Shown: in pieces, positions 1 to 64,000 of the stretch
Layout of the letters: each line of letters starts with the position of its first letter
Position numbering within the stretch: the stretch's first letter is position 1
IMG/VR virus record: IMGVR_UViG_2684623061_000003
Location: 2,999-66,998 of that record
Reading direction: 5' to 3' (one strand)
Source of the DNA: a virus
Lineage: Duplodnaviria > Caudoviricetes
DNA length: 64,000 nucleotides
Notes under the pieces: generated by a model
Databases searched by the model: none
The model's input: only the letters and a program-made list of their open reading frames with translations
What the model was told of the DNA's origin: nothing
Position numbers and translations under genes: made by a program

Positions 1-367
1 CAAGACGGTCGATCTGCACATCCGGAATGGTGTCATCTAAGATCCCGGCGATGATTTCTGGGGCCAGCAAGGTCAGGTTGATGATTCGACCAACGTAACT
101 GTTGTCGGTGGATTCGCTCTCCGCCAGTTCCTTCATCGAGGCGATCTCGCCGCGCTCCAGCATTCCCCGCCAGCGGTAGCCCTTGGCGAGCGCGCGTTGT
201 AGCGAGGTCAATTGGGAGCCGCTCGTTGCAGCGTCGCAGTCCTTAGCCTGACCGTAACGCCGCCGGCCGGCGCGGCGACTTATAGCCAGAGGCACGATCA
301 CGGTCAGCGCGCCATCGCTTGTTCGCACGACGCGCGGTGCGCCGGCCGTATCGACTACGGGCCTCAT
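1..367 (-). CDS. Recombinase-associated small protein (family often auto-annotated as LacI-like regulator), truncated at window edge
   Basis: Manual translation from ATG 367, which overlaps the integrase stop: MRPVVDTAGAPRVVRTSDGALTVIVPL...LQRALAKGYRWRGMLERGEIASMKELAE...YVGRIINLTLLAPEII. Confidence 0.75.
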   Translation of the reverse strand, partial: MRPVVDTAGAPRVVRTSDGALTVIVPLAISRRAGRRRYGQAKDCDAATSGSQLTSLQRALAKGYRWRGMLERGEIASMKELAESESTDNSYVGRIINLTLLAPEIIAGILDDTIPDVQIDRL

Positions 368-1719
368 GCTGCTATCCCTTCCCGACCCAACTCGTCCGCC
401 AGAGACAGCACACCGTTTGGGTGAAACCTGATCTCCATGGCATCGAGATTCACCACGACCTGCTCGATCAACAGCCGAAGGAGCCGCTGCTGCTCGGCCG
501 GAAACAGAGCATCCCAAACCTGATCAAACTGCCGTATCCCAACCACGATCATAGCCTCGTCCAACCCAGCCTCGGAGGCTGCGGCCTGCGCGACAATCGC
601 CGAGAGCATCTCCGGCGTGTTTAGCATCTGTCGTACGTAGCCCACCACGATTCCCTCCAGTTCGGCAGCTGGAAGCCGAGGGAACTTCGCCGCCGCCGCG
701 CCCTCATGAATCTCGGCGGTACTTATGTAGTACCGGTACAACCGACCATTACCCTTAACGGTGTGGTAAGGCGTCATCGCCCGCCGATCCGGGCCGACGA
801 CTAACCCCTTAAGCAGGAACGGCACCTTGGCTCGGCTCGCGTTCCCCCTAGCCGCCGCGTTGCTGGCGAGAATGGCCTGAACCTTTTCCCAGCGTGCCTG
901 ATCGACGATTGGCGGGTGGCATCCGGTGAAGTATTGGTCCCGGTGCTTCAGCTCCCCCAAGTATGTTCGGTTGTGCAGGATCTTATGAATGGTGCTCTTG
1001 TCGTGCGGCTGGGGCGTTCGGACTCGGCCGGCACGGGTCGTCCACGCCTTGCTCTTGTAACCCATTCCGGTTGCATCACGTACGACCGCCTGAATGGATT
1101 CGGTTTCGATCAGCCGCTGGAAGATGAAGCGAACTTGCGCTGCTTCAAGATGGTTGATCGCAAGTCTCCGATCCTTGACGCAGTACCCCAGCGGCGGGAT
1201 GCCGTGCATCCAGAGCCCTTTCGCCTTACTTGCGATCATCTTATCGATGGCCCTCTCGACATCGAGGTCGCGATCGTACTCGGCAAACGACATCAGGATG
1301 TTCACCGTCAGGCGCCCCACGGTATCGGCGGTATTGAAGCTCTGGGTTACCGACACGAATGCGACTTCTTTCTCTTCAAGCACCTTTAACAGCTCTTGGA
1401 AGTCGCGTATGGAGCGGGATATGCGATCGATCTTGTAGGCCACGATGACATCAACCAAACCTGCCCGGACATCCGCCATCAACCTCTGCAAACCCGGTCG
1501 GATCATGGTGGCCGCCGACCAGCCCGGATCGTCATAGACAGTTGCGATGGGCACCCAACCTCGCCCACGCTGGCTGGCTATGTAAGCCATCGCGGCGTCA
1601 CGCTGAGCCTCGATGGTGTTGTACTCCCGCTCAAGGCCCTTCCTTGTAGATTTTCGCGCGTAGATGGCACAGCGTGTGACAGCTGCCTGCGTATTTGTGC
1701 CGATTGCTTGCGCATTCAT
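364..1719 (-). CDS. Large serine recombinase (integrase)
   Basis: CAIYARKS catalytic motif, RPGLQRLM and KIDRISRS, recombinase domain (PPLGY, ILHNRTYLG, HPPIVD), degenerate Zn-ribbon (LLKGLV...YRYY). Confidence 0.93.
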   Translation of the reverse strand: MNAQAIGTNTQAAVTRCAIYARKSTRKGLEREYNTIEAQRDAAMAYIASQRGRGWVPIATVYDDPGWSAATMIRPGLQRLMADVRAGLVDVIVAYKIDRISRSIRDFQELLKVLEEKEVAFVSVTQSFNTADTVGRLTVNILMSFAEYDRDLDVERAIDKMIASKAKGLWMHGIPPLGYCVKDRRLAINHLEAAQVRFIFQRLIETESIQAVVRDATGMGYKSKAWTTRAGRVRTPQPHDKSTIHKILHNRTYLGELKHRDQYFTGCHPPIVDQARWEKVQAILASNAAARGNASRAKVPFLLKGLVVGPDRRAMTPYHTVKGNGRLYRYYISTAEIHEGAAAAKFPRLPAAELEGIVVGYVRQMLNTPEMLSAIVAQAAASEAGLDEAMIVVGIRQFDQVWDALFPAEQQRLLRLLIEQVVVNLDAMEIRFHPNGVLSLADELGREGIAA

Positions 1720-2084
1720 GCCGCCACCCGCACCAGGATGCCCTTTGAAGAGTGGCACTCGACCACGAGGACACCGTGCCGCTGGAAGAATCGAGACAGA
1801 TGCGATTCTCCGTCGAGATCATTCGACAGGCGATCCATGTCGGTAACGGCCACACAATCGATGGCGCCGGCTGCAGCCTCCAGAAGAAGCCGCTGGAAGT
1901 TCGGCCTGACCTCGGTCCGGCTGCAGACGCCCTCGTCCACGTAGTGGGTGATGATCGGTAAGCGGTCGAGTCTTTCAGCGAGATCCTGCTGCACGACGTA
2001 GCGCTGGTAGGCGATGAAGTCGGAATCCACGCCTTCGGAATAGCAGTAGACAGCGACGCGAACGGGTTTGCTAAGGTTCAACAT
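1716..2084 (-). CDS. Serine recombinase catalytic-domain-only protein with degenerate active site
   Basis: YVDEGVCS..RPNFQRLL, DCVAVTDMDRLS; N-terminal motif is YCYSE instead of YxRxS. Confidence 0.75.
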   Translation of the reverse strand: MLNLSKPVRVAVYCYSEGVDSDFIAYQRYVVQQDLAERLDRLPIITHYVDEGVCSRTEVRPNFQRLLLEAAAGAIDCVAVTDMDRLSNDLDGESHLSRFFQRHGVLVVECHSSKGILVRVAA

Positions 2085-2093
2085 ATGAACACC

Positions 2094-2558
2094 TCAGTAT
2101 CGTTTGATACGCAGGACCGACAGCGCTCGTGCCAGCCAGGGGGCGGGGGGTCCGGTTTGGGGCCCTTCGTGCCTAGGTCTCTCGACGGCGAGGCATCTAT
2201 CTGCTTCTGACGCCTCGGCTGCCTGCCCCTTCGCCACGATCAGCGGCACACCGGCAATCTCAAATCGAACCCTAAGCCGCAGGTCGTCCATGTACGACCG
2301 AGTGAGCCGGTCATCGGACGCAACCACAATGGCTCTGACGAACCCGGCGTCCATATGCCGAAGCATTGATTGCAGACCCGGCCGTCTTACCGTTGATCCC
2401 GCCATGCCGTCGTCGCAGTAGGTGACCGTCGCCGATTCGCCGAACACTTCCTCGGCTGCGCGCTGGGCCTGCGCGTACTGCTGCAAGATGGCGCCGGGAT
2501 CTGGCACGTCCGAGCGGGCGTAGATCACGACGTTGCCTATTTTCTCCTCACCGCTCAT
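2094..2558 (-). CDS. Serine recombinase catalytic-domain-only protein
   Basis: VIYARSD, YCDDGMAGS..RRPGLQSML, DDRLTRS; no DNA-binding domain. Confidence 0.75.
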   Translation of the reverse strand: MSGEEKIGNVVIYARSDVPDPGAILQQYAQAQRAAEEVFGESATVTYCDDGMAGSTVRRPGLQSMLRHMDAGFVRAIVVASDDRLTRSYMDDLRLRVRFEIAGVPLIVAKGQAAEASEADRCLAVERPRHEGPQTGPPAPWLARALSVLRIKRY

Positions 2559-3030
2559 GTCTCTCTCCCTTCCTGGTGGACTGCGGTCGCAGCCCGAAGA
2601 ATGCGGGACCTGACCAGCGGGTCCCGGTGATTTCCCTGGCGATCTTCGACAAGCTGCCGTAACGCCTGCCGTCGTAGTCGAACCCACCGTCCTGCAGTAC
2701 CGTCACTCGATGGAGTCGGCCGCCATGTTCCCGTGTCAGGACCACGCCCGGAGTTGGCGCGGGCGCTGCGGCACGGCGGGTGACCTTGCCGGTTTCGACC
2801 AGCCGCTGGATGCGTTTGGTGTTGCTCTCAATGAGCGGGTTGGCATTGGTCCGATACGCCTCTTCTTGCAGGCGATGGGCCAGTCGGCGTACCGCGTACC
2901 GGCGATTGTTTACGCCGGGCGGCTCGCCGAAGTACTCCAACCACTTCACTTTGATTTCCTTCCAGCTCAGGTGCGGCAGCGCCGCGACCTGAGCGGCAAG
3001 GGTTCTCTGCGCGACACTTTTCTCCATCAC
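2548..3030 (-). CDS. DUF2924-like protein
   Basis: PGVVLTREHGG..HRVTV...FDYDGRRYGSLSKIAREITGTRWSGPAFFGL; typical neighbour of such integrases. Confidence 0.85.
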   Translation of the reverse strand: MMEKSVAQRTLAAQVAALPHLSWKEIKVKWLEYFGEPPGVNNRRYAVRRLAHRLQEEAYRTNANPLIESNTKRIQRLVETGKVTRRAAAPAPTPGVVLTREHGGRLHRVTVLQDGGFDYDGRRYGSLSKIAREITGTRWSGPAFFGLRPQSTRKGERHER

Positions 3031-3230
3031 AGTCGGCCTCCACGGCTCTCCAAGGGGTGGTCATACACCCTCGTTTCGCCCGTGTTATCAAGCCCAACCT
3101 GTCCAGAGAAACCACTCGCGCGACGATCCTTCGGTTGCAGACGCCGCAACGCGGTCACGGCTAGATCGGCGATCTGCTTCACCCGTTCCTCCGGCGTTTG
3201 TGATGGGGCGCTTCTATTGTCCTTGGTCAT
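3027..3230 (-). CDS. Small hypothetical protein
   Basis: AAAGGA RBS before ATG 3230; stop overlaps the DUF2924 start. Confidence 0.6.
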   Translation of the reverse strand: MTKDNRSAPSQTPEERVKQIADLAVTALRRLQPKDRRASGFSGQVGLDNTGETRVYDHPLESRGGRL

Positions 3231-3250
3231 AGGTTGTCCTTTCCTTTCGC

Positions 3251-4159
3251 TCATGCCGGGGGCAGCAGATGCCGGCGTATCGCAACTTCGCCGTTCTTCC
3301 AGTCGATGAATCGCGCGAACTCTTTACGACTACAGATTTGCGAAATACTGGTGTTCTTGGTGCTGTAGCCAGCCCGCCGCAGCACCCAGCTTTGTCTCGG
3401 GCGGGGCTGGCCGGCGTCGTGCGCTTCTGCAATGGCAAGCGCGAACGCCCGCTGCTTCCTTTGAAGTGAGAGTTCTTCCCCTTGCAAGCGCAAGACCGAT
3501 CCATCGTCGCTGAGCTCGAACCACCTGCCAGCAGGGGTCGATCTCTCTGGGTTCGGGTCAAGCAAAGCGATCGCGCTTTCCAACTGTTCCACGCTCGTCA
3601 CCAGCCCCTCGCGCTCAATCCTCGCGACTTTGACGAGCGGGATAGCCATTCGCCCGTTTCCACTCAGTTCCGCCGGCACGATCCGCTTGGTCGTAAGCAG
3701 CACCTGTCGCTCGGTAGCGTCTGCATCGAGCGCCGCTATCGTCTGGTCTACTTCATCTGTCCAGATGTAGCGGAACAGGTACACGGAAACGTTCTTCTGC
3801 CCCATCGAAACTGTCGCTAGGCGCCAGAGACGATTCGGCACCAGGCACACCGGCTCTGCATCGGCGAGTTGCGCCGATAGCTGAGCAGGCAGCCAGTCCT
3901 CTCGTACTCGCGCTGCCGCAAGCGGTTGCCAAAGTTCAACTTTTCCGCCGCACTTGAGGCAGATGAGACTTTGATCGTCGTAGGTCCACGCGTGGCGAAG
4001 TAGTTCAGCGCCGCACACCTTGCACTGACTGCGAACGGCGCGCTTTGCAGGGAACAACGCACCGATCGAAACCAGAGTTTTGAAGAATCGGCTGTTATTT
4101 GCGGGCAACAGCGGGCCATACGGCTCATTGTTGAACCGGTCGAGGTATTTTTGGAGCAC
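3251..4159 (-). CDS. Hypothetical protein with Zn-ribbon (CKVC...CLKC) and probable C-terminal winged-helix domain; candidate regulator
   Basis: 302-aa ORF; C-terminus FELSDDGSVLRLQGEELSLQRKQRAF resembles OmpR-type wHTH. Confidence 0.65.
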   Translation of the reverse strand: MLQKYLDRFNNEPYGPLLPANNSRFFKTLVSIGALFPAKRAVRSQCKVCGAELLRHAWTYDDQSLICLKCGGKVELWQPLAAARVREDWLPAQLSAQLADAEPVCLVPNRLWRLATVSMGQKNVSVYLFRYIWTDEVDQTIAALDADATERQVLLTTKRIVPAELSGNGRMAIPLVKVARIEREGLVTSVEQLESAIALLDPNPERSTPAGRWFELSDDGSVLRLQGEELSLQRKQRAFALAIAEAHDAGQPRPRQSWVLRRAGYSTKNTSISQICSRKEFARFIDWKNGEVAIRRHLLPPA

Positions 4160-4607
4160 AGTAAAACTTCCTTACCGCGACGAATCGCGGACACAAGGCC
4201 CCGTGCAGGCCGTCGCCGGCCCGATGGAATTCTTTTGTTCTAGTGAACGATCAGCGAATCGGTGTAGCCGATACCAGTCGACGATCTAGTTTTTGCTCGT
4301 GTAGAGCGTTAGCGACCGCGATAAACGATTCGCTGCAGGCCGGAATGCCGACGTGCATGAGTAGAGGGAGAAGCGCGCCCGAGAGGCGCACTGAGCAGGT
4401 ATGGCGAACGAATCCGTTGTTCATAGTGGGTCCTTCGTTGAAGACCACTTTCGAGTTGTGGCTGGAACTGAATCGAAGCCTATCGCGCCATTCATGATGT
4501 GTGCAATATCACAAGTGCATTCCGGCCGGTGCGGGACAGCACAATCTAACTTTGGTTCATGCTTCGTTTGGATTGAAGCATCCCAACTCGATTCTCCGCT
4601 CTCTGCT

Positions 4608-4667
4608 TCTAGTCGTTTCTAGTTTGATCTAGTCTTCGATCTAGTCGTTTCCATCTTTCGGTTCTAG
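4608..4667. repeat. Array of five TCTAG boxes (4608, 4618, 4628, 4640, 4663) in the divergent intergenic region; putative protein-binding sites
   Basis: tctagtcgtt tctagtttga tctagtcttcga tctagtcgtt ... tctagccg. Confidence 0.7.
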
Positions 4668-4732
4668 CCGGCTTTGTAAGACGCTTCTCCGCGAATGCAC
4701 ATTGGTGCCATCGCATGAGAGGAGTTGTTGCA

Positions 4733-4936
4733 GTGAGCCAGCCCAACCTTTCCACCGAAGAACTTGCTGATCGATGGAGCGTCACCACGCGCACCATCAA
4801 GCGATGGCGCAGCGAAGGCATCGGCCCGCGATCGTTCAAAGTCGGCCAGGTCGTCCGATACCGGCTGGACGACGTCGAGCATTTTGAATGCCGCTCGCCC
4901 AGCACCACCCCGCAAACTGCCGGGGTGGCCGCATGA
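4733..4936 (+). CDS. Excisionase/AlpA-like HTH protein
   Basis: LSTEELADRWSVTTRTIKRWRSEGIGPRSFKVGQVVRYRLDDVEHFE; GAGGAG RBS. Confidence 0.85.
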   Translation: MSQPNLSTEELADRWSVTTRTIKRWRSEGIGPRSFKVGQVVRYRLDDVEHFECRSPSTTPQTAGVAA

Positions 4937-5403
4937 CCCTGCTGGAACGCTGCATGGGTCGGCCCGCATCTGAACTGGCGGACTACGCGCCCGAGATGCT
5001 GCTCGACCTGAAGAAGCAGACGGCCGATGCGCTCGCTACTGCGAAAGCGAACGCCGACTGGATCGATCGAGCGCTGGACCTGCGATACGGCCAGATCGCG
5101 GCACAGCAGCGTTTGGCCGCCGACAAGGACACCGGCACGGTGACCTTTGCCGATGGCGACATCCGCGTCAGCGTCCAGCTACCGAAGAAGGTGGAATGGG
5201 ACCAGGCTCAGCTCGCGCGCATCGTCGAGCGCATCCGTGCCGCCGGCAAAGATCCCGCCGAGTTCGTGGAAGTCACCTACCGGATCAGCGAGACCAGGTA
5301 CAACGCCTGGCCCGCCTCGCTGCGCACGTCCTTCGACGCCGCCCGCACCCTAAAGATGGGTAAGCCGTCCTTCCGCCTGTCCTCGCCCGAGGACGAATCG
5401 TGA
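4933..5403 (+). CDS. Conserved phage early protein
   Basis: ATGA-coupled to HTH gene; KDTGTV.F.DG..V...LPKKVEWDQ motif typical upstream of phage AAA genes. Confidence 0.75.
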   Translation: MTLLERCMGRPASELADYAPEMLLDLKKQTADALATAKANADWIDRALDLRYGQIAAQQRLAADKDTGTVTFADGDIRVSVQLPKKVEWDQAQLARIVERIRAAGKDPAEFVEVTYRISETRYNAWPASLRTSFDAARTLKMGKPSFRLSSPEDES

Positions 5404-5632
5404 CGGAAATCACAATTTTGAGTTGTGGCCGCATCTTGACCCTCAGCGCTGCCGACGGCGACGAGGCGCGCATTTGGCTGCTCTGCAGCTCGCGCCGCCC
5501 GCTCGCCGCAATCGCTCCAGGCGCTGAAGTCCGAAGCTCGATGCCGGCACCCACCTGCCCGCAGTCCACTTCCCCCTCTCCCTCGAACGAGCCATGGATC
5601 GAACTGCTGCGCAAACTCTCGGGAGGCCGCTG

Positions 5633-6460
5633 ATGACCCTGCCGATCATTACCGCGGATCAGCGTCTGACCGAGGTCCGTGGCGTCAAAGGCGTCCTCGT
5701 CGGGCGCTGGGGCTTGGGCAAGACCTTCCAACTGTGGACGCTCAATCCGAGCACGACCTTGTTCGTAGATATCGAAGCCGGTGACCTGGCCGTAAAGAAC
5801 TGGCCCGGCGATAGCCTGCGCCCGCGCACCTGGGAGGAATGCCGCGACATCGCCGTGCTGCTCGGCGGCCCGAACCCGGCACTGCGCGACGGCCAGCCGT
5901 TTAGCCAGGACCACTATGACCGCGCGCGTCAGCGGTATGGCGATCCGGCCGGGTTGGAGAAGTACCGGACGATTTTCCTCGATTCCATTACCGTCGCCGG
6001 CCGGCTGTGCCTGCAGTGGTGCAAAGGCCAGCCCCAAGCGTTCTCGGACCGCGCCAACAAACCCGACATGCGCGGCGCTTACGGCCTGATGGGTCAAGAG
6101 ATGGTGGCCTGGCTGACCCACATCCAGCACACCCGCGATAAGCACATCTGGTTCGTCGGCATCCTCGACCAACGCACCGACGAGTTCAACCGCAAGTTCT
6201 ACGAATTGCAGATCGATGGCTCCAAGACCGGTCTGGAACTGCCGGGCATCGTCGATGAGGTGATCACGCTGGCTGAAATCACCTCCGGCGACGGCCCGCC
6301 ATACCGCGCGTTCGTCTGCCACACCGCCAACCCTTGGGGATTCCCCGCCAAAGACCGATCGGGTCGCCTCGACTTAGTCGAGCCCCCGGACCTGGGCTTG
6401 CTCATGCGCAAGCTCGGCGCGCCCGAGGCGGCGGCACCCAATCCCCCCTCCCTTCATTAG
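5633..6460 (+). CDS. AAA ATPase, Sak4-like single-strand annealing protein
   Basis: Walker A GRWGLGKT, FVDIEAG, IFLDSIT, AKDRSGRL. Confidence 0.85.
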   Translation: MTLPIITADQRLTEVRGVKGVLVGRWGLGKTFQLWTLNPSTTLFVDIEAGDLAVKNWPGDSLRPRTWEECRDIAVLLGGPNPALRDGQPFSQDHYDRARQRYGDPAGLEKYRTIFLDSITVAGRLCLQWCKGQPQAFSDRANKPDMRGAYGLMGQEMVAWLTHIQHTRDKHIWFVGILDQRTDEFNRKFYELQIDGSKTGLELPGIVDEVITLAEITSGDGPPYRAFVCHTANPWGFPAKDRSGRLDLVEPPDLGLLMRKLGAPEAAAPNPPSLH

Positions 6461-6475
6461 TCCGCAGGAGACCTC

Positions 6476-7081
6476 ATGTCGGTCTGGAACAACTTCAACG
6501 ACGCCGAGAGTCCGGCGTTCTCCCTCATCCCCAAAGGCACCTTGGTCAAGATCCGCATGATCATCAAGCCCGGTGGCTACAACGACCCGAGCCAGGGTTG
6601 GTTGCACGGCTGGGCGACTCGCGGCGACACCGGCGCCGTCTACCTCAACGGCGAGTTCGTGGTTCTCGAAGGCAAATATGCGCGCCGCAAGCTGTGGTCG
6701 CTAATTGGACTGCAGAGCGCGAAAGGGCCGGCCTGGAGCCAGATGGGCCGTAGCTTCATCAAGGGCATCCTCAACTCGGCCCATGCGCTGCACCCGGACG
6801 ATATGAGCGCCGCGGCGCAACAGGGCCGGTGCATCGAGAGCTTCGGCGATCTCGACGGCGTCGTTTTCGCCGGCAAGGTGGATTGGGAGAAGGACGGCTA
6901 CGGCGAGGACAAGGCCGTGATCAAGGTCCCGATCATGCCCGACCACCCGCAGTACCGAGAAGTGATGGGCGCAATGACGTCGGCATCGACTGCCGTGACA
7001 CCCGCTCACCTCGTAGCCGCTGCGCAGGGGGCTGATGCCGCAACGAATGCACCGTCGACTCGCCCCGCATGGGCACATTAA
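6476..7081 (+). CDS. Phage SSB-like protein (DUF669-like)
   Basis: FNDAE...LIPKGT, EFVVLEGKYARRKLW, C-terminal tail RPAWA; follows Sak4-like gene. Confidence 0.7.
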   Translation: MSVWNNFNDAESPAFSLIPKGTLVKIRMIIKPGGYNDPSQGWLHGWATRGDTGAVYLNGEFVVLEGKYARRKLWSLIGLQSAKGPAWSQMGRSFIKGILNSAHALHPDDMSAAAQQGRCIESFGDLDGVVFAGKVDWEKDGYGEDKAVIKVPIMPDHPQYREVMGAMTSASTAVTPAHLVAAAQGADAATNAPSTRPAWAH

Positions 7082-7092
7082 GGATAAGGCCT

Positions 7093-7542
7093 ATGCTCCC
7101 CCGCGCATGCAGCATTCACGATTTCCGCCGATTGCTCGGCTTCATCGACAACGTCATTTTCGCTTGTCACTTGGAGCGGATCGCTCCTCTGTCCGCACAA
7201 GTCATCAGCGAGCGCGTAGTCGCGGCACTTGGAAATCCACGCGCCACGGCCGAAACGCGTCAGATGCAAATCGAATTCTGCCGCGACTTGGCGCAGCTCA
7301 AGCTTGCAGCGGACTTCGACCCGGGTGTCAACAAGAGCGCCTTTGCCTATGACGAAGTGACGTTCAACCTGTGGCCGAGAACGCAAGACATGTTCCCGGA
7401 GTACGTCGGTCTAAACGACCTCAGCGCCTCTGAGGCACGAGCGCTGTATGACGCCTTGAGGCGCAGAGTCGGCTGGTGCGAGGAACTGGCCGACGAGATC
7501 AAGCGGAAATTTCCAACCGAGATCGCTAGATCCTACCAATGA
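7093..7542 (+). CDS. Hypothetical protein
   Basis: 149-aa ORF with AAGG RBS; stop overlaps next start. Confidence 0.55.
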   Translation: MLPRACSIHDFRRLLGFIDNVIFACHLERIAPLSAQVISERVVAALGNPRATAETRQMQIEFCRDLAQLKLAADFDPGVNKSAFAYDEVTFNLWPRTQDMFPEYVGLNDLSASEARALYDALRRRVGWCEELADEIKRKFPTEIARSYQ

Positions 7543-7958
7543 TGTTGTGCTGGGGCTGTGGCCGTCGCGCGCGCGGCTTCGGCCACTTGGACCTGCGCTA
7601 CCGCGCCAGTGACCCACGATGCACGCCGTACCGATGGGCGTTTTGCTCGAACACCTGCCAGAACGCCTTCCATCAACTCTACGACACCCGACGCCGGAGC
7701 AATCCGGCGTCGATAGAGGATCTTTTGCCTGTGACCCACCCACTTTCCCCCGAAGCACAACGCGCTTGCCTGAGAGCGCTGGCCTCCGTTGCGGGCCGGA
7801 TCGGCTTCGCTACTCCGCTCGGCCACTACAACCAGGCGCAAGCCACGGAAGTTGTCGAGACCATCACGCAGGCCTACGAGGCATCGATTCGCGCAAAAGT
7901 GAATCCGTTCTCACGGCCGCTGGATGGATTCGAGGACGAAGACATTCCTTTTAACTGA
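7539..7958 (+). CDS. DUF6511-like phage protein
   Basis: CWGCGRRARGFG...FCSNTCQ, acidic tail EDEDIPF. Confidence 0.7.
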   Translation: MMLCWGCGRRARGFGHLDLRYRASDPRCTPYRWAFCSNTCQNAFHQLYDTRRRSNPASIEDLLPVTHPLSPEAQRACLRALASVAGRIGFATPLGHYNQAQATEVVETITQAYEASIRAKVNPFSRPLDGFEDEDIPFN

Positions 7959-7969
7959 GGGCACGCGCC

Positions 7970-8410
7970 ATGACTACCAAAGAAATCTGGTGCGTTGTGC
8001 CCTCGCTTGGTGATGTGCTCGCCTCTAGCGAAGGCCGCATTATGCAGATTCCTCGCTTGGTTCCCCAGTTCCATGGGGGACAACGTCAAGTCGGCGGTAC
8101 GCCGACCTGTGGCCAATGGGATGGCACGCGCTACATCTACGTTTGCCATCGCCACAGCCACAAGGTGGCGCGGCTGATCTGCGAAGCCTTCCATGGCCGC
8201 CCGCCAGAAGACCGTAGCGTGTGCATGCACCTGGACGAAAACGCGCGTAACAACCGTGCTGAGAACCTAGCGCGGGGCACCCAGAAAGAGAACCTTAACG
8301 CTCCTGGGTTCATCGCATACTGTCAACGACGAGTAGGAATCCATTGTCCGCACTACAAGGCAAGAATGAAGCGGGAGGCGGCGAGGCACGCCGAGCCCCC
8401 CGGTGCTTGA
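7970..8410 (+). CDS. HNH homing endonuclease (NUMOD4/HNH_3-like)
   Basis: ASSEGRI, KVARLICEAFHG...CMHLDENARNNRAENL..GTQKEN. Confidence 0.8.
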   Translation: MTTKEIWCVVPSLGDVLASSEGRIMQIPRLVPQFHGGQRQVGGTPTCGQWDGTRYIYVCHRHSHKVARLICEAFHGRPPEDRSVCMHLDENARNNRAENLARGTQKENLNAPGFIAYCQRRVGIHCPHYKARMKREAARHAEPPGA

Positions 8411-9149
8411 CTTCATCACTCACGATCTTTCCGAGCACGTCAGCGAGCTGATAGACACAGCGATGGAGCGCGAGGCGACGCTGTTGCCGCCTCGGGCCTA
8501 TCTGGGCGCGTCCAGCCTCGGTGAGGACTGCGCTCGGCGTCTACAGTTCCAGTACTTCAACGCCCCTAAGGACCCCGGTCGGCACTTCCCCGGCCGCGTG
8601 CTGCGCGTTTTCGCGCGCGGCCACCGGGTCGAGGCGTGGATGGTCGACTGGCTGCGCTTGGCCGGATTCGATCTACGCGATCGCAACGACCAAGGCGAGC
8701 AGTTCGGCTTTGCCGCGGCAGGCGGCCGAGTCCGCGGACATGCCGATGGCATCATCGTCGCCGGCCCCGGCAACTTCCGCTATCCGATGCTCTGGGAGTG
8801 CAAGTGCGTCGGGGTCAAGACCTTTCGCGAACTCAAGAAGAAGCGACTCGCCGCGAGTCGGCCGGTGTATGCGGCTCAGGTTGCGCTCTATCAGGCCTAT
8901 CTGGGACTGCATGAACACCCGGCCCTGTTCACCGCTGTCTGCGCCGACGACATGTCGATCTACACCGAGCGCGTGCTGTTCGATCGTGGCTTGGCGCAGC
9001 GCGCGTCCGATCGCGCCGTTCACATCCTGCGTGCCTGCGACGTCGGCGAACTGCTTCCACGCATCAGCACCACCCCAACGCACCAAACCTGTCGCTACTG
9101 CCCCTGGCAGGAACGTTGCTGGTCCCTGCCCTCTCCCACTACCGACTGA
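8403..9149 (+). CDS. Cas4-like PD-(D/E)XK exonuclease (phage type, not CRISPR-linked)
   Basis: YLGASSLGEDCAR, GHADG, LWECK, Q..LY, C-terminal CRYCPWQERC. Confidence 0.85.
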   Translation: MLDFITHDLSEHVSELIDTAMEREATLLPPRAYLGASSLGEDCARRLQFQYFNAPKDPGRHFPGRVLRVFARGHRVEAWMVDWLRLAGFDLRDRNDQGEQFGFAAAGGRVRGHADGIIVAGPGNFRYPMLWECKCVGVKTFRELKKKRLAASRPVYAAQVALYQAYLGLHEHPALFTAVCADDMSIYTERVLFDRGLAQRASDRAVHILRACDVGELLPRISTTPTHQTCRYCPWQERCWSLPSPTTD

Positions 9150-9255
9150 CCCAGAGAACTTGAATGAGCACTATCGCTGAACCGGCTGGCCCCGTTAACC
9201 GGGCCGCTGCCGATGGCCTTCGGCATGCAGCCCCGAAGTCGCCGGAGCCGGCTGC

Positions 9256-11550
9256 ATGATTGACTTCAATGACGCAGCACCGTTGGAAGAGACCAAGCAA
9301 CCCACGCGACCCGAGCGCGATCAGGTCCGAACGCAGCTGCTGCTGCGCTTGGAAGCTGTGCTCAAATCGCTGTACCCCGAAGGCCGCGTGCGCCGCGATC
9401 GGTTCACCATTGGCGATGTTCGCGGCGCCGCAGGCGACAGTCTCGAAGTCGCTCTGAGCGGAGAGAAGGCCGGGCTATGGAACGACCACGCCACGGGCGA
9501 AGGAGGTGATCTCTTCGACCTGGTTGCGGCACAGGCCCGCCTGGATGCGCGGCGCGACTTCGCCGCGGTGCTCAGCCGCGCCGCTGAGTTGGTGGGTCAT
9601 ATGCTGGCACCGGCTGCCGCCTCGCCAACCAAGAAGCGCCGGTCGGAGCCCGCGCTGGATGAGTTCGGCCCCCACACGGCGCGTTGGGATTACCTGAGTG
9701 CCGACGGTGAGCTGATCGCATGTGTCTACCGCTATGACCCGCCCGAGGGCAAGCAATACCGACCCTGGGACGCCAAGCGGCGCAAGCACCAAGCACCGAC
9801 ACCGCGGCCGCTCTACAACCAGCCCGGCGTCGCCGCGGCGACCGAGGTCGTCCTGGTCGAAGGCGAGAAATCGGCCAATGCGTTGATCGAGCGCGGCGCC
9901 TGCGCCACGACCTCGATGAACGGCGCGAACGCGCCGATCGATAAGACCGATTGGTCGCCGCTTTGCGGAAAGCACGTGCTGATCTGGCCCGATAAGGACA
10001 AGCCCGGCTGGGAGTACGCGATGCAGGCGGCGCAGGCTGCCTTCAAAGCCGGCGCCGACTCGTGCGCGTTGCTGCACCTGCCCGACGACAAACCGCTGGC
10101 TTGGGACGCAGCCGACGCCGCCGAGGACGGCTTCGACATTGACGGTTTCCTGCGCGCGGGCGAGCGCACGTTCCTGTCGCCTGGAAACGATGACGCACCG
10201 CCGCCGATCGACTTCGACGGCCTGGATTGGAGCAGCGACGACGGTCTTGGCCTGGCCTTTACCCGCCACTTCGTCGACGACTGGCGCTATTGCGCGGCTT
10301 GGGGCCAGTGGCTGAGCTGGACCGGAGCGCGCTGGAACCCAGATCGGACCCTGGTCCTGCAACACCTAGTGCGCGGCGTCTGCCGTGCAGCACAGGCATT
10401 CGCCGACAAGCCCTCGCAACGATCCAAGCTGGCGTCAGCCTCCACCGTGGGCGGCGTAGAACGCTTGGCCCGAAGCGATCCGCGCCACGCCTCGTTCGCC
10501 GAAGACTGGGACCGCGACCTGTGGGCGTTGAATACGCCCAACGGCATTGTCGATCTGCGCAGCGGCCAACTGCGCCGGCATGCCCGCGGCGAGCACATGA
10601 CTAAGCTGACCACCGCCAGCCCGGGCGGTGAGTGCCCAATCTGGCGGAACTTCCTGGGCGGTGTAACCGGCGGCGATGGCGAACTGGCGGGCTATCTGCA
10701 GCGGGTCGTGGGCTACTGCCTGACCGGTGTCACCCGCGAACATGCGCTGTTCTTCCTGTATGGCACCGGCGCCAACGGCAAGTCCGTGTTCGTGAACACC
10801 ATAGCGACGATCCTGGGCGACTACGGCACCAATGCGCCGATGGATACGTTCATGGAGAGCCGGGGCGATAGGCACCCGACCGACCTTGCTGGCCTGCGCG
10901 GTGCACGCTTTGTCGCCGCTAGCGAGACCGAGCAAGGACGACGCTGGAATGAGGCCAAGCTCAAGGCCATCACCGGCGGCGACAAGATCTCCGCGCGATT
11001 TATGCGTCAGGATTTCTTCGAGTACATCCCGCAGTTCAAGCTGGTGATCGCTGGCAACCACAAGCCGGCCATCCGCAACGTGGACGAGGCGATGAAGCGG
11101 CGCCTGCATATGGTCCCGTTCACCGTGACCATTCCACCGGAGCGGCGCGACGGTCGACTGACCGAGAAACTCCTGGCCGAGCGCGACGGGATCATGGCCT
11201 GGGCCGTGCAGGGCTGCCTGGATTGGCAGCGCGTCGGACTGCGCCCTCCCCAATGCGTGGTCGATGCGACCGAGGAGTACTTCGAGGAAGAGGATCGCGT
11301 CGGCGAGTTCATCAGCGAGGACTGCTACGTGCACTGCGACGCGCGAGTGTCGATCGAGGATGTGTTCCATCGCTGGCGCGAGCGCGGAGAGCAGCGCGGC
11401 GAGTACGTCGGCACGTCCCGCTGGCTGGTTCAGCAGCTCATGTCACGAGGGTTCACCCGCATGCGCCTGACCGGGGGCGTCAAGGGCCTCGTAGGCATTT
11501 CGCTAAAGCCGCGCTCGCAAAACACCCGCCTTCCTTACGCCGACAACTGA
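9256..11550 (+). CDS. P4/D5-family primase-helicase (Toprim + SF3 helicase)
   Basis: LVEGEKSA, IWPDKD, D5_N region (LNTPNGIVDLRSG), Walker A GTGANGKS, GNHKP. Confidence 0.92.
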   Translation: MIDFNDAAPLEETKQPTRPERDQVRTQLLLRLEAVLKSLYPEGRVRRDRFTIGDVRGAAGDSLEVALSGEKAGLWNDHATGEGGDLFDLVAAQARLDARRDFAAVLSRAAELVGHMLAPAAASPTKKRRSEPALDEFGPHTARWDYLSADGELIACVYRYDPPEGKQYRPWDAKRRKHQAPTPRPLYNQPGVAAATEVVLVEGEKSANALIERGACATTSMNGANAPIDKTDWSPLCGKHVLIWPDKDKPGWEYAMQAAQAAFKAGADSCALLHLPDDKPLAWDAADAAEDGFDIDGFLRAGERTFLSPGNDDAPPPIDFDGLDWSSDDGLGLAFTRHFVDDWRYCAAWGQWLSWTGARWNPDRTLVLQHLVRGVCRAAQAFADKPSQRSKLASASTVGGVERLARSDPRHASFAEDWDRDLWALNTPNGIVDLRSGQLRRHARGEHMTKLTTASPGGECPIWRNFLGGVTGGDGELAGYLQRVVGYCLTGVTREHALFFLYGTGANGKSVFVNTIATILGDYGTNAPMDTFMESRGDRHPTDLAGLRGARFVAASETEQGRRWNEAKLKAITGGDKISARFMRQDFFEYIPQFKLVIAGNHKPAIRNVDEAMKRRLHMVPFTVTIPPERRDGRLTEKLLAERDGIMAWAVQGCLDWQRVGLRPPQCVVDATEEYFEEEDRVGEFISEDCYVHCDARVSIEDVFHRWRERGEQRGEYVGTSRWLVQQLMSRGFTRMRLTGGVKGLVGISLKPRSQNTRLPYADN

Positions 11551-11553
11551 GCC

Positions 11554-11653
11554 CGAGTGACCGAAAGTGTCTGAAGAATCGTAAGTCCCTATACGCGTGT
11601 GCGCGCACACACGCGTATAGACTTACGTTCTGACGGTCTCTTTCGGTCACTCG
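11554..11653. repeat. Nested ~100-bp palindrome after the primase; putative replication origin
   Basis: Arms cgagtgaccgaaag/ctttcggtcactcg, cgtaagtc/gacttacg, ctatacgcgtgtg/cacacgcgtatag. Confidence 0.7.
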
Positions 11654-11676
11654 CTCGATGACTGAGAGACAAAACA

Positions 11677-12249
11677 ATGATTTACGAAGCACCCACGCTG
11701 GGCACTGAGCGCCGCGCCACCGGATCGAACACCCGTTCCGATTCGCGCATTGTCGCCGACCATGCTCCTTTCCCTGATGGTACGGCCACGCCGACGATCC
11801 TGGCTCTCGACCTGGGCACCACCCTGGGCTGGGCACTTCGGCTCTCCGGCCAGGTCATGGGCGGCACCGAATCGTTCAAGGTCGGCCGCTTCGAAGGCGG
11901 CGGGATGCGTTACCTGCGGTTTGTCCGCTGGCTCGATGACCTCTGGCGCTTCGCCGGACGGCCCTCGATGCTCTACTTCGAGGAGGTGCGTCAACACCGC
12001 GGCGTTGATGCGGCGCACGTCTATGGTGGTTTCCTGGCCCAGCTCACGGCCTGGTGCGAGCGTCATGCCGTTCCATACCAGGGTGTCCCGGTCGGCACGA
12101 TCAAGAAGTTCGCCACCGGCAAGGGCAACGCCGACAAGGCGGCAATGATCGAAGCGGCGAAGCGTTGGGGCCATCGACCGGAGGACGACAACGAAGCGGA
12201 CGCACTGGCCCTGTTGCATTGGGCAATCGCCCAGGAGGTCAAGCCATGA
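11677..12249 (+). CDS. RuvC-like Holliday junction resolvase
   Basis: ILALDLGTTLGWA, YFEEV, IKKFATGKGNADK, DDNEADALALL. Confidence 0.85.
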   Translation: MIYEAPTLGTERRATGSNTRSDSRIVADHAPFPDGTATPTILALDLGTTLGWALRLSGQVMGGTESFKVGRFEGGGMRYLRFVRWLDDLWRFAGRPSMLYFEEVRQHRGVDAAHVYGGFLAQLTAWCERHAVPYQGVPVGTIKKFATGKGNADKAAMIEAAKRWGHRPEDDNEADALALLHWAIAQEVKP

Positions 12250-12455
12250 TGGCGCCCGAGTTCCGGTACCGCTCCCCGTTAGGCCGCTTCATGCCACAGA
12301 CGCTGGACCTCGACCGGCTCAAGCGCGAGGGCTGGCGTCAGCAGGGCTTACTCGTGGTATCCGCCGAGGACTCACGCCTGGACTGGGTAGAACGGCAGTT
12401 GTTGAACCAGATCGCCGAGCGCCTCTACGGCAAACGGGAGCATGCCCATGGCTGA
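12246..12455 (+). CDS. Small conserved phage protein
   Basis: ATGA-coupled; LKREGWRQQGLLVV..D.RL.W.ER. Confidence 0.7.
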   Translation: MMAPEFRYRSPLGRFMPQTLDLDRLKREGWRQQGLLVVSAEDSRLDWVERQLLNQIAERLYGKREHAHG

Positions 12456-12876
12456 GTGGACCGTCCAGAAAGTCGCCGATCAGTTCCAGGAGGCGGCCAT
12501 CACCGCCCGCCGACTGCCGCCGGCCAAGGTGCAGGGCTACGCGTCGTATTGGCCGGACATCCAGCGGCAGTCATGGGAAGGCTACTCAGACGAGCGAATC
12601 GTCCTGCGCTTTGCTGCATCGCCTGCGGCGATTGACCGCTTCGGGCAGACCGTGCGGTGGCTGAGGTGGCTGGACGAGGAACAACGGCGCCTGGTCTGGC
12701 TGAGGGCCCAGCAAGTGCCGTGGCGCGAGGTCTGCACGCGTACTGGGCTGATCCGCAAGACGGCGTGGCGTCGATGGCAACACGCACTGGTTCTGGTGAC
12801 CGTTCACCTCAATGGCCCGTTGCCGCGCTTCGCGGCGGTCAAAACCGTTGATGATCGAACGGCGTTGTCCTATTGA
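12448..12876 (+). CDS. DUF6362-like putative late transcription regulator
   Basis: WT...VA..F.EA..T.RRLP..K.QGY..YWP; sigma-region-4-like C-terminus; last gene of the early operon. Confidence 0.7.
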   Translation: MAEWTVQKVADQFQEAAITARRLPPAKVQGYASYWPDIQRQSWEGYSDERIVLRFAASPAAIDRFGQTVRWLRWLDEEQRRLVWLRAQQVPWREVCTRTGLIRKTAWRRWQHALVLVTVHLNGPLPRFAAVKTVDDRTALSY

Positions 12877-12930
12877 CCCCCGCTGTCCCCTGGTGTCACC
12901 AAGGAGCAAAAACGGGGTGTCCCAAACACC

Positions 12931-12977
12931 CCGGTTTTGACCTAGCCTAGTCGGCATGCTGATCGCGGCGTGCCGGG
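12931..12977 (+). repeat. 47-bp direct repeat, copy 1 (putative late-promoter region)
   Basis: ccggttttgacctagcctagtcggcatgctgatcgcggcgtgccggg; 43/47 identical to 13730-13776. Confidence 0.9.
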
Positions 12978-13225
12978 AACCAATCGCGAAGTTCGGCAGA
13001 GACTAGAGTCAGGCCGTAAGCCTTAAAGCGTCCACTAAATCCATACGGCCATTTATGCGAAAGCGTCTCGAAACTGAGCATCACTTGCGACAGGCTTTCA
13101 CTCTCAACGGTAACGTTCGTGGCCTCGGGCATTCGAGCGAGAGCAAACATAGCTAAGTCTCGAAGGGGATCTGTGTGGCTTTGTCGGCCGGAAGCCCTCT
13201 CAACTATTACGACATGTTTCAACAT
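12947..13225 (-). CDS. Small hypothetical protein, paralog of 13328-13582
   Basis: MLKHVVIV...LAMFALARMPEATNVTVE...LSFET...YGL...DWF. Confidence 0.7.
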   Translation of the reverse strand: MLKHVVIVERASGRQSHTDPLRDLAMFALARMPEATNVTVESESLSQVMLSFETLSHKWPYGFSGRFKAYGLTLVSAELRDWFPARRDQHAD

Positions 13226-13327
13226 GAGCAGAACCTCTGAGCTATCGATCCGTAACAATGTCATGCATTGATTCGCGATCAATAGACGACCAAGAATTCC
13301 TTACGCCCAAGAAGACATCTCGTTGCG

Positions 13328-13582
13328 CTACGACAACCAATCAACACGTCGCGTGGCAGTTGATTTCAGCCCAAAGGATGCAAGTTGGTCGATGAGGCCT
13401 GATAGAGCCACTGACCCGTCGGTCTCGAATGTCAACTCCGCCTCCGACTTCGTTTGGCGCTCGATACTGACATTCCTGATACCGGGGACACGATCAAGGG
13501 CTATCCGCGCTAACTCACCAATCGGCACCGCTCGCAGCAATCCCGAGGTCGGCTTAACAACGGCAACTAGATGCTTTGTCAT
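13328..13582 (-). CDS. Small hypothetical protein, paralog of 12947-13225
   Basis: MTKHLVAV...LARIALDRVPGIRNVSIE...LTFET...FGL...DWL; GGAG RBS. Confidence 0.7.
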   Translation of the reverse strand: MTKHLVAVVKPTSGLLRAVPIGELARIALDRVPGIRNVSIERQTKSEAELTFETDGSVALSGLIDQLASFGLKSTATRRVDWLS

Positions 13583-13729
13583 GAGAAACGGGCTCCGACA
13601 TGACAGCCATCATTGTCCTCCCAATGCGATACGTTGGAGGACCGCTAATCCGCAAAATCAGACCGCCAACGCCATTCATAGCGGAACCGGCGCACTCCCT
13701 CAATCCTGCCTCTGGAGGCCGAAGTGACT

Positions 13730-13776
13730 CCGGTTTTACCCTAGCCTAGTCGGCATGCTGATCGCGGTGTGTCGGG
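13730..13776 (+). repeat. 47-bp direct repeat, copy 2
   Basis: ccggttttaccctagcctagtcggcatgctgatcgcggtgtgtcggg. Confidence 0.9.
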
Positions 13777-13848
13777 CCGAATAGAACCTTGCCAGTTTCG
13801 CTTGCTGTTCAACACGATCCTTCGCCATTGTCACCGGACGACGGCAGG

Positions 13849-14703
13849 CTAGAAGTCCACGCATAGCGGCTGGCTGCCATGCTTGAACGGAGGAGCCTGG
13901 GCGAAGTGAGCCTGAAACAGGCTCTCTGCTTTCTTCTCGGCAGTCATCGTCTCGGCGGACGAGAGATTTTTAGCCAGCTGCGCCAGCACCGCCTGGAGTT
14001 CGGCCTTCTCCTCGCCAAGCGCACCGAGTTCTAGAAGTTTTACATAGCGATAATAGAGCGCCGGGTCCGGCGGCGGCATATAGGTGAAAGTACTTCCTGC
14101 CATCCGAGGGCTGTTAACGCCCGCCGCCAACGACACCATGCGCCAATCGCCTGCAGCTAAGCCCCTTTCAATCAGAACGGGAACAAGCTGGCGATAATTA
14201 GCATCATCCGGAGGCGGGACGCCGTGCCGCCGAGAGCGGACCCCACCGTGTCCGTAGCACGCCGCCGCTGCCATGTTTCCGCTGCGCGCAAGATCAGCAA
14301 GGAACTCGTCCACTGGGGCCGTGCGCGCAGCCGGATCGGTCGAGCATTGCCTCTCGGCCTTCTCAAAGTTACGACGCTGGACTTCCGACAGGGTGCTTAG
14401 CGGGTCACCCGATGTAGCTTGGGCCTGGATGGCAGCCGTCTCTCGAAAGAAGTCAGCCCTTTTGCAGGCGAAGGCCGCGTTGAGGATCCTGCGCTTCCGC
14501 TCGACATCTATGCTGCCGCTAAGGACTTGTACGCTGCGTTCGTCGGGGATTACGGCTTGATCTGGGCTGGTCCTTAAGTCCTGAGAAGTAGCGTGCTTTG
14601 CTGCCGGCGACTGGGTGTTTTCGGCTACAAGTCGGTCACTCATTCCGAAGACCAACAGGGCTAAACCAATCACAACAAACAGAACTGCGGTCCACTTACG
14701 CAC
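13849..14703 (-). CDS. Membrane-anchored or secreted hypothetical protein (helical, SEL1-like C-terminus)
   Basis: N-terminal hydrophobic segment MRKWTAVLFVVIGLALLVFG; AGGA RBS. Confidence 0.65.
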   Translation of the reverse strand: MRKWTAVLFVVIGLALLVFGMSDRLVAENTQSPAAKHATSQDLRTSPDQAVIPDERSVQVLSGSIDVERKRRILNAAFACKRADFFRETAAIQAQATSGDPLSTLSEVQRRNFEKAERQCSTDPAARTAPVDEFLADLARSGNMAAAACYGHGGVRSRRHGVPPPDDANYRQLVPVLIERGLAAGDWRMVSLAAGVNSPRMAGSTFTYMPPPDPALYYRYVKLLELGALGEEKAELQAVLAQLAKNLSSAETMTAEKKAESLFQAHFAQAPPFKHGSQPLCVDF

Positions 14704-14939
14704 GACTGCATCGTCCTAATGAGAGGCTGACCACGACGGCCTTCCTTGTTCTGATCCCGTCGTCGTACTCCATACCCATCGCCTGCTCCCTGCATCGTTG
14801 ATTTGGGTCTTAGCTTATCTCGCAACGTCGTCGTCACACAGGCCGCACGTGCGGCGCGCATTTTGGCCGCAACCGCGCCCCTCTCGACAGACCGCGGCCC
14901 ACGTCGGCCCGCACGTCGCGCCAGTCGGCCTGAAATCGC

Positions 14940-14995
14940 GGGTCCTTCCCCTAGCACAAATCGAGCGGGGGGCCAAGCCGCAAAACCCCGCTAGC
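14940..14995 (+). other. Putative lambda-like cos site (cosQ-like GGGTCCT followed by G-rich cosN-like segment)
   Basis: gggtccttccctagcacaaatcgagcggggggccaagccgc resembles lambda GGGTCCT...GGGCGGCGACCTCGCG; phage has a gpA-type terminase. Confidence 0.55.
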
Positions 14996-15053
14996 GTCGA
15001 TCCTTTCATTCGGGTTTGCAGTCCCTGCAACCCGGTTCGCATTCGGACCTCCC

Positions 15054-16379
15054 TTGAGCCTTCAGATCGAACAGCGCCCGATCGAGGCGCTCATTCCATT
15101 TGCGCGGAACGCACGAACGCACTCCGACGCGCAGGTCGCGCAGATTGCCGCCAGCATCGTGGAGTTCGGCTGGACCAATCCGATCCTGGTCGATGGAACC
15201 AGCGGCATCATCGCCGGCCACGGTCGATTGCTTGCCGCACGCCAACTCGGACTTGCGCAAGTGCCGGTGATCGAACTGGCACACCTAACCCCGGCACAGA
15301 AACGCGCCTACGTCATCGCCGATAATCGGTTGGCTGAGAATGCTGGTTGGGACGAGGAACTGCTGAAGCTGGAGTTGGCCGAGCTTCGCGACGCGGAGTT
15401 CGATCTGGACCTGCTCGGCTTCACCGAAGACGAACTGGACGATCTGCTGATCGATGACCACTCCGGTCTAACCGATGATGACGAGGTGCCGGAGCCGACC
15501 GATCATCCGGTTTCGCGCCCCGGTGACGTCTGGATCTGTGGTGGCCACAAGGTGCTGTGCGGCGATGCCACCAGCAGCGACGATTACGCCGCCCTGCTCG
15601 GCGATGAGCTGGTGGACATGACGTTCACTGATCCGCCTTACAACGTCGATTATTCCAACAACCCCAAGGACAAGCTGCGCGGCAAGCACCGCCCAATCCT
15701 CAACGACAACTTGGGCTCCGACTTCGGCGCATTCCTACACGCCGCCTGCCAACAGATCCTGACGGCGACCAAGGGTGCCGTCTACATGGCTATGTCGTCG
15801 TCAGAACTGGACCGTCTGCAGGAAGCCTTCCGCGCAGCTGGCGGTCGCTGGTCCACCTTCATCATCTGGGCCAAAAACAAGTTCACGATGGGCCATGCCG
15901 ATTATCAGCGGCAGTACGAGCCGATCCTCTACGGGTGGCGGGACGGCAACGACCGGTTTTGGTGCGGCGCGCGCGACCAAGGCGACGTTTGGTTCATTGA
16001 CCGAACCAGCAAAAACGACCTCCATCCGACCATGAAGCCGGTCGCGCTGGTCGAGCGGGCAATCCGCAACAGCAGCAAGACCCGCGATCTGATCCTCGAT
16101 CCGTTCGGTGGATCAGGCACGACGATGATCGCTTGCGAGAAGACTGGCCGTCGGGCCCGGCTGATGGAGTTGGACCCAAAGTACGTCGATGTAGTCGTTC
16201 GACGCTGGCAGGACCATAGCGGACAAGCTGCGATGCGCTCCATTGATGGTCGAACATTTGACGAACTTGCGGCAAAACCCACTCCCGAGGGAGTAGAACG
16301 GACCTGTGGGGTCGGGGGGCTCACAGGTCGGTCCACCATGTCTACCGGCATCATCGAGTGTGAAGCCCCTCCGCCTTAA
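15054..16379 (+). CDS. ParB-like N-domain fused to N6/N4 DNA methyltransferase
   Basis: NARTHS..Q...IAASI.EFGW.NPIL, GHGR, IADNRL; TDPPYN; HPTMKP; LDPFGGSGTT. Confidence 0.92.
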   Translation: MSLQIEQRPIEALIPFARNARTHSDAQVAQIAASIVEFGWTNPILVDGTSGIIAGHGRLLAARQLGLAQVPVIELAHLTPAQKRAYVIADNRLAENAGWDEELLKLELAELRDAEFDLDLLGFTEDELDDLLIDDHSGLTDDDEVPEPTDHPVSRPGDVWICGGHKVLCGDATSSDDYAALLGDELVDMTFTDPPYNVDYSNNPKDKLRGKHRPILNDNLGSDFGAFLHAACQQILTATKGAVYMAMSSSELDRLQEAFRAAGGRWSTFIIWAKNKFTMGHADYQRQYEPILYGWRDGNDRFWCGARDQGDVWFIDRTSKNDLHPTMKPVALVERAIRNSSKTRDLILDPFGGSGTTMIACEKTGRRARLMELDPKYVDVVVRRWQDHSGQAAMRSIDGRTFDELAAKPTPEGVERTCGVGGLTGRSTMSTGIIECEAPPP

Positions 16380-16387
16380 CAGCGGGC

Positions 16388-17356
16388 CTACCAAGAAGGA
16401 TTGTTGGGCCATTTGGCGGGCCTTGTATCCGGGCACCTGCTATCCGTCGGGCTTAGCGAGGGGTCTGCTTGACCAGCCAAGATGGGGCCCTTGCTCTCAG
16501 AAGGTCCGGTGGGACCACTGGTCATACCGCTGGCACCGAAGAAGTCGACATTGAACCGTTCAAGGAGGGTCAGTGCTCCGCGCTCTCCCCACTGAACATG
16601 AGTTCCATACCACGGCTGCTGCGTAATATCGACCGGGGGCTGATTGCCCACGTCGAAACGAATGCCGTACTTCGCTTCGTCTTGTATCGGTGGAAAGTCG
16701 CTGCGCCAATGGCCAGGCGCAGGCACATTCACGTGCGTTCCCTTCCCGACAAAGACAACAGGACGGCCGTTCTCGTTTGGAGCATCGGCCCAGGAACGTT
16801 CGATCGTCGATTTGCTATGGGCGCTATAACGAACTGCTGTGGGCTGTAAGTTGTCATCGAGCTGGAGGGTGATCTTCTCCCAGTCACCCTCATGATTCTG
16901 TACATCGCCTGCTCCCGGCGATCCATCGTTGTACGAATAGAAGAAGTGATAGGTCAGGGTGTTGCTCTCTGCGTCGTATTGGTAAAGATTCTTGCTATTC
17001 TTCAAGTCTCCATCGCGGGCATAGTCCAGGTTCTCGTCATCATGGTCGAGAAACTTTGGAGTCTCCGACCTATCATTGGCAGGGCCAATTTCTAGCAAGT
17101 CTTCCGCGGTTACTTTGCCCTTTCCGCTTAGCGTCCCATCCTCCATGTAGTGCTTGTCTTCGCGCAAGCTTGACTGGTCGATGAAGGTGTTCGGATCTTG
17201 CAGGAAATTCTCTTCCATCGGATGAAAGTAGAGGATCGGGGCGTAGCGCTCTGCAAGCTCCTGCTGCTGAATCGGCGTGAGTGCCGGCGGCCCGGGGGGC
17301 TCCGGCAAAGGTGACATAGGCAGCCGAGACGGTCCCGGAATATCGGACGGATACAT
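16388..17356 (-). CDS. Vps62-related protein (HEGDWE motif), cargo gene
   Basis: LAERYAPILYFHP.E, YHFFYSYN, NHEGDWE.I...L, YSAH, RPVVFVGKGTH; GGAGAG RBS. Confidence 0.7.
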   Translation of the reverse strand: MYPSDIPGPSRLPMSPLPEPPGPPALTPIQQQELAERYAPILYFHPMEENFLQDPNTFIDQSSLREDKHYMEDGTLSGKGKVTAEDLLEIGPANDRSETPKFLDHDDENLDYARDGDLKNSKNLYQYDAESNTLTYHFFYSYNDGSPGAGDVQNHEGDWEKITLQLDDNLQPTAVRYSAHSKSTIERSWADAPNENGRPVVFVGKGTHVNVPAPGHWRSDFPPIQDEAKYGIRFDVGNQPPVDITQQPWYGTHVQWGERGALTLLERFNVDFFGASGMTSGPTGPSESKGPILAGQADPSLSPTDSRCPDTRPAKWPNNPSW

Positions 17357-17641
17357 GATTGCTCTCCATTGCGGCGAAGATTCGCCACCTAGAAGCGTAC
17401 TCAAGTGAGTGAATAGAGGTATTCGTGGTGACCCTAGAGTGCGTTGACCAATTTCTGTGTGGACGGTCTATATCTCGTAGCACATTCAGCGTAGTGGTGA
17501 TCCAATTCAACATCACATAGTGGTCTGCGTCATAGCGCATTGTACTGACCATAAATCAATCACGATTGCTAACTCCATCGCGGCCGAAGGCGGATTCCTA
17601 TATCGAGACGCAGCCAACCGCAATCAAAGCTGCCTGTTGCT

Positions 17642-17987
17642 CGGTGTGCGCGATATGGGCGACGCCTGGTTAGTCGACCGCACCAGCAAGAACGACCTTC
17701 ACCCGACCATGAAGCCAGTGGCGTTGGTCGAACGGGCGATCCGCAATAGCAGCAAGAGTCGCGATCTCATCCTCGATCCGTTCGGCGGTTCGGGCACGAC
17801 GATGATCGCCTGCAAGAAGACCGCCCGCCGCGCGCGCCTGATAGAACTGGACCCGAAGTACGCGGACGTGATCGTCCGGCGCTGGCAAGATCACACCGGC
17901 CAAGCGGCCACCAGGCAATCGGATGGCGTCCTATTCGAGCATGCAGCGCGCGATGCTGAGGCCGAAGCAAAGGCCGCGCTCGCATGA
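17642..17987 (+). pseudogene. Stranded duplicate 3-prime end of the N6/N4 methyltransferase gene
   Basis: RTSKNDLHPTMKPVALVERAIRNSSK...LDPFGGSGTT...RRWQDH near-identical in protein to 15965-16270; its TGA overlaps the next ATG. Confidence 0.9.
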
Positions 17988-18959
17988 CCCGGCCGCTTAC
18001 TACAACGAAATTGATCCCTACCTTTGCGGTTGGCTGCGCAATCTCATTGCGGCCGACCTGATTCTCCCTGGCGACGTCGATGACCGAGACATTCGATCTG
18101 TTCGCGCAGACGACCTGCGCGGCTACGGCCAGTGCCACTTCTTCGCCGGCATCGGCGGCTTCGCCTACGCCTGCCGACTCGCGGGCTGGCCGGATGACGA
18201 GCCGGTCTGGACGCTGGCTTCCCCTGCCAGCCGTTCAGCGTTGCAGGCCGCCAGCGCGCGCAAGCGGACGACCGCCACCTCTGGCCGGAACTGCGCCGCC
18301 TTATTGCATCGGCGCGCCCCTCTCTATTCGTGGCCGAGAACGTTGCTGGCCTCGTCGCGCTGGGCCTCGACGGAGTTCTTGCTGACCTGGAGGCTGAAGG
18401 CTACGCCAGCCGGGCGATTGTTGTTCCAGCTTGCACCGTCGACGCCCCGCACCGACGCGACCGGGTTTGGATCGTCGGTAGCCGTTTGGCCGACCGCGAC
18501 GGCGAACGACCCCGAGAAGCGAGGCGACTTTGCGGCCGAACGACGCAATGGCCTGCCTGGGGTAGCGAAGGCGGTGTGGAGCACGCTCGGGCGAGCGACG
18601 GCGAGAAGGGCGGGCCGAATCAACAGTTCGGCAGTGGGTCGACCCGACCGCTGACGGCGCAGGCGGTCTGGGCGACACCGACGGTGCGCGATCACAAAGA
18701 CGCATCGAGCATTGGCAGCGCACCGGAGAATGGGATGCTTGGCAGACAAGTCAAACCCTCGCCGGTCGCCGGGTATCTCAATCCGAAATTCGTCTTCTGG
18801 CTGATGGGATATCCGCCCGAATTCCTAAGCTGCGCGCCGCCGGCAATGCGATTGTCCCGCAGGTCGCCGCCGAAATCCTCCGCGCCCTGCGGGGCTGACG
18901 TCGCGCACGTGCGCGACGTCAAGACGTTGGTTCAGCCCACTACGGCAAGTCCCACGTAG
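17984..18959 (+). pseudogene. C5 cytosine methyltransferase with an overlapping alternative-frame subunit; three apparent 1-nt deletions
   Basis: HFFAGIGG (frame 1), GFPCQPFS and ENV (frame 3), GNAIVPQVA (frame 2); alternative frame carries WPTAT/WATPT repeats and LNPKF..WLMGYP. Confidence 0.8.
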
Positions 18960-19258
18960 CGGGCGTAGTTGTAGCCCTCGGGTCGGACATACAAAGTCGG
19001 ACGGCCCGGCGCTTCGCATCGAACTTCGAGCACCTCATTGCATATGCCGTCGAAGGCGGCCAGCCAGTCGCGGTCGCGCAGCAGCTGCCTTGCAAAGGCG
19101 TCGTATTCTTCGGCAGTTAGTTGCTTGACCGCGACGACCAGCGCCATCTCGGCGCGGATGTTGAGGTGGCTCAGCTCCCGATGGACCCAAGACAGGCTCT
19201 CGGCCTTGCGCACAAATCTGACCATCAGGTTGCGGGGCGTAACGGTCGTGGTGGTCAC
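18932..19258 (-). CDS. Small phage protein (DUF6329-like)
   Basis: EEYDAF...LL.DRDWL...LYVRPEGYNYARYVG; downstream of motif copy 1. Confidence 0.7.
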   Translation of the reverse strand: MTTTTVTPRNLMVRFVRKAESLSWVHRELSHLNIRAEMALVVAVKQLTAEEYDAFARQLLRDRDWLAAFDGICNEVLEVRCEAPGRPTLYVRPEGYNYARYVGLAVVG

Positions 19259-19285
19259 TGCGGTCTTCCTTGGTGGGCGTGCGGG

Positions 19286-19316
19286 CATGAACGCTTCAAT
19301 CTCAGCAGAAGCCAAG
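19286..19316 (-). promoter_or_regulatory. 31-bp motif copy 1 (cTTGGCTTC-N10-GAAGCGTTCATG)
   Basis: Plus strand catgaacgcttc aatctcagca gaagccaag. Confidence 0.8.
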
Positions 19317-19427
19317 TCATTCATCGCGGAAATGCGCGAAATTTCGACCTCGTTAAGGTGCCGGACAAGAACGAACTTTCTCCCTCCCGCAACGCGGCCG
19401 GGCGAAGCGCCCAGCCGCTCGCGTTCC

Positions 19428-20069
19428 TCATTCTTCCTCGTCGGCGGCGCCTTCGGCCGCGGTCGCCATCTCCTCGGTCTTTATGCGGTACGCGCGGTCT
19501 GCCTTGCCCTCCTTATTGCTGATCAGCTCATAGCCCTTCTTCTTCAGCGCGCCGGCAAAGAAGCCGCGCACCGAGTGCTGCTGCCAGTCGGTTGCGGCCA
19601 TCACCTGGGCAATGGTCACGCCTTCGGGACGCATCAACAGCGTGACCACTTGGTCGACACGGGTTTCCTTGCGCTTGGACGGCGCTGCTGCGGCGACCGG
19701 ACCAGCGTCCGCCGAGTCGCCAGCACTAGCCGCTCGCTCGCCGCTGTCCACGACACCGTTGTCCGTATCGCCCACGTCATCGTTGGCATCGGCATTGTCG
19801 TTGTTGACGATGTCGCTGCCGGTGACTCCGTCAAAGCCGACCCCAACCCTGTCGGGGTCTTCCGGGGGCTGGTGGCCCACGGCCTCGTAACCGGCGTCGG
19901 TCAGGATGTGACCAGCTCCTGCGGCGACGATGAAGCCGTTGTGCAGTAGACCGCGCACCACCGCCGTGCGCGCACCGCCGCCGAGGTTCTTCGGATAGTT
20001 CTCGATGCGACCCGCGGTCTCAATCGCGAGAAGGATCAGGGCGCGCTGGCTGTCGGTAAGCTTGTTCAT
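19428..20069 (-). CDS. DUF3489-like winged-helix protein
   Basis: VVTLLMRPEGVTIAQVMAATDWQQHSVRGFFAGALKKKG...RAYRI. Confidence 0.85.
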   Translation of the reverse strand: MNKLTDSQRALILLAIETAGRIENYPKNLGGGARTAVVRGLLHNGFIVAAGAGHILTDAGYEAVGHQPPEDPDRVGVGFDGVTGSDIVNNDNADANDDVGDTDNGVVDSGERAASAGDSADAGPVAAAAPSKRKETRVDQVVTLLMRPEGVTIAQVMAATDWQQHSVRGFFAGALKKKGYELISNKEGKADRAYRIKTEEMATAAEGAADEEE

Positions 20070-20140
20070 TACAGATTCCTTGGTAAGTGGTGGGTGTATT
20101 CGAGTGAGCGCGCCCCGTCGATTCGGGGCGCGCGGATGGT

Positions 20141-20371
20141 TCAGCCGGTGAGGATTTCGCCGATGGCTTTGCGGACATCGACCTCACCTTCGGCGATGGA
20201 GTGGATCACGTCGTCTGGGAGCTTTTGGAGGAAGAAGGTCGCGCGGCGTTCGATCTCGCGCTGGGCTACCTCTGTCCAGTCCGTCAGCACCGTGAGTTGG
20301 GCCAGCGCCGAGGGGGTGCCCGTCTTCATTCCGCGTAAGAAGTCCTTCAGGATTTGCGTTCCGTCTTGCAT
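20141..20371 (-). CDS. Small hypothetical protein
   Basis: GGAGG RBS before ATG 20371; downstream of motif copy 2; followed by hairpin gcgcgccccg/cggggcgcgc. Confidence 0.65.
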   Translation of the reverse strand: MQDGTQILKDFLRGMKTGTPSALAQLTVLTDWTEVAQREIERRATFFLQKLPDDVIHSIAEGEVDVRKAIGEILTG

Positions 20372-20404
20372 GTCTGGCCTCCGTGGCCGTCGTTGGTGTG
20401 GCGA

Positions 20405-20435
20405 CATGAACGCTTCCTTCGCCGACGAAGCCAAG
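20405..20435 (-). promoter_or_regulatory. 31-bp motif copy 2
   Basis: catgaacgcttc cttcgccgac gaagccaag. Confidence 0.8.
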
Positions 20436-20554
20436 CGAATGCAGCGATAAAGAACTATCGTGCTCAAACATAGACAGGTGTCGGACAGCTGCGCCGAACA
20501 GGAACGAAAACGCCCCCGCTTGGGGGCGTATGTGTTGTGCTTCGGAGAGTGAGT

Positions 20555-20944
20555 TCAGGCGATACGGCGTTGCCGGATGGCGGTCGGAATGAGCAAATCG
20601 CAGGCCTTTCGCTCAGTCCAGTGGTATGCGAGCGGCTCGATCTCCGGGATAGGCAAGGTGACCACGGTTTCAGCGCGCTGGTCGAGCGACCACTCGCTGG
20701 CTTCGCCTTCGCCGAGCCAAACGCCGCCCAGCATCGTATGTCGCTCCGGGGTAAGCGCGTCCACGTGGCTGCCGTTGGCCGCGCGTACCGCCGCCGCGTA
20801 GCCTGCTAAGTAGGCGGCGGTCAGCGCGGCGTCGATACCCCACACCGAAACGCTATGGAAGTCCAGGCTATCGCTGCCGCGGGTCTCGAGTATCGCTACA
20901 TCCAAGTGCTGCTGCGCGATGGTAGTGAGCGTCTTCTTATTCAT
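20555..20944 (-). CDS. DUF6900-like protein
   Basis: IAQQHL.V..LETRGSDSLDFHSVSVWGI.AAL.AAY.AG; GGAGG RBS. Confidence 0.8.
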   Translation of the reverse strand: MNKKTLTTIAQQHLDVAILETRGSDSLDFHSVSVWGIDAALTAAYLAGYAAAVRAANGSHVDALTPERHTMLGGVWLGEGEASEWSLDQRAETVVTLPIPEIEPLAYHWTERKACDLLIPTAIRQRRIA

Positions 20945-20978
20945 GACAGCCTCCGTGGCCGTGCGTGTTGGGTGCACG

Positions 20979-21009
20979 CATGAACGCTTCCGTTTCGCCG
21001 GAAGCCAAG
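20979..21009 (-). promoter_or_regulatory. 31-bp motif copy 3
   Basis: catgaacgcttc cgtttcgccg gaagccaag. Confidence 0.8.
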
Positions 21010-21129
21010 CGAACCCGTCGCCATATCCGGGCATCCACCGTCGCCAGACAACCGCCGTACAGCTGAGGCCGTGTGATTCTCTGGTAACTAAACAGAACGG
21101 GGGAATGGTCATTCTTCTTCCAATATCCA

Positions 21130-21160
21130 CTTGGCTTCCCGACCGAAGGAAGCGTTCATG
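21130..21160 (+). promoter_or_regulatory. 31-bp motif copy 4
   Basis: cttggcttc ccgaccgaag gaagcgttcatg. Confidence 0.8.
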
Positions 21161-21187
21161 TCGGTGCCGCGACGACGCGGTGAATCC

Positions 21188-21751
21188 ATGGAACATATGA
21201 TGAGCGACTTCCGGACGCCCGACCGTTCAGTACTCGCGCACGTCAGATTGCAAGGCATGCACAGATGCATTGAGCTACTCTTGCTATCCAATGCCCGGAT
21301 ATTTGAAGGACCTACGCGGGCGCCCTTGGTTGGGTGCTATGCCCTCGCCAGCGCGCTGTCTGCTCACTGCACTTCTCTTCGGGCCAGTCGGCTCGATCCG
21401 GAAGCGCTGATCTGGTTGCTAAAGGTTTGTAGAGACGAACTGGAGCCCCTGGAAAAGTCCAACGGGCAAGGCAATGGTCGGTCCGAGAAGCGCCGCGTCC
21501 CTGGCAAGTTTTGCGAAGATGAAGTAACCCTTCGATGGTTGCATAGCGCGATTAGCCGCTACCTAGACGAGCAGGAGCCCCAATCGACGCCTCGGCCGGT
21601 ACGTCAACTCGAACGCCTTCTGAGGCAGGCCGAGCTGCTGACGATTTGGGACATACCGGATGCGGATTACGAGAAGGGCTTGCGAGCGAGTATTCGGGGA
21701 CTGAAGCGCGCGGTGCGGGCGGCGTTCGGTTCACCGTCTGGTTGGGGGTAA
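21188..21751 (+). CDS. Hypothetical protein, paralog family A
   Basis: Aligns by eye with 22865-23395 (CIE.LLL.N..IF, F.EDE..LR.L...I.RYL...EP, LLT.WD..D..YE.GLR.SIRG). Confidence 0.75.
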   Translation: MEHMMSDFRTPDRSVLAHVRLQGMHRCIELLLLSNARIFEGPTRAPLVGCYALASALSAHCTSLRASRLDPEALIWLLKVCRDELEPLEKSNGQGNGRSEKRRVPGKFCEDEVTLRWLHSAISRYLDEQEPQSTPRPVRQLERLLRQAELLTIWDIPDADYEKGLRASIRGLKRAVRAAFGSPSGWG

Positions 21752-22299
21752 GTCAACCATTCACGCCAGCCTGCGACGGCTGGCCGGGCCGGCTCTCTTC
21801 CGAAACGTTGGCCTGCGGCTTCCTGTCCGTCCGCTGTCCCGTCCCTGCGGTCCGCAAACGAGTCGCTTGGCTTTGTCCCGAGTGGACACACGGCGTTTGC
21901 GGCGTAGAGGCGTGCGCTTCATTGGCACGATTCATCAAACCCTGGGCCCGCCTTGACCGTGCGCGGTGCACTGAACCCGTTGAAGTTTGCTCGCGCGTGG
22001 CCGCCGCCGAAGATGAACTTCGGGACTGGGAGCGGCGGGTAAGAAGCGGATTCAACCCAATCAAACGTCGACCCAAACGACGCAACGAGGCCGTCGCCAG
22101 CGCCCTCTCGGATGTGGCGCACCGGATTGATGACTACCTCCAGTGCCGACCGGCGCTGACGCCACGCCAGTGGGTTGAACAGGCGCTCACGGTGGTCGAG
22201 CGATTGCATGTATGGCGGCCCCGCGACGCTGAGTATCAGCACGGAATCAGCCTCGCGCTCAGCGGGCTGGAGCAATCGCTAGGCCAGTTGCCGGAGTAG
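21646..22299 (+). CDS. Hypothetical protein, distant paralog family A (true start uncertain, probably downstream of 21751)
   Basis: C-terminal IDDYL...W...DAEYQHGI...L.GL pattern. Confidence 0.5.
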   Translation: MGHTGCGLREGLASEYSGTEARGAGGVRFTVWLGVSQPFTPACDGWPGRLSSETLACGFLSVRCPVPAVRKRVAWLCPEWTHGVCGVEACASLARFIKPWARLDRARCTEPVEVCSRVAAAEDELRDWERRVRSGFNPIKRRPKRRNEAVASALSDVAHRIDDYLQCRPALTPRQWVEQALTVVERLHVWRPRDAEYQHGISLALSGLEQSLGQLPE

Positions 22300-22362
22300 A
22301 CGCAGACGGTCTATGCGAAGCTGTCGGGGACCTGTCTGCTGGTGCAAATGCGACGTCATGCT

Positions 22363-22393
22363 ATTGGCTTCTGCGGAGAAGGAAGCGTTCATG
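22363..22393 (+). promoter_or_regulatory. 31-bp motif copy 5
   Basis: attggcttc tgcggagaag gaagcgttcatg. Confidence 0.8.
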
Positions 22394-22430
22394 ACGACGC
22401 CGCAACGACGCGGCGAAAGGGGAGACGACG

Positions 22431-22679
22431 ATGGCAAATGTGGCTGACTGCCGATTCCAGAGCACCGCATCGGATCTGGCGGACTGCGAACAGGCCTTGG
22501 CAGAAATGTCCGATGGCGATCCACCCCGACTCAGTGAAGAGGAGTTGCGGGCGGCACAGCGCTTGGTCAGCTGCTGCCTGAACATCGTGCAGCTGCTGGC
22601 CGAGCGCGGATCGTTGGATTTTGAGCCCGATATGGATCTGAATTCGGTGCTCGATGAGCTGAACGAAGCGGCGTCCTAA
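22431..22679 (+). CDS. Small acidic phage protein
   Basis: MAN...CRFQ.T..DL.DC N-terminus; GGGGAG RBS; downstream terminator. Confidence 0.7.
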   Translation: MANVADCRFQSTASDLADCEQALAEMSDGDPPRLSEEELRAAQRLVSCCLNIVQLLAERGSLDFEPDMDLNSVLDELNEAAS

Positions 22680-22693
22680 TACAGCGAGAGAGC

Positions 22694-22724
22694 AAACCCC
22701 AGCGCCCAAAGGGTGCTGGGGTTT
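22694..22724 (+). terminator. Intrinsic terminator
   Basis: aaaccccagcgccc-aaa-gggtgctggggttt. Confidence 0.7.
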
Positions 22725-22796
22725 CCCTCTTCCTGATCACGCAGATTGGGTTCTTGTCTGACACCTGTACCGTTTTGCGAACCGCGACCGGCACCG

Positions 22797-22827
22797 CTTT
22801 GCTTCCTCTTGGAAGGAAGCGTTCATG
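22797..22827 (+). promoter_or_regulatory. 31-bp motif copy 6
   Basis: ctttgcttc ctcttggaag gaagcgttcatg. Confidence 0.8.
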
Positions 22828-22864
22828 ACTATGCCGCACCAATGCGGTACACGGAGATGAGGGC

Positions 22865-23395
22865 ATGAACGATGCTGAATTGAGGGTGCGGGCAGAGCTG
22901 CTGAGCCTGCGCGACTGTATTGAGCGGATTCTTTTGGCGAATGGGCCAATATTCGATTCCGGTCATAAGCTGACGCTGCGGGTTTGTCACGGGTTTCTAC
23001 ATCTTCTCTCGGCGAACATCATTGCCGCCCGGTCGATTCGGATCTATCCGGGGAACGTCATTCGTTGGACTGAGCTTTGTCGGCTGGAGTTGATCGTACT
23101 AGAACGAGCTATCGACCCAGTAGGCGGCTGGAACAAGCGGCGCGAGTTGCCCCTTGAATTCAGCGAGGACGAGTTGGTCCTGCGAGGGCTATACGACCAT
23201 ATCGACCGTTATCTCGAAGGACTGGAGCCCGAGTACGCGCCGCTGCCTGCGCAAGTTCTGGACCGGGTCTTGCGACAACTTAAGCTGCTGACGGGCTGGG
23301 ATGTGGCGGACGAGCAGTACGAGCTTGGCTTGCGGTTCAGTATCCGGGGTGCGAACTGCGCCCACGCCGCTGCGGAATGTGCGCCCAGTCATTAG
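22865..23395 (+). CDS. Hypothetical protein, paralog family A
   Basis: See 21188-21751; followed by hairpin acacccttgctccc/gggagcaggggtgt. Confidence 0.75.
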   Translation: MNDAELRVRAELLSLRDCIERILLANGPIFDSGHKLTLRVCHGFLHLLSANIIAARSIRIYPGNVIRWTELCRLELIVLERAIDPVGGWNKRRELPLEFSEDELVLRGLYDHIDRYLEGLEPEYAPLPAQVLDRVLRQLKLLTGWDVADEQYELGLRFSIRGANCAHAAAECAPSH

Positions 23396-23520
23396 CGACC
23401 ACCGCGCGAGAGCGCACACCCTTGCTCCCCATGGGAGCAGGGGTGTTCCCTCTTTCCTCCACCACCTGATCTGCCCCGAACGCCGGTGGCCGCGGAGGCT
23501 GACCCGAATCGAATCATGAC

Positions 23521-24072
23521 GTGGGAATTTCCATCCGTGCTTACGGCCGCCATCGCGGCGTGTCCGACACCGCCGTGCGCAAGGCCATTGCGACCGGCCG
23601 CATCACCGCCGAGGCGGACGGCACGATCAATCCGGCTCGCGCGGATGCCGAATGGGCGGCTAGCACCCGCACCCGAGATCCGCCCCTGACGGCGCCATCG
23701 CGGCCGGTGAGAGCGCGCGCGGCGACCGCAGCCAACGTAGACGACATGGCCAGCGTAGCACCGGTCGCTGGCAACGGCGGCGGCAATACTTACGCGCAGG
23801 CACGCACTGCCAATGAGGTGCTCAAGGCCCAACACCATAAGCTGCGTATCGCCCAGCTCAAGGGCGAACTCATCGACAGGTCGCAGGCGATGGCTCAGGT
23901 GTTCGCGCTGGCGCGCGCTGAGCGCGACGCCTGGTTGAACTGGCCCGCGCGGATCAGCTCAATGCTGGCCGCCGAACTGGACGTAGATCCGCATGTCATA
24001 CATGTCGCGCTAGAGCGCGAGGTGCGACAGCACCTGACCGAACTCGCGGAGTTCAACGCTCGACTGGATTGA
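23521..24072 (+). CDS. Terminase small subunit-like protein
   Basis: N-terminal HTH SIRAYGRHRGVSDTAVRKAI, KGELID; directly upstream of TerL. Confidence 0.8.
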   Translation: MGISIRAYGRHRGVSDTAVRKAIATGRITAEADGTINPARADAEWAASTRTRDPPLTAPSRPVRARAATAANVDDMASVAPVAGNGGGNTYAQARTANEVLKAQHHKLRIAQLKGELIDRSQAMAQVFALARAERDAWLNWPARISSMLAAELDVDPHVIHVALEREVRQHLTELAEFNARLD

Positions 24073-24075
24073 TTC

Positions 24076-26022
24076 TTGTACGACGGCTTCGACCACGTTG
24101 AGAAGGCGTGGCGCGATGGCCTGACACCCGATCCGTTCCTCGATGTCTCCGAGTGGGCGGATCGCGACCGGGTCCTGTCCAGCACCTCATCGTCAGAGCC
24201 GGGTCGCTGGCGCACCGCGCGCACGCCGTACCTACGCGACATCATGAACGACCTGTCGCCTGCCTCGGCGACGGAGCGCGTGGTCTTCATGAAGGGCGCG
24301 CAGGTCGGCGGCACCGAGTGCGGCAACAACTGGATCGGCTACGTCATCGCCTGTGCGCCGGGCCCGATGATGGCCGTGGCGCCCACGGTCGAGATGGCCA
24401 AGCGCAACTCGAAACAGCGCATCGACCCGCTGATCGAGGAATCGCCCTCGTTGCGCGAGCGTATTGCGCCGTCTCGGGCGCGCGACGCCGGCAACACGAT
24501 CCTGGCCAAGGAGTTCCGCGGCGGCGTCCTGGTCCTGACGGGCGCAAATAGCGCAGTGGGCCTGCGCTCCATGCCGGTGCGCTACCTGTTTTTGGACGAA
24601 GTGGACGGCTATCCGCGCGACGTGGAGGGCGAAGGCGACGCGGTGGCGCTGGCCGAGGCCCGTACCCGTACCTTCACCCGCCGCAAGATCCTGCTGGTCT
24701 CGACGCCGACGATTGCCGGAGCCAGCACCATCGAACGCGAGTACCTGGCCTCCGACCAGCGCCGGTACTTCGTGCCGTGTCCGCACTGCGCCCACGAGCA
24801 GTGGCTGCGGTTCGAGCAGCTGCGCTGGACCTGGGGCGACCCGCGTTCTGCCCGCTATATCTGCGAGGCCTGCGAGGAGCCAATCGGGGAGCACCACAAG
24901 ACGGCGATGCTCGCGGCGGGTCGCTGGATCGCCACGGCGCCGAAGAACAAAGGCAAGACCGCCGGCTACCACCTGTCGTCGTTGTACTCGCCGGTGGGCT
25001 GGCGCAGTTGGGCCGATATCGCCGCCGCCTGGGAATCGGCTCAAGGTTCCGCGACGGCGCTGAAGGCGTTCAAGAACACCGAGCTCGGGGAAACCTGGGA
25101 AGAGGAAGGCGAGGCCCCGGACTGGGAGCGCCTGCTGGAGCGCCGGGAGGACTATCGGATCGGCACGGTGCCGACCGGTGGCTTGATGCTGACCGGCGGC
25201 GCCGACATCCAGAAGGACCGGATCGAGGTCTCGGTTTGGGCCTTCGGCCGGGGCCGTGAGACCTGGCTTGTCGAGCATCGCGTGTTGATGGGCGACACCG
25301 CCCGCGCTGCGGTCTGGAATGAGTTGGGTGCGCTTCTGTCAGAACGCTGGACCCACGCCAGCGGCGCACTGTTGCCGCTGACTCGGCTGGGCTTGGACAC
25401 CGGCTTCGCGACGCAGGAGGCCTATGCGTTCGCGCGCGGCGTCCAAGACCCACGGCTGTTGCCGATGAAGGGTATCGGCAGCGGTGCGGCGCTGATCGGC
25501 ACGCCCACCGCGGTCGACGTCAGCGTGCCGGGCAAGCGGTTGCGCCGGGGGCTGAAGCTGTTCGCCATTGCGGGCGGCATCGCCAAACTGGAGTTCTACA
25601 ACGCCCTGCGTTTGTCGATTGAGATCGGTCCGGACGGGCAGCCGGCATTTCCGGCCGGCTACGTCCATCTGCCGAAGATCGACGGCGAGTTTCTTCAGCA
25701 GTTGACGGCCGAGCACTTGATTACCCGCCGGGACCGCCATGGATACCCGGTTCGGGCCTGGGAGAAGCGGCGGGATCGAAACGAGGCTTTGGACTGCTAC
25801 GTCATGGCACGCGCCGCGGCGATGCAGGCCGGTGTCGATCGCTTCGAGGAGCGCCATTGGCGCGAGATGGAGCGATCGCTCGGGCTTGTGCCGCCATCGA
25901 CTTCTTCACCACCGGTCGTACCGGTCTATCCATCCGTCGAGGCCACCCCACCGGGTGGCCTTTCCATTTCCGCACCCGCGCGCCGAGGGCGCCGGGTCAT
26001 TCAAAGCCGTTTCATGCGATGA
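24076..26022 (+). CDS. Terminase large subunit (lambda gpA family)
   Basis: RTPYLR, MKGAQVGGTE, FLDEVD, STPT, VPCPHC, ADIQKDR, RNEALDC. Confidence 0.95.
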   Translation: MYDGFDHVEKAWRDGLTPDPFLDVSEWADRDRVLSSTSSSEPGRWRTARTPYLRDIMNDLSPASATERVVFMKGAQVGGTECGNNWIGYVIACAPGPMMAVAPTVEMAKRNSKQRIDPLIEESPSLRERIAPSRARDAGNTILAKEFRGGVLVLTGANSAVGLRSMPVRYLFLDEVDGYPRDVEGEGDAVALAEARTRTFTRRKILLVSTPTIAGASTIEREYLASDQRRYFVPCPHCAHEQWLRFEQLRWTWGDPRSARYICEACEEPIGEHHKTAMLAAGRWIATAPKNKGKTAGYHLSSLYSPVGWRSWADIAAAWESAQGSATALKAFKNTELGETWEEEGEAPDWERLLERREDYRIGTVPTGGLMLTGGADIQKDRIEVSVWAFGRGRETWLVEHRVLMGDTARAAVWNELGALLSERWTHASGALLPLTRLGLDTGFATQEAYAFARGVQDPRLLPMKGIGSGAALIGTPTAVDVSVPGKRLRRGLKLFAIAGGIAKLEFYNALRLSIEIGPDGQPAFPAGYVHLPKIDGEFLQQLTAEHLITRRDRHGYPVRAWEKRRDRNEALDCYVMARAAAMQAGVDRFEERHWREMERSLGLVPPSTSSPPVVPVYPSVEATPPGGLSISAPARRGRRVIQSRFMR

Positions 26023-26237
26023 GCAATCTTCCCTACACCCACGAACAGCTCCATACGCTGCGAGCCGCACTCACCAGAGGTGAGCGTCGCGTGAGTTTTG
26101 GTGATCGTCTGGTCGAGTACCGGTCGGTCGATGAGCTGCTGGCCGCGATCCGTGAGATCGAGGCCGCGCTCGCCGGCACCGAGGGTCATTCCCGCCGAGT
26201 ACGCCGTTTGCGGACCACCACCTCCAAGGGTTTCTGA
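26019..26237 (+). CDS. gpW-like head-tail joining protein
   Basis: L..LRAAL..GERRVSFGDR.VEYRSVDEL; between TerL and portal. Confidence 0.85.
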   Translation: MSNLPYTHEQLHTLRAALTRGERRVSFGDRLVEYRSVDELLAAIREIEAALAGTEGHSRRVRRLRTTTSKGF

Positions 26238-26238
26238 C

Positions 26239-27735
26239 TTGAGTTGGTGGTCCCGGCTCCGAACCTCGATGTTCGGAAGCTCGCCCCTGCACGAAGCGGC
26301 TGGTTACGGCCGCCGCTCGACCGCCTGGCAACCCAACAATCCGGGGGCAGTGGCCGCGTTGCTGGCGACCGGCGACGCCCTGCGGGTGCGCTCGCGCGAC
26401 CTGGTCCGCCGCAATGCCTGGGCCAATGCCGCGGTTGAGGCATTCGTCGCCAATGCGGTCGGCACCGGCATCAAACCGCAGTCGCTCATCACCGACCAAG
26501 GCCCGCGCGAGGCGCTGCAAGCGCTTTGGCGCGAGTGGTGCGACGAGGCCGACGCGGCAGGACTGACCGATCTGTACGGATTGCAGGCGCTGGCCTGCCG
26601 CGCGCTGCTGGAGGGCGGCGAGTGCCTGGTCCGGCTGCGCCCGCGCCGCGCCGAGGACGGCCTGTCGGTCCCCCTGCAGTTGCAGTTGCTCGAACCCGAG
26701 CATCTGCCGATGTCTCTCAATCGGGAAGAGCCGAACGGCAACTTGATTCGGGCCGGCATCGAGTTCGACCGCCTCGGTCGACGCGTGGCGTACCACCTGT
26801 ATCTGTCGCACCCGCAGGACGGGGCGATGGCGCCAATGTCGCGGCACGGCGGGATGGAAACGTTCCGGGTGCCAGCGTCGGAGATCCTGCATATCTTCCG
26901 GCCGCTGCGGCCGGGCCAGATCCGCGGCGAGCCGTGGTTGGCCCGCGCGCTGGTCAAGCTCAACGAGCTGGACCAGTACGACGACGCCGAACTGGTTCGA
27001 AAGAAGACCGCGGCGATGTTTGCCGGTTTCATCACCCGCGACGGTCCGGAAGACCCCTTGCCCGGGGACGGGCCGCCCGACGAATCGGGCAACGCACCGC
27101 TCGGCCTGGAACCGGGCACGTTGCAGATTCTGGAGGCCGGCGAGAACGTCACCTTCTCGCAACCGGCGGATGTGGGGTCGAGCTACGACCCGTTCCTGCG
27201 CGCGCAGTTTCGTGCCGTCGCCGCGGCCATCGGCATCACTTACGAGCAGCTCACCGGCGATCTGTCGGGGGTGAACTACTCGTCGATCCGGGCCGGCCTA
27301 CTCGAGTTCCGCCGCCGCTGCGAGATGGTCCAGCACGCGGTGCTGGTCTACCAGCTGTGCCGGCCGATCTGGAATGCGTTCGTCGATGCGGCGGTGCTGT
27401 CGGGCGCCATCGAACTGCCCGGCTACCGCCGTCGCAAGCGCCAGTACCGCGCCTGCAAGTGGGTGCCGCAGGGCTGGAGCTGGGTCGATCCCGAGAAGGA
27501 GTTCAACGCGATGATCCTGGCGATCCGCGCCGGACTGTTGTCGCGCTCCGAGGCGATCGCCAGCTCCGGTTACGACGCCGAGACCATCGACCGCGAAATC
27601 GCCGCCGATGCCCAGCGCGCTGACGCCCTCGGCCTGGTGCTCGACACCGATCCGCGCGTCGTCGCCCGCAACGGCGTCAAACACGCCCCACCGCCGGCCG
27701 ACACGCCGGCCCCCGAACCGAAACCTACGCCATGA
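26239..27735 (+). CDS. Portal protein, lambda family
   Basis: LRVRSRDLVRRN, RPGQIRG.PW, TGDLSGVNYSSIRAG, WVDPEKE. Confidence 0.95.
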   Translation: MSWWSRLRTSMFGSSPLHEAAGYGRRSTAWQPNNPGAVAALLATGDALRVRSRDLVRRNAWANAAVEAFVANAVGTGIKPQSLITDQGPREALQALWREWCDEADAAGLTDLYGLQALACRALLEGGECLVRLRPRRAEDGLSVPLQLQLLEPEHLPMSLNREEPNGNLIRAGIEFDRLGRRVAYHLYLSHPQDGAMAPMSRHGGMETFRVPASEILHIFRPLRPGQIRGEPWLARALVKLNELDQYDDAELVRKKTAAMFAGFITRDGPEDPLPGDGPPDESGNAPLGLEPGTLQILEAGENVTFSQPADVGSSYDPFLRAQFRAVAAAIGITYEQLTGDLSGVNYSSIRAGLLEFRRRCEMVQHAVLVYQLCRPIWNAFVDAAVLSGAIELPGYRRRKRQYRACKWVPQGWSWVDPEKEFNAMILAIRAGLLSRSEAIASSGYDAETIDREIAADAQRADALGLVLDTDPRVVARNGVKHAPPPADTPAPEPKPTP

Positions 27736-28916
27736 CCGGACTGCCACACCTGGCGGCGCGCGTGTTCAACACGCCGTTGCTGATTCAACGCGCCAAACTG
27801 GAAGTCATCCTGGGTGTGCTGGCGCCCAAGTTCGAGCTGCAAACCCTGCCGGCGCCGCAGATGGGGCCGCCGGGTCCGGTGCCCCCGCCCACCCTGCCGA
27901 CACAGAACGGCATCTTCGTCTTGCCGGTCCACGGCACCCTGGTGCAGCGGACGGTCGGGCTCGACGCGCTGTCTGGGTTGACCAGCTACCAGTCGATCGC
28001 TCGCCGGCTGGATGCGGCGTTAGCCGACGAGTCGGTCCACGGCATTGTTCTCGACATCGACAGTCCCGGCGGCGAAGCCGCGGGCGTGTTCGATCTGGCC
28101 GACCAGATCCACGCGGCACGAACCCGCAAGCCGATCTGGGCCGTGGCCAACGACGCCGCCTTCTCGGCCGCCTACGCGATCGCCAGTGCCGCCGACCGCG
28201 TGCTTCTGACGCGTACGGCCGGTGTCGGTTCGATCGGCGTGATCGCCTTGCACGTCGATCAGTCGCAGTCGGATACGAACGCGGGGTTGAAGTTCACACC
28301 CATCCACGCGGGCGCACGCAAGAACGACGGCACCCCGCATGGTCCGCTGACCGATGAGGCCCGCAATTCGATCCAGACCGAGGTCAACCGCCTCCACGAA
28401 CTGTTTGTCCTGACGGTCGCTGACCAGCGCGGGCTGAGCGCCGAGGCCGTGCGCAAGACCGAAGCCGCGCTGTACTTCGGCCAGGACGCTATCAACGTCG
28501 GTCTGGCCGACCGCCTCGGCACGCTCAGCGATGCCGTGCAGCAAATGCACACCGAACTCGACGCCGCCGCGCGTCTGCCCTTCCTGGAGAACCCCACGAT
28601 GTCCACCCCCGACTCGACGGCGCCGGCCGTCGTTGATCTTGACGCTGCGCGCGTGCAAGCCCGCAACGATGCCCTGGCGATTGCCGAGCTGTGCGAGCTG
28701 GCCGGTCAGCCGCAGATGACCGCGACGCTGCTCGCCGAAGGCGTGACCCCGGCCGTCGCCCGACAGCGCTTGCTTGCAGCCAAGGCCGATTCCGCCGAAA
28801 TCACCACCCACCTGTCGCCGACCACGCCGCTCCCGTCGACGGCCATGTCGCTGGACGACAACCCGCTGATTAATGCCGTCAAGGCGCGCGCGGCAGCCGC
28901 GCGTAAGGAGCGCTGA
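27732..28916 (+). CDS. S49 family head maturation protease/scaffold (lambda gpC-like)
   Basis: LDIDSPGGE, AFSAAYAIAS, GVGSIGV. Confidence 0.92.
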   Translation: MTGLPHLAARVFNTPLLIQRAKLEVILGVLAPKFELQTLPAPQMGPPGPVPPPTLPTQNGIFVLPVHGTLVQRTVGLDALSGLTSYQSIARRLDAALADESVHGIVLDIDSPGGEAAGVFDLADQIHAARTRKPIWAVANDAAFSAAYAIASAADRVLLTRTAGVGSIGVIALHVDQSQSDTNAGLKFTPIHAGARKNDGTPHGPLTDEARNSIQTEVNRLHELFVLTVADQRGLSAEAVRKTEAALYFGQDAINVGLADRLGTLSDAVQQMHTELDAAARLPFLENPTMSTPDSTAPAVVDLDAARVQARNDALAIAELCELAGQPQMTATLLAEGVTPAVARQRLLAAKADSAEITTHLSPTTPLPSTAMSLDDNPLINAVKARAAAARKER

Positions 28917-28917
28917 G

Positions 28918-29310
28918 ATGCGACTGACCACTTACCCGCCGGTCCACGAGGGTCAGAACTTAGGTGATCTGCTCAAGTTCGAGGCCGACAACCTCTATTC
29001 GCGTGACCAAGTCACCGTCGCCGCCGATCAGGTGCTCAAGCTCGGTCACGTCGTCGGTCGCCTGACTGCGACAGGCGAGATTGCCGCGCTCGATCCGCTG
29101 GCCACCGATGGCCGAGAGGTCGCTATCGGTGTCGCGATCATGCCGATCACGACCACGACCGACCCGAGTCCGGACGGTTTGATCGTCGCCCGGCACGCAA
29201 CAGTCGCCGACCATGCTCTGGTCTGGCCGATCCGAGCCACCCCTGAACAACGCGCCGCCGCCGTTGTGCAACTGCACGGCATCGGCGTCCTCGTGCGCCG
29301 CGGAGTCTGA
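28918..29310 (+). CDS. Head decoration protein
   Basis: Position between protease and capsid; YSRD.VTV, LG.VVG. Confidence 0.85.
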   Translation: MRLTTYPPVHEGQNLGDLLKFEADNLYSRDQVTVAADQVLKLGHVVGRLTATGEIAALDPLATDGREVAIGVAIMPITTTTDPSPDGLIVARHATVADHALVWPIRATPEQRAAAVVQLHGIGVLVRRGV

Positions 29311-29313
29311 TCC

Positions 29314-30321
29314 ATGTCCATGAACAACCCGTTTCACAACCCGGCGTTCTCGATGAGCGCGCTGACCACCGCGATCAACATCCTCCCGAACCAGTACGGC
29401 CGCCTGGACGAACTGAATCTCTTTCCGGTCAAGCCGGTGCGCACGCGGCAAGTCACAGTCGAGGAGCGCAATGGCGTGCTGTCGCTGCTGCCCACACAGC
29501 CGGTCGGCTCGCCGGGTACGGTTGGCAAGCGCGGTAAGCGCGCCCTTCGCGCGTTCAGCGTTCCGCATATTCCACATGACGATGTGGTGCTGCCCGAAGA
29601 GGTCATCGGTGTCCGCGCCTTTGGCTCAGAGGACGAACTGCAGACGATCGCGGGAGTCATGGCCGACCATCTTCAGACCATGCGCAACAAGCACTCGATC
29701 ACGCTGGAGCATCTGCGAATGGGCGCGCTCAAGGGCGTGATTCTTGACGCCGATGGTAGCGAGCTCGCGAATCTGTTTGACGCCTTCGACATCACGCCTA
29801 AGACGTTTGACTTCCAGTTGGGCAAGCCCGAGACCGATGTTAAGAAGAAGTGTCTCGATCTCAAGCGTTATATGAGCAAAGTATTACTCGGCGAGCGTAT
29901 GACAGGTATCCACGTCATGGTGTCTTCGGAGTTCTTTGACGCCTTCACGGGCCACGCAGCCGTCAAGGACGCTTATCGCTTGTGGCAGGACAGTCTCATC
30001 CTTCGTGAGGACATGCGATCGGATTTCCGCTTCGCCGGCATCCGTTTCGAGGAGTACACCGGCGAGGCTAGTAACGCCGATGGAACGACTCGTCGATTCA
30101 TCGAAGAGGGCGAGGCGCATGCTTTTCCGCTCGGCACCCTGGATACGTTCGCGACCTATGTAGCGCCGGCCGACTTCAACGAGAGCGTCAACACGCTGGG
30201 TCAGCTGCTTTACAGCAAGCAGGCGCCGCGCAAGTTCGACCGCGGCACAGATCTGCACACCCAGTCCAATCCGCTGCCGATGTGCCATCGCCCGGCGCTG
30301 CTGCCCAAGCTGAAAGCATGA
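29314..30321 (+). CDS. Major capsid protein (lambda gpE-like)
   Basis: LTTAINILPN, PHIPHDD, ITLEHLRMGALKG, HTQSNPLP.CHRP. Confidence 0.93.
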   Translation: MSMNNPFHNPAFSMSALTTAINILPNQYGRLDELNLFPVKPVRTRQVTVEERNGVLSLLPTQPVGSPGTVGKRGKRALRAFSVPHIPHDDVVLPEEVIGVRAFGSEDELQTIAGVMADHLQTMRNKHSITLEHLRMGALKGVILDADGSELANLFDAFDITPKTFDFQLGKPETDVKKKCLDLKRYMSKVLLGERMTGIHVMVSSEFFDAFTGHAAVKDAYRLWQDSLILREDMRSDFRFAGIRFEEYTGEASNADGTTRRFIEEGEAHAFPLGTLDTFATYVAPADFNESVNTLGQLLYSKQAPRKFDRGTDLHTQSNPLPMCHRPALLPKLKA

Positions 30322-30611
30322 CGTCAACGTTCGAGGCGATGGACGATGTACTCTTTGAATCGCTCGGCGTCGTCGCGCGGATTGAACGCGACGGCGGTCA
30401 CACGGTGAGATCGCACATTGTGGTGCGTGACGGCGTCGAGCGTCTGGGCGAGTTCCAGCAGATCGTCGGGCGGGCCCGGCATGTTGTGGTGCGCAATCGC
30501 GAGTGGCTGTTCCGGCGCGGCGATGAGATCACCTTCGACGGCCGGACTCAGGCCGTTGAGGTGGTCGTTCGGGACGATGGCCTGATCAACGAGGCCATTT
30601 TGCATGGCTAG
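30318..30611 (+). CDS. Head-tail joining protein (gpFII-like)
   Basis: Position, size and ATGA coupling to capsid gene. Confidence 0.6.
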   Translation: MTSTFEAMDDVLFESLGVVARIERDGGHTVRSHIVVRDGVERLGEFQQIVGRARHVVVRNREWLFRRGDEITFDGRTQAVEVVVRDDGLINEAILHG

Positions 30612-31032
30612 CCCCGCGCCGAGTTGGGCCTTGTTGCAGCGGATCGCCGAGCGTCTGACCAATATCCGGATCGACAGCGGATATCGAACCGAGGTGGGCA
30701 CGGCCGTCGCATTAGAGCCGGCCCAGCATCCCGACGACGACGCGACCGGGCTGACGCTGACCGCATTGGGCATTCAGCGCGACGCGAACAAGCCCCATGG
30801 GCGGCATCGCGTCCTGCAAGCCTTGGCCGAAGCGACGGTTCCTGCCTCCTTGGCCGACGCCCACGCGCGATCGCAAGCGATCGCGGCCGACATCGAGGAC
30901 GCGCTCAATGACTGGATTCCACTGCCGCAGGCTTTGCCGGTCCAGGTCGAGGACATCGTGTTCTTGGACCGACCGGAAGGATTGCCGGTGGTGGCGGTCC
31001 AGGTCGCCCTGACGATCCGCTATCGCCGCTGA
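30604..31032 (+). CDS. Putative tail completion/terminator protein
   Basis: IAERL..I....GYRTEVG N-terminus; position. Confidence 0.6.
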   Translation: MASPAPSWALLQRIAERLTNIRIDSGYRTEVGTAVALEPAQHPDDDATGLTLTALGIQRDANKPHGRHRVLQALAEATVPASLADAHARSQAIAADIEDALNDWIPLPQALPVQVEDIVFLDRPEGLPVVAVQVALTIRYRR

Positions 31033-31574
31033 TGGACATATTCATCGACGCCAACGCCGTGCTGGACACGGCAAAACGCGTGAGCGAGATCCCGGCGAAG
31101 ATCGCCCTCAGCCAGCGGCGCGCTTTAGGCACCTTGCGTCGTCGCTGGCCGGTCATCGCCCGCCGCGACATCCAAACCGAGTACGCCCTGTCGGCCCAGC
31201 GCATCCGGGCCGGCATCAGCGTGCGGACCACGCGCGAGGGCGTCGAGTTGATCGGCGTCGCGCGCGGCGTCGGTCTGATGAACTTCAGCGCCCGCAGAGT
31301 CACCGAGGGCCTGACCTACAGCGCCCGGCGGGGAACGCGTGGTCTTCGCCGCAGCGGCTTCAAGACCCGATACCGCGGTACGCCCATCGCCTACGAGCGC
31401 ACCCCGATCTCTGGCGACAAGCGTGTTCCGCGCACCCCGATCCGGCGCCTGTACGGGCCCTCGCTCGCGCAGATGTTACGCAAGGGCGATCGCCCCGAGC
31501 GCATGGGCCAGGCCGGCCTGGACGTGATCACCGCCGAGATCGATCGGCTGCTGCTGCGCTCGCTGCGCCGCTGA
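31032..31574 (+). CDS. Minor tail protein (gpZ-like)
   Basis: Basic protein with R.PIRRLYGPSLAQM. Confidence 0.65.
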   Translation: MDIFIDANAVLDTAKRVSEIPAKIALSQRRALGTLRRRWPVIARRDIQTEYALSAQRIRAGISVRTTREGVELIGVARGVGLMNFSARRVTEGLTYSARRGTRGLRRSGFKTRYRGTPIAYERTPISGDKRVPRTPIRRLYGPSLAQMLRKGDRPERMGQAGLDVITAEIDRLLLRSLRR

Positions 31575-31608
31575 TTCCCACACCTCATTTATAGGAGCAA
31601 CGCGACCG

Positions 31609-32367
31609 ATGGCCGCGCCTGATCTGTTTTCGTTTCAGGGCAAGGTCTACCTTGCCCAACGCCAACCCAACGGCCGGCCCGGCCCGCTGCGATGGGTCGG
31701 CAACGCCCCCCAGCTGCAGTTGCAACTGGAGGTGCAGAACTCGGACAAGACCGAGTCGTTCAGCGGCAATCGTCTGCTGTACGGCCGCCTGGTCCAGAGC
31801 AAGACCGCCAACGTCAATCTGACCCTGGACGAGGCGACCCCGGAGAATCTGGCCGAGGGCCTGTACTCGGTGCCGGCGACCTTGCCGGCGGGCGCCGTCA
31901 GCAACGAACTGTTGCCGCCGGGCCTGACGGCGGGCGACGTGGTCGCGCTCGACCGCGGTTGGGTCAGCGACCTGGCCTTGACCGACAGCGCTACGCCGCC
32001 GGCCCCGGTGCCGGCCGCGAACTGGTGGACCGAGTCGCCTTCGGCCGGCCTGGTCGGCCTTCGCAAGGTCGACGGACTGACCCAGCCGTTCAAGGCCACC
32101 TACAAGCACGGCGAGACCGTGAACATCGCCTTGTTCACCACCCCGCCGCCGGAGCGGATGTTGTTCCTGGATGGCATCAACACGGTCGACGGCCGCCGCG
32201 CCAAGGTGACGCTGTACCGCGTGGCCTTTAACCCCATTGAGCAACTCGACCTGATCTCCGAGGAATGGGGCAGCCTGCAACTGGCCGGTGCCGCCCTGTT
32301 CGATGAGACCCGCGCGCTAGACCCGAACCTGGGCGGCTTTGGCCGCATTGAAATGGTACGGGTGTAA
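31609..32367 (+). CDS. Major tail tube protein
   Basis: FSFQGKVYL...RWVGNAP, ESFSGNR, FLDGINT, L.G.AL.D. Confidence 0.8.
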   Translation: MAAPDLFSFQGKVYLAQRQPNGRPGPLRWVGNAPQLQLQLEVQNSDKTESFSGNRLLYGRLVQSKTANVNLTLDEATPENLAEGLYSVPATLPAGAVSNELLPPGLTAGDVVALDRGWVSDLALTDSATPPAPVPAANWWTESPSAGLVGLRKVDGLTQPFKATYKHGETVNIALFTTPPPERMLFLDGINTVDGRRAKVTLYRVAFNPIEQLDLISEEWGSLQLAGAALFDETRALDPNLGGFGRIEMVRV

Positions 32368-32798
32368 TGGCGCGCAAGGTCAAACGCCCCGAACCGAGCA
32401 CCGACGATCTGGTCGTGCTTCAACCCAACCGAACGCTGCCGATCGGCGGGTGCGAGGTCACGGTCCGCGAGATCGGCTTTTTCGAGAGCCTGCGCCTGCA
32501 CGCCGAGATCGCCGCGCTGGTGTCGGACCTGGTCGAGCAGACCGACGACGGCAACGTCGATCTGGCGCGGTTGCACCGCGTGTGCGCGGAGCACCCCGAT
32601 GCCACGGTCGCGCTGTTGGCGCAGGCCAGCGACCAGCCGCCCGAGTGGGTCGGCACGCTCAGCGCCGGCCACGGCGATTTGCTGCTGCTGACCTTTTGGG
32701 CGGTCAACGCCGATTTTTTTCTGCAGCGCGTGATCGCGGCGCTGGAGCTGCGTCGCGCGGCCCTGGCAACGACTGGCCCAGCGTCCTCGCCACCCTGA
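32367..32798 (+). CDS. Tail assembly chaperone (gpG-like)
   Basis: Follows tail tube; ends WAVNADFF over a T7 run. Confidence 0.75.
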   Translation: MARKVKRPEPSTDDLVVLQPNRTLPIGGCEVTVREIGFFESLRLHAEIAALVSDLVEQTDDGNVDLARLHRVCAEHPDATVALLAQASDQPPEWVGTLSAGHGDLLLLTFWAVNADFFLQRVIAALELRRAALATTGPASSPP

Positions 32799-32983
32799 TC
32801 GATCACGGCCACGACTGGCCGTGGATCGAGCGCGCCACCGCGCGTCAGCTCGCCTTGTTCTACCGCGCCGCCGTACAGCGAGAGCGCGCGCTGCGCGCCG
32901 AGCGCATCGAAGACGTCAACGCCGGCTTCGCTGGCGGGCGCGACGTCACCGCCTTTATCCAATCCCTTCGGAACACAAAATGA
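32714..32983 (+). CDS. gpT-like extension reached by -1 frameshift at T-TTT-TTT (32714-32720)
   Basis: The -1 frame stays open to 32983 (...LIDHGHDWPWIERATARQLALFYRAA...) and its stop overlaps the holin ATG. Confidence 0.75.
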   Translation, partial: FFSAARDRGAGAASRGPGNDWPSVLATLIDHGHDWPWIERATARQLALFYRAAVQRERALRAERIEDVNAGFAGGRDVTAFIQSLRNTK

Positions 32984-33201
32984 AGCTTATCGAGAATTGG
33001 CGCCAAGCTTGGCGCTTCGTGAGCGTGCAAGCCATGACGCTCGCCATCGCCCTGCAGGGTGTATGGCTGAACCTGCCCGACGACCTGCGCGTGCATGTGC
33101 CCGATCGCATCGCCGCCAGCGTGACGGCCGGTTTGCTGATCCTGGGCCTGATCGGCCGCCTCTTCCAACAGCGAGGCGCCGATGGCACGACTTACCGTTG
33201 A
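32980..33201 (+). CDS. Putative holin
   Basis: MKLIENWRQAWRFVSVQ plus two hydrophobic segments; upstream of endolysin. Confidence 0.75.
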   Translation: MKLIENWRQAWRFVSVQAMTLAIALQGVWLNLPDDLRVHVPDRIAASVTAGLLILGLIGRLFQQRGADGTTYR

Positions 33202-33658
33202 GCAAGCGGGCGGCCAGAACGTTGTTGCTTTCCTGGACATGCTCGCGCACGCCGAAGGCGTGGAGCGTTTCAGCACGCTCGGCGGCTACGACGTCCTGGT
33301 AGGCGGCAACACGTTCACCAGTTACAACGAGCACCCGCGCAAGCTGGTCTGGCTGCCGAAATACCGCATCAATTCCACCGCCGCAGGCCGCTACCAGTTC
33401 CTGTGGAAGACCTGGAACAGCTTGCGCAACCGGCTGCGGCTGCCCGACTTTGGCCCGGCCTCGCAGGATCGCGCCGCGATCGAGCTGCTGCGCGAGACTG
33501 GCGCGCTGGCTGACATCAAGCAGGGCTGGATCAGCAGCGCTGTGCGCAAGTCGCGCAAGACCTGGGCCTCGTTGCCCGAGGCCGGTTACGGCCAGCGTGA
33601 GGTCCCGCTGGAGGTCCTCCTGGCGGTCTATGAAAAAGCCGGAGGCCAGATCGCATGA
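33182..33658 (+). CDS. Endolysin, lambda R-like lytic transglycosylase
   Basis: AFLDMLAHAEG, GYDVLVGG, STAAGRYQFL..TW, DF.PASQD, WASLP.AGYGQ. Confidence 0.93.
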   Translation: MARLTVEQAGGQNVVAFLDMLAHAEGVERFSTLGGYDVLVGGNTFTSYNEHPRKLVWLPKYRINSTAAGRYQFLWKTWNSLRNRLRLPDFGPASQDRAAIELLRETGALADIKQGWISSAVRKSRKTWASLPEAGYGQREVPLEVLLAVYEKAGGQIA

Positions 33659-34044
33659 TCGCTCTGAAAGTCTGGGCCACGACACTACTGGCCGCACTTG
33701 CCGCCGTGTTGGCTGCCTTCGGCTGGGGACGTTGGAAAGGCGCGCAGCGTGCGCACGCTGACGCCCGTGAACGCATCGCCGAGAGCGAGCGACAGGTTCG
33801 TATCGCCGTGCGCGAGCGCGCCGATTCCGAAACCCGCACCGAGGTAGACACCGATGTCCTGCATCTTCCGACCGGCGTCTTGGCGCCGGTGGCGAGCGCT
33901 GTACCTAATTCCGCTGCTGAGCGCTTGTACGACGAATGGTCCCGTGACGGAGGCGACGACGGGTTGCGCCTGGACGCGCCCGATTCTGGTGTCCCGGCAG
34001 GATCAACTGACGGATCTGACCGCGCGCCAGATCCTGGCGCATAA
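33655..34044 (+). CDS. i-spanin (Rz-like)
   Basis: N-terminal TM helix plus coiled coil, after endolysin. Confidence 0.7.
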   Translation: MIALKVWATTLLAALAAVLAAFGWGRWKGAQRAHADARERIAESERQVRIAVRERADSETRTEVDTDVLHLPTGVLAPVASAVPNSAAERLYDEWSRDGGDDGLRLDAPDSGVPAGSTDGSDRAPDPGA

Positions 34045-34096
34045 CGAAACCGGCCGGCGCTTGTGTGGCTGGTCTCCGACCAAGTTATCGCGCTGA
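33854..34096 (+). CDS. o-spanin lipoprotein (Rz1-like), overlapping frame
   Basis: Lipobox LLSAC; C.W..PI...D.LT..TA.QILAHN. Confidence 0.75.
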   Translation: MSCIFRPASWRRWRALYLIPLLSACTTNGPVTEATTGCAWTRPILVSRQDQLTDLTARQILAHNETGRRLCGWSPTKLSR

Positions 34097-34119
34097 GGTG
34101 GTAGCGGCTTCGCTCGGTG

Positions 34120-34650
34120 CTACGGGCCGTTGGACAGGTTGAGAGAGGCTCTTATAGCCGACGGACTATCCGTGAACAGATTCGGTCGACCGTATATCTT
34201 TCCGAATCTACGGCGGACGGCATCAGGAAACTGTTCTTCTGCCTCCATCCAAGCAGAATTCGGCAACACCACGAATGCCAGCGTGTCGGACCCATCGGAA
34301 TCGACACACCAGCGAATCTCATGCTCGGGATGCAGAATCCTGTTGAGTGTGACCAGCGCATGATGGCGATCGGCTACGTCGCCAACTAAGGGTACCTGTT
34401 CGCGGCGATCAAACAACGAAATATACATTTCGTAGCCGAGTTCACTTCCGCACTCGACCACTTCGCTGTGTAGCGATCCCGTCCGAAGGATGCTCTCTAC
34501 GTACAGGACGATGTCCTGCTCGTCTTCCCTCCAGTCCACCCAGAACACACACGGCTGACCCTCATCGACGAACTCGTCGTCCACGATGGCCTGATAAGCA
34601 TCTTCGGCGTCGGTGACCTGCAGCAGCGTCAGTACGGTCGCAGGCAGCAT
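34120..34650 (-). CDS. Acidic hypothetical protein, possible orphan immunity protein
   Basis: FWVDWREDEQDIV, DS.GSDTLAF; antisense to phage late genes; GGAG RBS. Confidence 0.6.
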   Translation of the reverse strand: MLPATVLTLLQVTDAEDAYQAIVDDEFVDEGQPCVFWVDWREDEQDIVLYVESILRTGSLHSEVVECGSELGYEMYISLFDRREQVPLVGDVADRHHALVTLNRILHPEHEIRWCVDSDGSDTLAFVVLPNSAWMEAEEQFPDAVRRRFGKIYGRPNLFTDSPSAIRASLNLSNGP

Positions 34651-34772
34651 CAGCACGCTCCATAGCGGGGTTCGTTCCCATCTTAGCGCGATGCGGCGTG
34701 GCTGGCGTCGCCCCTTTTTTTCTTACTGCCCGCCACGGCCTATTCACGGTCGGGGCCCATTTTGCGTGCGCT

Positions 34773-37700
34773 ATGCCCACCACCCGCGACACCACGATCA
34801 CGCTGCTGATCAAGGCCAACGCTGCACAACTCAATCAGGCGCTGGACCAAGCGGGGGTGCGTGCCCGCTTGTTCGGGAATGAAGCGCAAAGCGCGGGCCG
34901 GCGGGCTGAGCGGGGCTTTGACCAAACCCGCAGCAGCGTTGAGGCGATCGGTCATCAGCTCTCGCAGGCTAAGGCGCAGTTGTTGGCGTTCGTCGGGCTG
35001 CAAAGCGTCGGAACCGCCGTAGGCGGTTTGGTGCGCGCGGCCGATGGCTACGCCAACCTGTCGGCGAAGATCAAGCTCGCGACGACCTCGCAGGCAGCGT
35101 TCAATCTGGCCGAGGAGGCGGTGTTCGCGATCTCGCAGCGCACCTCGACCGCGTTGGATTCGACCGCCACGCTGTTCGGGCGCCTGACCAGCGCGCTCAA
35201 GGATCAAGGCGGGTCGCAGCGCGAAGTGCTGGGCCTGACCGAGACGATCAACAAGGCGCTGGCCGTGTCCGGCGCCACGGCGGCCGAGACTTCGTCGGTC
35301 ATCGTCCAGTTGAGCCAGGCTTTCGCGGCCGGCCGGCTCAGCGGTGACGAGTTCAACTCGATCAACGACGCCGGGCCGCGCCTGATGCAGGCGCTCGCGA
35401 AGAGCATGGGCGTCACCGTCGGTGAACTCAAAGCCCTGGCGGAGGCCGGCAAGCTGACCAGCGAGCAGTTGCGCGTCGCGTTCTCCGGCGAGCAGGCTTC
35501 GAGGATCGCGGCGGAATTCTCGCAGCTGCCGCTCACCATCGAGCGCAGCCTGGTCCAGCTCGACAACGCGTTTACGCGCTTCGTCGGGCAACAGGACCGG
35601 ACGATGGGCGTATCCACTGCCGTCGCTGGGGCGATCCAAGGGCTGTCGCAAAACTTCGACGGACTGGCGAACGTGGTGGGCGTCATCGCCATTGCCGCGC
35701 TGGGCCGGTTGATCGCCATGCTGACCACGGCCGGCGCGGCGAAGGTCGTCAATCTGCGGCAGACGCGGCAGTTGACGCAGGAGGAATTGGCGCAGGCACG
35801 CGCGGCCGAAGGGGCGGCGCAGGCGGAACTCGCGCGAGCGCGAGCGCTGGCCACTGCGGGCCTCGGCGCAGGGCGTGTCGTCGCGGCCGAGGCGGAGTTG
35901 GCAGCCGCGCAGGCCCGGACCACCGCCGCGACGCAGGCGGCTACGGCCGCTGCCGGCGCGAAGGCAGTCGCGATCCGTGGGCTGTCCTCGGTGCTGACCC
36001 TTATGGGCGGGCCGCTCGGCCTTGCGATCACGGGTGTCACGTTGTTGGCCGGCGCCTTTGCCAGCGCCAGCGCCAACGCCGCGGCAGCGAAGGTCGAGTT
36101 CGAATCCACAATCAAGGCGGCCCAGCGCTTTCGTGAACAGCAAGACCTGGACATCGGCGTCGATCTGGGCAAGCGGCTGATCGATCAGCGCCAGCAACTG
36201 CAGAAGGAACTCAGCAACCTCCAAGCGATTAGACAGCCTTTGGGTCCGTTCTACGGCGGCATCCACGACAGTCCGGGCCAAAGCGGCATGCGGTGGCTGT
36301 GGGGCGGCGACGTGGATGCCGAGATCAAGCGTGTTCAAGCTCATCTGGCCACGACCAAACAAGCGCTCGGTCAAGTCCAGGGCTCGGTCGCCGATTTGCG
36401 CCAAGCGCAGGCGACCGGCGGGCGAACCCGCGTCCAGGTGACTAAGGACGCGACCGAGTTCACCAAGGCGCTCAACACCCAAAACGAATCGCTCAAGGTC
36501 GAGCGTATCGAGCGCGAGAAGGGCTTGCGCGCCGCGCTGGAGTACCAAGCGGTCAAAGCTGCGGGCGTCAAGGATACGGCGCAGTTGACGGCAGCGATGC
36601 GTCAGGCCATCGATGTGCAGGTCCGCGAACGCGAGGCTGCGAAGGCGATGATGGACGCAGGGCGGGCGCAGACCAAAGCCATCCGCGACGCCGAGCGCCA
36701 GCGCAAGGCCGACGAACGAAAGCTGGAAGCCGACAGGAAGGCGCAAGAGGCGGCTGCGGCGAAGGCAGCTAGGGACGATGGGGCTCTGGACCGCGTCGTC
36801 CAGGAGGCGGACGTCGCGCTGATGCGTAACCGCGGCGAAGGCGCGGCGGCTCGCCGAAGGGAGCTGGATCTTGAGTTCAAGCAGGCGCTGGCCGATCTAC
36901 AGACCAAGGGCAATACCGCCGATGCGCTGAAGATACGCCTGCGGATCGATACCGAGGTCGCGAAGGTCGAACTGGATGATCTGCAGGCGCAGGTCGAACG
37001 CGTATTTGGCGAGCAGTCCCGTCAGGAACAATCGATCCAGGCGCGACAGCAGGCCAGCTTGCTGACCGAAGTCGGCGCGCGCCGGGAACTGATGGACCTG
37101 CATGCCCGCACCGCGGCCGAAGTTGGCCAGTTGCTTCCGACGCTGGAGGCGGTTGCGGCCAAGACCGGCGCGCCCGAGTCGATCGAGCGCGTCAAAGACC
37201 TGACCGCGCAGGTTGCCGCGCTCAAAGTGCAGTCCAACGAGCTTGTGGTTACGCTGACCAACGGCTTCGAGAGCGGCCTGAGCAATGCATTGGAAGGATT
37301 GGCCACGGGAACGCTGACCTTGCGCCAGGCATTGACCGGCCTGGTGCAGGACATGGCGCGTTCGATGGCGCAGTTGGCGTCGCAGCAGCTGGCTGCCTTC
37401 GCGACAGCGAAGTTGGTGTCGATGCTCAGCAAGGCGGCCGGCGGCAAAGGCGCTCCGGACCTGGCGCAGCCCGACCCGGTGCAAGCCGGACAGGCAGGTG
37501 CGGCTTACGCGCTGCCGATCACGGGTGCATCGGTCGCTCTGGGAGTGGCGGGCAAGGTGGTGAAGGATGCGGCGGTCGCGATGCAGACCGCTGCCGCAAC
37601 CTTGCTGGTTGCCAATGCAACAAAGTCAGCGACTGGATTCGCTGGAGGTGGCTTTACCGGCATCGGCCCGAAGTACGCCCCCGCCGGTGTGGTACACCGC

Positions 37701-38042
37701 GGCGAGTTCGTTCATCGGCGCGAGGTCGTGCGGCAGCCCGGTGCGCGGCCCTTCCTGGAACGGTTCAACCGTCTGGGCATGGCCGCGCTCGACGGGTTGC
37801 GCGGATACGCTACCGGCGGATTTGTCAGCCCCGCGCCCCACGCGCCAACACCGGCACGTGGCCCCATGACCGAACGACCAGGGCGTTCGGCGGACAGCGA
37901 AGGCGGGCGATCGCAGATCACCAACGTTCTGTACCTCGATCCGCGAGAGATCGTCAACGTCATGGGCACCCACGCCGGCCGGCAGGTAATCCTGTCCACT
38001 ATCCGAGCCAATGCACCGACGGTTCGTCAGGATCTGACATAA
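34773..38042 (+). CDS. Tail tape measure protein
   Basis: Tape-measure N-domain (QLSQAFAAGRLSGDEFNSI), Ala-rich coils, C-terminal FAGGGFTG...PAGVVHRGEFV. Confidence 0.93.
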   Translation: MPTTRDTTITLLIKANAAQLNQALDQAGVRARLFGNEAQSAGRRAERGFDQTRSSVEAIGHQLSQAKAQLLAFVGLQSVGTAVGGLVRAADGYANLSAKIKLATTSQAAFNLAEEAVFAISQRTSTALDSTATLFGRLTSALKDQGGSQREVLGLTETINKALAVSGATAAETSSVIVQLSQAFAAGRLSGDEFNSINDAGPRLMQALAKSMGVTVGELKALAEAGKLTSEQLRVAFSGEQASRIAAEFSQLPLTIERSLVQLDNAFTRFVGQQDRTMGVSTAVAGAIQGLSQNFDGLANVVGVIAIAALGRLIAMLTTAGAAKVVNLRQTRQLTQEELAQARAAEGAAQAELARARALATAGLGAGRVVAAEAELAAAQARTTAATQAATAAAGAKAVAIRGLSSVLTLMGGPLGLAITGVTLLAGAFASASANAAAAKVEFESTIKAAQRFREQQDLDIGVDLGKRLIDQRQQLQKELSNLQAIRQPLGPFYGGIHDSPGQSGMRWLWGGDVDAEIKRVQAHLATTKQALGQVQGSVADLRQAQATGGRTRVQVTKDATEFTKALNTQNESLKVERIEREKGLRAALEYQAVKAAGVKDTAQLTAAMRQAIDVQVREREAAKAMMDAGRAQTKAIRDAERQRKADERKLEADRKAQEAAAAKAARDDGALDRVVQEADVALMRNRGEGAAARRRELDLEFKQALADLQTKGNTADALKIRLRIDTEVAKVELDDLQAQVERVFGEQSRQEQSIQARQQASLLTEVGARRELMDLHARTAAEVGQLLPTLEAVAAKTGAPESIERVKDLTAQVAALKVQSNELVVTLTNGFESGLSNALEGLATGTLTLRQALTGLVQDMARSMAQLASQQLAAFATAKLVSMLSKAAGGKGAPDLAQPDPVQAGQAGAAYALPITGASVALGVAGKVVKDAAVAMQTAAATLLVANATKSATGFAGGGFTGIGPKYAPAGVVHRGEFVHRREVVRQPGARPFLERFNRLGMAALDGLRGYATGGFVSPAPHAPTPARGPMTERPGRSADSEGGRSQITNVLYLDPREIVNVMGTHAGRQVILSTIRANAPTVRQDLT

Positions 38043-38436
38043 AGTGGCCGGTGCATTTCAAAAAGTACGCTTGCGTTACGGTTCTTAGAATGGCCCAAGG
38101 GCACTAAGGAACTGCAAGACAGCCTGAGCTTCGAGTCTCAGCGCAGGACGCTCCGATTCTCGAGGTCCATTAGTCGAAGCCGCAGCTGGCGCCTACTTCA
38201 ACGAATTTGAGTTCATTTGCCGTTTGCCACGTCGCAGACGCTCTATTCGTAAAGAAACTACTGCACGCAGAAACTAAGGAAGCCAGCATCTACTTTCACC
38301 ACAGCTAATGCACAAAACGTCTGCTTCCATTTGTGGTCGATGCCCCCGCCGGCATGTTCGAATACTTACGGAAGATGGCCGCCTTGCGCTGTCCGCACCG
38401 TTCCAACCGTGGAGGACTGTCAAAAGAGGGTCAATT

Positions 38437-39093
38437 ATGAACGGCTTCATGAAGAATGCGGTCATTCTCGCTTTTCTGGCAATCGGCATCTCAACCTCCA
38501 AGGCTCAGTCCTGTCGATGGGATGGAACAGCCCCCTTCTGCGACGGCGAGTGCGCTGCCGGAGAAGAAGAAATCACGCGACTATCGACTTGGCCAGGACA
38601 TTGGACGGGAGCTGTGTCCAGCCCTGCAGTGAATCACTTCGGCAGTGCTTGTGTTACAGGATCGAAGGCACTGTGCTGCGGAACGGGTCGCGCGGCGTCC
38701 CGGCTAGTGCTAGCTCCAGTGATATTGAGTGGTGCAAACAAGTGCCTTGATGTACATGCGCCCGATCAAAGGAGTAATGGCGCAAGAGTACAGGTGTGGG
38801 ATTGCAACAACTCGCTCCAGCAGACCTGGAAGGTCGAGGCGGGAACAATTAAGAGCGGCGCGGGGAAGTGCCTGGACGTCCATGTATTTGACCAGCATCA
38901 GAACGGCGCAAAAGTCCAAGTATGGGATTGCAACGGTTCGCAACAGCAACGCTGGACAGTTGTCGGTCGTACCATAAGGAGCGGTGCTGGCAAATGCCTG
39001 GATGTGCATGCTCCTGACCAGTACAACAACGGAGCCAAGGTTCAGGTCTGGGATTGCAACGACACAATCCAGCAGACGTGGACTGCACCTTGA
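38437..39093 (+). CDS. Secreted protein: Cys-rich WDGTAPFC domain plus ricin-B (QxW)3 lectin
   Basis: Signal peptide; three ~40-aa repeats SGA.KCLDVH..DQ..NGAKVQVWDCN...QQ.W. Confidence 0.85.
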   Translation: MNGFMKNAVILAFLAIGISTSKAQSCRWDGTAPFCDGECAAGEEEITRLSTWPGHWTGAVSSPAVNHFGSACVTGSKALCCGTGRAASRLVLAPVILSGANKCLDVHAPDQRSNGARVQVWDCNNSLQQTWKVEAGTIKSGAGKCLDVHVFDQHQNGAKVQVWDCNGSQQQRWTVVGRTIRSGAGKCLDVHAPDQYNNGAKVQVWDCNDTIQQTWTAP

Positions 39094-39412
39094 TTTCGAC
39101 ATTCCATTAGCCGGGGGGCGCGTTGCTGGCGCGTCCCCCTTTCTATTTGGAGCAAGCGCTCGGTTCCGCGACGTCCGATGCGGCTGCCGAGCGACTCAGC
39201 CATTTGCATTCCTGGCAATGTGCCGCATGCCCCACATTTCCTCTTCCTCAAGCGACTGATAGTTTGAGCATAAGGTCTGCGCCTCCCCAGGACGCTGCAC
39301 CCCACGCGACCGGAGCACACGTCGGTCGCGTTTTCATTCATAGATAAATCGCTTCCCAATGAACCGCATCAGTCTGACTTGGGCTAAACGGTTGATCGAG
39401 GTTGCCTAGAAC

Positions 39413-39478
39413 GGCCGACAAGTGAACTTGTCCACGATTCGGACCAATGCGGCGACCGTTCGTCAGGACTTAGGCTAA
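39413..39478 (+). pseudogene. Stranded duplicate of the last 66 nt of the tape measure gene
   Basis: GRQVNLSTIRTNAATVRQDLG* vs GRQVILSTIRANAPTVRQDLT* (37977-38042), colinear, 17/21 aa identical. Confidence 0.85.
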
Positions 39479-39518
39479 CCGTCTCAGTTAACGCGACGGT
39501 CGATCCCGATACTGCCTC

Positions 39519-39587
39519 CGGCGGTGGTGACCCCCCCTGTTCTCTCCTGCCATGCGCGCCCGGCCCCCCGCCGGGCGCGCTTCTTTA
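39519..39587 (+). ncRNA. Candidate small RNA with C-rich tract and GC terminator hairpin
   Basis: ggcggtggtgaccccccctgttctctcc...gcgcgcccgg-cccccc-gccgggcgcgc-ttcttt; related element at 40452-40525. Confidence 0.4.
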
Positions 39588-39815
39588 TGTGCCTATGACC
39601 CTGGCATCGGCACCGACTACGGGCGGTTGGAAGCGTCGGAGCACTCTAGTGAGACTTTCCGCAACGGAAGTCCATTGCGACGGTGACATCTTGTATTCAC
39701 GATCTTCTCCTACCGACCGCAGAGGCTTGTGTCGTTACGGCGAGAAATTCATGATGAGATGCGGCTTCCAATCCGCGAAGGCCGCTACTCCCCAGTGAAA
39801 AACAGGACGTATTTC

Positions 39816-40385
39816 ATGAAAAGAATGAATGCTCTGGCCACGACCCTGCTTGTCGCTTTCCTGGCGGCTCCACTCGCCGCTCAGGCTGCCGATCCGGTTA
39901 TGGCTATTGTGAATAAAGCGGCCGACAAATGCATCGATAGGAGTTTGGATATCCCCCAAGACCCTAACGCAGTGCATGCACAGTTATGGTCATGCGGCGG
40001 AAATCGACCATATACCACGCCCCCCAACCAAATCCTTACCTTTGAATGGGTGGGGCGATTTGGCGGAGGTCCTTGGGAAACCTATCGACTTCACTCTGGC
40101 ACCTCGTTGTCCGGGTCGTGTTTGAGCGTTGAGAATAATTCCCTGCTCAATGGGGCGAAGCTCTCCTTTAGTCCATGCGTTGCCGGCGATAGAAGCCAGA
40201 TGTGGATGCGTGCAGCTGAGAACAAAGACCTAGTAACCTCCGCCAAATGGGTCAACCTCAACAGCGGAAAGTGCATCGATGCGAACGCCCCTTACAATGG
40301 GGTGAGACTTCAGCAGTATGACTGCGCGCGCGATAGCTGGGGACCGCAGGACTTCCAGGCGTACTACACGACATCTCCTTTCTAG
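39816..40385 (+). CDS. Secreted ricin-B (beta-trefoil) lectin-like protein
   Basis: Signal peptide ending AQA; KCID, QLWSC, CLSV, SQMW, NLNSGKCID, LQQYDC. Confidence 0.8.
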   Translation: MKRMNALATTLLVAFLAAPLAAQAADPVMAIVNKAADKCIDRSLDIPQDPNAVHAQLWSCGGNRPYTTPPNQILTFEWVGRFGGGPWETYRLHSGTSLSGSCLSVENNSLLNGAKLSFSPCVAGDRSQMWMRAAENKDLVTSAKWVNLNSGKCIDANAPYNGVRLQQYDCARDSWGPQDFQAYYTTSPF

Positions 40386-40498
40386 TCCGCGAACCATCGC
40401 AAAAAGTAGGCTTGATGAGTGGTGTATGGCCCTGATGAACGACAAGGCCTGTGACGTGGTGAGCCCGAGATGGGTTAACCGCTTCTTCGTCATCCATG

Positions 40499-40525
40499 TG
40501 CCCGGCGCTGACCGGGCATTTTTTT
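40499..40525 (+). terminator. Intrinsic terminator
   Basis: tgcccgg-cgctga-ccgggca followed by T7. Confidence 0.75.
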
Positions 40526-40577
40526 GCGCCCTCTTTTTTTCAACCTGCCCGGCAGCATGGGGCCTTTGTTTATACGT

Positions 40578-42155
40578 ATGACTTTGCGAACCGGCGTCGC
40601 CAGCGACCATTACGATTTCCTCCATCAACTCGAGACCGCTCTGTGCAGCGAAGGCCACGCTTGGGGGCTGCTCCATGCCGGCGCCGGCAACGGCACGCTA
40701 ACCGGAGCCGATGGCGCGGCCGGCGGCTACCGCGGCGGGTTTGGCTCAGTCGCTGAGGCATTCACCCTGACCGCGCTGGATGCCGAGCGCTTTCAGGTGG
40801 TCGGCGCGCTAGCCGGCGACCTGGGCGTCGCCATCATCGGCCGGCCCTTCGAGCACGAGCGGTTGCGTTTCCGCATCAATGCGGGCTCGGCCCCCTTCGT
40901 AGCCGGCGATCGCTTCACCCTGAACACCTCGCCGGCCTGGACGCTGGTGCGCCGCTACGGCTGCCGCAACACCAGCTTCCGAACGACAAACTTGACCAAC
41001 CCGGCGTCGGTGTTCGACAACCGTGTGGACAGCTGGGGCAGCCGGCCGGTGGCCGATCTGCCGGCGCAGGCCACGATCGAGATGATCGGACCGACCTCCG
41101 TTAAAGCGGTGACACTCGGCATCGGCGACAGCGGCGCGCGTGGCCCAGCCGCCTTCGAACTGCAGCGCTCCGACGACGGCGCGGCTTGGGGGCGGGTGCA
41201 GGCATGGGTCAGCCAGACGTGGCCCACGGCGAAGATGCGCCGCAGCTACCCGGTGTCCGGTACTGTACCTGCGGCTCGCTACTGGCGCGTCGTCATCACC
41301 GCCACGGCCGGCGCCGATCCGCTGGAGATCAATGACGTCAGCTTCCACGCCGATCTCAACGCCGACTTCGAGCTTGAGGACCGCGCGCAGTGGATCGTGC
41401 AGGCGCCGGGGCTGGACGGGCAAAAGGCCATCTTCATAGGCGCCGAACTGTATGAAGACTCGGCGCGAGCCGCGTACAACCTCAACTGGTACGGCTTTAG
41501 ATCGCACAACCCGCTGCGCAGCCTTCGCACCCAGGTCAACGTTAGCGGGCTTCGTTGCCTGCCGTTGCGCTACGGCCCGTTCGCCTACTGGCTGGCGATC
41601 AATGGCCAGCGGGTCCTCATCGTCGCCCGGGTCGGCACGGTCTACGTCAGTGCCTATTTGGGCTACATCAACGCCTATGAGCCCCCGTCGCTTCATGAGT
41701 ACCCCCTCGCGATCGGTGCGTGCGGGTCCACTGAGACGCTGACGCCGGATGCGACGGATGCCAACTTCCGCAGCTTCTTTGATCCCGGTCGGTATGGCTT
41801 GGTGGTGAAGTATCCGGACAACGTTTGGCGTATACACGCCAACCGCTACGCCTCCGGAGCGAATGAATACGGCGACAGCGAAACGCCGGGCAAGGTCTAC
41901 CCGAGCGCGATGTCCACCTCGGGCGATCGCGCGTACTTGCGCGAGAACCTCGACGGTTCCTCGCCGGTGCTTCCCCTGATCCTCGGCAGCTCCAATCCGC
42001 GGCATTCGCTGGGCGAGTTCGACGGCTGCGGCTGGACCACGGGCTTCAGTACCGCGTCTGAGTCCCGCATCGACCAGGACGGTTCGGCCTGGATGGCGTT
42101 CCAGAACGCGTTTCGCATCTCACCCGACAACTACTTTGCCTTGAAGCTGGACTGA
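40578..42155 (+). CDS. Virion structural (tail tip) protein, D3112-like; internal discoidin-like domain
   Basis: Position after TMP; FVAGDRFT, FELQRSDDG..W, ARYWRV, LGEFDG. Confidence 0.7.
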   Translation: MTLRTGVASDHYDFLHQLETALCSEGHAWGLLHAGAGNGTLTGADGAAGGYRGGFGSVAEAFTLTALDAERFQVVGALAGDLGVAIIGRPFEHERLRFRINAGSAPFVAGDRFTLNTSPAWTLVRRYGCRNTSFRTTNLTNPASVFDNRVDSWGSRPVADLPAQATIEMIGPTSVKAVTLGIGDSGARGPAAFELQRSDDGAAWGRVQAWVSQTWPTAKMRRSYPVSGTVPAARYWRVVITATAGADPLEINDVSFHADLNADFELEDRAQWIVQAPGLDGQKAIFIGAELYEDSARAAYNLNWYGFRSHNPLRSLRTQVNVSGLRCLPLRYGPFAYWLAINGQRVLIVARVGTVYVSAYLGYINAYEPPSLHEYPLAIGACGSTETLTPDATDANFRSFFDPGRYGLVVKYPDNVWRIHANRYASGANEYGDSETPGKVYPSAMSTSGDRAYLRENLDGSSPVLPLILGSSNPRHSLGEFDGCGWTTGFSTASESRIDQDGSAWMAFQNAFRISPDNYFALKLD

Positions 42156-43090
42156 TGGCGTACGCAACCTCCGCAGCAAACGATCCTAACGAACTGCTCG
42201 ACAAGCTGCGTTTGTTCGCCCAAGGCAGTGGCTGGGTCATCGATGGGCTGCGCGACCGCTCGGCCAAAGTCGGGAAGGCGCTGAGCCTGCATGCAGGTCC
42301 GCTGTACGCAACGTTCCTGACCGAGCTGACCGGCGGGGACGGCAATCGGCCGCCGCCGTTCGTAGGGGCCTTCGGCCACACCGGTTACGTCGCCAACGCC
42401 AATGCCGACGTACAAAACGAAGCCAGCGCGATTGCCTGGACCAACTACACCCAGGGGCCGTACAGCGCCGTCCACTTCTTCAGCCAGGTCACGCCTCAGC
42501 CGTACCTGCACATCGTGCTGGAAACCCAAGCGGGGACGTTCAAGCACTTTGGGACCGGTCGTCTCGTCACGGCTGGCAGCGTTCACACCGGGCAGTATGT
42601 CCACGGCAGTCAGTGGTATTACGACGCCAACTACATCAACAGCCCGGACGATCAACGCCATGCCGTGGCGTTTGACGATGCTTGGTACAACTTCGTCTCG
42701 CCCGTAACGCGGGTGCGTGCCGATTATGACGGCATCGCACCGCGCTGGCATTCCGTTTCCGATTCGGACGCGGATACACGCCGACTGCTGTGCGGATGGC
42801 GCGGTCGAGCTGCGCCGATCAACCTACTCAAGGATCTGGGGCACAGCACGCTGACCGGACGCGCGCCGGGGCAGCCGCTGTGGTGCGCGGTGCCGCGTGG
42901 TGCCGGTCTGTTCTCAGACATCGGCCATCCGCCGGATCTGCGTTTCATCCGCTTGGACAGTTACGCCCCGGGCGAGGAGCTGACACTGGGCAGCGACCGC
43001 TGGAAGCTGTTTCCGGTCCATCGCAAGAACGGACCGGCCGGCACCCCCAACAGCGGTGTCTACGGATACGCCTACCGCATCACCGACTGA
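42155..43090 (+). CDS. Virion structural (tail) protein
   Basis: MAY.TS.AN...ELL.KL..FA...GW; C-terminal PGEELTLGSDRWKLFP...NSG.YGYAY. Confidence 0.7.
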   Translation: MAYATSAANDPNELLDKLRLFAQGSGWVIDGLRDRSAKVGKALSLHAGPLYATFLTELTGGDGNRPPPFVGAFGHTGYVANANADVQNEASAIAWTNYTQGPYSAVHFFSQVTPQPYLHIVLETQAGTFKHFGTGRLVTAGSVHTGQYVHGSQWYYDANYINSPDDQRHAVAFDDAWYNFVSPVTRVRADYDGIAPRWHSVSDSDADTRRLLCGWRGRAAPINLLKDLGHSTLTGRAPGQPLWCAVPRGAGLFSDIGHPPDLRFIRLDSYAPGEELTLGSDRWKLFPVHRKNGPAGTPNSGVYGYAYRITD

Positions 43091-43100
43091 GCCGAGCCCT

Positions 43101-44810
43101 ATGCCGTGGACCGCCGTGTGGCCGCTGACCTTCAGCGGTCAGGGCGACTACTTCACCTCGCCGCCAGTCTGGGACGGTCGCGCCGGTGGCGCGCTCGGAT
43201 CGGAGCCGCGCTTCGGTGCACGCTCTGTGGCTGTGCCTCAGCACCTCGCGGACCAACGTCGTGGCGCGCTGCAGGCGATGTTCGGCGAAGACTTCTTCGA
43301 CCGCATCCACGTCGTGCCACGAGTGCTGAACCTGGGCAACGTCAGCAGCGTCCAGCAGCGCGCCGTTCGCGTCTGGAACGCCTACCGCGCCCGAGCCCTG
43401 ACGCTGACGGATGCCGCGCTGGTGGCCGGTGAAGGCATCGTACTCACGGCCCCCGGCGCAACGCCGCTACCGTTCGCTCCGCTGTCGGAGCGGACCTGGC
43501 AAATCGCAGTCGGCACTGATGGCCCTCCGGTCATTGCCGCAACGCTGTCCTTTCAGTTCGCCGGGTTCGGCGCGATCCCCGTCGTCATCACCGGCCAACG
43601 GATCGTCGCCTGGGCGTTTGCGCCGGATTGGTCGCGCGGCGTGCTGGAACGGCTGGCGTGGAAGACCGACATCCTGACCAGTCCGACCCAGGTCGAGCAG
43701 CGCCGCGGCCTACGTTCCGCGCCACGCCGTTCGTTCGAGGCCAGGATGATCGTGGACGGCCGCGAACGGGTACTGCTGGACCTCGCCGTATTCGGCTGGG
43801 GCGGACGGACCTGGGCGCTGCCGATCTGGCCGGACGTGCAGTGGCTTGCAAACGAGCATGCACTCGGCGTGCGGGTCATTACCTGCGATCCAGCCCATCG
43901 GGACTTCCGTGTTGGCGGTCTGGTGCAGTTGCGCGGCACGACCGCTTTCGAGGTCGAAGTGGCCGAAGTCGAGGCCATCGGCGCCATCTCGATCACGCTG
44001 CGGCATCCGACGACGAAGGCGTGGCCGCGCGGCACTCGGCTGTATCCGGTGCGGACGGCGCGACTGGCCGAACCGCCGAAGGTGACGCGGCTGTCCGATC
44101 AAGCCGCGGCAATCAGCGCCCGCTTCGACATCGTCGAGTCCTGTGACTGGCCGACCCTGGCGGACGCGCCGATGTATCGCGGACACCCCGTGTTGGCGCA
44201 GCGGCCGGATGAAACCGAGGCCCTGTCGAATGGCTGGCAGCGGGTGCTGTTGACGCTGGACAACGATTTCGGCCGACCGTTCGTGATGGACCCGGCCGAC
44301 TGGGCGGCGGTATCGCAGGCTCACCATTGGCGTATGCACGGTCGTGCCGAGCGGTCGGCGGTCCGCTCCTGGCTGTACACCCTGCGTGGGCGCCAGTGTG
44401 CGGTCTGGCGGCCGACCCACGCCGACGACCTGATCCTGGTCGCCAACGTCGCCGGCACGGCCACGGCGCTGGATGTGGCGAACGTGGGGCTGGCGCGGTT
44501 CGCTGGCCTGCGGCCCGGACGACGCGACCTACGGATCGAGTTGCGGGACGGCCAGGCCTTCCACCGTCGGATCACCGCCGCGGTGGCGTTGGACGACGAG
44601 ATCGAGCGGCTGACGATCGATTCCGCACTTGGCGTGGACACTCGTCCACAAGCGGTCCAACGCATCAGCTTCCTGGTACTCAGTCGCGGCGACAGCGATG
44701 AGGCCGAAATCGAGCACCACACCGACAGCGACGGCGCCGCCGACGCCTCCCTTGTTCTTCGCGCTGTGCGCGACCCCGATAGCGACGACAGCGGCCCCGC
44801 CCCGGCATGA
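43101..44810 (+). CDS. Virion structural (distal tail-like) protein
   Basis: DFFDRIHV.P..L.LGN, PDW..GV.ERLAWKTD, EQRR.LR..PRR.FE. Confidence 0.75.
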   Translation: MPWTAVWPLTFSGQGDYFTSPPVWDGRAGGALGSEPRFGARSVAVPQHLADQRRGALQAMFGEDFFDRIHVVPRVLNLGNVSSVQQRAVRVWNAYRARALTLTDAALVAGEGIVLTAPGATPLPFAPLSERTWQIAVGTDGPPVIAATLSFQFAGFGAIPVVITGQRIVAWAFAPDWSRGVLERLAWKTDILTSPTQVEQRRGLRSAPRRSFEARMIVDGRERVLLDLAVFGWGGRTWALPIWPDVQWLANEHALGVRVITCDPAHRDFRVGGLVQLRGTTAFEVEVAEVEAIGAISITLRHPTTKAWPRGTRLYPVRTARLAEPPKVTRLSDQAAAISARFDIVESCDWPTLADAPMYRGHPVLAQRPDETEALSNGWQRVLLTLDNDFGRPFVMDPADWAAVSQAHHWRMHGRAERSAVRSWLYTLRGRQCAVWRPTHADDLILVANVAGTATALDVANVGLARFAGLRPGRRDLRIELRDGQAFHRRITAAVALDDEIERLTIDSALGVDTRPQAVQRISFLVLSRGDSDEAEIEHHTDSDGAADASLVLRAVRDPDSDDSGPAPA

Positions 44811-45622
44811 GCTTTGAACAGTTGGAACGATCGACTGCCGCGGGCAACCCGCGGCGGCTTTACGAGTTCGTGCGCGGCGCTCAGCGCTGGCGCTACACCG
44901 GTGGCGATCGCGACTTTGCGCTGGATACCCAGACCTATCAGGCCATCGCCGTTCGGGATGATGGAATTCGCCAGTCGGGGCATACCGCCAGCGACATGCT
45001 GACGATCACCGCGCCGGGTGATTTCGAGGTCGCGCGTCTGTACCGCGGGCTGCCGCCTTCGAGCGAGGTGGCCGTTGTCGTCCGCGATGTCCACGAAGGC
45101 GATGGCGATGCGCGCGTGGTCTGGATGGGCCGCGTCGCGGGCGTGAACCGGCCATCGCTGGAAAGCACCGAGGTCCGCTGCCAATCGCTTGACGCCGCGC
45201 TCGGGCAACCTGGCCTGCGTCTGGCCTGGACGCGCGGTTGCCCGTACACGCTTTACGACCGCAATTGCCGGGTTAACCCTGAGGCCCATCGCGTTCCGGC
45301 CTCGCTGACCACGCTCGCCGGCAACGTCGTTACGGCCGGCATCTTTAGTCAGTACCCGGACGGCTGGTTCGCGGGCGGCTTCCTGGCGTGGGATCTGGGC
45401 GAGGCCGGTTTGGAGCGGCGGGGTATCCGCACGCATGTCGGTGAGCGTCTGGTCCTCCTCGGAGCGGGTGACGGTCTGCGCATCGGCCAGGCCGTCGTCG
45501 CCTATCCCGGCTGCGGCCGATCGATGTCGATTTGCCACGGCAAGTTCAACAACGCCCCCAACTACGGCGGCGTACCCGGTTTACCCGGGAAATCACCGTT
45601 CGACGGTACGCCCCTCTTCTGA
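44807..45622 (+). CDS. DUF2163/BR0599-like baseplate hub protein
   Basis: CPYTLYD..C.V, YPGC.RS...C..KFNN..NYGG.P. Confidence 0.85.
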   Translation: MSFEQLERSTAAGNPRRLYEFVRGAQRWRYTGGDRDFALDTQTYQAIAVRDDGIRQSGHTASDMLTITAPGDFEVARLYRGLPPSSEVAVVVRDVHEGDGDARVVWMGRVAGVNRPSLESTEVRCQSLDAALGQPGLRLAWTRGCPYTLYDRNCRVNPEAHRVPASLTTLAGNVVTAGIFSQYPDGWFAGGFLAWDLGEAGLERRGIRTHVGERLVLLGAGDGLRIGQAVVAYPGCGRSMSICHGKFNNAPNYGGVPGLPGKSPFDGTPLF

Positions 45623-45702
45623 TATGGCCTGTTTTGTCAATCGGCACGAACATCCCCCTCGCGTGCACTTGCCGCGCCATTTTCGTATTGATTAGCCTAG
45701 GT

Positions 45703-45871
45703 GGGAACGCGGCGTCGGTCGACGACGATGGATCACTCTGATATCCGCGGGCTGGGTACCGCATTGCAACGGTTCATCGCGGGGCTGCCTCAGTCTAATA
45801 GTCGGAGATCCCAAGTGGGCTCACGCAAAAAAGTCGAGGATTCCCCGATCGCGCTTGCGCGCCGCGTTCCC
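45703..45871 (-). ncRNA. Putative IS110 bridge/seek RNA in the 3-prime non-coding end
   Basis: 12-bp closing inverted repeat gggaacgcggcg/cgccgcgttccc; internal ATATCAGA equals the element-end/core sequence. Confidence 0.6.
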
Positions 45872-45887
45872 GTGACCTAAGCAAAAG

Positions 45888-46997
45888 CTATTTAGATGGC
45901 GCTGGAACTTGACGAGCAACGTCCCAGATGAAGCCAGAGAGCTCTCGCGCTACAGCTACACAGATCTTGTTTGCGTTAACACCCCTCAAGCGCATGCGCC
46001 GATATCGACCGCAAAGCCTCAGCTGTGCACGCCATGCGGTTTCGCGAATGTTGGAAGGCTGGCCGACCTGGCGCTCGGTTATGCCACGACTCATCCTGGC
46101 CGGGTAGCGATAGTTCCAAGCCGCTTCGATCAGGATGCGACGAACATGCGCGTTGCCGCATTTCGTTATCCGGCCTTGGAATCGAGTCTCACCGGTAGAG
46201 TATTCGCTTGGGACCAACCCAAGGAACGACATGAGTCGCTTGGGGCGGTCAAAGCGCGACATGTCGCCTATTTCAGATACCAATGTCGCGGCGGCGATGA
46301 AATCAATTCCTCGCATCGTCATCAAAGCGCTCACTACGGGCTGCCACCTCCACGTTGATATTTGATCACGAAGTGCGTCAGTAAGACGGTCAACTTGCTT
46401 GAATGATTCGACAACCGCGTTGCGGTATTCAGCGAAGGCGATGTCCTGGGCCGGATGGCCGAACGACACGCGGGCCAGAAATCGATCGTAGGTTGCGGTC
46501 CAGCCACCCTTCCCCGGATACCGATAGCCATGTCGCAACAGCATGGCTTTCAGCCGATGGCGAGCTTTTAGGCGCGCACTGACTGCGTCTTCTCGGGCAC
46601 GGCACAAATCCCGTATGGCTTCATCGCGCTCGTCGGGAATGACAATTGGAGTCAGTTCGCCAGCTCGCAAGAAGCTCGCGAGCATCAGCGCATCGCGACG
46701 ATCCGTCTTGATCCGATCGCCAGTTCGACGGGGGATCTTGGTGACAGCTGCGATCTGGCAGTCATAGCCGCGCTTGCTGAGCTGCCGTGCTAAGCCGAAT
46801 CCGCAAGGGCCTGCTTCATACGTTGCCAGGATTCGATCGCTGGCACCTAGCGGACTTAGCACCTTTAGCACATCTTCAATCAGCGGCCCGGTTGTTCCGA
46901 TAAATCTTGGTGCTTCGCGACCATGTTCCGCTATCGCAATTGCGATGGACTCCTTGTGAACGTCCCTCCCGATGAACTTCGTGTATTCGCTTCGCAT
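45888..46997 (-). CDS. IS110 family transposase/recombinase
   Basis: IG.DVHK, YEAGPCG, KTDRRDA (DEDD domain); GLVPSEYSTG..GRITKCGN.HVRRILIEAAW; AVAREL. Confidence 0.95.
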   Translation of the reverse strand: MRSEYTKFIGRDVHKESIAIAIAEHGREAPRFIGTTGPLIEDVLKVLSPLGASDRILATYEAGPCGFGLARQLSKRGYDCQIAAVTKIPRRTGDRIKTDRRDALMLASFLRAGELTPIVIPDERDEAIRDLCRAREDAVSARLKARHRLKAMLLRHGYRYPGKGGWTATYDRFLARVSFGHPAQDIAFAEYRNAVVESFKQVDRLTDALRDQISTWRWQPVVSALMTMRGIDFIAAATLVSEIGDMSRFDRPKRLMSFLGLVPSEYSTGETRFQGRITKCGNAHVRRILIEAAWNYRYPARMSRGITERQVGQPSNIRETAWRAQLRLCGRYRRMRLRGVNANKICVAVARELSGFIWDVARQVPAPSK

Positions 46998-47130
46998 GCC
47001 GGCTCTCCTCGGTTGAGATGAACCCGTGGGGCGCAGTGCCCCACGCCAATCGCACGATAGCGAATTCCCTACCACCCCGGTCTTCGCCAGCTCGGCGAAG
47101 GCCATGTTGTCTGATTCGCGGAATCTCCTC

Positions 47131-47367
47131 ATGAATATCTGGGTCCAGCTTGCGATCTGGGTCATCAGCTACTTCGTCTCGGCAGCCGCACGGCCGAAAC
47201 CGCCGCAGCCCAAACCCGCTGCGTTCGGCGACTTCCAGTTCCCGCAAAGCACCGAGGGCACGCCGCAGTCGGTGGTGTTCGGCGATGTGTGGACGCCGGA
47301 CTGGATGGTGCTCGGCGTCGGCCAGTACCGGACCCAGCCGATCAAACAAAAGGGCGGCAAGAAGTGA
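47131..47367 (+). CDS. Small tail assembly protein
   Basis: DFQFP...EGTPQ.VVFGDVW; D3112-like tail order. Confidence 0.8.
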   Translation: MNIWVQLAIWVISYFVSAAARPKPPQPKPAAFGDFQFPQSTEGTPQSVVFGDVWTPDWMVLGVGQYRTQPIKQKGGKK

Positions 47368-47585
47368 TCGTGACCCTCGATCACCTACGCCGCGCGCCGG
47401 GCTTTGGGCCCCGCCCGGGCTTCTGTGCGCGGGGCGGACGCGAGTGGTTTGCCTACTATGGTCTGGACTGGAACGCATTCCTACGCAACGGCATCGACGC
47501 CGAGACCATCGAAGCGACCGGCGACGCATTGGGGCTGCACCTGGTCGCGTTCGCGCGCGCGGAGGCCGAGCGTGGGCAGCAGTAA
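47364..47585 (+). CDS. Small tail-associated protein
   Basis: GFCARGGREWF..YGLDW.AF...GI.AE...ATGDA. Confidence 0.8.
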   Translation: MIVTLDHLRRAPGFGPRPGFCARGGREWFAYYGLDWNAFLRNGIDAETIEATGDALGLHLVAFARAEAERGQQ

Positions 47586-49785
47586 GAAGCAGACGGTCGG
47601 GCATCGCTATCTGTTCGGACTGCATATGGGCCTGTCGCGTGGCCCGCTGGACGAGCTAGTTGAGATCCGGGTCGGCGACCGCGAAGCCTGGAAAGGCTCG
47701 GTCACGAAGACGAGTCGTCTCTTCATCAACAAGCCTGACCTGTTCGGCGGCGACAAGGGGGAAGGCGGAATCAAGGGGTGGTTGGACGTGCTAATGGGCG
47801 AAGCGGCCCAGGCGGTCTTACCTGCGTTGGGCGCGCTGCACGGCGTCCCGACGCCGGCCTTCCGCAACGTCACCACCCAATACTTCGATGGCCAGATCGC
47901 GGCCAACAATCCGTACCCGAAGCCTTGGAAGATGCGCGTGCGCCGCGCGCTGGCGGGATGGGACGGCGCACCCTGGTATCCCGAGAAGGCGGTGATCTGG
48001 CTCGCCAACGGCTCTATCCGGGCGATGAATCCTGCGCACATCCTGGTCGAGTGCTTGACCAACCGCGATTGGGGCCGAGGCCTGGACCGGGGCGTGCTGG
48101 ATGAAGCCAGCTATCGCGCCGCCGCCGACACGCTGCACACCGAAGGGTTCGGGTTGTGCCTGCGCTGGAACCGGCAATCGCCGATCGCCGACTTCATGCA
48201 GGTCGTGATCGACCATGTCGGTGCAGCTCAGTACACCGATCGCTCGACCGGTAGGCTGACGCTGAAGCTGCTGCGCGATGACTACCGGATCGAAGACCTA
48301 CCTGTGTTCGACTATGAGTCGGGCCTGCTGGCTATCGAGGAGGACGAGGGCGCGGCGCAAGACGGTGCGATCAACCAACTGATCGTCACGTGGTACGACC
48401 CGATCAAGGACGAAGAGCGACAGATCCGGGTCGAGGACTTGGCCGGTATCCAAGCCACCGGCGGCGTGGCTTCCAGCACGACGGACTACAAGGGCCTGCC
48501 GACCGCAGAGTTGGCAGGGCGGGTGGGCATGCGAGACCTGACCGTTGCCTGTTCCGGGCTCAAACGGTTGAAGCTGCGCTTCGACCGCCGCGGCGGCCTC
48601 CTGGCGCCCGGCGGCGTCTTCCGTGTTCGCGAGCCGTTTCGCGGCCTGGACAACCTGGTCTTGCGGGTCGGGACGTTCGACGACGGCAAGCTGGCCGAGG
48701 GGGCGATTACAGTCGCCGCAGTGCAAGACGTGTTCGGCTTGCCTATGACGGCCTATTTGGAGCCGCAACCTCCGGTCTGGATGCCGCCGGACCGCATCCC
48801 GCACCCGTCGCCGAATCGGCGGTTGATCGAGGCCAGCTACCGCGACTTGGCCAGCACGCTCAATGCTACGGAGTTGGCGGCTGTCCCGGTTGATGCCGGT
48901 GCCGTTCTGGCGGTGGCCGAACAAGCGGGCGGCCTGGCGCTGAACTACGTGCTGACGACCCGTGTCGGCAGCGGCGAGTTCAGCGAGGCCGGCGTCGGCG
49001 ATTGGTGTCCGACCGCCGTGCTGGCCGAGGCAATGACCGCCACCACGGTGGCGATGCAACTGGCCGCGGGTCGAGGGCTGGATCAGATCACGGCCGGCAC
49101 GGCCGCGTTGGTCGAGGACGAGATCGTCCGCGTCGTCGCCATCGACCCGCAAGCGCAGTCCGCCACGTTGGCGCGGGGGTGCGCTGATACGGTGCCGGTG
49201 CCGCACGCGGCCGGTGCGCGAATTTGGTTCTACGATGATTTCGCAGCCAATGATCCGACCGACTACAGCATCGGCGAAACCTTGCAAGCGAAACTGCTGA
49301 CGCGGACCTCCAGCGCGCAGCTCGATCCCGCGCTGGCGCCGGTGGACACGGTCAAGCTGGCCCAGCGGCAGGCGCGGCCGTATCCACCCGGCGACCTGAA
49401 GCTCAATGGGCAGCGCTATCCGCCGTCGATCGACGGCGACCTGGTGGTGTCTTGGGCCCACCGCGACCGAAAACTTCAAGCGGACCAATCGGTCGATCAC
49501 GGGCAAGGGTCGATTGGCCCGGAGGCGGGAACCACCTACGTATTGCGGCTGTTGGACGACATCGCCGGCAGCGCGCTAGACAGCCCGGCGTCGATAACAG
49601 GAACGAGCTATGTCGCGCCGCTCAAGGGCGCCTATCGCCTACGCGCAGAGGTGGGCTCGACCCGCGATGGCCTTTTGAGCTTGCAAAAGGCTACCCACAG
49701 TTTCGACTTCAAGAACGGATTGTTGCGCACGGAGACCGGCGATGAACTGGTCTCGGAGGCGGGCGACTACCTGCTCATCGAGTAA
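47572..49785 (+). CDS. Phage tail (central fibre/host specificity) protein
   Basis: MGSSKKQTVG.RY.FG.HM, MNPAHI..ECLTN..WG.G, RARPYPPG-like motif. Confidence 0.85.
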   Translation: MGSSKKQTVGHRYLFGLHMGLSRGPLDELVEIRVGDREAWKGSVTKTSRLFINKPDLFGGDKGEGGIKGWLDVLMGEAAQAVLPALGALHGVPTPAFRNVTTQYFDGQIAANNPYPKPWKMRVRRALAGWDGAPWYPEKAVIWLANGSIRAMNPAHILVECLTNRDWGRGLDRGVLDEASYRAAADTLHTEGFGLCLRWNRQSPIADFMQVVIDHVGAAQYTDRSTGRLTLKLLRDDYRIEDLPVFDYESGLLAIEEDEGAAQDGAINQLIVTWYDPIKDEERQIRVEDLAGIQATGGVASSTTDYKGLPTAELAGRVGMRDLTVACSGLKRLKLRFDRRGGLLAPGGVFRVREPFRGLDNLVLRVGTFDDGKLAEGAITVAAVQDVFGLPMTAYLEPQPPVWMPPDRIPHPSPNRRLIEASYRDLASTLNATELAAVPVDAGAVLAVAEQAGGLALNYVLTTRVGSGEFSEAGVGDWCPTAVLAEAMTATTVAMQLAAGRGLDQITAGTAALVEDEIVRVVAIDPQAQSATLARGCADTVPVPHAAGARIWFYDDFAANDPTDYSIGETLQAKLLTRTSSAQLDPALAPVDTVKLAQRQARPYPPGDLKLNGQRYPPSIDGDLVVSWAHRDRKLQADQSVDHGQGSIGPEAGTTYVLRLLDDIAGSALDSPASITGTSYVAPLKGAYRLRAEVGSTRDGLLSLQKATHSFDFKNGLLRTETGDELVSEAGDYLLIE

Positions 49786-49787
49786 AT

Positions 49788-50231
49788 ATGGCGAATCAGA
49801 AACTCTCCCAACTGCCTGCAGCCAGTGCGCTGACCGGCGCCGAGCTTGTACCCGTCGTGCAGGGCGGGCAAACGCGAAGTACGAGCATGGCAGCGATTGC
49901 CGACCTCCGTAAGGGCGCATGGCAGACGCCAACACTCAATGCCCCTTGGACGAACTACGGGGACGTCTTCGCCACGGCTGGCTATCGACGCGACGGCGGT
50001 AGAGTGCAGCTTCGAGGGCTGGTGAAAGCCGGCGCCGGCGGAACCGTTATCTTCGTGCTTCCAACAGGGTTTCGCCCGCCCGCGCAGCAGATCTATACAG
50101 CCGTGAGCGATTCGAGCGTCCCGGCTCGCGTAGATGTGAAAGCGAACGGCGAGGTGCTGGTATCGCAGCCGGGTGCCGGCGTGCTCGGGTGGCTATCCCT
50201 CGATGCGGTCGCGTTCTATCCCGATCCGTAG
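49788..50231 (+). CDS. Short tail fibre/receptor-binding-like protein
   Basis: KLSQLPAASALTG.E.VPVVQGG; YRRDG.RVQLRGL, IF.LP.GFRP. Confidence 0.75.
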   Translation: MANQKLSQLPAASALTGAELVPVVQGGQTRSTSMAAIADLRKGAWQTPTLNAPWTNYGDVFATAGYRRDGGRVQLRGLVKAGAGGTVIFVLPTGFRPPAQQIYTAVSDSSVPARVDVKANGEVLVSQPGAGVLGWLSLDAVAFYPDP

Positions 50232-50341
50232 ACGCTATTGGGGATGGGCGGCCGAGACGCGACCTATTGAGTCACACTCGCTCGGTACGGGCCATCCAAA
50301 CTATGAAGCGTGGCGTTCAAATTCGCCTCCAAATGTTCAGC

Positions 50342-50884
50342 TCAATAGATGGGTTCGTTCGCTGGCGTGTCTTGCCTCATGCAGAGGTTGCCCAAGATTG
50401 TCTCGCCATACTTGGCCCAATTTTCGTCCCAGGTCTCTACAGAACACTCGAAGGTGAAGACATGAACGCTATCAGCCGTATTGTTTACGGCTAAGAATTT
50501 GTGAACCGTGACTGGCCTGAGCCCAGGAGAGCGGTCGACATAGCGTGCAATCACGCGCACGATTTCGCCTTGCACTTTCTCATTGAGCAGCAGGATGTCC
50601 TCCTTCGCACGTTCCTGCAGAAAGGGAAGGAGATGTGCGGAGGCAACGGCCTCCGCATTGGCGCTATAGAGTGCGCCCGCATTGCGAATGATCTGGAACG
50701 TAAATCCCGTCTCGAAGAAATCAGTTTCGGAGAATGTCTCAGGACTGGTCGCATGAAGGTCAACAGACGGTTCTTTCATCGTATCGACTTTGCTTCGCTC
50801 ATTCCAGCCTAGTGGCTTCAGGACGAAAACGTCACTGAACTGCCTCCATTCAAATCCATTTGGTGCCGATGGGAGGTGGGTCAT
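50342..50884 (-). CDS. Hypothetical protein
   Basis: 180-aa ORF with AGGAG RBS. Confidence 0.65.
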   Translation of the reverse strand: MTHLPSAPNGFEWRQFSDVFVLKPLGWNERSKVDTMKEPSVDLHATSPETFSETDFFETGFTFQIIRNAGALYSANAEAVASAHLLPFLQERAKEDILLLNEKVQGEIVRVIARYVDRSPGLRPVTVHKFLAVNNTADSVHVFTFECSVETWDENWAKYGETILGNLCMRQDTPANEPIY

Positions 50885-50966
50885 GAAGGGCTCCTGCGCT
50901 GCATGCTGAAGGGTGACGCTTCTTGAGGCGATGTCGGCTATGTTGCCGGGACTACCTCAGAGAAAG

Positions 50967-50990
50967 AAAGGCCCCGTTGTCGGGGCCTTT
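50967..50990 (-). terminator. Intrinsic terminator; related copy at 51471-51487
   Basis: aaaggccccg-ttgt-cggggccttt vs gccccg-ttgc-cggggcc. Confidence 0.7.
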
Positions 50991-51026
50991 GCTAATTCCA
51001 TAGATCAAAAAGCAAAAAGCTCAACC

Positions 51027-51395
51027 CTACTTCTCACAGACCAACTTCGCCGGTGGAGTTAGGCCACCCTGATGGCGGGTGAAATCACAGGAAGTAACAG
51101 GGCCTAGGTTTCTGGTGAGAACAGCAGCGGAATCTCTATATTCGCACTCGACCCAGATATCCATGTCCCTAAAGCTCCAGGTTTGTGTTCCCTTTACTTT
51201 GCCGGGGACTGGCATCACGGATCGGCGTTTGGAGGGCTCTTCGGTGTAGAGCATTACCCGATCCAAACGTCGAGGATACTTCCTAACGGACACGCTCCAG
51301 CCTGGAACGGGTTGGATGCTTTGCACATCTTCAATTACTGGCGGGCATGCGGTGATCTGCATCCCAGCAGCCAGCACTACTGTATAAATTGACAT
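51027..51395 (-). CDS. STY0301/Tai2-like periplasmic immunity protein, copy 2
   Basis: Short signal, CP..I, WV.C.Y..S..VL.R.L..V..C, terminal C. Confidence 0.75.
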   Translation of the reverse strand: MSIYTVVLAAGMQITACPPVIEDVQSIQPVPGWSVSVRKYPRRLDRVMLYTEEPSKRRSVMPVPGKVKGTQTWSFRDMDIWVECEYRDSAAVLTRNLGPVTSCDFTRHQGGLTPPAKLVCEK

Positions 51396-51493
51396 GGGCA
51401 CCTAGCGGTATAATTAGGCATACCCAAGGAGCGACTACTCTCCTCAGGATTTCATGTCCACAAAAGCAGAGCCCCGTTGCCGGGGCCATTCCC

Positions 51494-51868
51494 CTATTTT
51501 GTGCAGACAAATGTAGGAGGGGCAGCACTGGGTTGTGCAGGACGAACGAATGCGCATCCACTAACGGCTCCAATCTTACGTCGCAGTACTGCTGCGGAGT
51601 GTGAGTACTTGCAGTCGACCCAGACCTCTTTGCCTTTGCCCCACTCGATTTGTCCCGGCTTCTTAGTGCTGCCGATCAAGAGCCTCATCTCTTCAGGCGG
51701 ACCATTAAAAACGTCGACTTCTGATAGCGAATGCCGGCTCACGGGGACCAGGACACTCCACTCCGTGGGGGGAGGGGTAACAATCTGCTCATCTTGAATA
51801 GCCTCCGGGCAACCAACGATCTGAATCGCCGATGCCAACACAGCAGCATAGATTGACATGAGGTTCAC
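51494..51868 (-). CDS. STY0301/Tai2-like periplasmic immunity protein, cognate copy
   Basis: Overlaps Rhs stop; same 4-Cys pattern (CPEAI...FNGPPEE...WVDCKY...VSGC...C). Confidence 0.78.
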   Translation of the reverse strand: MNLMSIYAAVLASAIQIVGCPEAIQDEQIVTPPPTEWSVLVPVSRHSLSEVDVFNGPPEEMRLLIGSTKKPGQIEWGKGKEVWVDCKYSHSAAVLRRKIGAVSGCAFVRPAQPSAAPPTFVCTK

Positions 51869-54800
51869 CAGGTAATAGTGAAGAAGTTTTTCGCAGAATT
51901 TACGTAGCTTCTATGGAAGTCGCCATCGTTGTAATCCCACGCCAGGGTTCTGGTCCGCACAACGGAATACTGTGGCCACTGGTCAATGACGACTATACCG
52001 TCACCGCTTCGAGTGTAATGCACAAATATCGCGGCATGGGCGATGCCATCTTGAGGAAAGAGTCCCTTTTCGTTGAAGGTGGCGATTGCAGTTCCGGGTT
52101 GTAGCGGTAGCCCTGGCTTTAGACGACGACCAGCGCGCCAAGCGGTTGTGTGGGGCGCCTTAAACCAGACTTTGATCAGCTCTGCGCACCAGTAGATTCC
52201 ATTGTTGTCTTCATCCGCTGCAGGGAGCTCAATCGTGCGAGCGAAGATCTGGCTGGAAATGTCCTTAGCGTTCGGATAGACGTGTTCCTTCAAGCGATTT
52301 CCGGCGATTCCTTCAAGCGAGCCAATCGGGCCGTTTGACCATGCCATACCCCTACCGCCAGCGAGCAGCGTCTGCAGCCCATGGCGATCTGTGCCGTTGA
52401 GGGGCGCCGCGCCCACGTACCCGTAAGTTGATATGCCTCCGGATAGACCAATGGGATCACTTTGAACGTATCGTCCTGACACAGGGTCGTAATCGCGGAA
52501 GTGGTTGTAAATCAGCCCCGTAGCGGTATCAAAACGCTGCCCCGGGAACCGCATATCGAATACGAACGCGGTGCCGTCCTGATCGGGGTCCTGGTTCGGC
52601 GGGCTGTTGCCGAAGGCTTCGCCCTTTGCATCCCAGGTCCAGACCGCGAGGTTGCGGCTCGGGTCGATCACCGCGCGCGGGGTGCCCAGGTGGTCGGGTT
52701 GCACGTAACGCAGGGTCTGGGCGACGCCGGCACCGACGACCAGGCCGACCGGGGCGTCGCCTAGCCAGATGGCTTGTTGCTTGGTCGCGCCGTTAGCGTC
52801 GTAATCGCCGAGCCAGTGGCCGGCCTCGTCGTACAACGTGTAGCCGGTGATCGCCCCGGTCGCGTTGTCGGCTCGCGATACCCGCTCGCCCTTGGCGTTG
52901 TAGCGGTAGCTGGCCTTCACCACGCCCGCCTGCTTGACTTGGCTCATGCGGTCGTTGGCGTTGTAGACGAATTCCCTCGCCGTGCCGCCGATGCTGGTGG
53001 TGTTGCCGACGGCGTTGTAACCGCGGCTGACGCCGCCGACATTGCTCAGGCGGTGACTGGTGCCCGGGTAGGTGTAGCTGATGGTGATGCCACCGCGCAG
53101 CAGGCTGCTGCGGTTACCGGTGGCGTCGTAGCCGTAGGTCTCCAACGCCGTGCCGGTCGGGCCGTCGCGGGTGATCTTCAGCCGGCCCAGAGTGTCGTAG
53201 TCGTACTTGGCCAGGAACGCGCTTTGCAGGCCATCCTTGAGTTCGGTCAGCTCGCCGACTTCGTTGTAGCCGTAGGCCAACGACAGGCCGCCCGCGGCGC
53301 TGTCGAGGATCGTCTTAGCGCGGTAGTCCTGGTCGTAAGTGCGGGACAAGCTACGGCCGTTGCCGTAGGTCCAGCCGGTGGCCGGGCCGAACGGTTCGTA
53401 GGCGGCGTTGTTGAGCAGCACCGTGCGCACGCCGCCGGCCGGCTTGATGCCGACTTCGGTGACCTGGTCCAGAGTGTTGCGGACGTAATCGACGACGGCG
53501 TTGTCCGGGTAGGTGATGCTGCGCACCTGGCCCGAGCTGGTGTAGGCGTAGCGCAGGGTGAAGCTGCGGGTGCCGACCGTCTGCACCTTGCGCACGAGCT
53601 GGCCCCAACGGTCGTAGCAGTACTTCAGCTCGGTGCCATCGCTGCGCATCGCAGTCACACGCCCCAGGGCGAAGTTCTCGCCGGCGACGCAGACCGAGTT
53701 GACCGTGTCGTAGTCGTACTCGACGTCGGCGGCGCCGCTGCTATACGACACTGTCTTGGGCCGGTTCAGGGCGTCGTAGGTGTAAGTATGACGGTTGGCA
53801 TCGTTGGCGTCCTGCTTACTCGCGAGCAGGCCGGCGCCGTTGTAGCCGTAAATAGTGACGCCGGTATCAGGACTCGCCACCTCGACCCGATCGCCGAAGC
53901 CGTCATAGCCATAAGTGGTACTGAGGCCTTTCGGGTCGGTGACTTTGGTGACCTGGTCGAGCGCGTTGTATTCCAGCTTGGTCTCGACTGCGAGGCCGCC
54001 GACGTCCTGCAGGGTGCGGCTCAGACGATTCAGCGGGTCGTGGTCCTGGTTGGTGACGCGGCTCAAAGCGTCGGTGGTCAAGTCCGGGTTGCCGTCGTTG
54101 TCGTAGCTGAAGCTGGTCGCGTGGGCCAACGAATCCTTGACGGTCTGCAACTGCCCCAGGGTGTTGAAGACACGCGACAGGGTGCGCTTCAAAGTGCCGC
54201 TGGCAGTGTTGATGTCCTCCCGCTTGCGGTTGCCGGCCAGGTCGAGGGTGTACTGGATCTTGTTGCCGGCCTTGTCGGCCACGCTGGTCAGGCGCTGGGC
54301 GGTGTCGTAGGTGTAGGTGATGTAGGCGCCGCCGGGCGGGGTGATGCGCTTGACCAGACCGGTCGGCCAGTACTCGACCCGGGTGATGCGGTCGTCGGTC
54401 TCGACGCTGTTGTCGGCGCCGCGCACCTTGGTCGCGGCGATCCAGCCGCGCGGGTGGTACTCGTAGTCGGTGACGATGCCGTTGGCGTCGGCGACCGACA
54501 GCGGACGGCCCTGCGGGTCGTAGCCGAAGGTCTCGGTGCTGCGGCCCAGCGCATCGACGACTTTTCGCAGGTCGCCCTTGCGGTAGGTGCACAGCGCCGG
54601 CTGGGTCGCGCAGGTGCTGTCGTCGCTGCCGTAGTACTGGAACGTCGTGATGTCGTTGACGTCGGTGCGCGGCCCATCGACCGACTTGACCAGCCCCAAG
54701 ATCGGGCAGGTGCTGTTGCTCGCGGCCACGTCGGCGGCTTCGCAATAGGCATAGGCGGTCGTGCGGGTCTGGTTGCTGACTGTGTCGCGTACGGTGACCG

Positions 54801-56634
54801 TAACCGGCTGCAGACGCGCGTTGCGGACGATGCGAGTCTCGCGGTTGTCGGCTTGGGTCAGCAGCGTGCGGTTGCTGGCGATATCGCGACGTTCGGTGCT
54901 GCTGCGTTCCTGCGGCAGTCCGACTGCTTCCTTGACCGTATGCGTGCGCGCCGGCTGTCCGGTCACCGGGTCGCTGGCTTCGGCATACGCGTGCTTGGTC
55001 TGGGTGCCGTTGCGGTCGGTGACGGTGTCGAGGCGGCGCCGGAAGTCGACCGACTCGGGGTAGTAAGTGCGGGCGACGGTACCCTTGCTGTCGACCACAT
55101 CGCCCGGTTTGCGCGGCTTCGGCAGCGTGGAGCCGGCATCGTTCAAGCCGTAGTTGGTCTGATACCCCAGCGCGTCCGTTACCACCGCACCGCCCTGAGC
55201 GGTATAGGCCAGGGACACCTTGTCCGCCCCGCCGGCGTGCTGGCTGACGATCAGGCGGCCCTGGGCATCATAGGAGAACGTGCTGAAGCGCACTCCGCCT
55301 TCGGCGCTGATCCCGGTCAGGTGTAGCGGAAAGTTGGCGTCCTCATAGTGATAGGTGCGCGACTCCGGCGACGCGAACTGCACGGTCTGCACCTGGCCGT
55401 TCGGGTTATACCCATAGGTCGCAAGCGCCGAGCCGGCCGAGGTGATCGAGGTGATGGGTGAGGCAGTGGACAGGCCACCGTAGTTAACGACCAGCGACCG
55501 GCCGTTGGAGTGGCTGATCGTCGTCAGGCGGCCCGCTGCGTCGTAGACGTAGGCCAGACTGGTGCCGTTCTCGAAACGCCGCTCAACCACACGGCCACCG
55601 GCATTGAAGACCATTACCTCATCGGAGCGGCTCAGCTCCCAGTTGGCTCCGTTTGCGATGATCCGATCGCCGCTGTCGTCCGCGGCCTCGAAGACATTCG
55701 AGCCCAGATTGCGGAAGGCCAGATGGGAGCCGTTCGGCTGCACCAGCCCAATGACGGTCGGGAAATCGTTAGCGTTGATCGCAAGCTTGAAGTCGTGCGA
55801 ATGCGTCCAGCCGTGGCCGAAACCGCCGTTGCCGTTGTTGGATGTGGCCGAGTGGTAGTACCGCTGGAGCGAAATCCAGCCGAGATCGAAATCCGATTCG
55901 GTCTCGAACTTGTCGCCGGTCGAGACATCGGTCGGGTTGCCGACCAGGTTGCACGGGTCGCATGCAACAAGCGGGGCTGACAGGAAGTGATTGAAAACGT
56001 CCTCCTTGCAGACGTTTCCGGTGTTCCAGGTCAGATACTCGTTCGAGCAACGGCGGCGATTCCGCAATATAGACTCAGTCGTTGAGGAGTTACCGCAGGT
56101 GGTGCTGCCGATAGGTTTCTGTACGTACCGAACGTCGTAATAGGCGAGCTCTTGGTGCGCAACGCCATCGTCCCAGAAACGCACCCCGCGCCATGCTCCG
56201 TCGACTGTGATCGTCGTATTGGGCGTGCAGCCTGCGGCCGTGCTCTTGTTGTTGTAGTACATGCGTATCGCGTCCAGACTCGCCTGTTCGGTAGCAGTAA
56301 CACCAGCGTTTCCGTTGATATATTCGTGCCAACCGCGAAGAGCGCCGAGCTCATGAGGGATGCCGTAGACGAGTTCGATCCTGTCCTCGAAAATACGACG
56401 ATCACGAACGACACTGATGTACCCATAGCCGCCACCGATAGCCCGGATCGCGGCCTCGGCTTCCTGCTGGGTGTTATAGGTCGTGTCGAAGAATCGCCAT
56501 TTGTGGCCGCTTTCCTGAGCCGAGACTGCGCCATGAAACGCCAGACTAGCCAGTATGACTGAGATGCCCTTCGCCTTTACTACGGGCCTGAGCAGCCTCC
56601 GGATTCGATCGTCCGGACTTCCATTTAAGCTCAT
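51865..56634 (-). CDS. Rhs/YD-repeat toxin with signal peptide-like N-terminus, DUF6531-like domain and Tae2/BPSL0067-like peptidoglycan peptidase C-terminus
   Basis: VGNPTDVSTGDK, YD repeats, RFPGQ..D, YVQSDPIGL.GG..TYGYV...P....D..GL; CT has CAELIK..APHTTAW..G, GTAIATF, HAAIF, VIDQW. Confidence 0.9.
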   Translation of the reverse strand: MSLNGSPDDRIRRLLRPVVKAKGISVILASLAFHGAVSAQESGHKWRFFDTTYNTQQEAEAAIRAIGGGYGYISVVRDRRIFEDRIELVYGIPHELGALRGWHEYINGNAGVTATEQASLDAIRMYYNNKSTAAGCTPNTTITVDGAWRGVRFWDDGVAHQELAYYDVRYVQKPIGSTTCGNSSTTESILRNRRRCSNEYLTWNTGNVCKEDVFNHFLSAPLVACDPCNLVGNPTDVSTGDKFETESDFDLGWISLQRYYHSATSNNGNGGFGHGWTHSHDFKLAINANDFPTVIGLVQPNGSHLAFRNLGSNVFEAADDSGDRIIANGANWELSRSDEVMVFNAGGRVVERRFENGTSLAYVYDAAGRLTTISHSNGRSLVVNYGGLSTASPITSITSAGSALATYGYNPNGQVQTVQFASPESRTYHYEDANFPLHLTGISAEGGVRFSTFSYDAQGRLIVSQHAGGADKVSLAYTAQGGAVVTDALGYQTNYGLNDAGSTLPKPRKPGDVVDSKGTVARTYYPESVDFRRRLDTVTDRNGTQTKHAYAEASDPVTGQPARTHTVKEAVGLPQERSSTERRDIASNRTLLTQADNRETRIVRNARLQPVTVTVRDTVSNQTRTTAYAYCEAADVAASNSTCPILGLVKSVDGPRTDVNDITTFQYYGSDDSTCATQPALCTYRKGDLRKVVDALGRSTETFGYDPQGRPLSVADANGIVTDYEYHPRGWIAATKVRGADNSVETDDRITRVEYWPTGLVKRITPPGGAYITYTYDTAQRLTSVADKAGNKIQYTLDLAGNRKREDINTASGTLKRTLSRVFNTLGQLQTVKDSLAHATSFSYDNDGNPDLTTDALSRVTNQDHDPLNRLSRTLQDVGGLAVETKLEYNALDQVTKVTDPKGLSTTYGYDGFGDRVEVASPDTGVTIYGYNGAGLLASKQDANDANRHTYTYDALNRPKTVSYSSGAADVEYDYDTVNSVCVAGENFALGRVTAMRSDGTELKYCYDRWGQLVRKVQTVGTRSFTLRYAYTSSGQVRSITYPDNAVVDYVRNTLDQVTEVGIKPAGGVRTVLLNNAAYEPFGPATGWTYGNGRSLSRTYDQDYRAKTILDSAAGGLSLAYGYNEVGELTELKDGLQSAFLAKYDYDTLGRLKITRDGPTGTALETYGYDATGNRSSLLRGGITISYTYPGTSHRLSNVGGVSRGYNAVGNTTSIGGTAREFVYNANDRMSQVKQAGVVKASYRYNAKGERVSRADNATGAITGYTLYDEAGHWLGDYDANGATKQQAIWLGDAPVGLVVGAGVAQTLRYVQPDHLGTPRAVIDPSRNLAVWTWDAKGEAFGNSPPNQDPDQDGTAFVFDMRFPGQRFDTATGLIYNHFRDYDPVSGRYVQSDPIGLSGGISTYGYVGAAPLNGTDRHGLQTLLAGGRGMAWSNGPIGSLEGIAGNRLKEHVYPNAKDISSQIFARTIELPAADEDNNGIYWCAELIKVWFKAPHTTAWRAGRRLKPGLPLQPGTAIATFNEKGLFPQDGIAHAAIFVHYTRSGDGIVVIDQWPQYSVVRTRTLAWDYNDGDFHRSYVNSAKNFFTITW

Positions 56635-56688
56635 GTGATCTGTCCTTGAGGGTTGAAATAGAAGCAGCGCCCGCGTGACTTCGCGGGA

Positions 56689-57177
56689 TCACTGCACTGG
56701 TTTTGCTTGGTGCTGACTGAACTTGAACGGCTGCGAGTAGTGCCAGCATCCATCTGGCTGCCGAAGCTTCAGTCGATAGAGTTCACGTGGGCCGCCACTG
56801 CCGGAGGCGACGAACTCATACGATCGTCCGGGCTTCACCCCCACGATCTTGTTTGCTGGCTCTGGATGGTCGAGGGCGACGAGATCGAATACCCATTGCC
56901 CACTCGGGTCTAGGTACTCGACCAGAGCGTCCATTGGATAGGCGCGAAGTGGAGGCAACCCTCTGTACGCAGCAAGCTCGAAGGGCTTGGCCGAACTATT
57001 CGTTATTCGATACTTGCCGAGGGTCGCGGAGCCAGCGCTGGATCGCCCGGTACGTTCACCCACAAACACTATGCTGATCTCGCGTGCCTCCTCGATAGGG
57101 GCGTCGCAGGATTCCGCATCTGCAGCTGATAGTGCGGCTAAAAGAATAGGGCTGAGAACTAACAAAATCCATTTCAT
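56689..57177 (-). CDS. Secreted putative immunity protein, family B copy 3
   Basis: Signal peptide; C...GKY...N.S...YP.D...W..D...LDHP...V.PG...YR.K.R...GCW..S..F. Confidence 0.75.
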   Translation of the reverse strand: MKWILLVLSPILLAALSAADAESCDAPIEEAREISIVFVGERTGRSSAGSATLGKYRITNSSAKPFELAAYRGLPPLRAYPMDALVEYLDPSGQWVFDLVALDHPEPANKIVGVKPGRSYEFVASGSGGPRELYRLKLRQPDGCWHYSQPFKFSQHQAKPVQ

Positions 57178-57335
57178 ATGGCTGTCCTGAGCTGATGTCA
57201 TTCGAACCGATCGTGTGCCTCAACCCATGCCGGCGACCACGGCCATTTGGTTTGGGCGGTTGCCTGGCTTGAGCGGAATGAAGAGGGCGCTGAAGCGCCC
57301 TCCTTGCGCCAATCGGATAGTTTCAGAAACCCCGC

Positions 57336-57821
57336 CTAGTGAGGCCCGCTAGATTCGGTGGCATCCGAAACCTGAAATGGTTCTGAAGGCAACCAGCAGC
57401 CGCGCATCTGCCGAATCTTGGCGCGATAGGTCTCCGGCCCGGCGGGCCTACTCTGACCTAGGAATGTCAGCCGATCACCCGGAGGTACTGTAACTGTTGC
57501 AGTTGCGGCCTCCGGGTGATCGATAACCGTCACGTCGTCGCTCCACCCATCGACTGTCTGCTTCTCAATTGTGAAATCGAGTGGGTACAACTTAACCGGC
57601 TCTTTCTCACCTTTATACGTGGCGAATCGCAAGGTCGTCTTTGAGCCGTTGATCAGCAGGTACTTTCCATATACATAGCCCCAATCACGAGCGCGATCTG
57701 CATCCACCCCGCTATAGTTGATCCGAACCCCCTCAATTGGCCTATCGCAGTCACCGTTCGCATGCGAGTGCGCGGGAAGAAGAATGATCATGGGTAGGAG
57801 GAGGGTGGTGATCAGATTCAT
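57336..57821 (-). CDS. Secreted putative immunity protein, family B copy 2
   Basis: Same pattern: DWGYVYGKY, LYPLDF, IDHPEA, RGCWLPSEPF. Confidence 0.78.
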   Translation of the reverse strand: MNLITTLLLPMIILLPAHSHANGDCDRPIEGVRINYSGVDADRARDWGYVYGKYLLINGSKTTLRFATYKGEKEPVKLYPLDFTIEKQTVDGWSDDVTVIDHPEAATATVTVPPGDRLTFLGQSRPAGPETYRAKIRQMRGCWLPSEPFQVSDATESSGPH

Positions 57822-57907
57822 GAGGGGTTCTCTGATGACAGGAAGCATGCCAGACGGCTCGCGCGGGCATGCTTCCCGCACCCTACAAGCTAGTCTTCTC
57901 GCACGAT

Positions 57908-58402
57908 CTAGTTGGAGTCATCCGTTGCGGCGGCTTCGGCGAAGTGAAATTCATCCGAGGTGAGCCAGCAGCCACGCTTCTCACGTATCTTGATCCGATA
58001 CAGCACCGGCTCACTTCGGCGACTCTGCCCAAGAAAGAGCAGTTCGCCCCCTGGCGGCACGCTAACGGTTGCATCCGGTGCCCGTGGGTGATCGAGCGCG
58101 CGCACATCTTCAGACCAGGCACTACCCGATGAGCGCTCAACCTTGAAGCCCATTGGGTACAGAACAACCGGCGCCACGCTATCTTTGTAGCTGTCAAATG
58201 ACAAAGTCTTAGGGGAATTGTTCTTCAGTACGTACTTGCCGTAAATGTAGTGCCAGTCCTTGGCGCGCTCGGCGTCGTTGCCAAGGTATTCAATTCGAAC
58301 AGCCTTCCTTAATCCACCGCCGCATTCTTTCGCGGCAGCTGTTACTGATCCTGATGCGAAAACAATAACGACCGAAATCGCGATTGACTTGAAATTGTTC
58401 AT
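57908..58402 (-). CDS. Secreted putative immunity protein, family B cognate copy
   Basis: ATGA overlap with Rhs stop; DWHYIYGKY, LYPMGF, LDHPRA, RGCWLTSDEF. Confidence 0.8.
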   Translation of the reverse strand: MNNFKSIAISVVIVFASGSVTAAAKECGGGLRKAVRIEYLGNDAERAKDWHYIYGKYVLKNNSPKTLSFDSYKDSVAPVVLYPMGFKVERSSGSAWSEDVRALDHPRAPDATVSVPPGGELLFLGQSRRSEPVLYRIKIREKRGCWLTSDEFHFAEAAATDDSN

Positions 58403-61400
58403 AGCGGCGGCTCCCCAGTTACGGCCATGTGTTCTCCAGGTTTGTCCCATCTCTTACTCGATCTGAGGACGGCTTTCCGTGCGCCGATAGCCAAGAATGA
58501 TCCCATTTCAGCATGGTTTGCGGCGACGCACTCCGTCTCTGCAGCATGAATGTTGGCCTGAAGGACCTTCTCCATCTTGGCCGCACGCTTTCTTGCAGAA
58601 GCCATCCACATCCTCAGATCCTTAACATGCTCATACTCGTCAGTACGTACTTCCTTCGTCAGCTTGGCCGTACTGTAACTGCTCCTGAAGAAGACCAAAG
58701 GCTCTATCGTCACGGAAAACTCATTCAAGCGGTATTGCCCCATGTCGCACTGGCACTTGACGCCAACGGTCCAATCAATGCCCGTTCGCGCCAATGTGTT
58801 TGGCTCATACCCCTGAATGCCATCGCCGGGATAGGTTTCCATCAGACCTCCTCTGGCGACCGCGCCCCACATTTCCCTAGCCGGAAGCTCAGTCCACTGA
58901 AGCAGCCCCGTTGGATCAGTCCAAAGCAATGGGGAGTTACTGACATACCGGTAGGTATTCAAGCCGCCCTGCAGGCCGATCGGATCGCTTTGCAGATATC
59001 TGCCCGTCGCGGGATCATAGTCGCGGAAGAGATTGTGGTGCATCCCGCTGATCGCGTCATATTGCTGTCCGGCGAAGCGTAGATCGAATACAAACGATTG
59101 GCTGTCTTTGTCCGGGTCCTGATTCGGCAGCGTCGCTCCGAAGACATCGCCGGCGAGATCCCAGGTCCACACTGCCCGTTGTCGCGACGGATCAATGATG
59201 ACGCGAGGTGTCCCGAGATGATCAGCCTCGATATACAGAAGCTTGTTTGCTGCAATAAGGCCGACAGGCGTATCCCCTAACCAAATCACTTCCTGGACAG
59301 CAGCGCCGGTAGCGCCATATCTACCGAGGAATCGACCGACCGTATCGTAGTTCGTATAGTCCACAACACTGCCGATTTGCCGCTGAACCCGCTCGCCAAT
59401 GCCGCTATAGCGATAGGTGGCCTTAGTCTGGCCGCTCGCCTTGACGGTGCTCATCCGGCCGGCTGCGTTGTAGGTGAACTCCTTAGCCGCGCCTCCGATG
59501 CTTATCGTGTTACCGGCGCCATCATATGCTCGCGCTACGCCGTTCCATTCGGTCAGGCGATCCACCGCGTAGACTGAGCCAATGCTCGTCGCACCGTTGG
59601 TGATCTCCGTCGTTCGGTTCTGAGTGAAGTCATGGTAGAGGTAAGTCTTGAGCGGAGCGTCTGCTCCCGTCTTGACGTCAGCGAGCTGATTGAGCGTGTC
59701 ATACCCGTACTTTCGCAAGGCCGGTGTGGACTGGTCGCCCCTCCGTAGTTCGGCAAGATTCCCGACCTCGTTGAAAACGAAGCCCACTGAAAGGCCGTCC
59801 ACCCCCGAGTCTTGGATGCTCGTCGGTTGATAGTTGAGGTTGTGCTGTCGGCGCAACCGGCGGCCATTGCCAAAGACGAATTCTCCGGCCGGGCCGAAGG
59901 GGTAGTAGGTGATGCCCGTCAGAAGCGCCTGGCTAGCTTGGCCTGGCCGGGTCACGGTGACGCTTGCGATATTGCCCTCGCTGTTCGCCCCGTACGCGAC
60001 CAGCGTACCGCTTGGGTAGGTGATTGCTTTAAGCCGACCACCCTTGGTGTATTCGTACCGCGAAGTGAACGTCTTCCCGTTGATAGCTTGGATCTTCCTG
60101 ACAATGTTTCCGTAGCGGCCATAGCAATAGTCAGTGTAGCCGGTCGAGTCGGTGATTCGGGCTAGGCGACTCTTGCCGAACTTTTCATCAGTCGCACACG
60201 CTGCGGACGGGAAGTCGTAAGAACGAGATACGTTCAGGGTCGGATCGCTCGGGTAGAGCGTCGACAATGATCGGCCGAGCGCGTCATAGGTGTACTGAGT
60301 GAGCCGTCCGTCTGCGTCGGTCGCCGAGGTCCGGTTCCCTCCGCTGTCATAGGTGTAGGTGCTCGAACCAGTCGCCGGGCTCCTCAACGTCAAGACTTCG
60401 CCAAACCGATTGCGATCGTAGCCGGTCTCGCGACCCAGGCCGTCGTAGGTCGAAATCATCTCGCCAACGGCATCATAGAAGTGACTTGCACCCGTGGTGC
60501 GGCCGGTCAAGTTGGCACGTGTCTGGTCCGTCTGGCGGAACCAATTGGCCGTTTCCGTGCTCTGGCGCCCTAAGGCATCGGTGGTATAGCTCGGTGTGCC
60601 GGCGGCCGAGTATGTAAAGTTGGTCGTACGCCCATAGGCGTCCCTTTCGGCCTTGATCTGCCCCAACTGATTGCGCAGGGTCGATAGGGTGCGCTGAATG
60701 ATGCCGCCCGGGTCCTTGACGTCAGTCTTCTCTGGGCGTCCCTCATTGTCCAGGGTGTAGTGGATACGTGCGCCGGTGGAGCTGATCACATCCGTAAGAC
60801 GGCCGGCTGGGTCGTACTCAAAGCGGGTCGCGACACCATCGGGGTCCGTGGTCTTCTTCACGAGCCCGACTGAGTCGTACTCCATCAAGGTGATTGCATC
60901 ATCCGTCTCCGTGGCGTTGTCGCTTCCGCGTACGACCTGCCTGAGCAGCCACCCACGCGGGTGATATTCCTGATCGGTAACGATACCGTTGGCATCGCGA
61001 CTGGAAATGGCACGGCCACTGCGGTCGTACTTAAGAACCTCGTCGATCTGGCCGAGGGCATCGGTCACCTTCCAAAGGTCGCCCTTTCGGTGATCGCAGC
61101 TGCCGGTGGGGGATGCGCATCCCACGTCGTCCTGGGCATAGTAGGTGAACGTCGTCGTGTCGTTGACATCAGTCCGCGGCCCGTCCACCTGCGTGACCAA
61201 CCCAATGATCGGACAGCTTCCCGCCTGGATATCGGCTGCTTCGCAGAAGCTCGTCGCGCTGGTGCGAGCGGCCCCACTCAGCGGGTCGATCTTGGTCACA
61301 GTGAGCTCTTGCCCGCGTCCGTTATAGGTCCACTGGCGCTTCGTCCAAAGCTCGCCGTCACGGTTGTAGACGCGCTCCTCTGTCGGAACATCGAACGTCG

Positions 61401-62988
61401 GATGCCAATCAATCTGCGTCAGTCGCTCCTCTCGATTCCCGATAGCTTCGCGCTTCTGAGCCACCAATCCGCGAGCGTTGTAATCGTAATCCGCAGACGT
61501 GCGCCCGAAGTCACCAACGCGATCGGGAAAGCCGTTGGCATCGTAGGTGTAGACGGCCGTCGCACTGGCGCAGCCGTCCGTACAGACCCGCTCCGCATCG
61601 GTCGTAAGCTTTCGCCCATTGATCGTCGTGAACTTGTACTTGTATCGAAGGCCGTTCGAATATACGACGTCTGTGGTGCCGTACTGCCCACCTTCGACGA
61701 CGTAGCGCTCCGCTCCCTGGGTGTGCTCAGTCGAGATGGGATTGCCCGTGTTGTCGTAACCAAACTTTGCCTTTACCGAACCGGTCTCGTCCAGGACACT
61801 GGTCAGCAAGCCGCGCATCATGGATTCAGTGCCTGCGTAGTACTGGTATTCCCGCTTATACCCTGAAGTTGCCACGACTTTTTCCAGACGCCGCTCTGTA
61901 TCGTCCGGGAAGGTCGGATAATTCGGACTCAGATAGGTGTAGTTATACCTGACGCCGGTCGGATCGGTCACTGACGAGATAAGGCCGTTGCTGTCATGAT
62001 CGATCTGCAAGGCCCGTCCCTGCGCGTCGGTCACCTTGCTGAGCAGGCCGGCAACGTAATCCAGGGTGAGGTGATAGCCGTCGAGGTAGTCGATGGCCAA
62101 CAAGCGGCCTTCAGCGTCGTAGGTTTCGACGGAGCCGTCGGCGGCGTTGGCCAGCTCCCAGCTAATAGGAAGGCCGGCTTCCAACACTGGGGTCAGAACC
62201 ATCCTAACCTCGGCACTGGGCAACCAGGCGCCATCCACCCTTCGGAACAGAATCTGCATCCCATCGTCTCGGTGGATGGTGATGGCTTTACTTTCGGTCG
62301 AGAACGAATTGAACTCGAGGTTTCGGCTATAGGTATGCCGCCAGTTCTCACCGAGATCGGCCAACCCGACTTCGGGCGCGCTGTTGTAGTAGCGATGGAA
62401 CTTCAAGCCCCGACCGCCATTGCCGGCGTAGTCGGTCTCGTCTTGGAATTTATTTGCGGCGTTAACCACGATTGGGTTTCCGATGCAGTTGTTGCTGCAG
62501 TCGCTTCGGCCCAGGTTCTTGCCGGTGTCTTCCTCGCGATCCTCTAATGGCCAGTACGCGTTGGTCGTACCGTAGTAGTAAGAATAGTGTTCCATCGGCG
62601 GATCATCGGAAGGCGGCAGATCGTATCGATTAGCCATCTCCAGATGGATGGTGAGCAGCCCACCTGTTACCTCGGGCTGCACAACGGCCTTCTTGCAGTC
62701 GGTGATAGTCCATGTCCTTTGGTTGAATCCATCCTGCAGCGGCGGGTATTCAATCAAGTCCTGGGCAGTGTCGATCTTGTGACGCTCGCAAGCTGCCATC
62801 GCCTCACGAAGTGTGTAGGTGTTCGGCCATGCGCCCATCCATACCGGTCCGGGCGCATGCCCCCCCACCGCTGCCTGTCCGGTCTCAACCGGGAACGCAG
62901 CCATGGCCGAGAAGGATGAGACGGAAGCGAGTGCGACCGCTAAGCTTGCGCTCAAAGGATTCATTCGTGTCTTAACAAGCATCTTCAT
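58399..62988 (-). CDS. Rhs/YD-repeat toxin with Sec signal peptide and unrecognised C-terminal toxin domain
   Basis: Signal ...LAVALASVSSFSAMAA; IGNPI...ANK; YD repeats; YLQSDPIGLQGGLNTYRYV..SPLLWTDPTGL. Confidence 0.9.
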   Translation of the reverse strand: MKMLVKTRMNPLSASLAVALASVSSFSAMAAFPVETGQAAVGGHAPGPVWMGAWPNTYTLREAMAACERHKIDTAQDLIEYPPLQDGFNQRTWTITDCKKAVVQPEVTGGLLTIHLEMANRYDLPPSDDPPMEHYSYYYGTTNAYWPLEDREEDTGKNLGRSDCSNNCIGNPIVVNAANKFQDETDYAGNGGRGLKFHRYYNSAPEVGLADLGENWRHTYSRNLEFNSFSTESKAITIHRDDGMQILFRRVDGAWLPSAEVRMVLTPVLEAGLPISWELANAADGSVETYDAEGRLLAIDYLDGYHLTLDYVAGLLSKVTDAQGRALQIDHDSNGLISSVTDPTGVRYNYTYLSPNYPTFPDDTERRLEKVVATSGYKREYQYYAGTESMMRGLLTSVLDETGSVKAKFGYDNTGNPISTEHTQGAERYVVEGGQYGTTDVVYSNGLRYKYKFTTINGRKLTTDAERVCTDGCASATAVYTYDANGFPDRVGDFGRTSADYDYNARGLVAQKREAIGNREERLTQIDWHPTFDVPTEERVYNRDGELWTKRQWTYNGRGQELTVTKIDPLSGAARTSATSFCEAADIQAGSCPIIGLVTQVDGPRTDVNDTTTFTYYAQDDVGCASPTGSCDHRKGDLWKVTDALGQIDEVLKYDRSGRAISSRDANGIVTDQEYHPRGWLLRQVVRGSDNATETDDAITLMEYDSVGLVKKTTDPDGVATRFEYDPAGRLTDVISSTGARIHYTLDNEGRPEKTDVKDPGGIIQRTLSTLRNQLGQIKAERDAYGRTTNFTYSAAGTPSYTTDALGRQSTETANWFRQTDQTRANLTGRTTGASHFYDAVGEMISTYDGLGRETGYDRNRFGEVLTLRSPATGSSTYTYDSGGNRTSATDADGRLTQYTYDALGRSLSTLYPSDPTLNVSRSYDFPSAACATDEKFGKSRLARITDSTGYTDYCYGRYGNIVRKIQAINGKTFTSRYEYTKGGRLKAITYPSGTLVAYGANSEGNIASVTVTRPGQASQALLTGITYYPFGPAGEFVFGNGRRLRRQHNLNYQPTSIQDSGVDGLSVGFVFNEVGNLAELRRGDQSTPALRKYGYDTLNQLADVKTGADAPLKTYLYHDFTQNRTTEITNGATSIGSVYAVDRLTEWNGVARAYDGAGNTISIGGAAKEFTYNAAGRMSTVKASGQTKATYRYSGIGERVQRQIGSVVDYTNYDTVGRFLGRYGATGAAVQEVIWLGDTPVGLIAANKLLYIEADHLGTPRVIIDPSRQRAVWTWDLAGDVFGATLPNQDPDKDSQSFVFDLRFAGQQYDAISGMHHNLFRDYDPATGRYLQSDPIGLQGGLNTYRYVSNSPLLWTDPTGLLQWTELPAREMWGAVARGGLMETYPGDGIQGYEPNTLARTGIDWTVGVKCQCDMGQYRLNEFSVTIEPLVFFRSSYSTAKLTKEVRTDEYEHVKDLRMWMASARKRAAKMEKVLQANIHAAETECVAANHAEMGSFLAIGARKAVLRSSKRWDKPGEHMAVTGEPPL

Positions 62989-63129
62989 TCCTTGGAAGTT
63001 GAATTACGACATCGCCCGAAATCTCAGCCGTCTAACCGTGAACAGTGTTACCTGCCAGTTTCAAGTAGGGGCGTCTCTGGGGCCGAGATGAGGCTCGGGC
63101 GGTCCGTGGCTAGACGCCTATCCATCGCA

Positions 63130-63306
63130 TCATGTTGCTGGCCTGCGGCGCGGCCGGTGGAGCAGTTCTTCCCGCACTACCCGGACATCGTTCGGGGCGC
63201 TAATTCCCATGCGAACCTCGCCATCCCGTCGTGGTTTGAGTAAGCGCACTTCAACGTCGTGGCCAATCATCACCATCTGCCCAGGGCGACGAGTCAGAAC
63301 TAGCAT
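63130..63306 (-). CDS. csrA: Carbon storage regulator CsrA/RsmA paralog
   Basis: MLVLTRRPGQ.VMIGHDVEV...VRMGISAP.DV.V.REEL. Confidence 0.85.
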   Translation of the reverse strand: MLVLTRRPGQMVMIGHDVEVRLLKPRRDGEVRMGISAPNDVRVVREELLHRPRRRPAT

Positions 63307-63326
63307 CGAAGACTGGTGCTTGATCT

Positions 63327-63656
63327 TCATAGGTGCGTAGGCATCAAGCCGTAGATGTCGCAAGCCTCGCGTAACTCACGACTGCTGGAGCTCTCTGCCT
63401 CTTCACAGAATTCAAGAAGTTCATGCGGTTGAAGGTATAGGACTATAGACTCCAGAGCTCCATCGAGATTGGTGGCGCGCACTTCCGTTGGATCTCCCGT
63501 GTGGAGATGCCGATAGCGAGCCCTGGCTCGTGCGGCGGCGACACAGGTCTCCCGCGAAGCGAACGGCACATGTTCGTCTTCGCCGTTGACGGAAACACGC
63601 CAGTTCAAAGATCCGCGGCATACGGCGTCGTAATGTACAACTCTGTTGCTTACCAT
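63327..63656 (-). CDS. Hypothetical protein (DUF2188-like)
   Basis: WRVSVNG....PFASRE.CV.AAR; ATG overlaps upstream stop. Confidence 0.55.
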   Translation of the reverse strand: MVSNRVVHYDAVCRGSLNWRVSVNGEDEHVPFASRETCVAAARARARYRHLHTGDPTEVRATNLDGALESIVLYLQPHELLEFCEEAESSSSRELREACDIYGLMPTHL

Positions 63657-64000
63657 CCCTCGTACTCCTTGAGGACGCCAATCCTTCTGACGAATCCATC
63701 GCCTACCCATTGCGGGTGGTAGCTTCGCCCTTGCATCTGGTCCGGATGCATGAATAGGCTTCGCATCTCGCGCTCATCCGCGCAGCCCAGGTCCGGAAAC
63801 AAAGCCCAGAAGCTGACGTCGATGACCTCTAGACTCGGCAAGGTGAGCCACGCGTGTAGACTTATACGCGCACCAGGCGCGATGCCGGTGCGCAGCATCT
63901 GCTCCAGGCCTGCGATCGGGGTACAACACAGTCGTCGGCCGTTCTGCCGGATGTATCCGAGCGTATAGGCCAGCGGTACCTTAAGCTCCGCTTCCAGCAT
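63650..64000 (-). CDS. Hypothetical protein, truncated at window edge
   Basis: Open to window end; LHAWLTLPSLEVIDVS, YHPQWVG. Confidence 0.6.
   Translation of the reverse strand: MLEAELKVPLAYTLGYIRQNGRRLCCTPIAGLEQMLRTGIAPGARISLHAWLTLPSLEVIDVSFWALFPDLGCADEREMRSLFMHPDQMQGRSYHPQWVGDGFVRRIGVLKEYEGW

Follow-up and report, generated by a model that had tools for sequence, protein, structure and literature searches.

Morons and mosaic joints in phages are a concept of Hendrix and Juhala. Like morons, the cargo described here from a temperate siphophage of Lysobacter (a prophage), of which a stretch of 64,000 nucleotides (the window) was analysed, consists of extra genes, two of them followed by terminator-like hairpins, with exchange between diverged relatives; it is placed between genes that are adjacent in relatives, and its low GC content (0.50-0.58) is unlike that of the backbone (0.62-0.72). 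What sets the window apart from morons is that scars remain next to the cargo, as a homeologous remnant of a gene end or as an entire fossil junction, and these scars are best read as a homeologous joint and an illegitimate one made in a single event. The literature searched held no description of such retained scars for morons. The debate on phage mosaicism is summarised in parts of De Paepe 2014 (PMC3945230).

The same displacement route has been proposed for toxin-immunity arrays, including rhs, CDI and T6SS effector loci, in sections of Kirchberger 2017 (PMC5361080) that cite de Vries & Wackernagel 2002 and Jackson 2009. On the reading proposed below, those arrays share with the window a one-sided homologous anchor, an other end joined without homology, an incoming gene end that takes over, and an old 3′ end that is moved downstream and can stack into arrays. 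They differ in that the anchors in the window are ordinary phage backbone genes (a DNA methyltransferase (MTase), the tape measure gene (TMP) and a tail gene) at prophage cargo hot spots, that pairing occurs at about 81-87% identity, and that there is no immunity gene. Campbell-type integration of a circle also yields an insert flanked by direct repeats of homology, whereas at the MTase the crossover falls outside the repeat, and reciprocal hybrid copies were not found. Integron cassettes are likewise stacked at a fixed place with older material pushed along, but the window contains neither an integron integrase nor a conserved structured attC-like site.

We propose that the duplicates beside the cargo are probably scars left where related Lysobacter prophages, or a phage and a defective relative, recombined at backbone cargo hot spots, a process best read as homology-facilitated illegitimate recombination, or 3′-end displacement, of an already known kind. 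Incoming DNA would carry a homeologous piece of a backbone gene beside foreign cargo; on one side this piece would pair with the resident gene (a homeologous crossover), and the other end would be joined without homology slightly further along that gene (an illegitimate join). From then on the working end would be the incoming one, and the resident end would be shifted downstream as a remnant still bearing the old junction to the next gene.

Cargo sites and recombination functions of the prophage

Four sites were compared (Table 1): two small paralogous genes beside a boundary element (site 1), a Vps62-like gene beside the MTase (site 2), and two lectins between TMP and the tail gene (sites 3 and 4). 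A first-pass annotation had described the cargo at each as integrase-less and bracketed by a diverged duplicate of the flanking phage sequence. The repeats at sites 1, 2 and 3 exist where it placed them and are far above chance according to identity counts, self-BLAST (sites 1 and 2) and a profile of TMP ends (site 3). Across the whole window, 13 families of direct repeats of at least 40 nt were found, these three solid pairs among them. The gene identities it gave also held: a ParB_N plus N6_N4 MTase, a Vps62-like gene (a weak Pfam match, backed by structure matches in the Atlas) and two Ricin-B lectins.

Table 1 Coordinates of the features discussed, in window positions.
Feature	Position	Strand	Remarks
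Large serine integrase of the prophage	364..1758	-	PHROG 95 integrase, E 3e-93; inside none of the cargo cassettes
Sak4-like single-strand annealing protein	5594..6460	+	PHROG 124, E 2.6e-38
Cas4-domain exonuclease	8403..9149	+	PHROG 1990, E 2.8e-70
Boundary element, copy 1	12913..12977	.	Bidirectional terminator hairpin, then conserved 45-nt box
Low-GC pair of small paralogs (111 and 84 aa)	12947..13582	-	No Pfam or PHROG match
Boundary element, copy 2	13727..13776	.	Without left half of hairpin
Chimeric ParB_N + N6/N4 MTase	15054..16379	+	Resident-type to about 15718, foreign allele from about 15719
Imported tract: cargo preceded by homeologous MTase 3′ part, with repeat copy 15965-16231	15719..17641	.	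Change point relative to G006
Vps62-like cargo gene	16388..17404	-	Pfam PF06101, E 4e-5 (weak); Atlas features 0.95, TM 0.70-0.74
Displaced 3′ remnant of resident MTase	17642..17987	+	Native tail and stop codon retained
Second DNA methyltransferase	17923..18654	+	Frame opens inside MTase remnant
TMP, intact	34698..38042	+	PHROG 339, E 8.5e-116; upstream repeat copy formed by its final 67 nt
Lectin 1	38437..39093	+	Signal peptide, Cys-rich region, Ricin-B trefoil; terminator-like hairpin 39113-39139
Conserved structured non-coding element	39183..39338	+	Terminator hairpin at its end; no Rfam match
Fossil of empty backbone junction	39412..39613	+	84.7% to L007 over 176 nt
Lectin 2	39816..40385	+	Signal peptide, Ricin-B domain; terminator-like hairpin 40498-40519
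Tail gene, intact	40578..42155	+	5′ 1.1 kb not G006-like; G006-like backbone again from near 41700

No cargo ORF matched an integrase or transposase in Pfam or PHROGs, which bears out the first-pass claim; the only such genes that these databases identified in the window are the terminal serine integrase of the prophage and, at 45888-47165, an IS transposase. A transposon or IS origin is not supported, as no cassette holds a transposase and the repeats span 50-267 nt and are homeologous. PHROGs and Pfam assigned no function to the small site 1 proteins, to a 284-aa ORF or to six cargo ORFs of relatives, and Rfam returned 0 matches at E up to 1 over 12000-42000. Megablast detected no close relative in the phage record collection; what it returned were Ralstonia phage MTases at 75% and chance hits of 35 nt. 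An assembly artefact was ruled out, as independent records show the same junction types and the copies differ in a gene-like manner. One public rhizosphere metagenome run showed no circle and no form lacking the cargo, but it held 6% of sampled words, gave contigs that were short pieces of relatives with none bridging any cargo, and was uninformative on excision and empty sites.

The recombination functions credited to the phage by the first-pass annotation were recovered in part: the Sak4-like annealase and the Cas4-like exonuclease have PHROG matches, and no match to an SSB was found among the four ORFs tested. Sak4 is reported to anneal oligonucleotides diverged by up to 20% (PMC5928155), and the Sak4-like protein is a candidate driver of homeologous pairing. 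The pairing may have been performed by this protein together with the Cas4-type exonuclease, or by host enzymes. Recombination partners are available, since some genomes carry 2 to 4 related prophages.

Parentage of the methyltransferase copies

The two repeat copies at site 2 (15965-16231 and 17642-17908) are identical at 215 of 267 positions (81%; self-BLAST E 4.4e-66), with protein-level similarity extending to about 16275 and 17950. The alignment to an empty site that the first-pass annotation had suggested was run here against G006, a relative with an uninterrupted MTase that matches the window at about 98% to the left and right of the site and served as the reference for parentage. The downstream remnant is the resident allele and the upstream full copy is foreign. 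Mismatches to G006 rise from 18 in 736 nt (14983-15718) to 72 in 513 nt (15719-16231), and the change point at 15719 (support 15695-15740), matched by 0 of 1000 shuffles, falls about 246 nt before position 15965, where the repeat begins on its left. In a shared 233-nt comparison, G006 differs at 39 positions from the upstream copy (about 83% identical) and at 5 from the downstream remnant (about 98%). This comparison establishes the parentage of both copies and where the left crossover lies, and a one-sided parentage switch inside a homologous anchor was found at this site only, sites 1, 3 and 4 having no near-identical relative by which parentage could be resolved.

Across 264 nt the remnant agrees with G006 at 94.3% of positions, and the best relative of the upstream copy reaches 86%; the last ~35 codons of the latter, its C-terminal tail, match no relative. 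Similarity of the remnant to G006 starts abruptly at 17642-17675, where the first 12-34 nt are fuzzy and match either parent poorly, followed by 7 mismatches in 312 nt. A resident gene end is kept downstream of the cargo at site 2 (17642-17987), and a TMP remnant likewise at the tape measure junction (39412-39478). The MTase remnant retains its native C-terminal tail and the ATGA junction, in which, in relatives, the ATG of the second methyltransferase overlaps the stop codon of the first; in the window a 1-nt deletion has put this ATG out of frame.

The 52 differences between the copies are spread over the three codon positions as 6/7/39, with 12 of 88 residues differing, and third positions also hold 64 of the 72 mismatches to G006 right of 15719. 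This bias indicates that both copies diverged as working genes and not as an in-place duplicate. A tandem duplication of the gene end in place, followed by slow divergence and an independent arrival of cargo, is thus opposed by the 39 third-position differences and by the unequal identity of the two copies to G006; even with the arrangement at site 3 that is considered below in its favour, we regard it as very improbable.

The first-pass annotation had explained the geometry by a small circle carrying cargo and a homeologous gene end, which would enter by one crossover in that gene end, possibly via Sak4, and leave repeats that could permit excision. Cargo bracketed by direct homeologous repeats at three sites, its lack of a recombinase, the annealase and exonuclease encoded by the phage, and a product topology equal to that of the displacement model all agree with this proposal. 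However, the foreign tract at site 2 begins outside and to the left of the repeat, and each copy is of one parentage along its length, the upstream one foreign and the downstream one resident from its left end onwards, whereas a crossover within the repeat would give two hybrids. Single-crossover integration of a circle is therefore not supported; it would need a longer circle and a later deletion of ~250 nt, or a separate earlier exchange, and the longest exact runs between copies are 17, 11 and 28 nt. We consider this route improbable.

Some points count against the displacement model. The switch at 15719 could come from an earlier, separate exchange, and the cargo begins on its left within the final codons of the foreign MTase, which calls for one more novel join at some stage of the history. 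One-step replicative template switching, by which a broken or stalled phage replication end would copy a related MTase allele, then the cargo, then its own template upstream of the exit, would produce insertion and duplication in one event. It is consistent with the three joints around the 1.9-kb patch (about 15719, about 16275 and 17641-17675), with the fuzzy nucleotides at the right joint and with the finding of the nearest cargo homologs away from prophage matches. The sequence evidence does not separate it from two-step recombination, as microhomology is unreadable without the templates, and we hold it to be unlikely, if less so than the circle.

The origin of the cargo was followed through the Vps62-like gene, of which Lysobacter genomes carry copies with 69% nucleotide identity on contigs other than those with prophage MTase matches. 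No clear gene of the window phage was found within about 8 kb of these copies, and tblastx of two such loci against the window gave noisy, short, low-identity matches, the long high-identity matches being confined to the Vps62-like gene. IMG/VR held 0 relatives of this gene. Of 18 Vps62-like loci in metagenomes (up to 61% amino acid identity), 0 encoded one of the 8 backbone proteins tested from the window, and a donor in which the foreign MTase allele adjoins the Vps62-like gene was not found in IMG/VR or in the metagenome loci searched.

The tape measure-to-tail junction and the site 1 element

The site 3 copies (37976-38032 and 39412-39468) are 79% identical over 57 nt, and 49 of 67 positions (73%) agree up to the stop codon. 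This pair falls below the self-BLAST threshold of E 1e-6; an nhmmer profile of TMP ends from relatives matches 39408-39477 at E 1.1e-12. Between the two lectins, the remnant forms part of what survives of an empty backbone junction (the fossil of Table 1): the final 22 codons of TMP with the stop (39412-39478) are followed by an intergenic region of the type seen in the relative L007, with a terminator at 39554-39580, and ~19 nt of tail-gene start (39595-39613), with an ATG at 39595 in the position of the tail-gene start. From the TMP end through the terminator (39412-39586), this block matches the junction of L007, which is empty between TMP and tail gene, at 84.7% identity. The fourth duplicated unit of the first-pass annotation is in this sense real, albeit degenerate and weak as a pair; a tail-start profile did not detect the ~19 nt (E 3.3) and found nothing below E 1 in the junction interiors.

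The fossil is flanked by unrelated cassettes, each with a terminator-like hairpin 3′ of its lectin, and neither of two scans found a sigma-70-like promoter (0 in each). The structured non-coding element upstream of the fossil is the sole content between the TMP and tail genes in L011. The order of element, TMP-end remnant and L007-type spacer is common to the window and to G008, which lacks a lectin, and the profile start points of the two remnants are within 2 nt of each other. This shared order is the evidence for in-place duplication mentioned above. The window block is nevertheless nearer to the intact junction of L007 (84.7%) than to the block of G008 (68.6%), which argues against simple common descent with G008. 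The first-pass annotation had named duplications independent of the cargo as evidence against its own proposal; that is borne out in part, by the arrangement at site 3 and by the gene family at site 1.

At site 1 the repeat (12928-12977 and 13727-13776) is identical at 45 of 50 positions (90%), with a 28-nt exact core and a self-BLAST E of 8.5e-12. The enclosed genes are paralogs, as previously noted (30% over 83 aa, E 3e-12), and the 84-aa protein reached Atlas scores of 0.81-0.83 only. Members of this family occur at the same position in relatives, in tandem in L015, L017 and L018.

For this site alone, the 50-nt element could be a site-specific recombination site supporting integron-like cassette swapping. 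The element is kept in 7 phages, its sharp right edge marks the start of hypervariable DNA in 7 of 7 phages compared, two copies enclose cargo that differs between the window and G009, and its IMG/VR matches are restricted to this phage group (5 exact matches in 4 contigs). On the other hand, no recombinase lies nearby, the left repeat edges differ between the window and G009, the second hairpin is not conserved, and the supposed cargo belongs to a family present at this position in relatives too. We give this possibility very little credence.

Cargo hot spots in relatives and the route of uptake

The same backbone junctions are cargo hot spots in relatives, mostly without duplication, and the cargo at the MTase and TMP junctions varies from relative to relative. 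The MTase is uninterrupted at 21 of 21 sites in relatives and its end is duplicated at 0 of 21, though three have other cargo. Across 24 loci (the window and 23 relatives, or 21 relatives once two identical pairs are collapsed), between 30 and 2743 nt separate TMP from the tail gene; this spacer measures 30-178 nt in 7 of the 21 non-redundant relatives, and a remnant occurs in only 1 of the 14 that bear cargo. These counts speak against the general cargo-capture route that had been envisaged. As most cargo of relatives is without a remnant, the picture fits one in which clean double homologous exchange is the norm and scarring is rare.

The geometry itself was confirmed, with the upstream gene intact, the downstream copy holding the backbone junction and the copies homeologous, and it recurs in relatives. 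In G008, TMP is followed by 12.45 kb of cargo and then by TMP-end remnants (E 1.2e-19 and 1e-3), G009 has its two site 1 element copies, and G006 carries a 332-nt duplication (95.5%) enclosing 507 nt, a region that is single-copy in the window. Sites 1, 3 and 4 may have been made by the same process as site 2. The remnants may survive because start signals and terminators for the next gene are kept.

A more active role is conceivable, in which the family adds cargo repeatably with junctions preserved. Its own Sak4-like annealase and Cas4-type nuclease would pair a diverged gene end on incoming DNA, the remnants would be functional (as the start region of the second methyltransferase, and as stacked terminators and a small RNA before the tail gene), and cargo would be shed or swapped by annealing between repeats. 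We think this rather unlikely. Overall, the first-pass mechanism is only partly supported, and the duplicates beside the cargo are better read as recombination scars than as a dedicated cargo-capture device.

The cargo is ordinary accessory material, namely two secreted Ricin-B-type lectins and a Vps62-like protein. Uptake of such cargo by phages is usually inferred from clean mosaics without a trace of the event, and the window keeps traces. At site 2, where a 98%-identical relative has the empty site, a homeologous crossover and a probable illegitimate join in one event bear on the debate over homologous versus illegitimate mosaicism. Lysobacter strains with several related prophages offer a workable system in which to measure the route and to ask about the role of the Sak4-like protein.

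Repeat-bracketed cargo in the prophage

The window comes from a 66,998-base provirus record and carries tail genes together with genes for a large serine integrase, a Sak4-like annealase, a Cas4-type exonuclease, a primase, a RuvC-like resolvase, a tape measure protein (TMP) and two methyltransferases, the first of which (MTase) combines ParB_N and N6/N4 DNA methyltransferase parts. We compared it with Lysobacter prophages represented by 13 loci from IMG/VR and 11 loci from six Lysobacter genomes (L and G handles denote related loci and genomes). The first-pass annotation had described four cargo cassettes bracketed by diverged duplicates of flanking phage sequence, and the repeats at sites 1-3 are real (see table). 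The whole window has just 13 direct-repeat families of 40 nt or more, and these three solid pairs are among them; their longest exact shared runs are 17, 11 and 28 nt (28 nt at site 1), and GC between the copies is 0.50-0.58 versus 0.62-0.72 in the backbone. The cargo comprises two small paralogs (30% identical, E 3e-12) at site 1, a Vps62-like gene at site 2 and two secreted Ricin-B lectins (26.5% identity) at sites 3 and 4; as claimed, none of these genes matches an integrase or transposase.

The site 1 element consists of a bidirectional terminator hairpin and a conserved 45-nt box. The paralogs between its copies are low in GC and, as proposed, repeat-bracketed, but they are members of a small minus-strand gene family that also stands in tandem at this position in three relatives (L015, L017 and L018), and are therefore not clearly foreign.

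Coordinates of features in the window
Feature	Position (strand)	Remarks
HNH endonuclease gene	7970-8410	PF13392, E 9.5e-9; amid replication/recombination genes
Site 1 repeat pair	12928/13727	45/50 identical; self-BLAST E 8.5e-12
284-aa ORF	13849-14703 (-)	right of element copy 2; no Pfam/PHROG match; no nucleotide relative in any locus compared
MTase gene	15054-16379 (+)	
Site 2 repeat pair	15965/17642	215/267 identical; self-BLAST E 4.4e-66
~50-nt leader copies	19268, 20387, 20961 (-)	two diverging gene sets
~50-nt leader copies	21131, 22364, 22798 (+)	two diverging gene sets
Site 3 repeat pair	37976/39412	79% over 57 nt; 49/67 identical when run to stop codon; recovered with profile of relatives' tape measure ends, E 1.1e-12
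Structured element	39183-39338	
Fossil junction	39412-39613	L007-type; TMP end, spacer and terminator of backbone at 39412-39586
IS-like segment	45624-47109	~1.5 kb
Transposase gene	45888-47165 (-)	PHROG 2199, E 1.6e-61; carried by IS-like segment
RHS region	51865-62988	two minus-strand proteins with RHS repeats, of 1589 and 1529 aa; small ORFs in between

Parentage of the interrupted methyltransferase

The MTase gene end is single at the sites of all 21 distinct relatives, and the G006 gene is uninterrupted. Compared with G006, the window carries 18 mismatches in 736 positions over 14983-15718 and 72 in 513 over 15719-16231, 64 of the latter at third codon positions; the best change point, 15719 (support 15695-15740), was matched by none of 1000 shuffles. 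Over one common 233-nt stretch the upstream copy differs from G006 at 39 positions and the downstream remnant, the displaced 3′ gene end beyond the cargo, at 5, so the remnant is the resident allele. It retains the native tail and stop codon, and departs from positions conserved in 19 relatives five times (four within its first 11 codons) versus once for the upstream copy. Differences between the two copies are distributed 6/7/39 over the codon positions, so both evolved as working genes. The upstream MTase is a chimera whose 3′ part probably arrived together with the cargo. The foreign tail beyond ~16275 resembles no relative, and IMG/VR and metagenome searches found no donor of the foreign MTase tract plus cargo.

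The simplest account is that an incoming linear piece would have replaced part of the resident MTase through a single homeologous crossover at about 15719 and a single illegitimate join at about 17641, i.e. by homology-facilitated illegitimate recombination; ~246 nt of the recipient would be replaced and its 3′ end left behind. The right joint (17641-17675) is abrupt and slightly fuzzy. The single-crossover integration of a small, cargo-carrying circle suggested in the first-pass annotation is disfavoured at site 2, since its crossover must fall within the repeat and make both copies hybrids, whereas the left crossover lies ~246 nt outside the repeat and the copies are not hybrids. An identical product would result from one-step template switching in the course of replication, and the parentage switch at 15719 might go back to an earlier, separate exchange.

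The start codon of the second methyltransferase overlaps the stop codon of the first in G006 and L015 (ATGA). In the window a 1-nt deletion follows directly on this ATG (17984-18000), so that an open frame is available only from ATGs within the MTase remnant, at 17923-17953; the shifted start is either a real change or a sequencing error.

Lectin region and cargo junctions in relatives

Downstream of the intact tape measure gene lie lectin 1 with its terminator, the structured element, a fossil empty junction, lectin 2 with its terminator and the intact tail gene, with four terminator-like hairpins stacked in the region. The fourth repeat pair is weaker: the TMP end, spacer and terminator form a good copy, but the tail-gene start after 39586 amounts to only ~19 nt, on which a tail-start profile gave no detection (E 3.3). 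The structured element is the entire spacer in L011 and also occurs in L003, L012, L013 and L100; with element, fossil junction and lectins stacked, the family's alternative junction alleles are thus piled up in one genome. The element is conserved and non-coding (~100-150 nt, six loci); it is predicted to form three hairpins, of which the last is a terminator, and compensatory changes are seen in 3 of 25 predicted pairs. It has no Rfam match and may be a small RNA.

Both lectins are absent from all 23 other loci. In G008, which has no lectin, element, TMP-end remnant and L007-type spacer are arranged as in the window, with remnant profile start points 2 nt apart, while the identity of the window block is 84.7% to L007 and just 68.6% to G008. 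If the two arrangements represent one event, the site 3 repeat is older than lectin 1.

The backbone junctions are cargo hot spots. Among 21 non-redundant relatives, 7 have a spacer of 30-178 nt from tape measure stop to tail-gene start and the remaining 14 one of 597-2743 nt, the latter always low in GC and with unrelated ORFs. Three relatives (L020, L114/L119 and L121) carry extra DNA without duplication between MTase and the next gene, and DNA between the DUF6362 gene and MTase differs in each relative, its start coinciding exactly with the right-hand edge of the site 1 element (50 nt).

The true tape measure end of G008 (42816-42913) is followed by 12.45 kb encoding large surface proteins, past which lies a TMP-end remnant (E 1.2e-19, 73% identity to G008's own TMP end); a second remnant is decayed (E 1e-3). 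G009 holds the site 1 element twice, ~1.39 kb apart with other ORFs between, and G006 a 332-nt duplication (95.5%) around 507 nt that is single-copy in the window. The repeat-cargo-repeat geometry therefore recurs in the family, though it is absent from most cargo. The G008 insert (L146:3715-14527), between tape measure and tail genes, is very large for cargo at this position and encodes a 2355-aa protein (DUF11, Cna-B-like, GEVED and OmpA domains) and a 1258-aa protein.

Possible recombination partners and enzymes

One Lysobacter genome carries four prophage copies and two others carry two each; partners for inter-prophage recombination are therefore common. In the genome with four, the related tail loci are L105, L107, L108 and L109, three of them within ~140 kb on a single contig. 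The Sak4-like and Cas4-type genes invoked for the phage are both present, and HK620 Sak4 reportedly anneals oligonucleotides whose divergence reaches 20% (PMC5928155); we infer that these enzymes could play a part in cargo recombination here.

Among other features, the segment holding a transposase gene among the tail genes is missing from G006 and G008, both continuous across the site, and looks like an inserted IS element. The RHS region lies past the end of the G006 record (window ~50231) and probably represents either host sequence or a terminal cargo region. A leader of ~50 nt (CTTGGCTTC ... GAAGCGTTCATG), also present in relatives, occurs in six copies, each ending in the start codon of a small gene and forming a small hairpin across the ribosome-binding site.

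Homology-facilitated illegitimate recombination leaving a displaced gene end has also been put forward to explain displaced effector ends in the T6SS clusters of Vibrio, as well as rhs loci (PMC5361080), and relaxed homologous recombination is treated as a source of phage mosaicism in PMC3945230. The literature collection searched, limited in coverage, yielded no account of morons that have displaced homeologous gene ends beside them. A repeatable cargo-capture route, as first envisaged, is not borne out: the process is no dedicated capture device, and most relatives' cargo lacks the geometry. The pattern is real and recurrent, with one event well resolved, and the process behind the cargo scars is of an already known kind.

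What the first reader, a model, noticed from the sequence alone, without database searches (positions are those of the whole stretch)
18932..23395. Six copies of an exact-spacing 31-bp dyad motif drive a divergent array of small unknown genes
Seen: cTTGGCTTC-N10-GAAGCGTTCATG at 19286, 20405 and 20979 (minus) and 21130, 22363 and 22797 (plus). The N10 spacer varies in sequence but never in length, and GCTTC/GAAGC is an inverted repeat. Every copy points at a start codon about 27-37 nt downstream through a short leader, often hairpinned (ccgc...gcgg) and with an RBS; several units end in their own terminator. TTGGCT lies 17 bp before GTTCAT, a promoter-like geometry with the dyad between the boxes. 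I did not notice the motif elsewhere in the window. Inference: a modular regulon of promoter-gene-terminator cassettes (DUF3489-, DUF6900-, DUF6329-like and novel genes) switched together by one factor, plausibly an early host-takeover or anti-defence island; the repeats could also be shuffling points. This is the best candidate for an undescribed system here.
Basis: partly seen in the sequence, partly recalled or inferred. Interest (0 to 1): 0.86.

Follow-up and report, generated by a model that had tools for sequence, protein, structure and literature searches.

The report
Conserved phage promoter tied to DUF3489
The six repeats are copies of a nearly invariant 30-bp promoter-like element found in hundreds of related prophages, always placed just before small genes and almost always beside a two-winged-helix DNA-binding protein, DUF3489, that may control it.

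Summary
Observation confirmed. Six copies of TTGGCTTC-N10-GAAGCGTTCATG lie at the stated places (0.01 expected). None lies elsewhere in the 66,998-bp provirus record, and a truncated seventh copy sits at 21867.

The element is not a local oddity. About 200 class I copies occur in 57 other loci. A sister form, gcTTGGCTTC-N6-GAACAGCGCGTTCAT, occurs in at least 120 more viral stretches, including cultured phage AcaML1. The universal core is TTGGCTTC-N13-GCGTTCAT. The GCTTC/GAAGC dyad is not conserved.

191 of 202 copies sit 17-45 nt before an SD plus start codon. Geometry fits a promoter (TTG, 17 bp, GTTCAT, start at a conserved C-R-C), but the -10 lacks the key A, so it is not a sigma-70 consensus. 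The genes driven belong to nine recurrent families, so they are not random cargo.

The motif tracks a tandem winged-helix protein, DUF3489: 77 of 80 DUF3489-selected loci carry it, and 94 of 113 motif-selected loci encode DUF3489. It does not track the sigma-4-like DUF6362. Copies before DUF2924-serine-recombinase operons occur without DUF3489.

Best reading: a phage-specific promoter family under a dedicated factor, DUF3489 most likely. Direction of control is unresolved, and I found no RNA data. The anti-defence idea has no support.

The parts
19286..19315 (-). promoter-like motif copy 1 (exact)
   Evidence: followed 27 nt later by AAGGAAG and a GTG start
18932..19258 (-). Fam3 gene, 108 aa, phrog_21303, function unknown
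   Evidence: 25 motif-driven homologues in 23 loci
20405..20434 (-). promoter-like motif copy 2 (exact)
   Evidence: CTGTC-N6-CTGTC repeat at 20473-20488 upstream
20141..20371 (-). Fam2 gene, 76 aa, no family; first gene of the unit that also holds DUF3489
   Evidence: (31 homologues in 28 loci)
20108..20133 (-). G+C hairpin without a T run, between Fam2 and DUF3489
   Evidence: not accepted by the terminator scan
19428..20069 (-). DUF3489 protein, 213 aa: two winged-helix domains joined by an acidic disordered linker; candidate regulator of the motif
   Evidence: Pfam PF11994 E 4.6e-23; AF2 model; VIA Z 8-9.5 to MarR-type and 7.8-8.2 to ArsR/NiaR-type winged helices
20979..21008 (-). promoter-like motif copy 3 (exact)
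20555..20944 (-). DUF6900 gene, 129 aa
   Evidence: Pfam PF21841 E 1.1e-21
20510..20529 (-). intrinsic-terminator-like hairpin with T run after DUF6900
21131..21160 (+). promoter-like motif copy 4 (exact); back to back with copy 3, 122 bp apart
21188..21751 (+). Fam1 paralogue a (start at 21188 or 21197)
21823..21886 (+). truncated seventh unit: CTGTC repeats (21823-21838) and left box TTGGCTTT (21867-); right box lost
   Evidence: alignment with L009 and L010
21646..22299 (+). open frame of a third Fam1-like gene; true start uncertain, own promoter broken
   Evidence: likeness to Fam1 judged by eye
22364..22393 (+). promoter-like motif copy 5 (exact); CTGTC repeats at 22321-22336
22431..22679 (+). 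Fam0 gene, 82 aa, phrog_8760
   Evidence: 46 homologues in 28 loci
22697..22721 (+). hairpin followed by TTTCCCTCTTCC after Fam0
22798..22827 (+). promoter-like motif copy 6 (TTTGCTTC, 1 mismatch)
22865..23395 (+). Fam1 paralogue b, 176 aa
23417..23450 (+). terminator-like hairpin between the array and the small terminase gene (23521-24072)
12442..12876 (+). DUF6362 protein with a sigma-region-4-like C-terminal half; context gene, disfavoured as the motif's factor

Best explanation
The 30-bp element is the core promoter of a conserved transcription module of a large group of temperate phages and related integrative elements of Proteobacteria.

Anatomy:
- cTTGGCTTC in the -35 place.
- 13 bp, often holding GAA.
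- GCGTTCAT in the -10 place.
- Transcription starting 6-7 nt further on, at a conserved C-purine-C.
- A short leader that either begins with a GCCGC...GCGGC hairpin or is C/A-rich, then a Shine-Dalgarno sequence and a small gene, often closed by a hairpin.

The -10 place lacks the adenine that sigma-70 needs, and 16-25 positions are nearly invariant across hosts of four proteobacterial classes. I therefore infer that host RNA polymerase uses these promoters only together with, or under the control of, a dedicated element-encoded DNA-binding protein. The best candidate is DUF3489, a tandem winged-helix protein whose own gene is the first or second gene behind a copy in nearly every locus. On this reading the module is autoregulated and its genes switch together. 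In other elements the set includes the DUF2924-serine-recombinase operon.

I lean to activation, because the -10 is poor, but the sign is not settled.

Shown: the anatomy, the conservation and the co-occurrence. Inferred: the start site, promoter function, the identity of the factor and the sign of control.
For: Motif and chance:
- 6 copies against 0.01 expected.
- 198 copies against 1.0 in shuffles across 80 DUF3489-selected loci.

Position:
- 191 of 202 class I copies lie 17-45 nt before an SD plus start codon.
- 181 of 188 non-redundant class II copies have an SD plus start codon, and in 125 it lies 33-36 nt away.

Geometry:
- TTG is kept in all left-box variants, 17 bp before GTTCAT.
- In positions the search did not constrain, C35 is 77%, C37 is 94%, and position 36 is mostly purine.
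- The leader hairpin starts at position 36-37 in 82 of 155 leaders.
- A-rich tracts recur about every 10 bp upstream.
- No sigma-70 consensus promoter is found in 18800-23600, so these copies are the only promoter candidates for eight genes.

Regulon: 184 of 193 downstream proteins fall into nine families.

DUF3489 link:
- 77 of 80 DUF3489-selected loci carry the motif. 186 of 198 copies lie on its strand, and 39 of 80 loci have a copy within 150 nt upstream of it.
- 94 of 113 motif-selected loci encode DUF3489.
- In a sample of 151 genomes, 7 have the motif, 7 have DUF3489 and 5 have both (Fisher p 7e-7). The two DUF3489-only genomes carry mismatched copies beside the gene.

Discrimination from DUF6362:
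- AcaML1 has DUF3489 and 4 copies but no DUF6362 (best E 0.27).
- Rhodobacter phage RcFrancesLouise has DUF6362 but neither DUF3489 nor the motif.

Protein:
- Two winged helices are modelled with pLDDT above 90.
- W162, Q163, H165, V167, R168 and G169, at the start of the third helix of the C-terminal winged helix, are invariant in 24 sequences. This matches an invariant DNA target.
- No canonical sigma domain is found in the record.
Against: - There is no transcript evidence. No RNA run was available, so the start site and promoter activity are inferred.
- Two genomes (G059, G142) carry a single copy before DUF2924-recombinase. They have no DUF3489 over cut-off and no terminase of this type.
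- Four beta-proteobacterial loci show the same with no DUF3489 within 8 kb. The motif can therefore exist without DUF3489 nearby.
- At genome level DUF2924 co-occurs with the exact motif in 7 of 7 genomes, DUF3489 in 5 of 7.
- 9 of 113 motif-selected loci have room downstream of the motif but no DUF3489.
- The loci are related by descent, so the counts are not independent events. Co-occurrence of a gene with its own promoter does not show binding.
- In the window itself, DUF3489 has no copy of its own. It lies behind Fam2 and a hairpin.
Confidence: 0.5

Rival explanations
1. Same promoter, opposite logic. It is intrinsically active with host polymerase, and the invariant boxes are the operator of an autorepressor (DUF3489 or another element protein). 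The repressor keeps the module, and in other elements the recombinase, low in the lysogen.
For: - The element overlaps both the -35 and -10 places, as many operators do.
- Three [C/G]TTC-type half-sites lie 9-10 bp apart in alternating orientation. That suits winged-helix repressors of the MarR/ArsR kind, which are the best structural matches.
- Each unit has its own promoter and hairpin, like genes expressed from a prophage.
- No S24-type repressor is found in the record.
Against: - The -10 place lacks the sigma-70 adenine, and the consensus scan finds nothing, so strong intrinsic activity is doubtful.
- Remnant elements without DUF3489 would then express the recombinase constitutively.
Confidence: 0.2
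2. The cognate factor is another protein. One candidate is DUF2924, or its partner recombinase, which follows the motif in many elements. Another is the sigma-region-4-like DUF6362, encoded after the RuvC-like resolvase in the place where lambdoid phages keep Q.
For: - DUF2924 is present in 7 of 7 genomes with the exact motif, and it lies directly behind the copy in G059, G142, AcaML1 and nine beta-proteobacterial or other loci.
- The C-terminal half of DUF6362 matches sigma region 4 (Z 6-8, rmsd 1.3-3.5 over 56-72 residues). It is present in 5 of 5 close relatives and in 49 of 80 DUF3489 loci.
Against: - In the window, DUF2924 (2548-3030) has no copy before it. G118 has motif variants but no DUF2924. 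G143 has three DUF2924 genes and no exact motif.
- DUF6362 is absent from AcaML1 and G054, which have the motif. It is present in RcFrancesLouise, which has none.
- hhalign finds no likeness between DUF3489 and DUF2924 that could explain shared binding.
Confidence: 0.13
3. There is no dedicated factor. This is an unusual promoter read by host polymerase alone, or with a widespread host factor. It looks invariant only because the elements share recent ancestry and the copies homogenise by recombination.
For: - None of the three candidate proteins is found in every motif-bearing genome.
- Copy number and order vary in the F0/F1 arm, and one breakpoint lies inside a copy. Both show recombination among copies.
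Against: - Proteins next to the motif have diverged to 31-38% identity (DUF3489), while 16-25 motif positions stay fixed. That argues for selection, not recent ancestry.
- Hosts span four proteobacterial classes by record titles.
- The motif is not seen outside mobile DNA in a 6.4-Mb host genome.
Confidence: 0.12
4. It is not a promoter at all. It could be an RNA-level signal within longer transcripts (processing or translation control), or a DNA site for packaging or recombination near the terminase gene.
For: - The position before start codons is fixed, and a conserved GCAAC[GC]AC box and hairpins lie in the leader.
- The copies lie next to terS.
- There is a breakpoint inside one copy.
Against: - Units on both strands diverge from a 122-bp centre, so no upstream transcript could supply them.
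- Hairpin terminators precede many copies.
- The leader stem barely covaries: 57 of 68 read GCCGC. Rfam finds nothing.
- Copies before recombinase genes lie far from any terminase.
Confidence: 0.05

Closest known systems
T4-type phage PeSL cassettes (promoter-early stem-loop units around small novel ORFs; recalled, no paper read here)
   Same: - A repeated promoter plus hairpin flanks single small genes of unknown function.
- The number and order of cassettes vary between relatives, and the repeats are likely recombination points.
   Different: - PeSL promoters are ordinary sigma-70 early promoters of lytic phages. Here the -10 is non-canonical.
- The element is far longer and nearly invariant.
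- The genes are nine recurrent families rather than novel cargo.
- The phages are temperate.
Phage promoter classes read with a dedicated phage factor: T4 middle promoters with MotA/AsiA, P2 late promoters with Ogr, Mu Pm and late promoters with Mor and C (recalled)
   Same: - A phage-wide promoter class with a conserved box in or near the -35 place.
- It cannot be explained by host sigma-70 alone.
- A small phage DNA-binding protein is encoded in the same genome.
   Different: - Those promoters keep a good sigma-70 -10. Here the -10 place itself is an invariant non-consensus box.
- DUF3489 shows no sequence likeness to MotA, Ogr, Mor or C. The only link is a weak fold hit to the MotA N-domain (rank 18, E 0.13).
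- Binding has not been shown.
Morons of lambdoid prophages (promoter-gene-terminator inserts; recalled)
   Same: Autonomous small units with their own promoter and hairpin lie between conserved phage modules, here between the methylases and the terminase.
   Different: Morons are unrelated to each other and carry their own diverse promoters. Here all units share one promoter and recur as the same families in hundreds of proviruses.
Mycobacteriophage L5 stoperators and Cluster K start-associated sequences (recalled)
   Same: Many copies per genome of one short asymmetric site, in a fixed orientation relative to transcription and close to gene starts, tied to one phage protein or process.
   Different: - Those are 13-bp sites that block elongation or lie 3-8 bp before start codons.
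- This element is a 30-bp bipartite one with promoter geometry, 17-45 nt before the start, in Proteobacteria.

Membership tests
sigma-70 consensus promoter | -35 hexamer like TTGACA | tested here: met
   TTGGCT. TTG is kept in 96-100% of 164 non-redundant copies and in all left-box variants.
sigma-70 consensus promoter | spacer of 16-18 bp | tested here: met
   17 bp between TTGGCT and GTTCAT in every copy.
sigma-70 consensus promoter | -10 hexamer like TATAAT, with A at position 2 and T at position 6 | tested here: not met
   GTTCAT has T at position 2. The consensus scan finds 0 sites in 18800-23600.
Pfam DUF3489 (gene 19428-20069) | score over the curated cut-off | tested here: met
   81.5 bits against a cut-off of 29.5, E 4.6e-23, residues 131-196.
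winged-helix DNA-binding fold (DUF3489, both domains) | three helices plus a beta-hairpin wing, matching solved winged helices | tested here: met
   AF2 pLDDT is above 90 in residues 1-70 and 140-190. N-domain: Z 9.0, rmsd 1.6 over 62 residues (7el2_A). C-domain: Z 8.2, rmsd 3.9 over 65 residues (4omy_A). DNA binding itself was not tested.
sigma factor region 4 (DUF6362, 12442-12876) | sequence membership in Sigma70_r4 families, and region-4 fold | tested here: inconclusive
   There is no PF08281 or PF04542 hit in the record. The fold matches sigma region 4 of many ECF sigmas at Z 6-8, which the tool notes may reflect only a common arrangement. No region 2 was seen.
PeSL-type mobile regulatory cassette | repeated promoter plus stem-loop bounding single ORFs, with gene content shuffled between relatives | tested here: inconclusive
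   The repeated promoter and hairpins are present. The F0/F1 arm varies in number and order, and one breakpoint lies inside a copy. The other arm is conserved in order, and the genes are recurrent families.
lambda Q / PR'-type late promoter | drives the late operon through terminators after a factor loads between -35 and -10 | tested here: not met
   186 of 198 copies point with DUF3489, away from the terminase genes. Loading and antitermination are not testable here.
generic host repeat (REP-like) | scattered through the host chromosome, unrelated to gene starts | tested here: not met
   All 5 matches in a 6.4-Mb genome lie in two prophage clusters. 7 of 151 genomes have any match, and the reversed-pattern control is 0 of 151. 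191 of 202 copies lie 17-45 nt before a start.

The most novel reading that the evidence does not exclude
DUF3489 is a new kind of promoter-specificity factor. Its two unlike winged helices, held by a flexible acidic linker, bind the two unlike invariant boxes TTGGCTTC and GCGTTCAT, 21 bp apart. They stand in for, or redirect, sigma regions 4 and 2. Host polymerase is thereby diverted to a pan-proteobacterial phage regulon that includes the factor's own gene, a set of small effector-like genes and, in many elements, the serine integrase operon.
Probability: 0.15. Interest if true: 0.85.

Novelty: new variant of a known kind. Interest (0 to 1): 0.62.

Why it matters
If the reading holds, the benefits are these:

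- **A shared regulatory code.** A large and so far uncharacterised group of temperate phages and integrative elements would share one. Hosts include Lysobacter, many Betaproteobacteria, Acidithiobacillus and some Alphaproteobacteria. The code is a 30-bp promoter that can be found by pattern search, and it marks which genes switch together.
- **A testable function for DUF3489**, a widespread domain of unknown function.
- **A tractable system.** AcaML1 is cultured and inducible.
- **Linked targets.** The element ties the control of small genes next to the terminase to control of the integrase operon.
- **Better annotation.** It gives annotators a way to place gene starts and find missed small ORFs.
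- **A possible tool.** A compact, factor-dependent promoter that works across proteobacterial classes could be useful.

Tried and rejected
**Expression data.** No RNA holder was listed for 18900-23500. Only two metagenome DNA runs held small shares, so read laying was not used and no start site could be read.

**Known RNA families.** Rfam found none; the only hit was a chance miRNA match at E 0.22.

**Function of the array genes.**
- NCBIfam and PADLOC gave nothing useful for the eight array proteins, DUF6362 and the 302-aa protein.
- Sequence search of solved structures found nothing for DUF6362. For DUF3489 it found one weak hit at E 1.
- Foldseek on both models gave no match at E <= 0.001. 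The VIA searches were more informative.

**Other sigma classes.** By eye, against consensus sequences recalled from memory, I compared the motif with sigma-54, sigma-32, sigma-28, ECF (GGAAC...CGTT), hrp-box, CtrA, LexA, FNR and MerR-type sites. None fits the spacing. These are not tests.

**Upstream elements.**
- The CTGTC-N6-CTGTC repeats share the core and the 11-bp period of the Pho box (recalled). They lie 40-55 bp upstream of the -35 place and occur in only 85 of 164 copies. I treat them as family-specific sites of unknown role.
- The GAAC-N4-GTTC palindromes occur in 38 of 164 copies. They are treated likewise.

**Packaging or cos site.** Rejected, because copies sit before gene starts and also far from any terminase.

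**RNA structure in the leader.** The stem is nearly invariant (57 of 68 read GCCGC), so covariation cannot be judged. Class II leaders keep the sequence GCAAC[GC]AC with different pairing partners (by eye). That speaks for a sequence signal, not a structural one.

**Shared DNA-binding domain in DUF3489 and DUF2924.** hhalign found none.

**Literature.**
- No paper held both boxes in a relevant context (listing only).
- None of the 25 listed papers held either 12-mer (listing only).
- DUF3489 appears in one paper, where I read only the one passage found. It says that a fold link was detected and gives no function.
- DUF6362 and DUF6900 appear in no paper. DUF2924 appears in three Wolbachia papers (listing only).
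- For AcaML1 papers I saw the listing only.
- Supplements were closed and not consulted. They might hold promoter or transcript tables for AcaML1-like phages.

**Search that missed.** An over-strict universal pattern with GAA missed two known loci. I replaced it with TTGGCTTC-N13-GCGTTCAT.

Full report
**1. The observation**

The pattern TTGGCTTC-N10-GAAGCGTTCATG, with up to 3 mismatches allowed, occurs six times in the window.
- Three copies are on the minus strand, at 19286, 20405 and 20979.
- Three copies are on the plus strand, at 21131, 22364 and 22798. The last reads TTTGCTTC.
- 100 shuffles give a mean of 0.01, and none reaches six.
- The window is bases 2999-66998 of a single 66,998-bp provirus record. 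That record holds no other copy.
- An alignment of the six units shows that conservation extends beyond the 30 bp, into an upstream TGTC-rich element and a leader with an SD.
- A seventh unit is truncated. Its upstream repeats (21823-21838) and left box (21867-21886) align with sister loci L009 and L010, but homology stops inside the N10 and the right box is gone.

**2. Context**

The record is a temperate phage. Its gene order is:
- serine integrase (364-1758);
- DUF2924;
- Sak4-like, Cas4-like exonuclease and primase-polymerase genes;
- RuvC-like resolvase;
- DUF6362 (12442-12876);
- ParB-methyltransferase and a C5 methylase;
- the array;
- small and large terminase (23521-26022), portal and so on.

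Rhs genes follow beyond about 51 kb.

The array has two arms.
- The leftward arm holds DUF6900, Fam2 followed by DUF3489, and Fam3.
- The rightward arm holds Fam1, a broken Fam1-like frame, Fam0 and Fam1.

**3. The element is widespread**

*Class I.* Exact class I matches occur in 26 IMG/VR stretches and 31 stretches of species genomes. Most are Lysobacter. Several are Betaproteobacteria, and a few are alphaproteobacterial MAGs by record title.

A relaxed scan of those 57 loci plus the window (up to 4 mismatches) gives 202 copies: 105 exact, 45 with one mismatch, 11 with two, 12 with three and 29 with four. Of these, 164 are non-redundant.
- The right box GAAGCGTTCATG is almost invariant.
- The left box also occurs as TTGATGTTC, TTGCGATTC and TTTGCTTC. 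TTG is kept, but the GCTTC/GAAGC dyad is not.

*Class II.* Loci chosen only for encoding a DUF3489 relative revealed a sister form, gcTTGGCTTC-N6-GAACAGCGCGTTCAT.
- It occurs in cultured phage AcaML1 and in Ralstonia phage YO164_3.
- In 188 non-redundant class II copies, positions that the search pattern left free are 78-100% conserved.

*Universal core.* The core common to both classes is TTGGCTTC-N13-GCGTTCAT.

**4. Why I read it as a promoter**

- 196 of 202 class I copies are followed by an SD plus start codon. In 191 the distance is 17-45 nt.
- The same holds for 181 of 188 class II copies, with a mode of 33-36 nt.
- TTGGCT lies 17 bp before GTTCAT.
- Six to seven bases after GTTCAT, positions that were not part of the search are conserved: C35 at 77%, position 36 mostly purine, C37 at 94%.
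- In 82 of 155 leaders a GCCGC-loop-GCGGC hairpin begins exactly at position 36-37. That is where a transcript would start.
- Upstream, A-rich tracts recur about every 10 bp, as in UP elements (recalled).
- The two arms diverge from a 122-bp centre, and hairpins precede many copies. No upstream transcript could serve them.
- The sigma-70 consensus scan finds no promoter in the whole 4.8 kb. These copies are therefore the only candidates.
- The same scan shows why the element is unusual: GTTCAT lacks the A at position 2.

No RNA run was available. The start site remains an inference.

**5. What the promoters drive**

The 193 complete downstream proteins are small, with a median of 95 aa. 184 of them fall into nine families.

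| Family | Copies |
|---|---|
| Fam0 (phrog_8760) | 46 |
| Fam1 | 32 |
| Fam2 | 31 |
| Fam3 (phrog_21303) | 25 |
| Fam4 (not in the window) | 16 |
| DUF6900 | 15 |
| DUF2924, followed by a serine recombinase | 9 |
| DUF3489 | 5 |
| Fam8 | 5 |

- None has a known function.
- Each family keeps its own upstream furniture, on the same core. Fam2 has CTGTC-N6-CTGTC at -54 plus a GAAC-N4-GTTC palindrome at -29. Fam0 and Fam1 have the repeats at -43 or -44.
- Across loci, one arm keeps its order: DUF6900, Fam2 with DUF3489, Fam4, Fam3. The other arm is a variable run of Fam0 and Fam1 cassettes.
- Together with the breakpoint, this gives some support to recombination at the repeats.

**6. Which factor?**

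The record has no canonical sigma domain.

*DUF3489.* It folds as two winged helices with pLDDT above 90, joined by a disordered acidic linker.
- The N-domain matches MarR-type winged helices at Z 8-9.5.
- The C-domain matches ArsR/NiaR-type winged helices at Z 7.8-8.2.
- Residues at the start of the third helix of the C-domain are invariant in 24 sequences.

*DUF6362.* Its C-terminal half resembles sigma region 4 at Z 6-8. This is within the range the tool calls common.

*Co-occurrence of the motif with DUF3489.*
- 77 of 80 DUF3489-selected loci carry the motif, with 198 copies against 1.0 in shuffles.
- 186 of those 198 copies lie on the DUF3489 strand.
- 39 of the 80 loci have a copy within 150 nt upstream of the gene. 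Most others have one 300-400 nt upstream, behind one small gene.
- 94 of 113 motif-selected loci encode DUF3489. Of the other 19, 10 have less than 750 nt downstream of the motif.

*Genome sample.* In a sample of 151 genomes of one order, the table below shows which genomes carry each feature. For the three protein families, genomes are counted if they score over the curated cut-off.

| Feature | Genomes positive |
|---|---|
| Exact universal motif | G006, G019, G050, G054, G059, G068, G142 |
| DUF3489 | G006, G019, G050, G054, G068, G118, G126 |
| DUF2924 | G006, G019, G050, G054, G059, G068, G126, G142, G143 |
| DUF6362 | G006, G019, G030 (fragment), G050, G068, G118, G126 |

- The motif and DUF3489 share 5 genomes (Fisher p 7e-7).
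- The reversed-pattern control is 0 of 151.
- The two DUF3489-only genomes carry mismatched copies beside the gene.

*DUF3489 versus DUF6362.*
- AcaML1 has DUF3489 and four copies. Three lie in the DUF3489 arm and one lies before the Gp4-recombinase operon. It has no DUF6362 (best E 0.27).
- Rhodobacter phage RcFrancesLouise has DUF6362 (E 6e-23) but neither DUF3489 nor the motif.
- G054 likewise lacks DUF6362.

*Against DUF3489 as a necessary partner.*
- G059 and G142 carry one copy before DUF2924-recombinase. They have no DUF3489 and no terminase of this type.
- DUF2924 is present in all 7 genomes with the exact motif.
- Four beta-proteobacterial loci show no DUF3489 within 8 kb.

All these loci are related by descent, so the counts are not independent events.

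**7. Mechanism**

*Most likely (0.5).* This is a phage-specific bipartite promoter. Host polymerase uses it only with, or under the control of, a dedicated element protein, and DUF3489 is the best candidate.
- Nearly all units that hold DUF3489 start with a copy, so the module would be autoregulated.
- I lean to activation because the -10 place is poor.
- Repression of an intrinsically active promoter is the main rival (0.2).
- Other rivals are another factor such as DUF2924 or DUF6362 (0.13), no dedicated factor (0.12), and not a promoter (0.05).

*Shown.* The motif, its statistics, its position before starts, its conservation, the gene families, the folds and the co-occurrence.

*Inferred.* The start site, promoter activity, binding and the sign of control.

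**8. Comparison with what is known**

All four comparisons rest on recall; no paper was read for them.
- In layout it resembles the T4-type PeSL cassettes and lambdoid morons.
- In logic it resembles the promoter classes read with MotA/AsiA, Ogr, Mor or C.
- In copy pattern it resembles the mycobacteriophage stoperators and start-associated sequences.
- It fails the sigma-70 -10 test, points away from the late operon, and shares no protein family with those systems.

My literature searches found no description of the motif or of DUF3489 function. They cover open-access full text only.

**9. Verdict**

This is a real, highly non-random and widely conserved regulatory element. It is best filed as a new variant of a known kind, a phage-specific promoter class with a candidate dedicated factor.
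- The dyad and the anti-defence reading do not hold.
- Interest: 0.62.

Noticed in passing
window 21823-22299: A seventh unit lost its right box at a breakpoint inside the motif. The Fam1-like frame behind it (21646-22299) has no obvious promoter or start. It may be a decaying paralogue or the product of recombination at the repeat.
   Followed up: partly
window 12442-12876: DUF6362, encoded just after the RuvC-like resolvase, has a C-terminal half like sigma region 4. The Pfam model gives many sub-threshold hits to 200-250-aa host frames that look like ECF sigmas. It may be this phage group's late-gene regulator, separate from the motif.
   Followed up: partly
L141 (AcaML1 JX507079.1) 22244-22272, minus strand: One motif copy lies inside the annotated gpNu1 (Gp33) frame on the opposite strand. 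An SD and ATG of an unannotated small ORF follow it, ahead of Gp32 (DUF3489). The record's annotation there may need revision.
   Followed up: no
L027, L040, L041, L045, L047, L049, L051, L052, L054, L256, L257; L141 at 3015-3043: The same motif precedes DUF2924-large serine recombinase operons in beta-proteobacterial elements, in AcaML1, and in two genomes that lack this phage's terminase. The motif-recombinase unit may travel on its own.
   Followed up: partly
window 20473-20488, 22321-22336, 22754-22769, 21047-21062: Oriented CTGTC-N6-CTGTC direct repeats, phased at -54, -43 or -32 from the motif, occur in 85 of 164 copies. Their core and 11-bp period recall the Pho box (recalled). Their role is unknown.
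   Followed up: partly
This was not examined.
   Followed up: no
G000:C1:2470-2607, just left of the window: The only HTH_3 (XRE-type) match of the record lies outside the window, beyond the integrase. No S24 peptidase domain is found anywhere in the record, so the phage's main repressor is not identified.
   Followed up: no
window 20108-20133: A 10-bp G+C hairpin without a T run lies in the 71-nt gap between Fam2 and DUF3489. L010 shows a gap of the same length. It may be an attenuator or an RNA-stability element within the unit.
   Followed up: no
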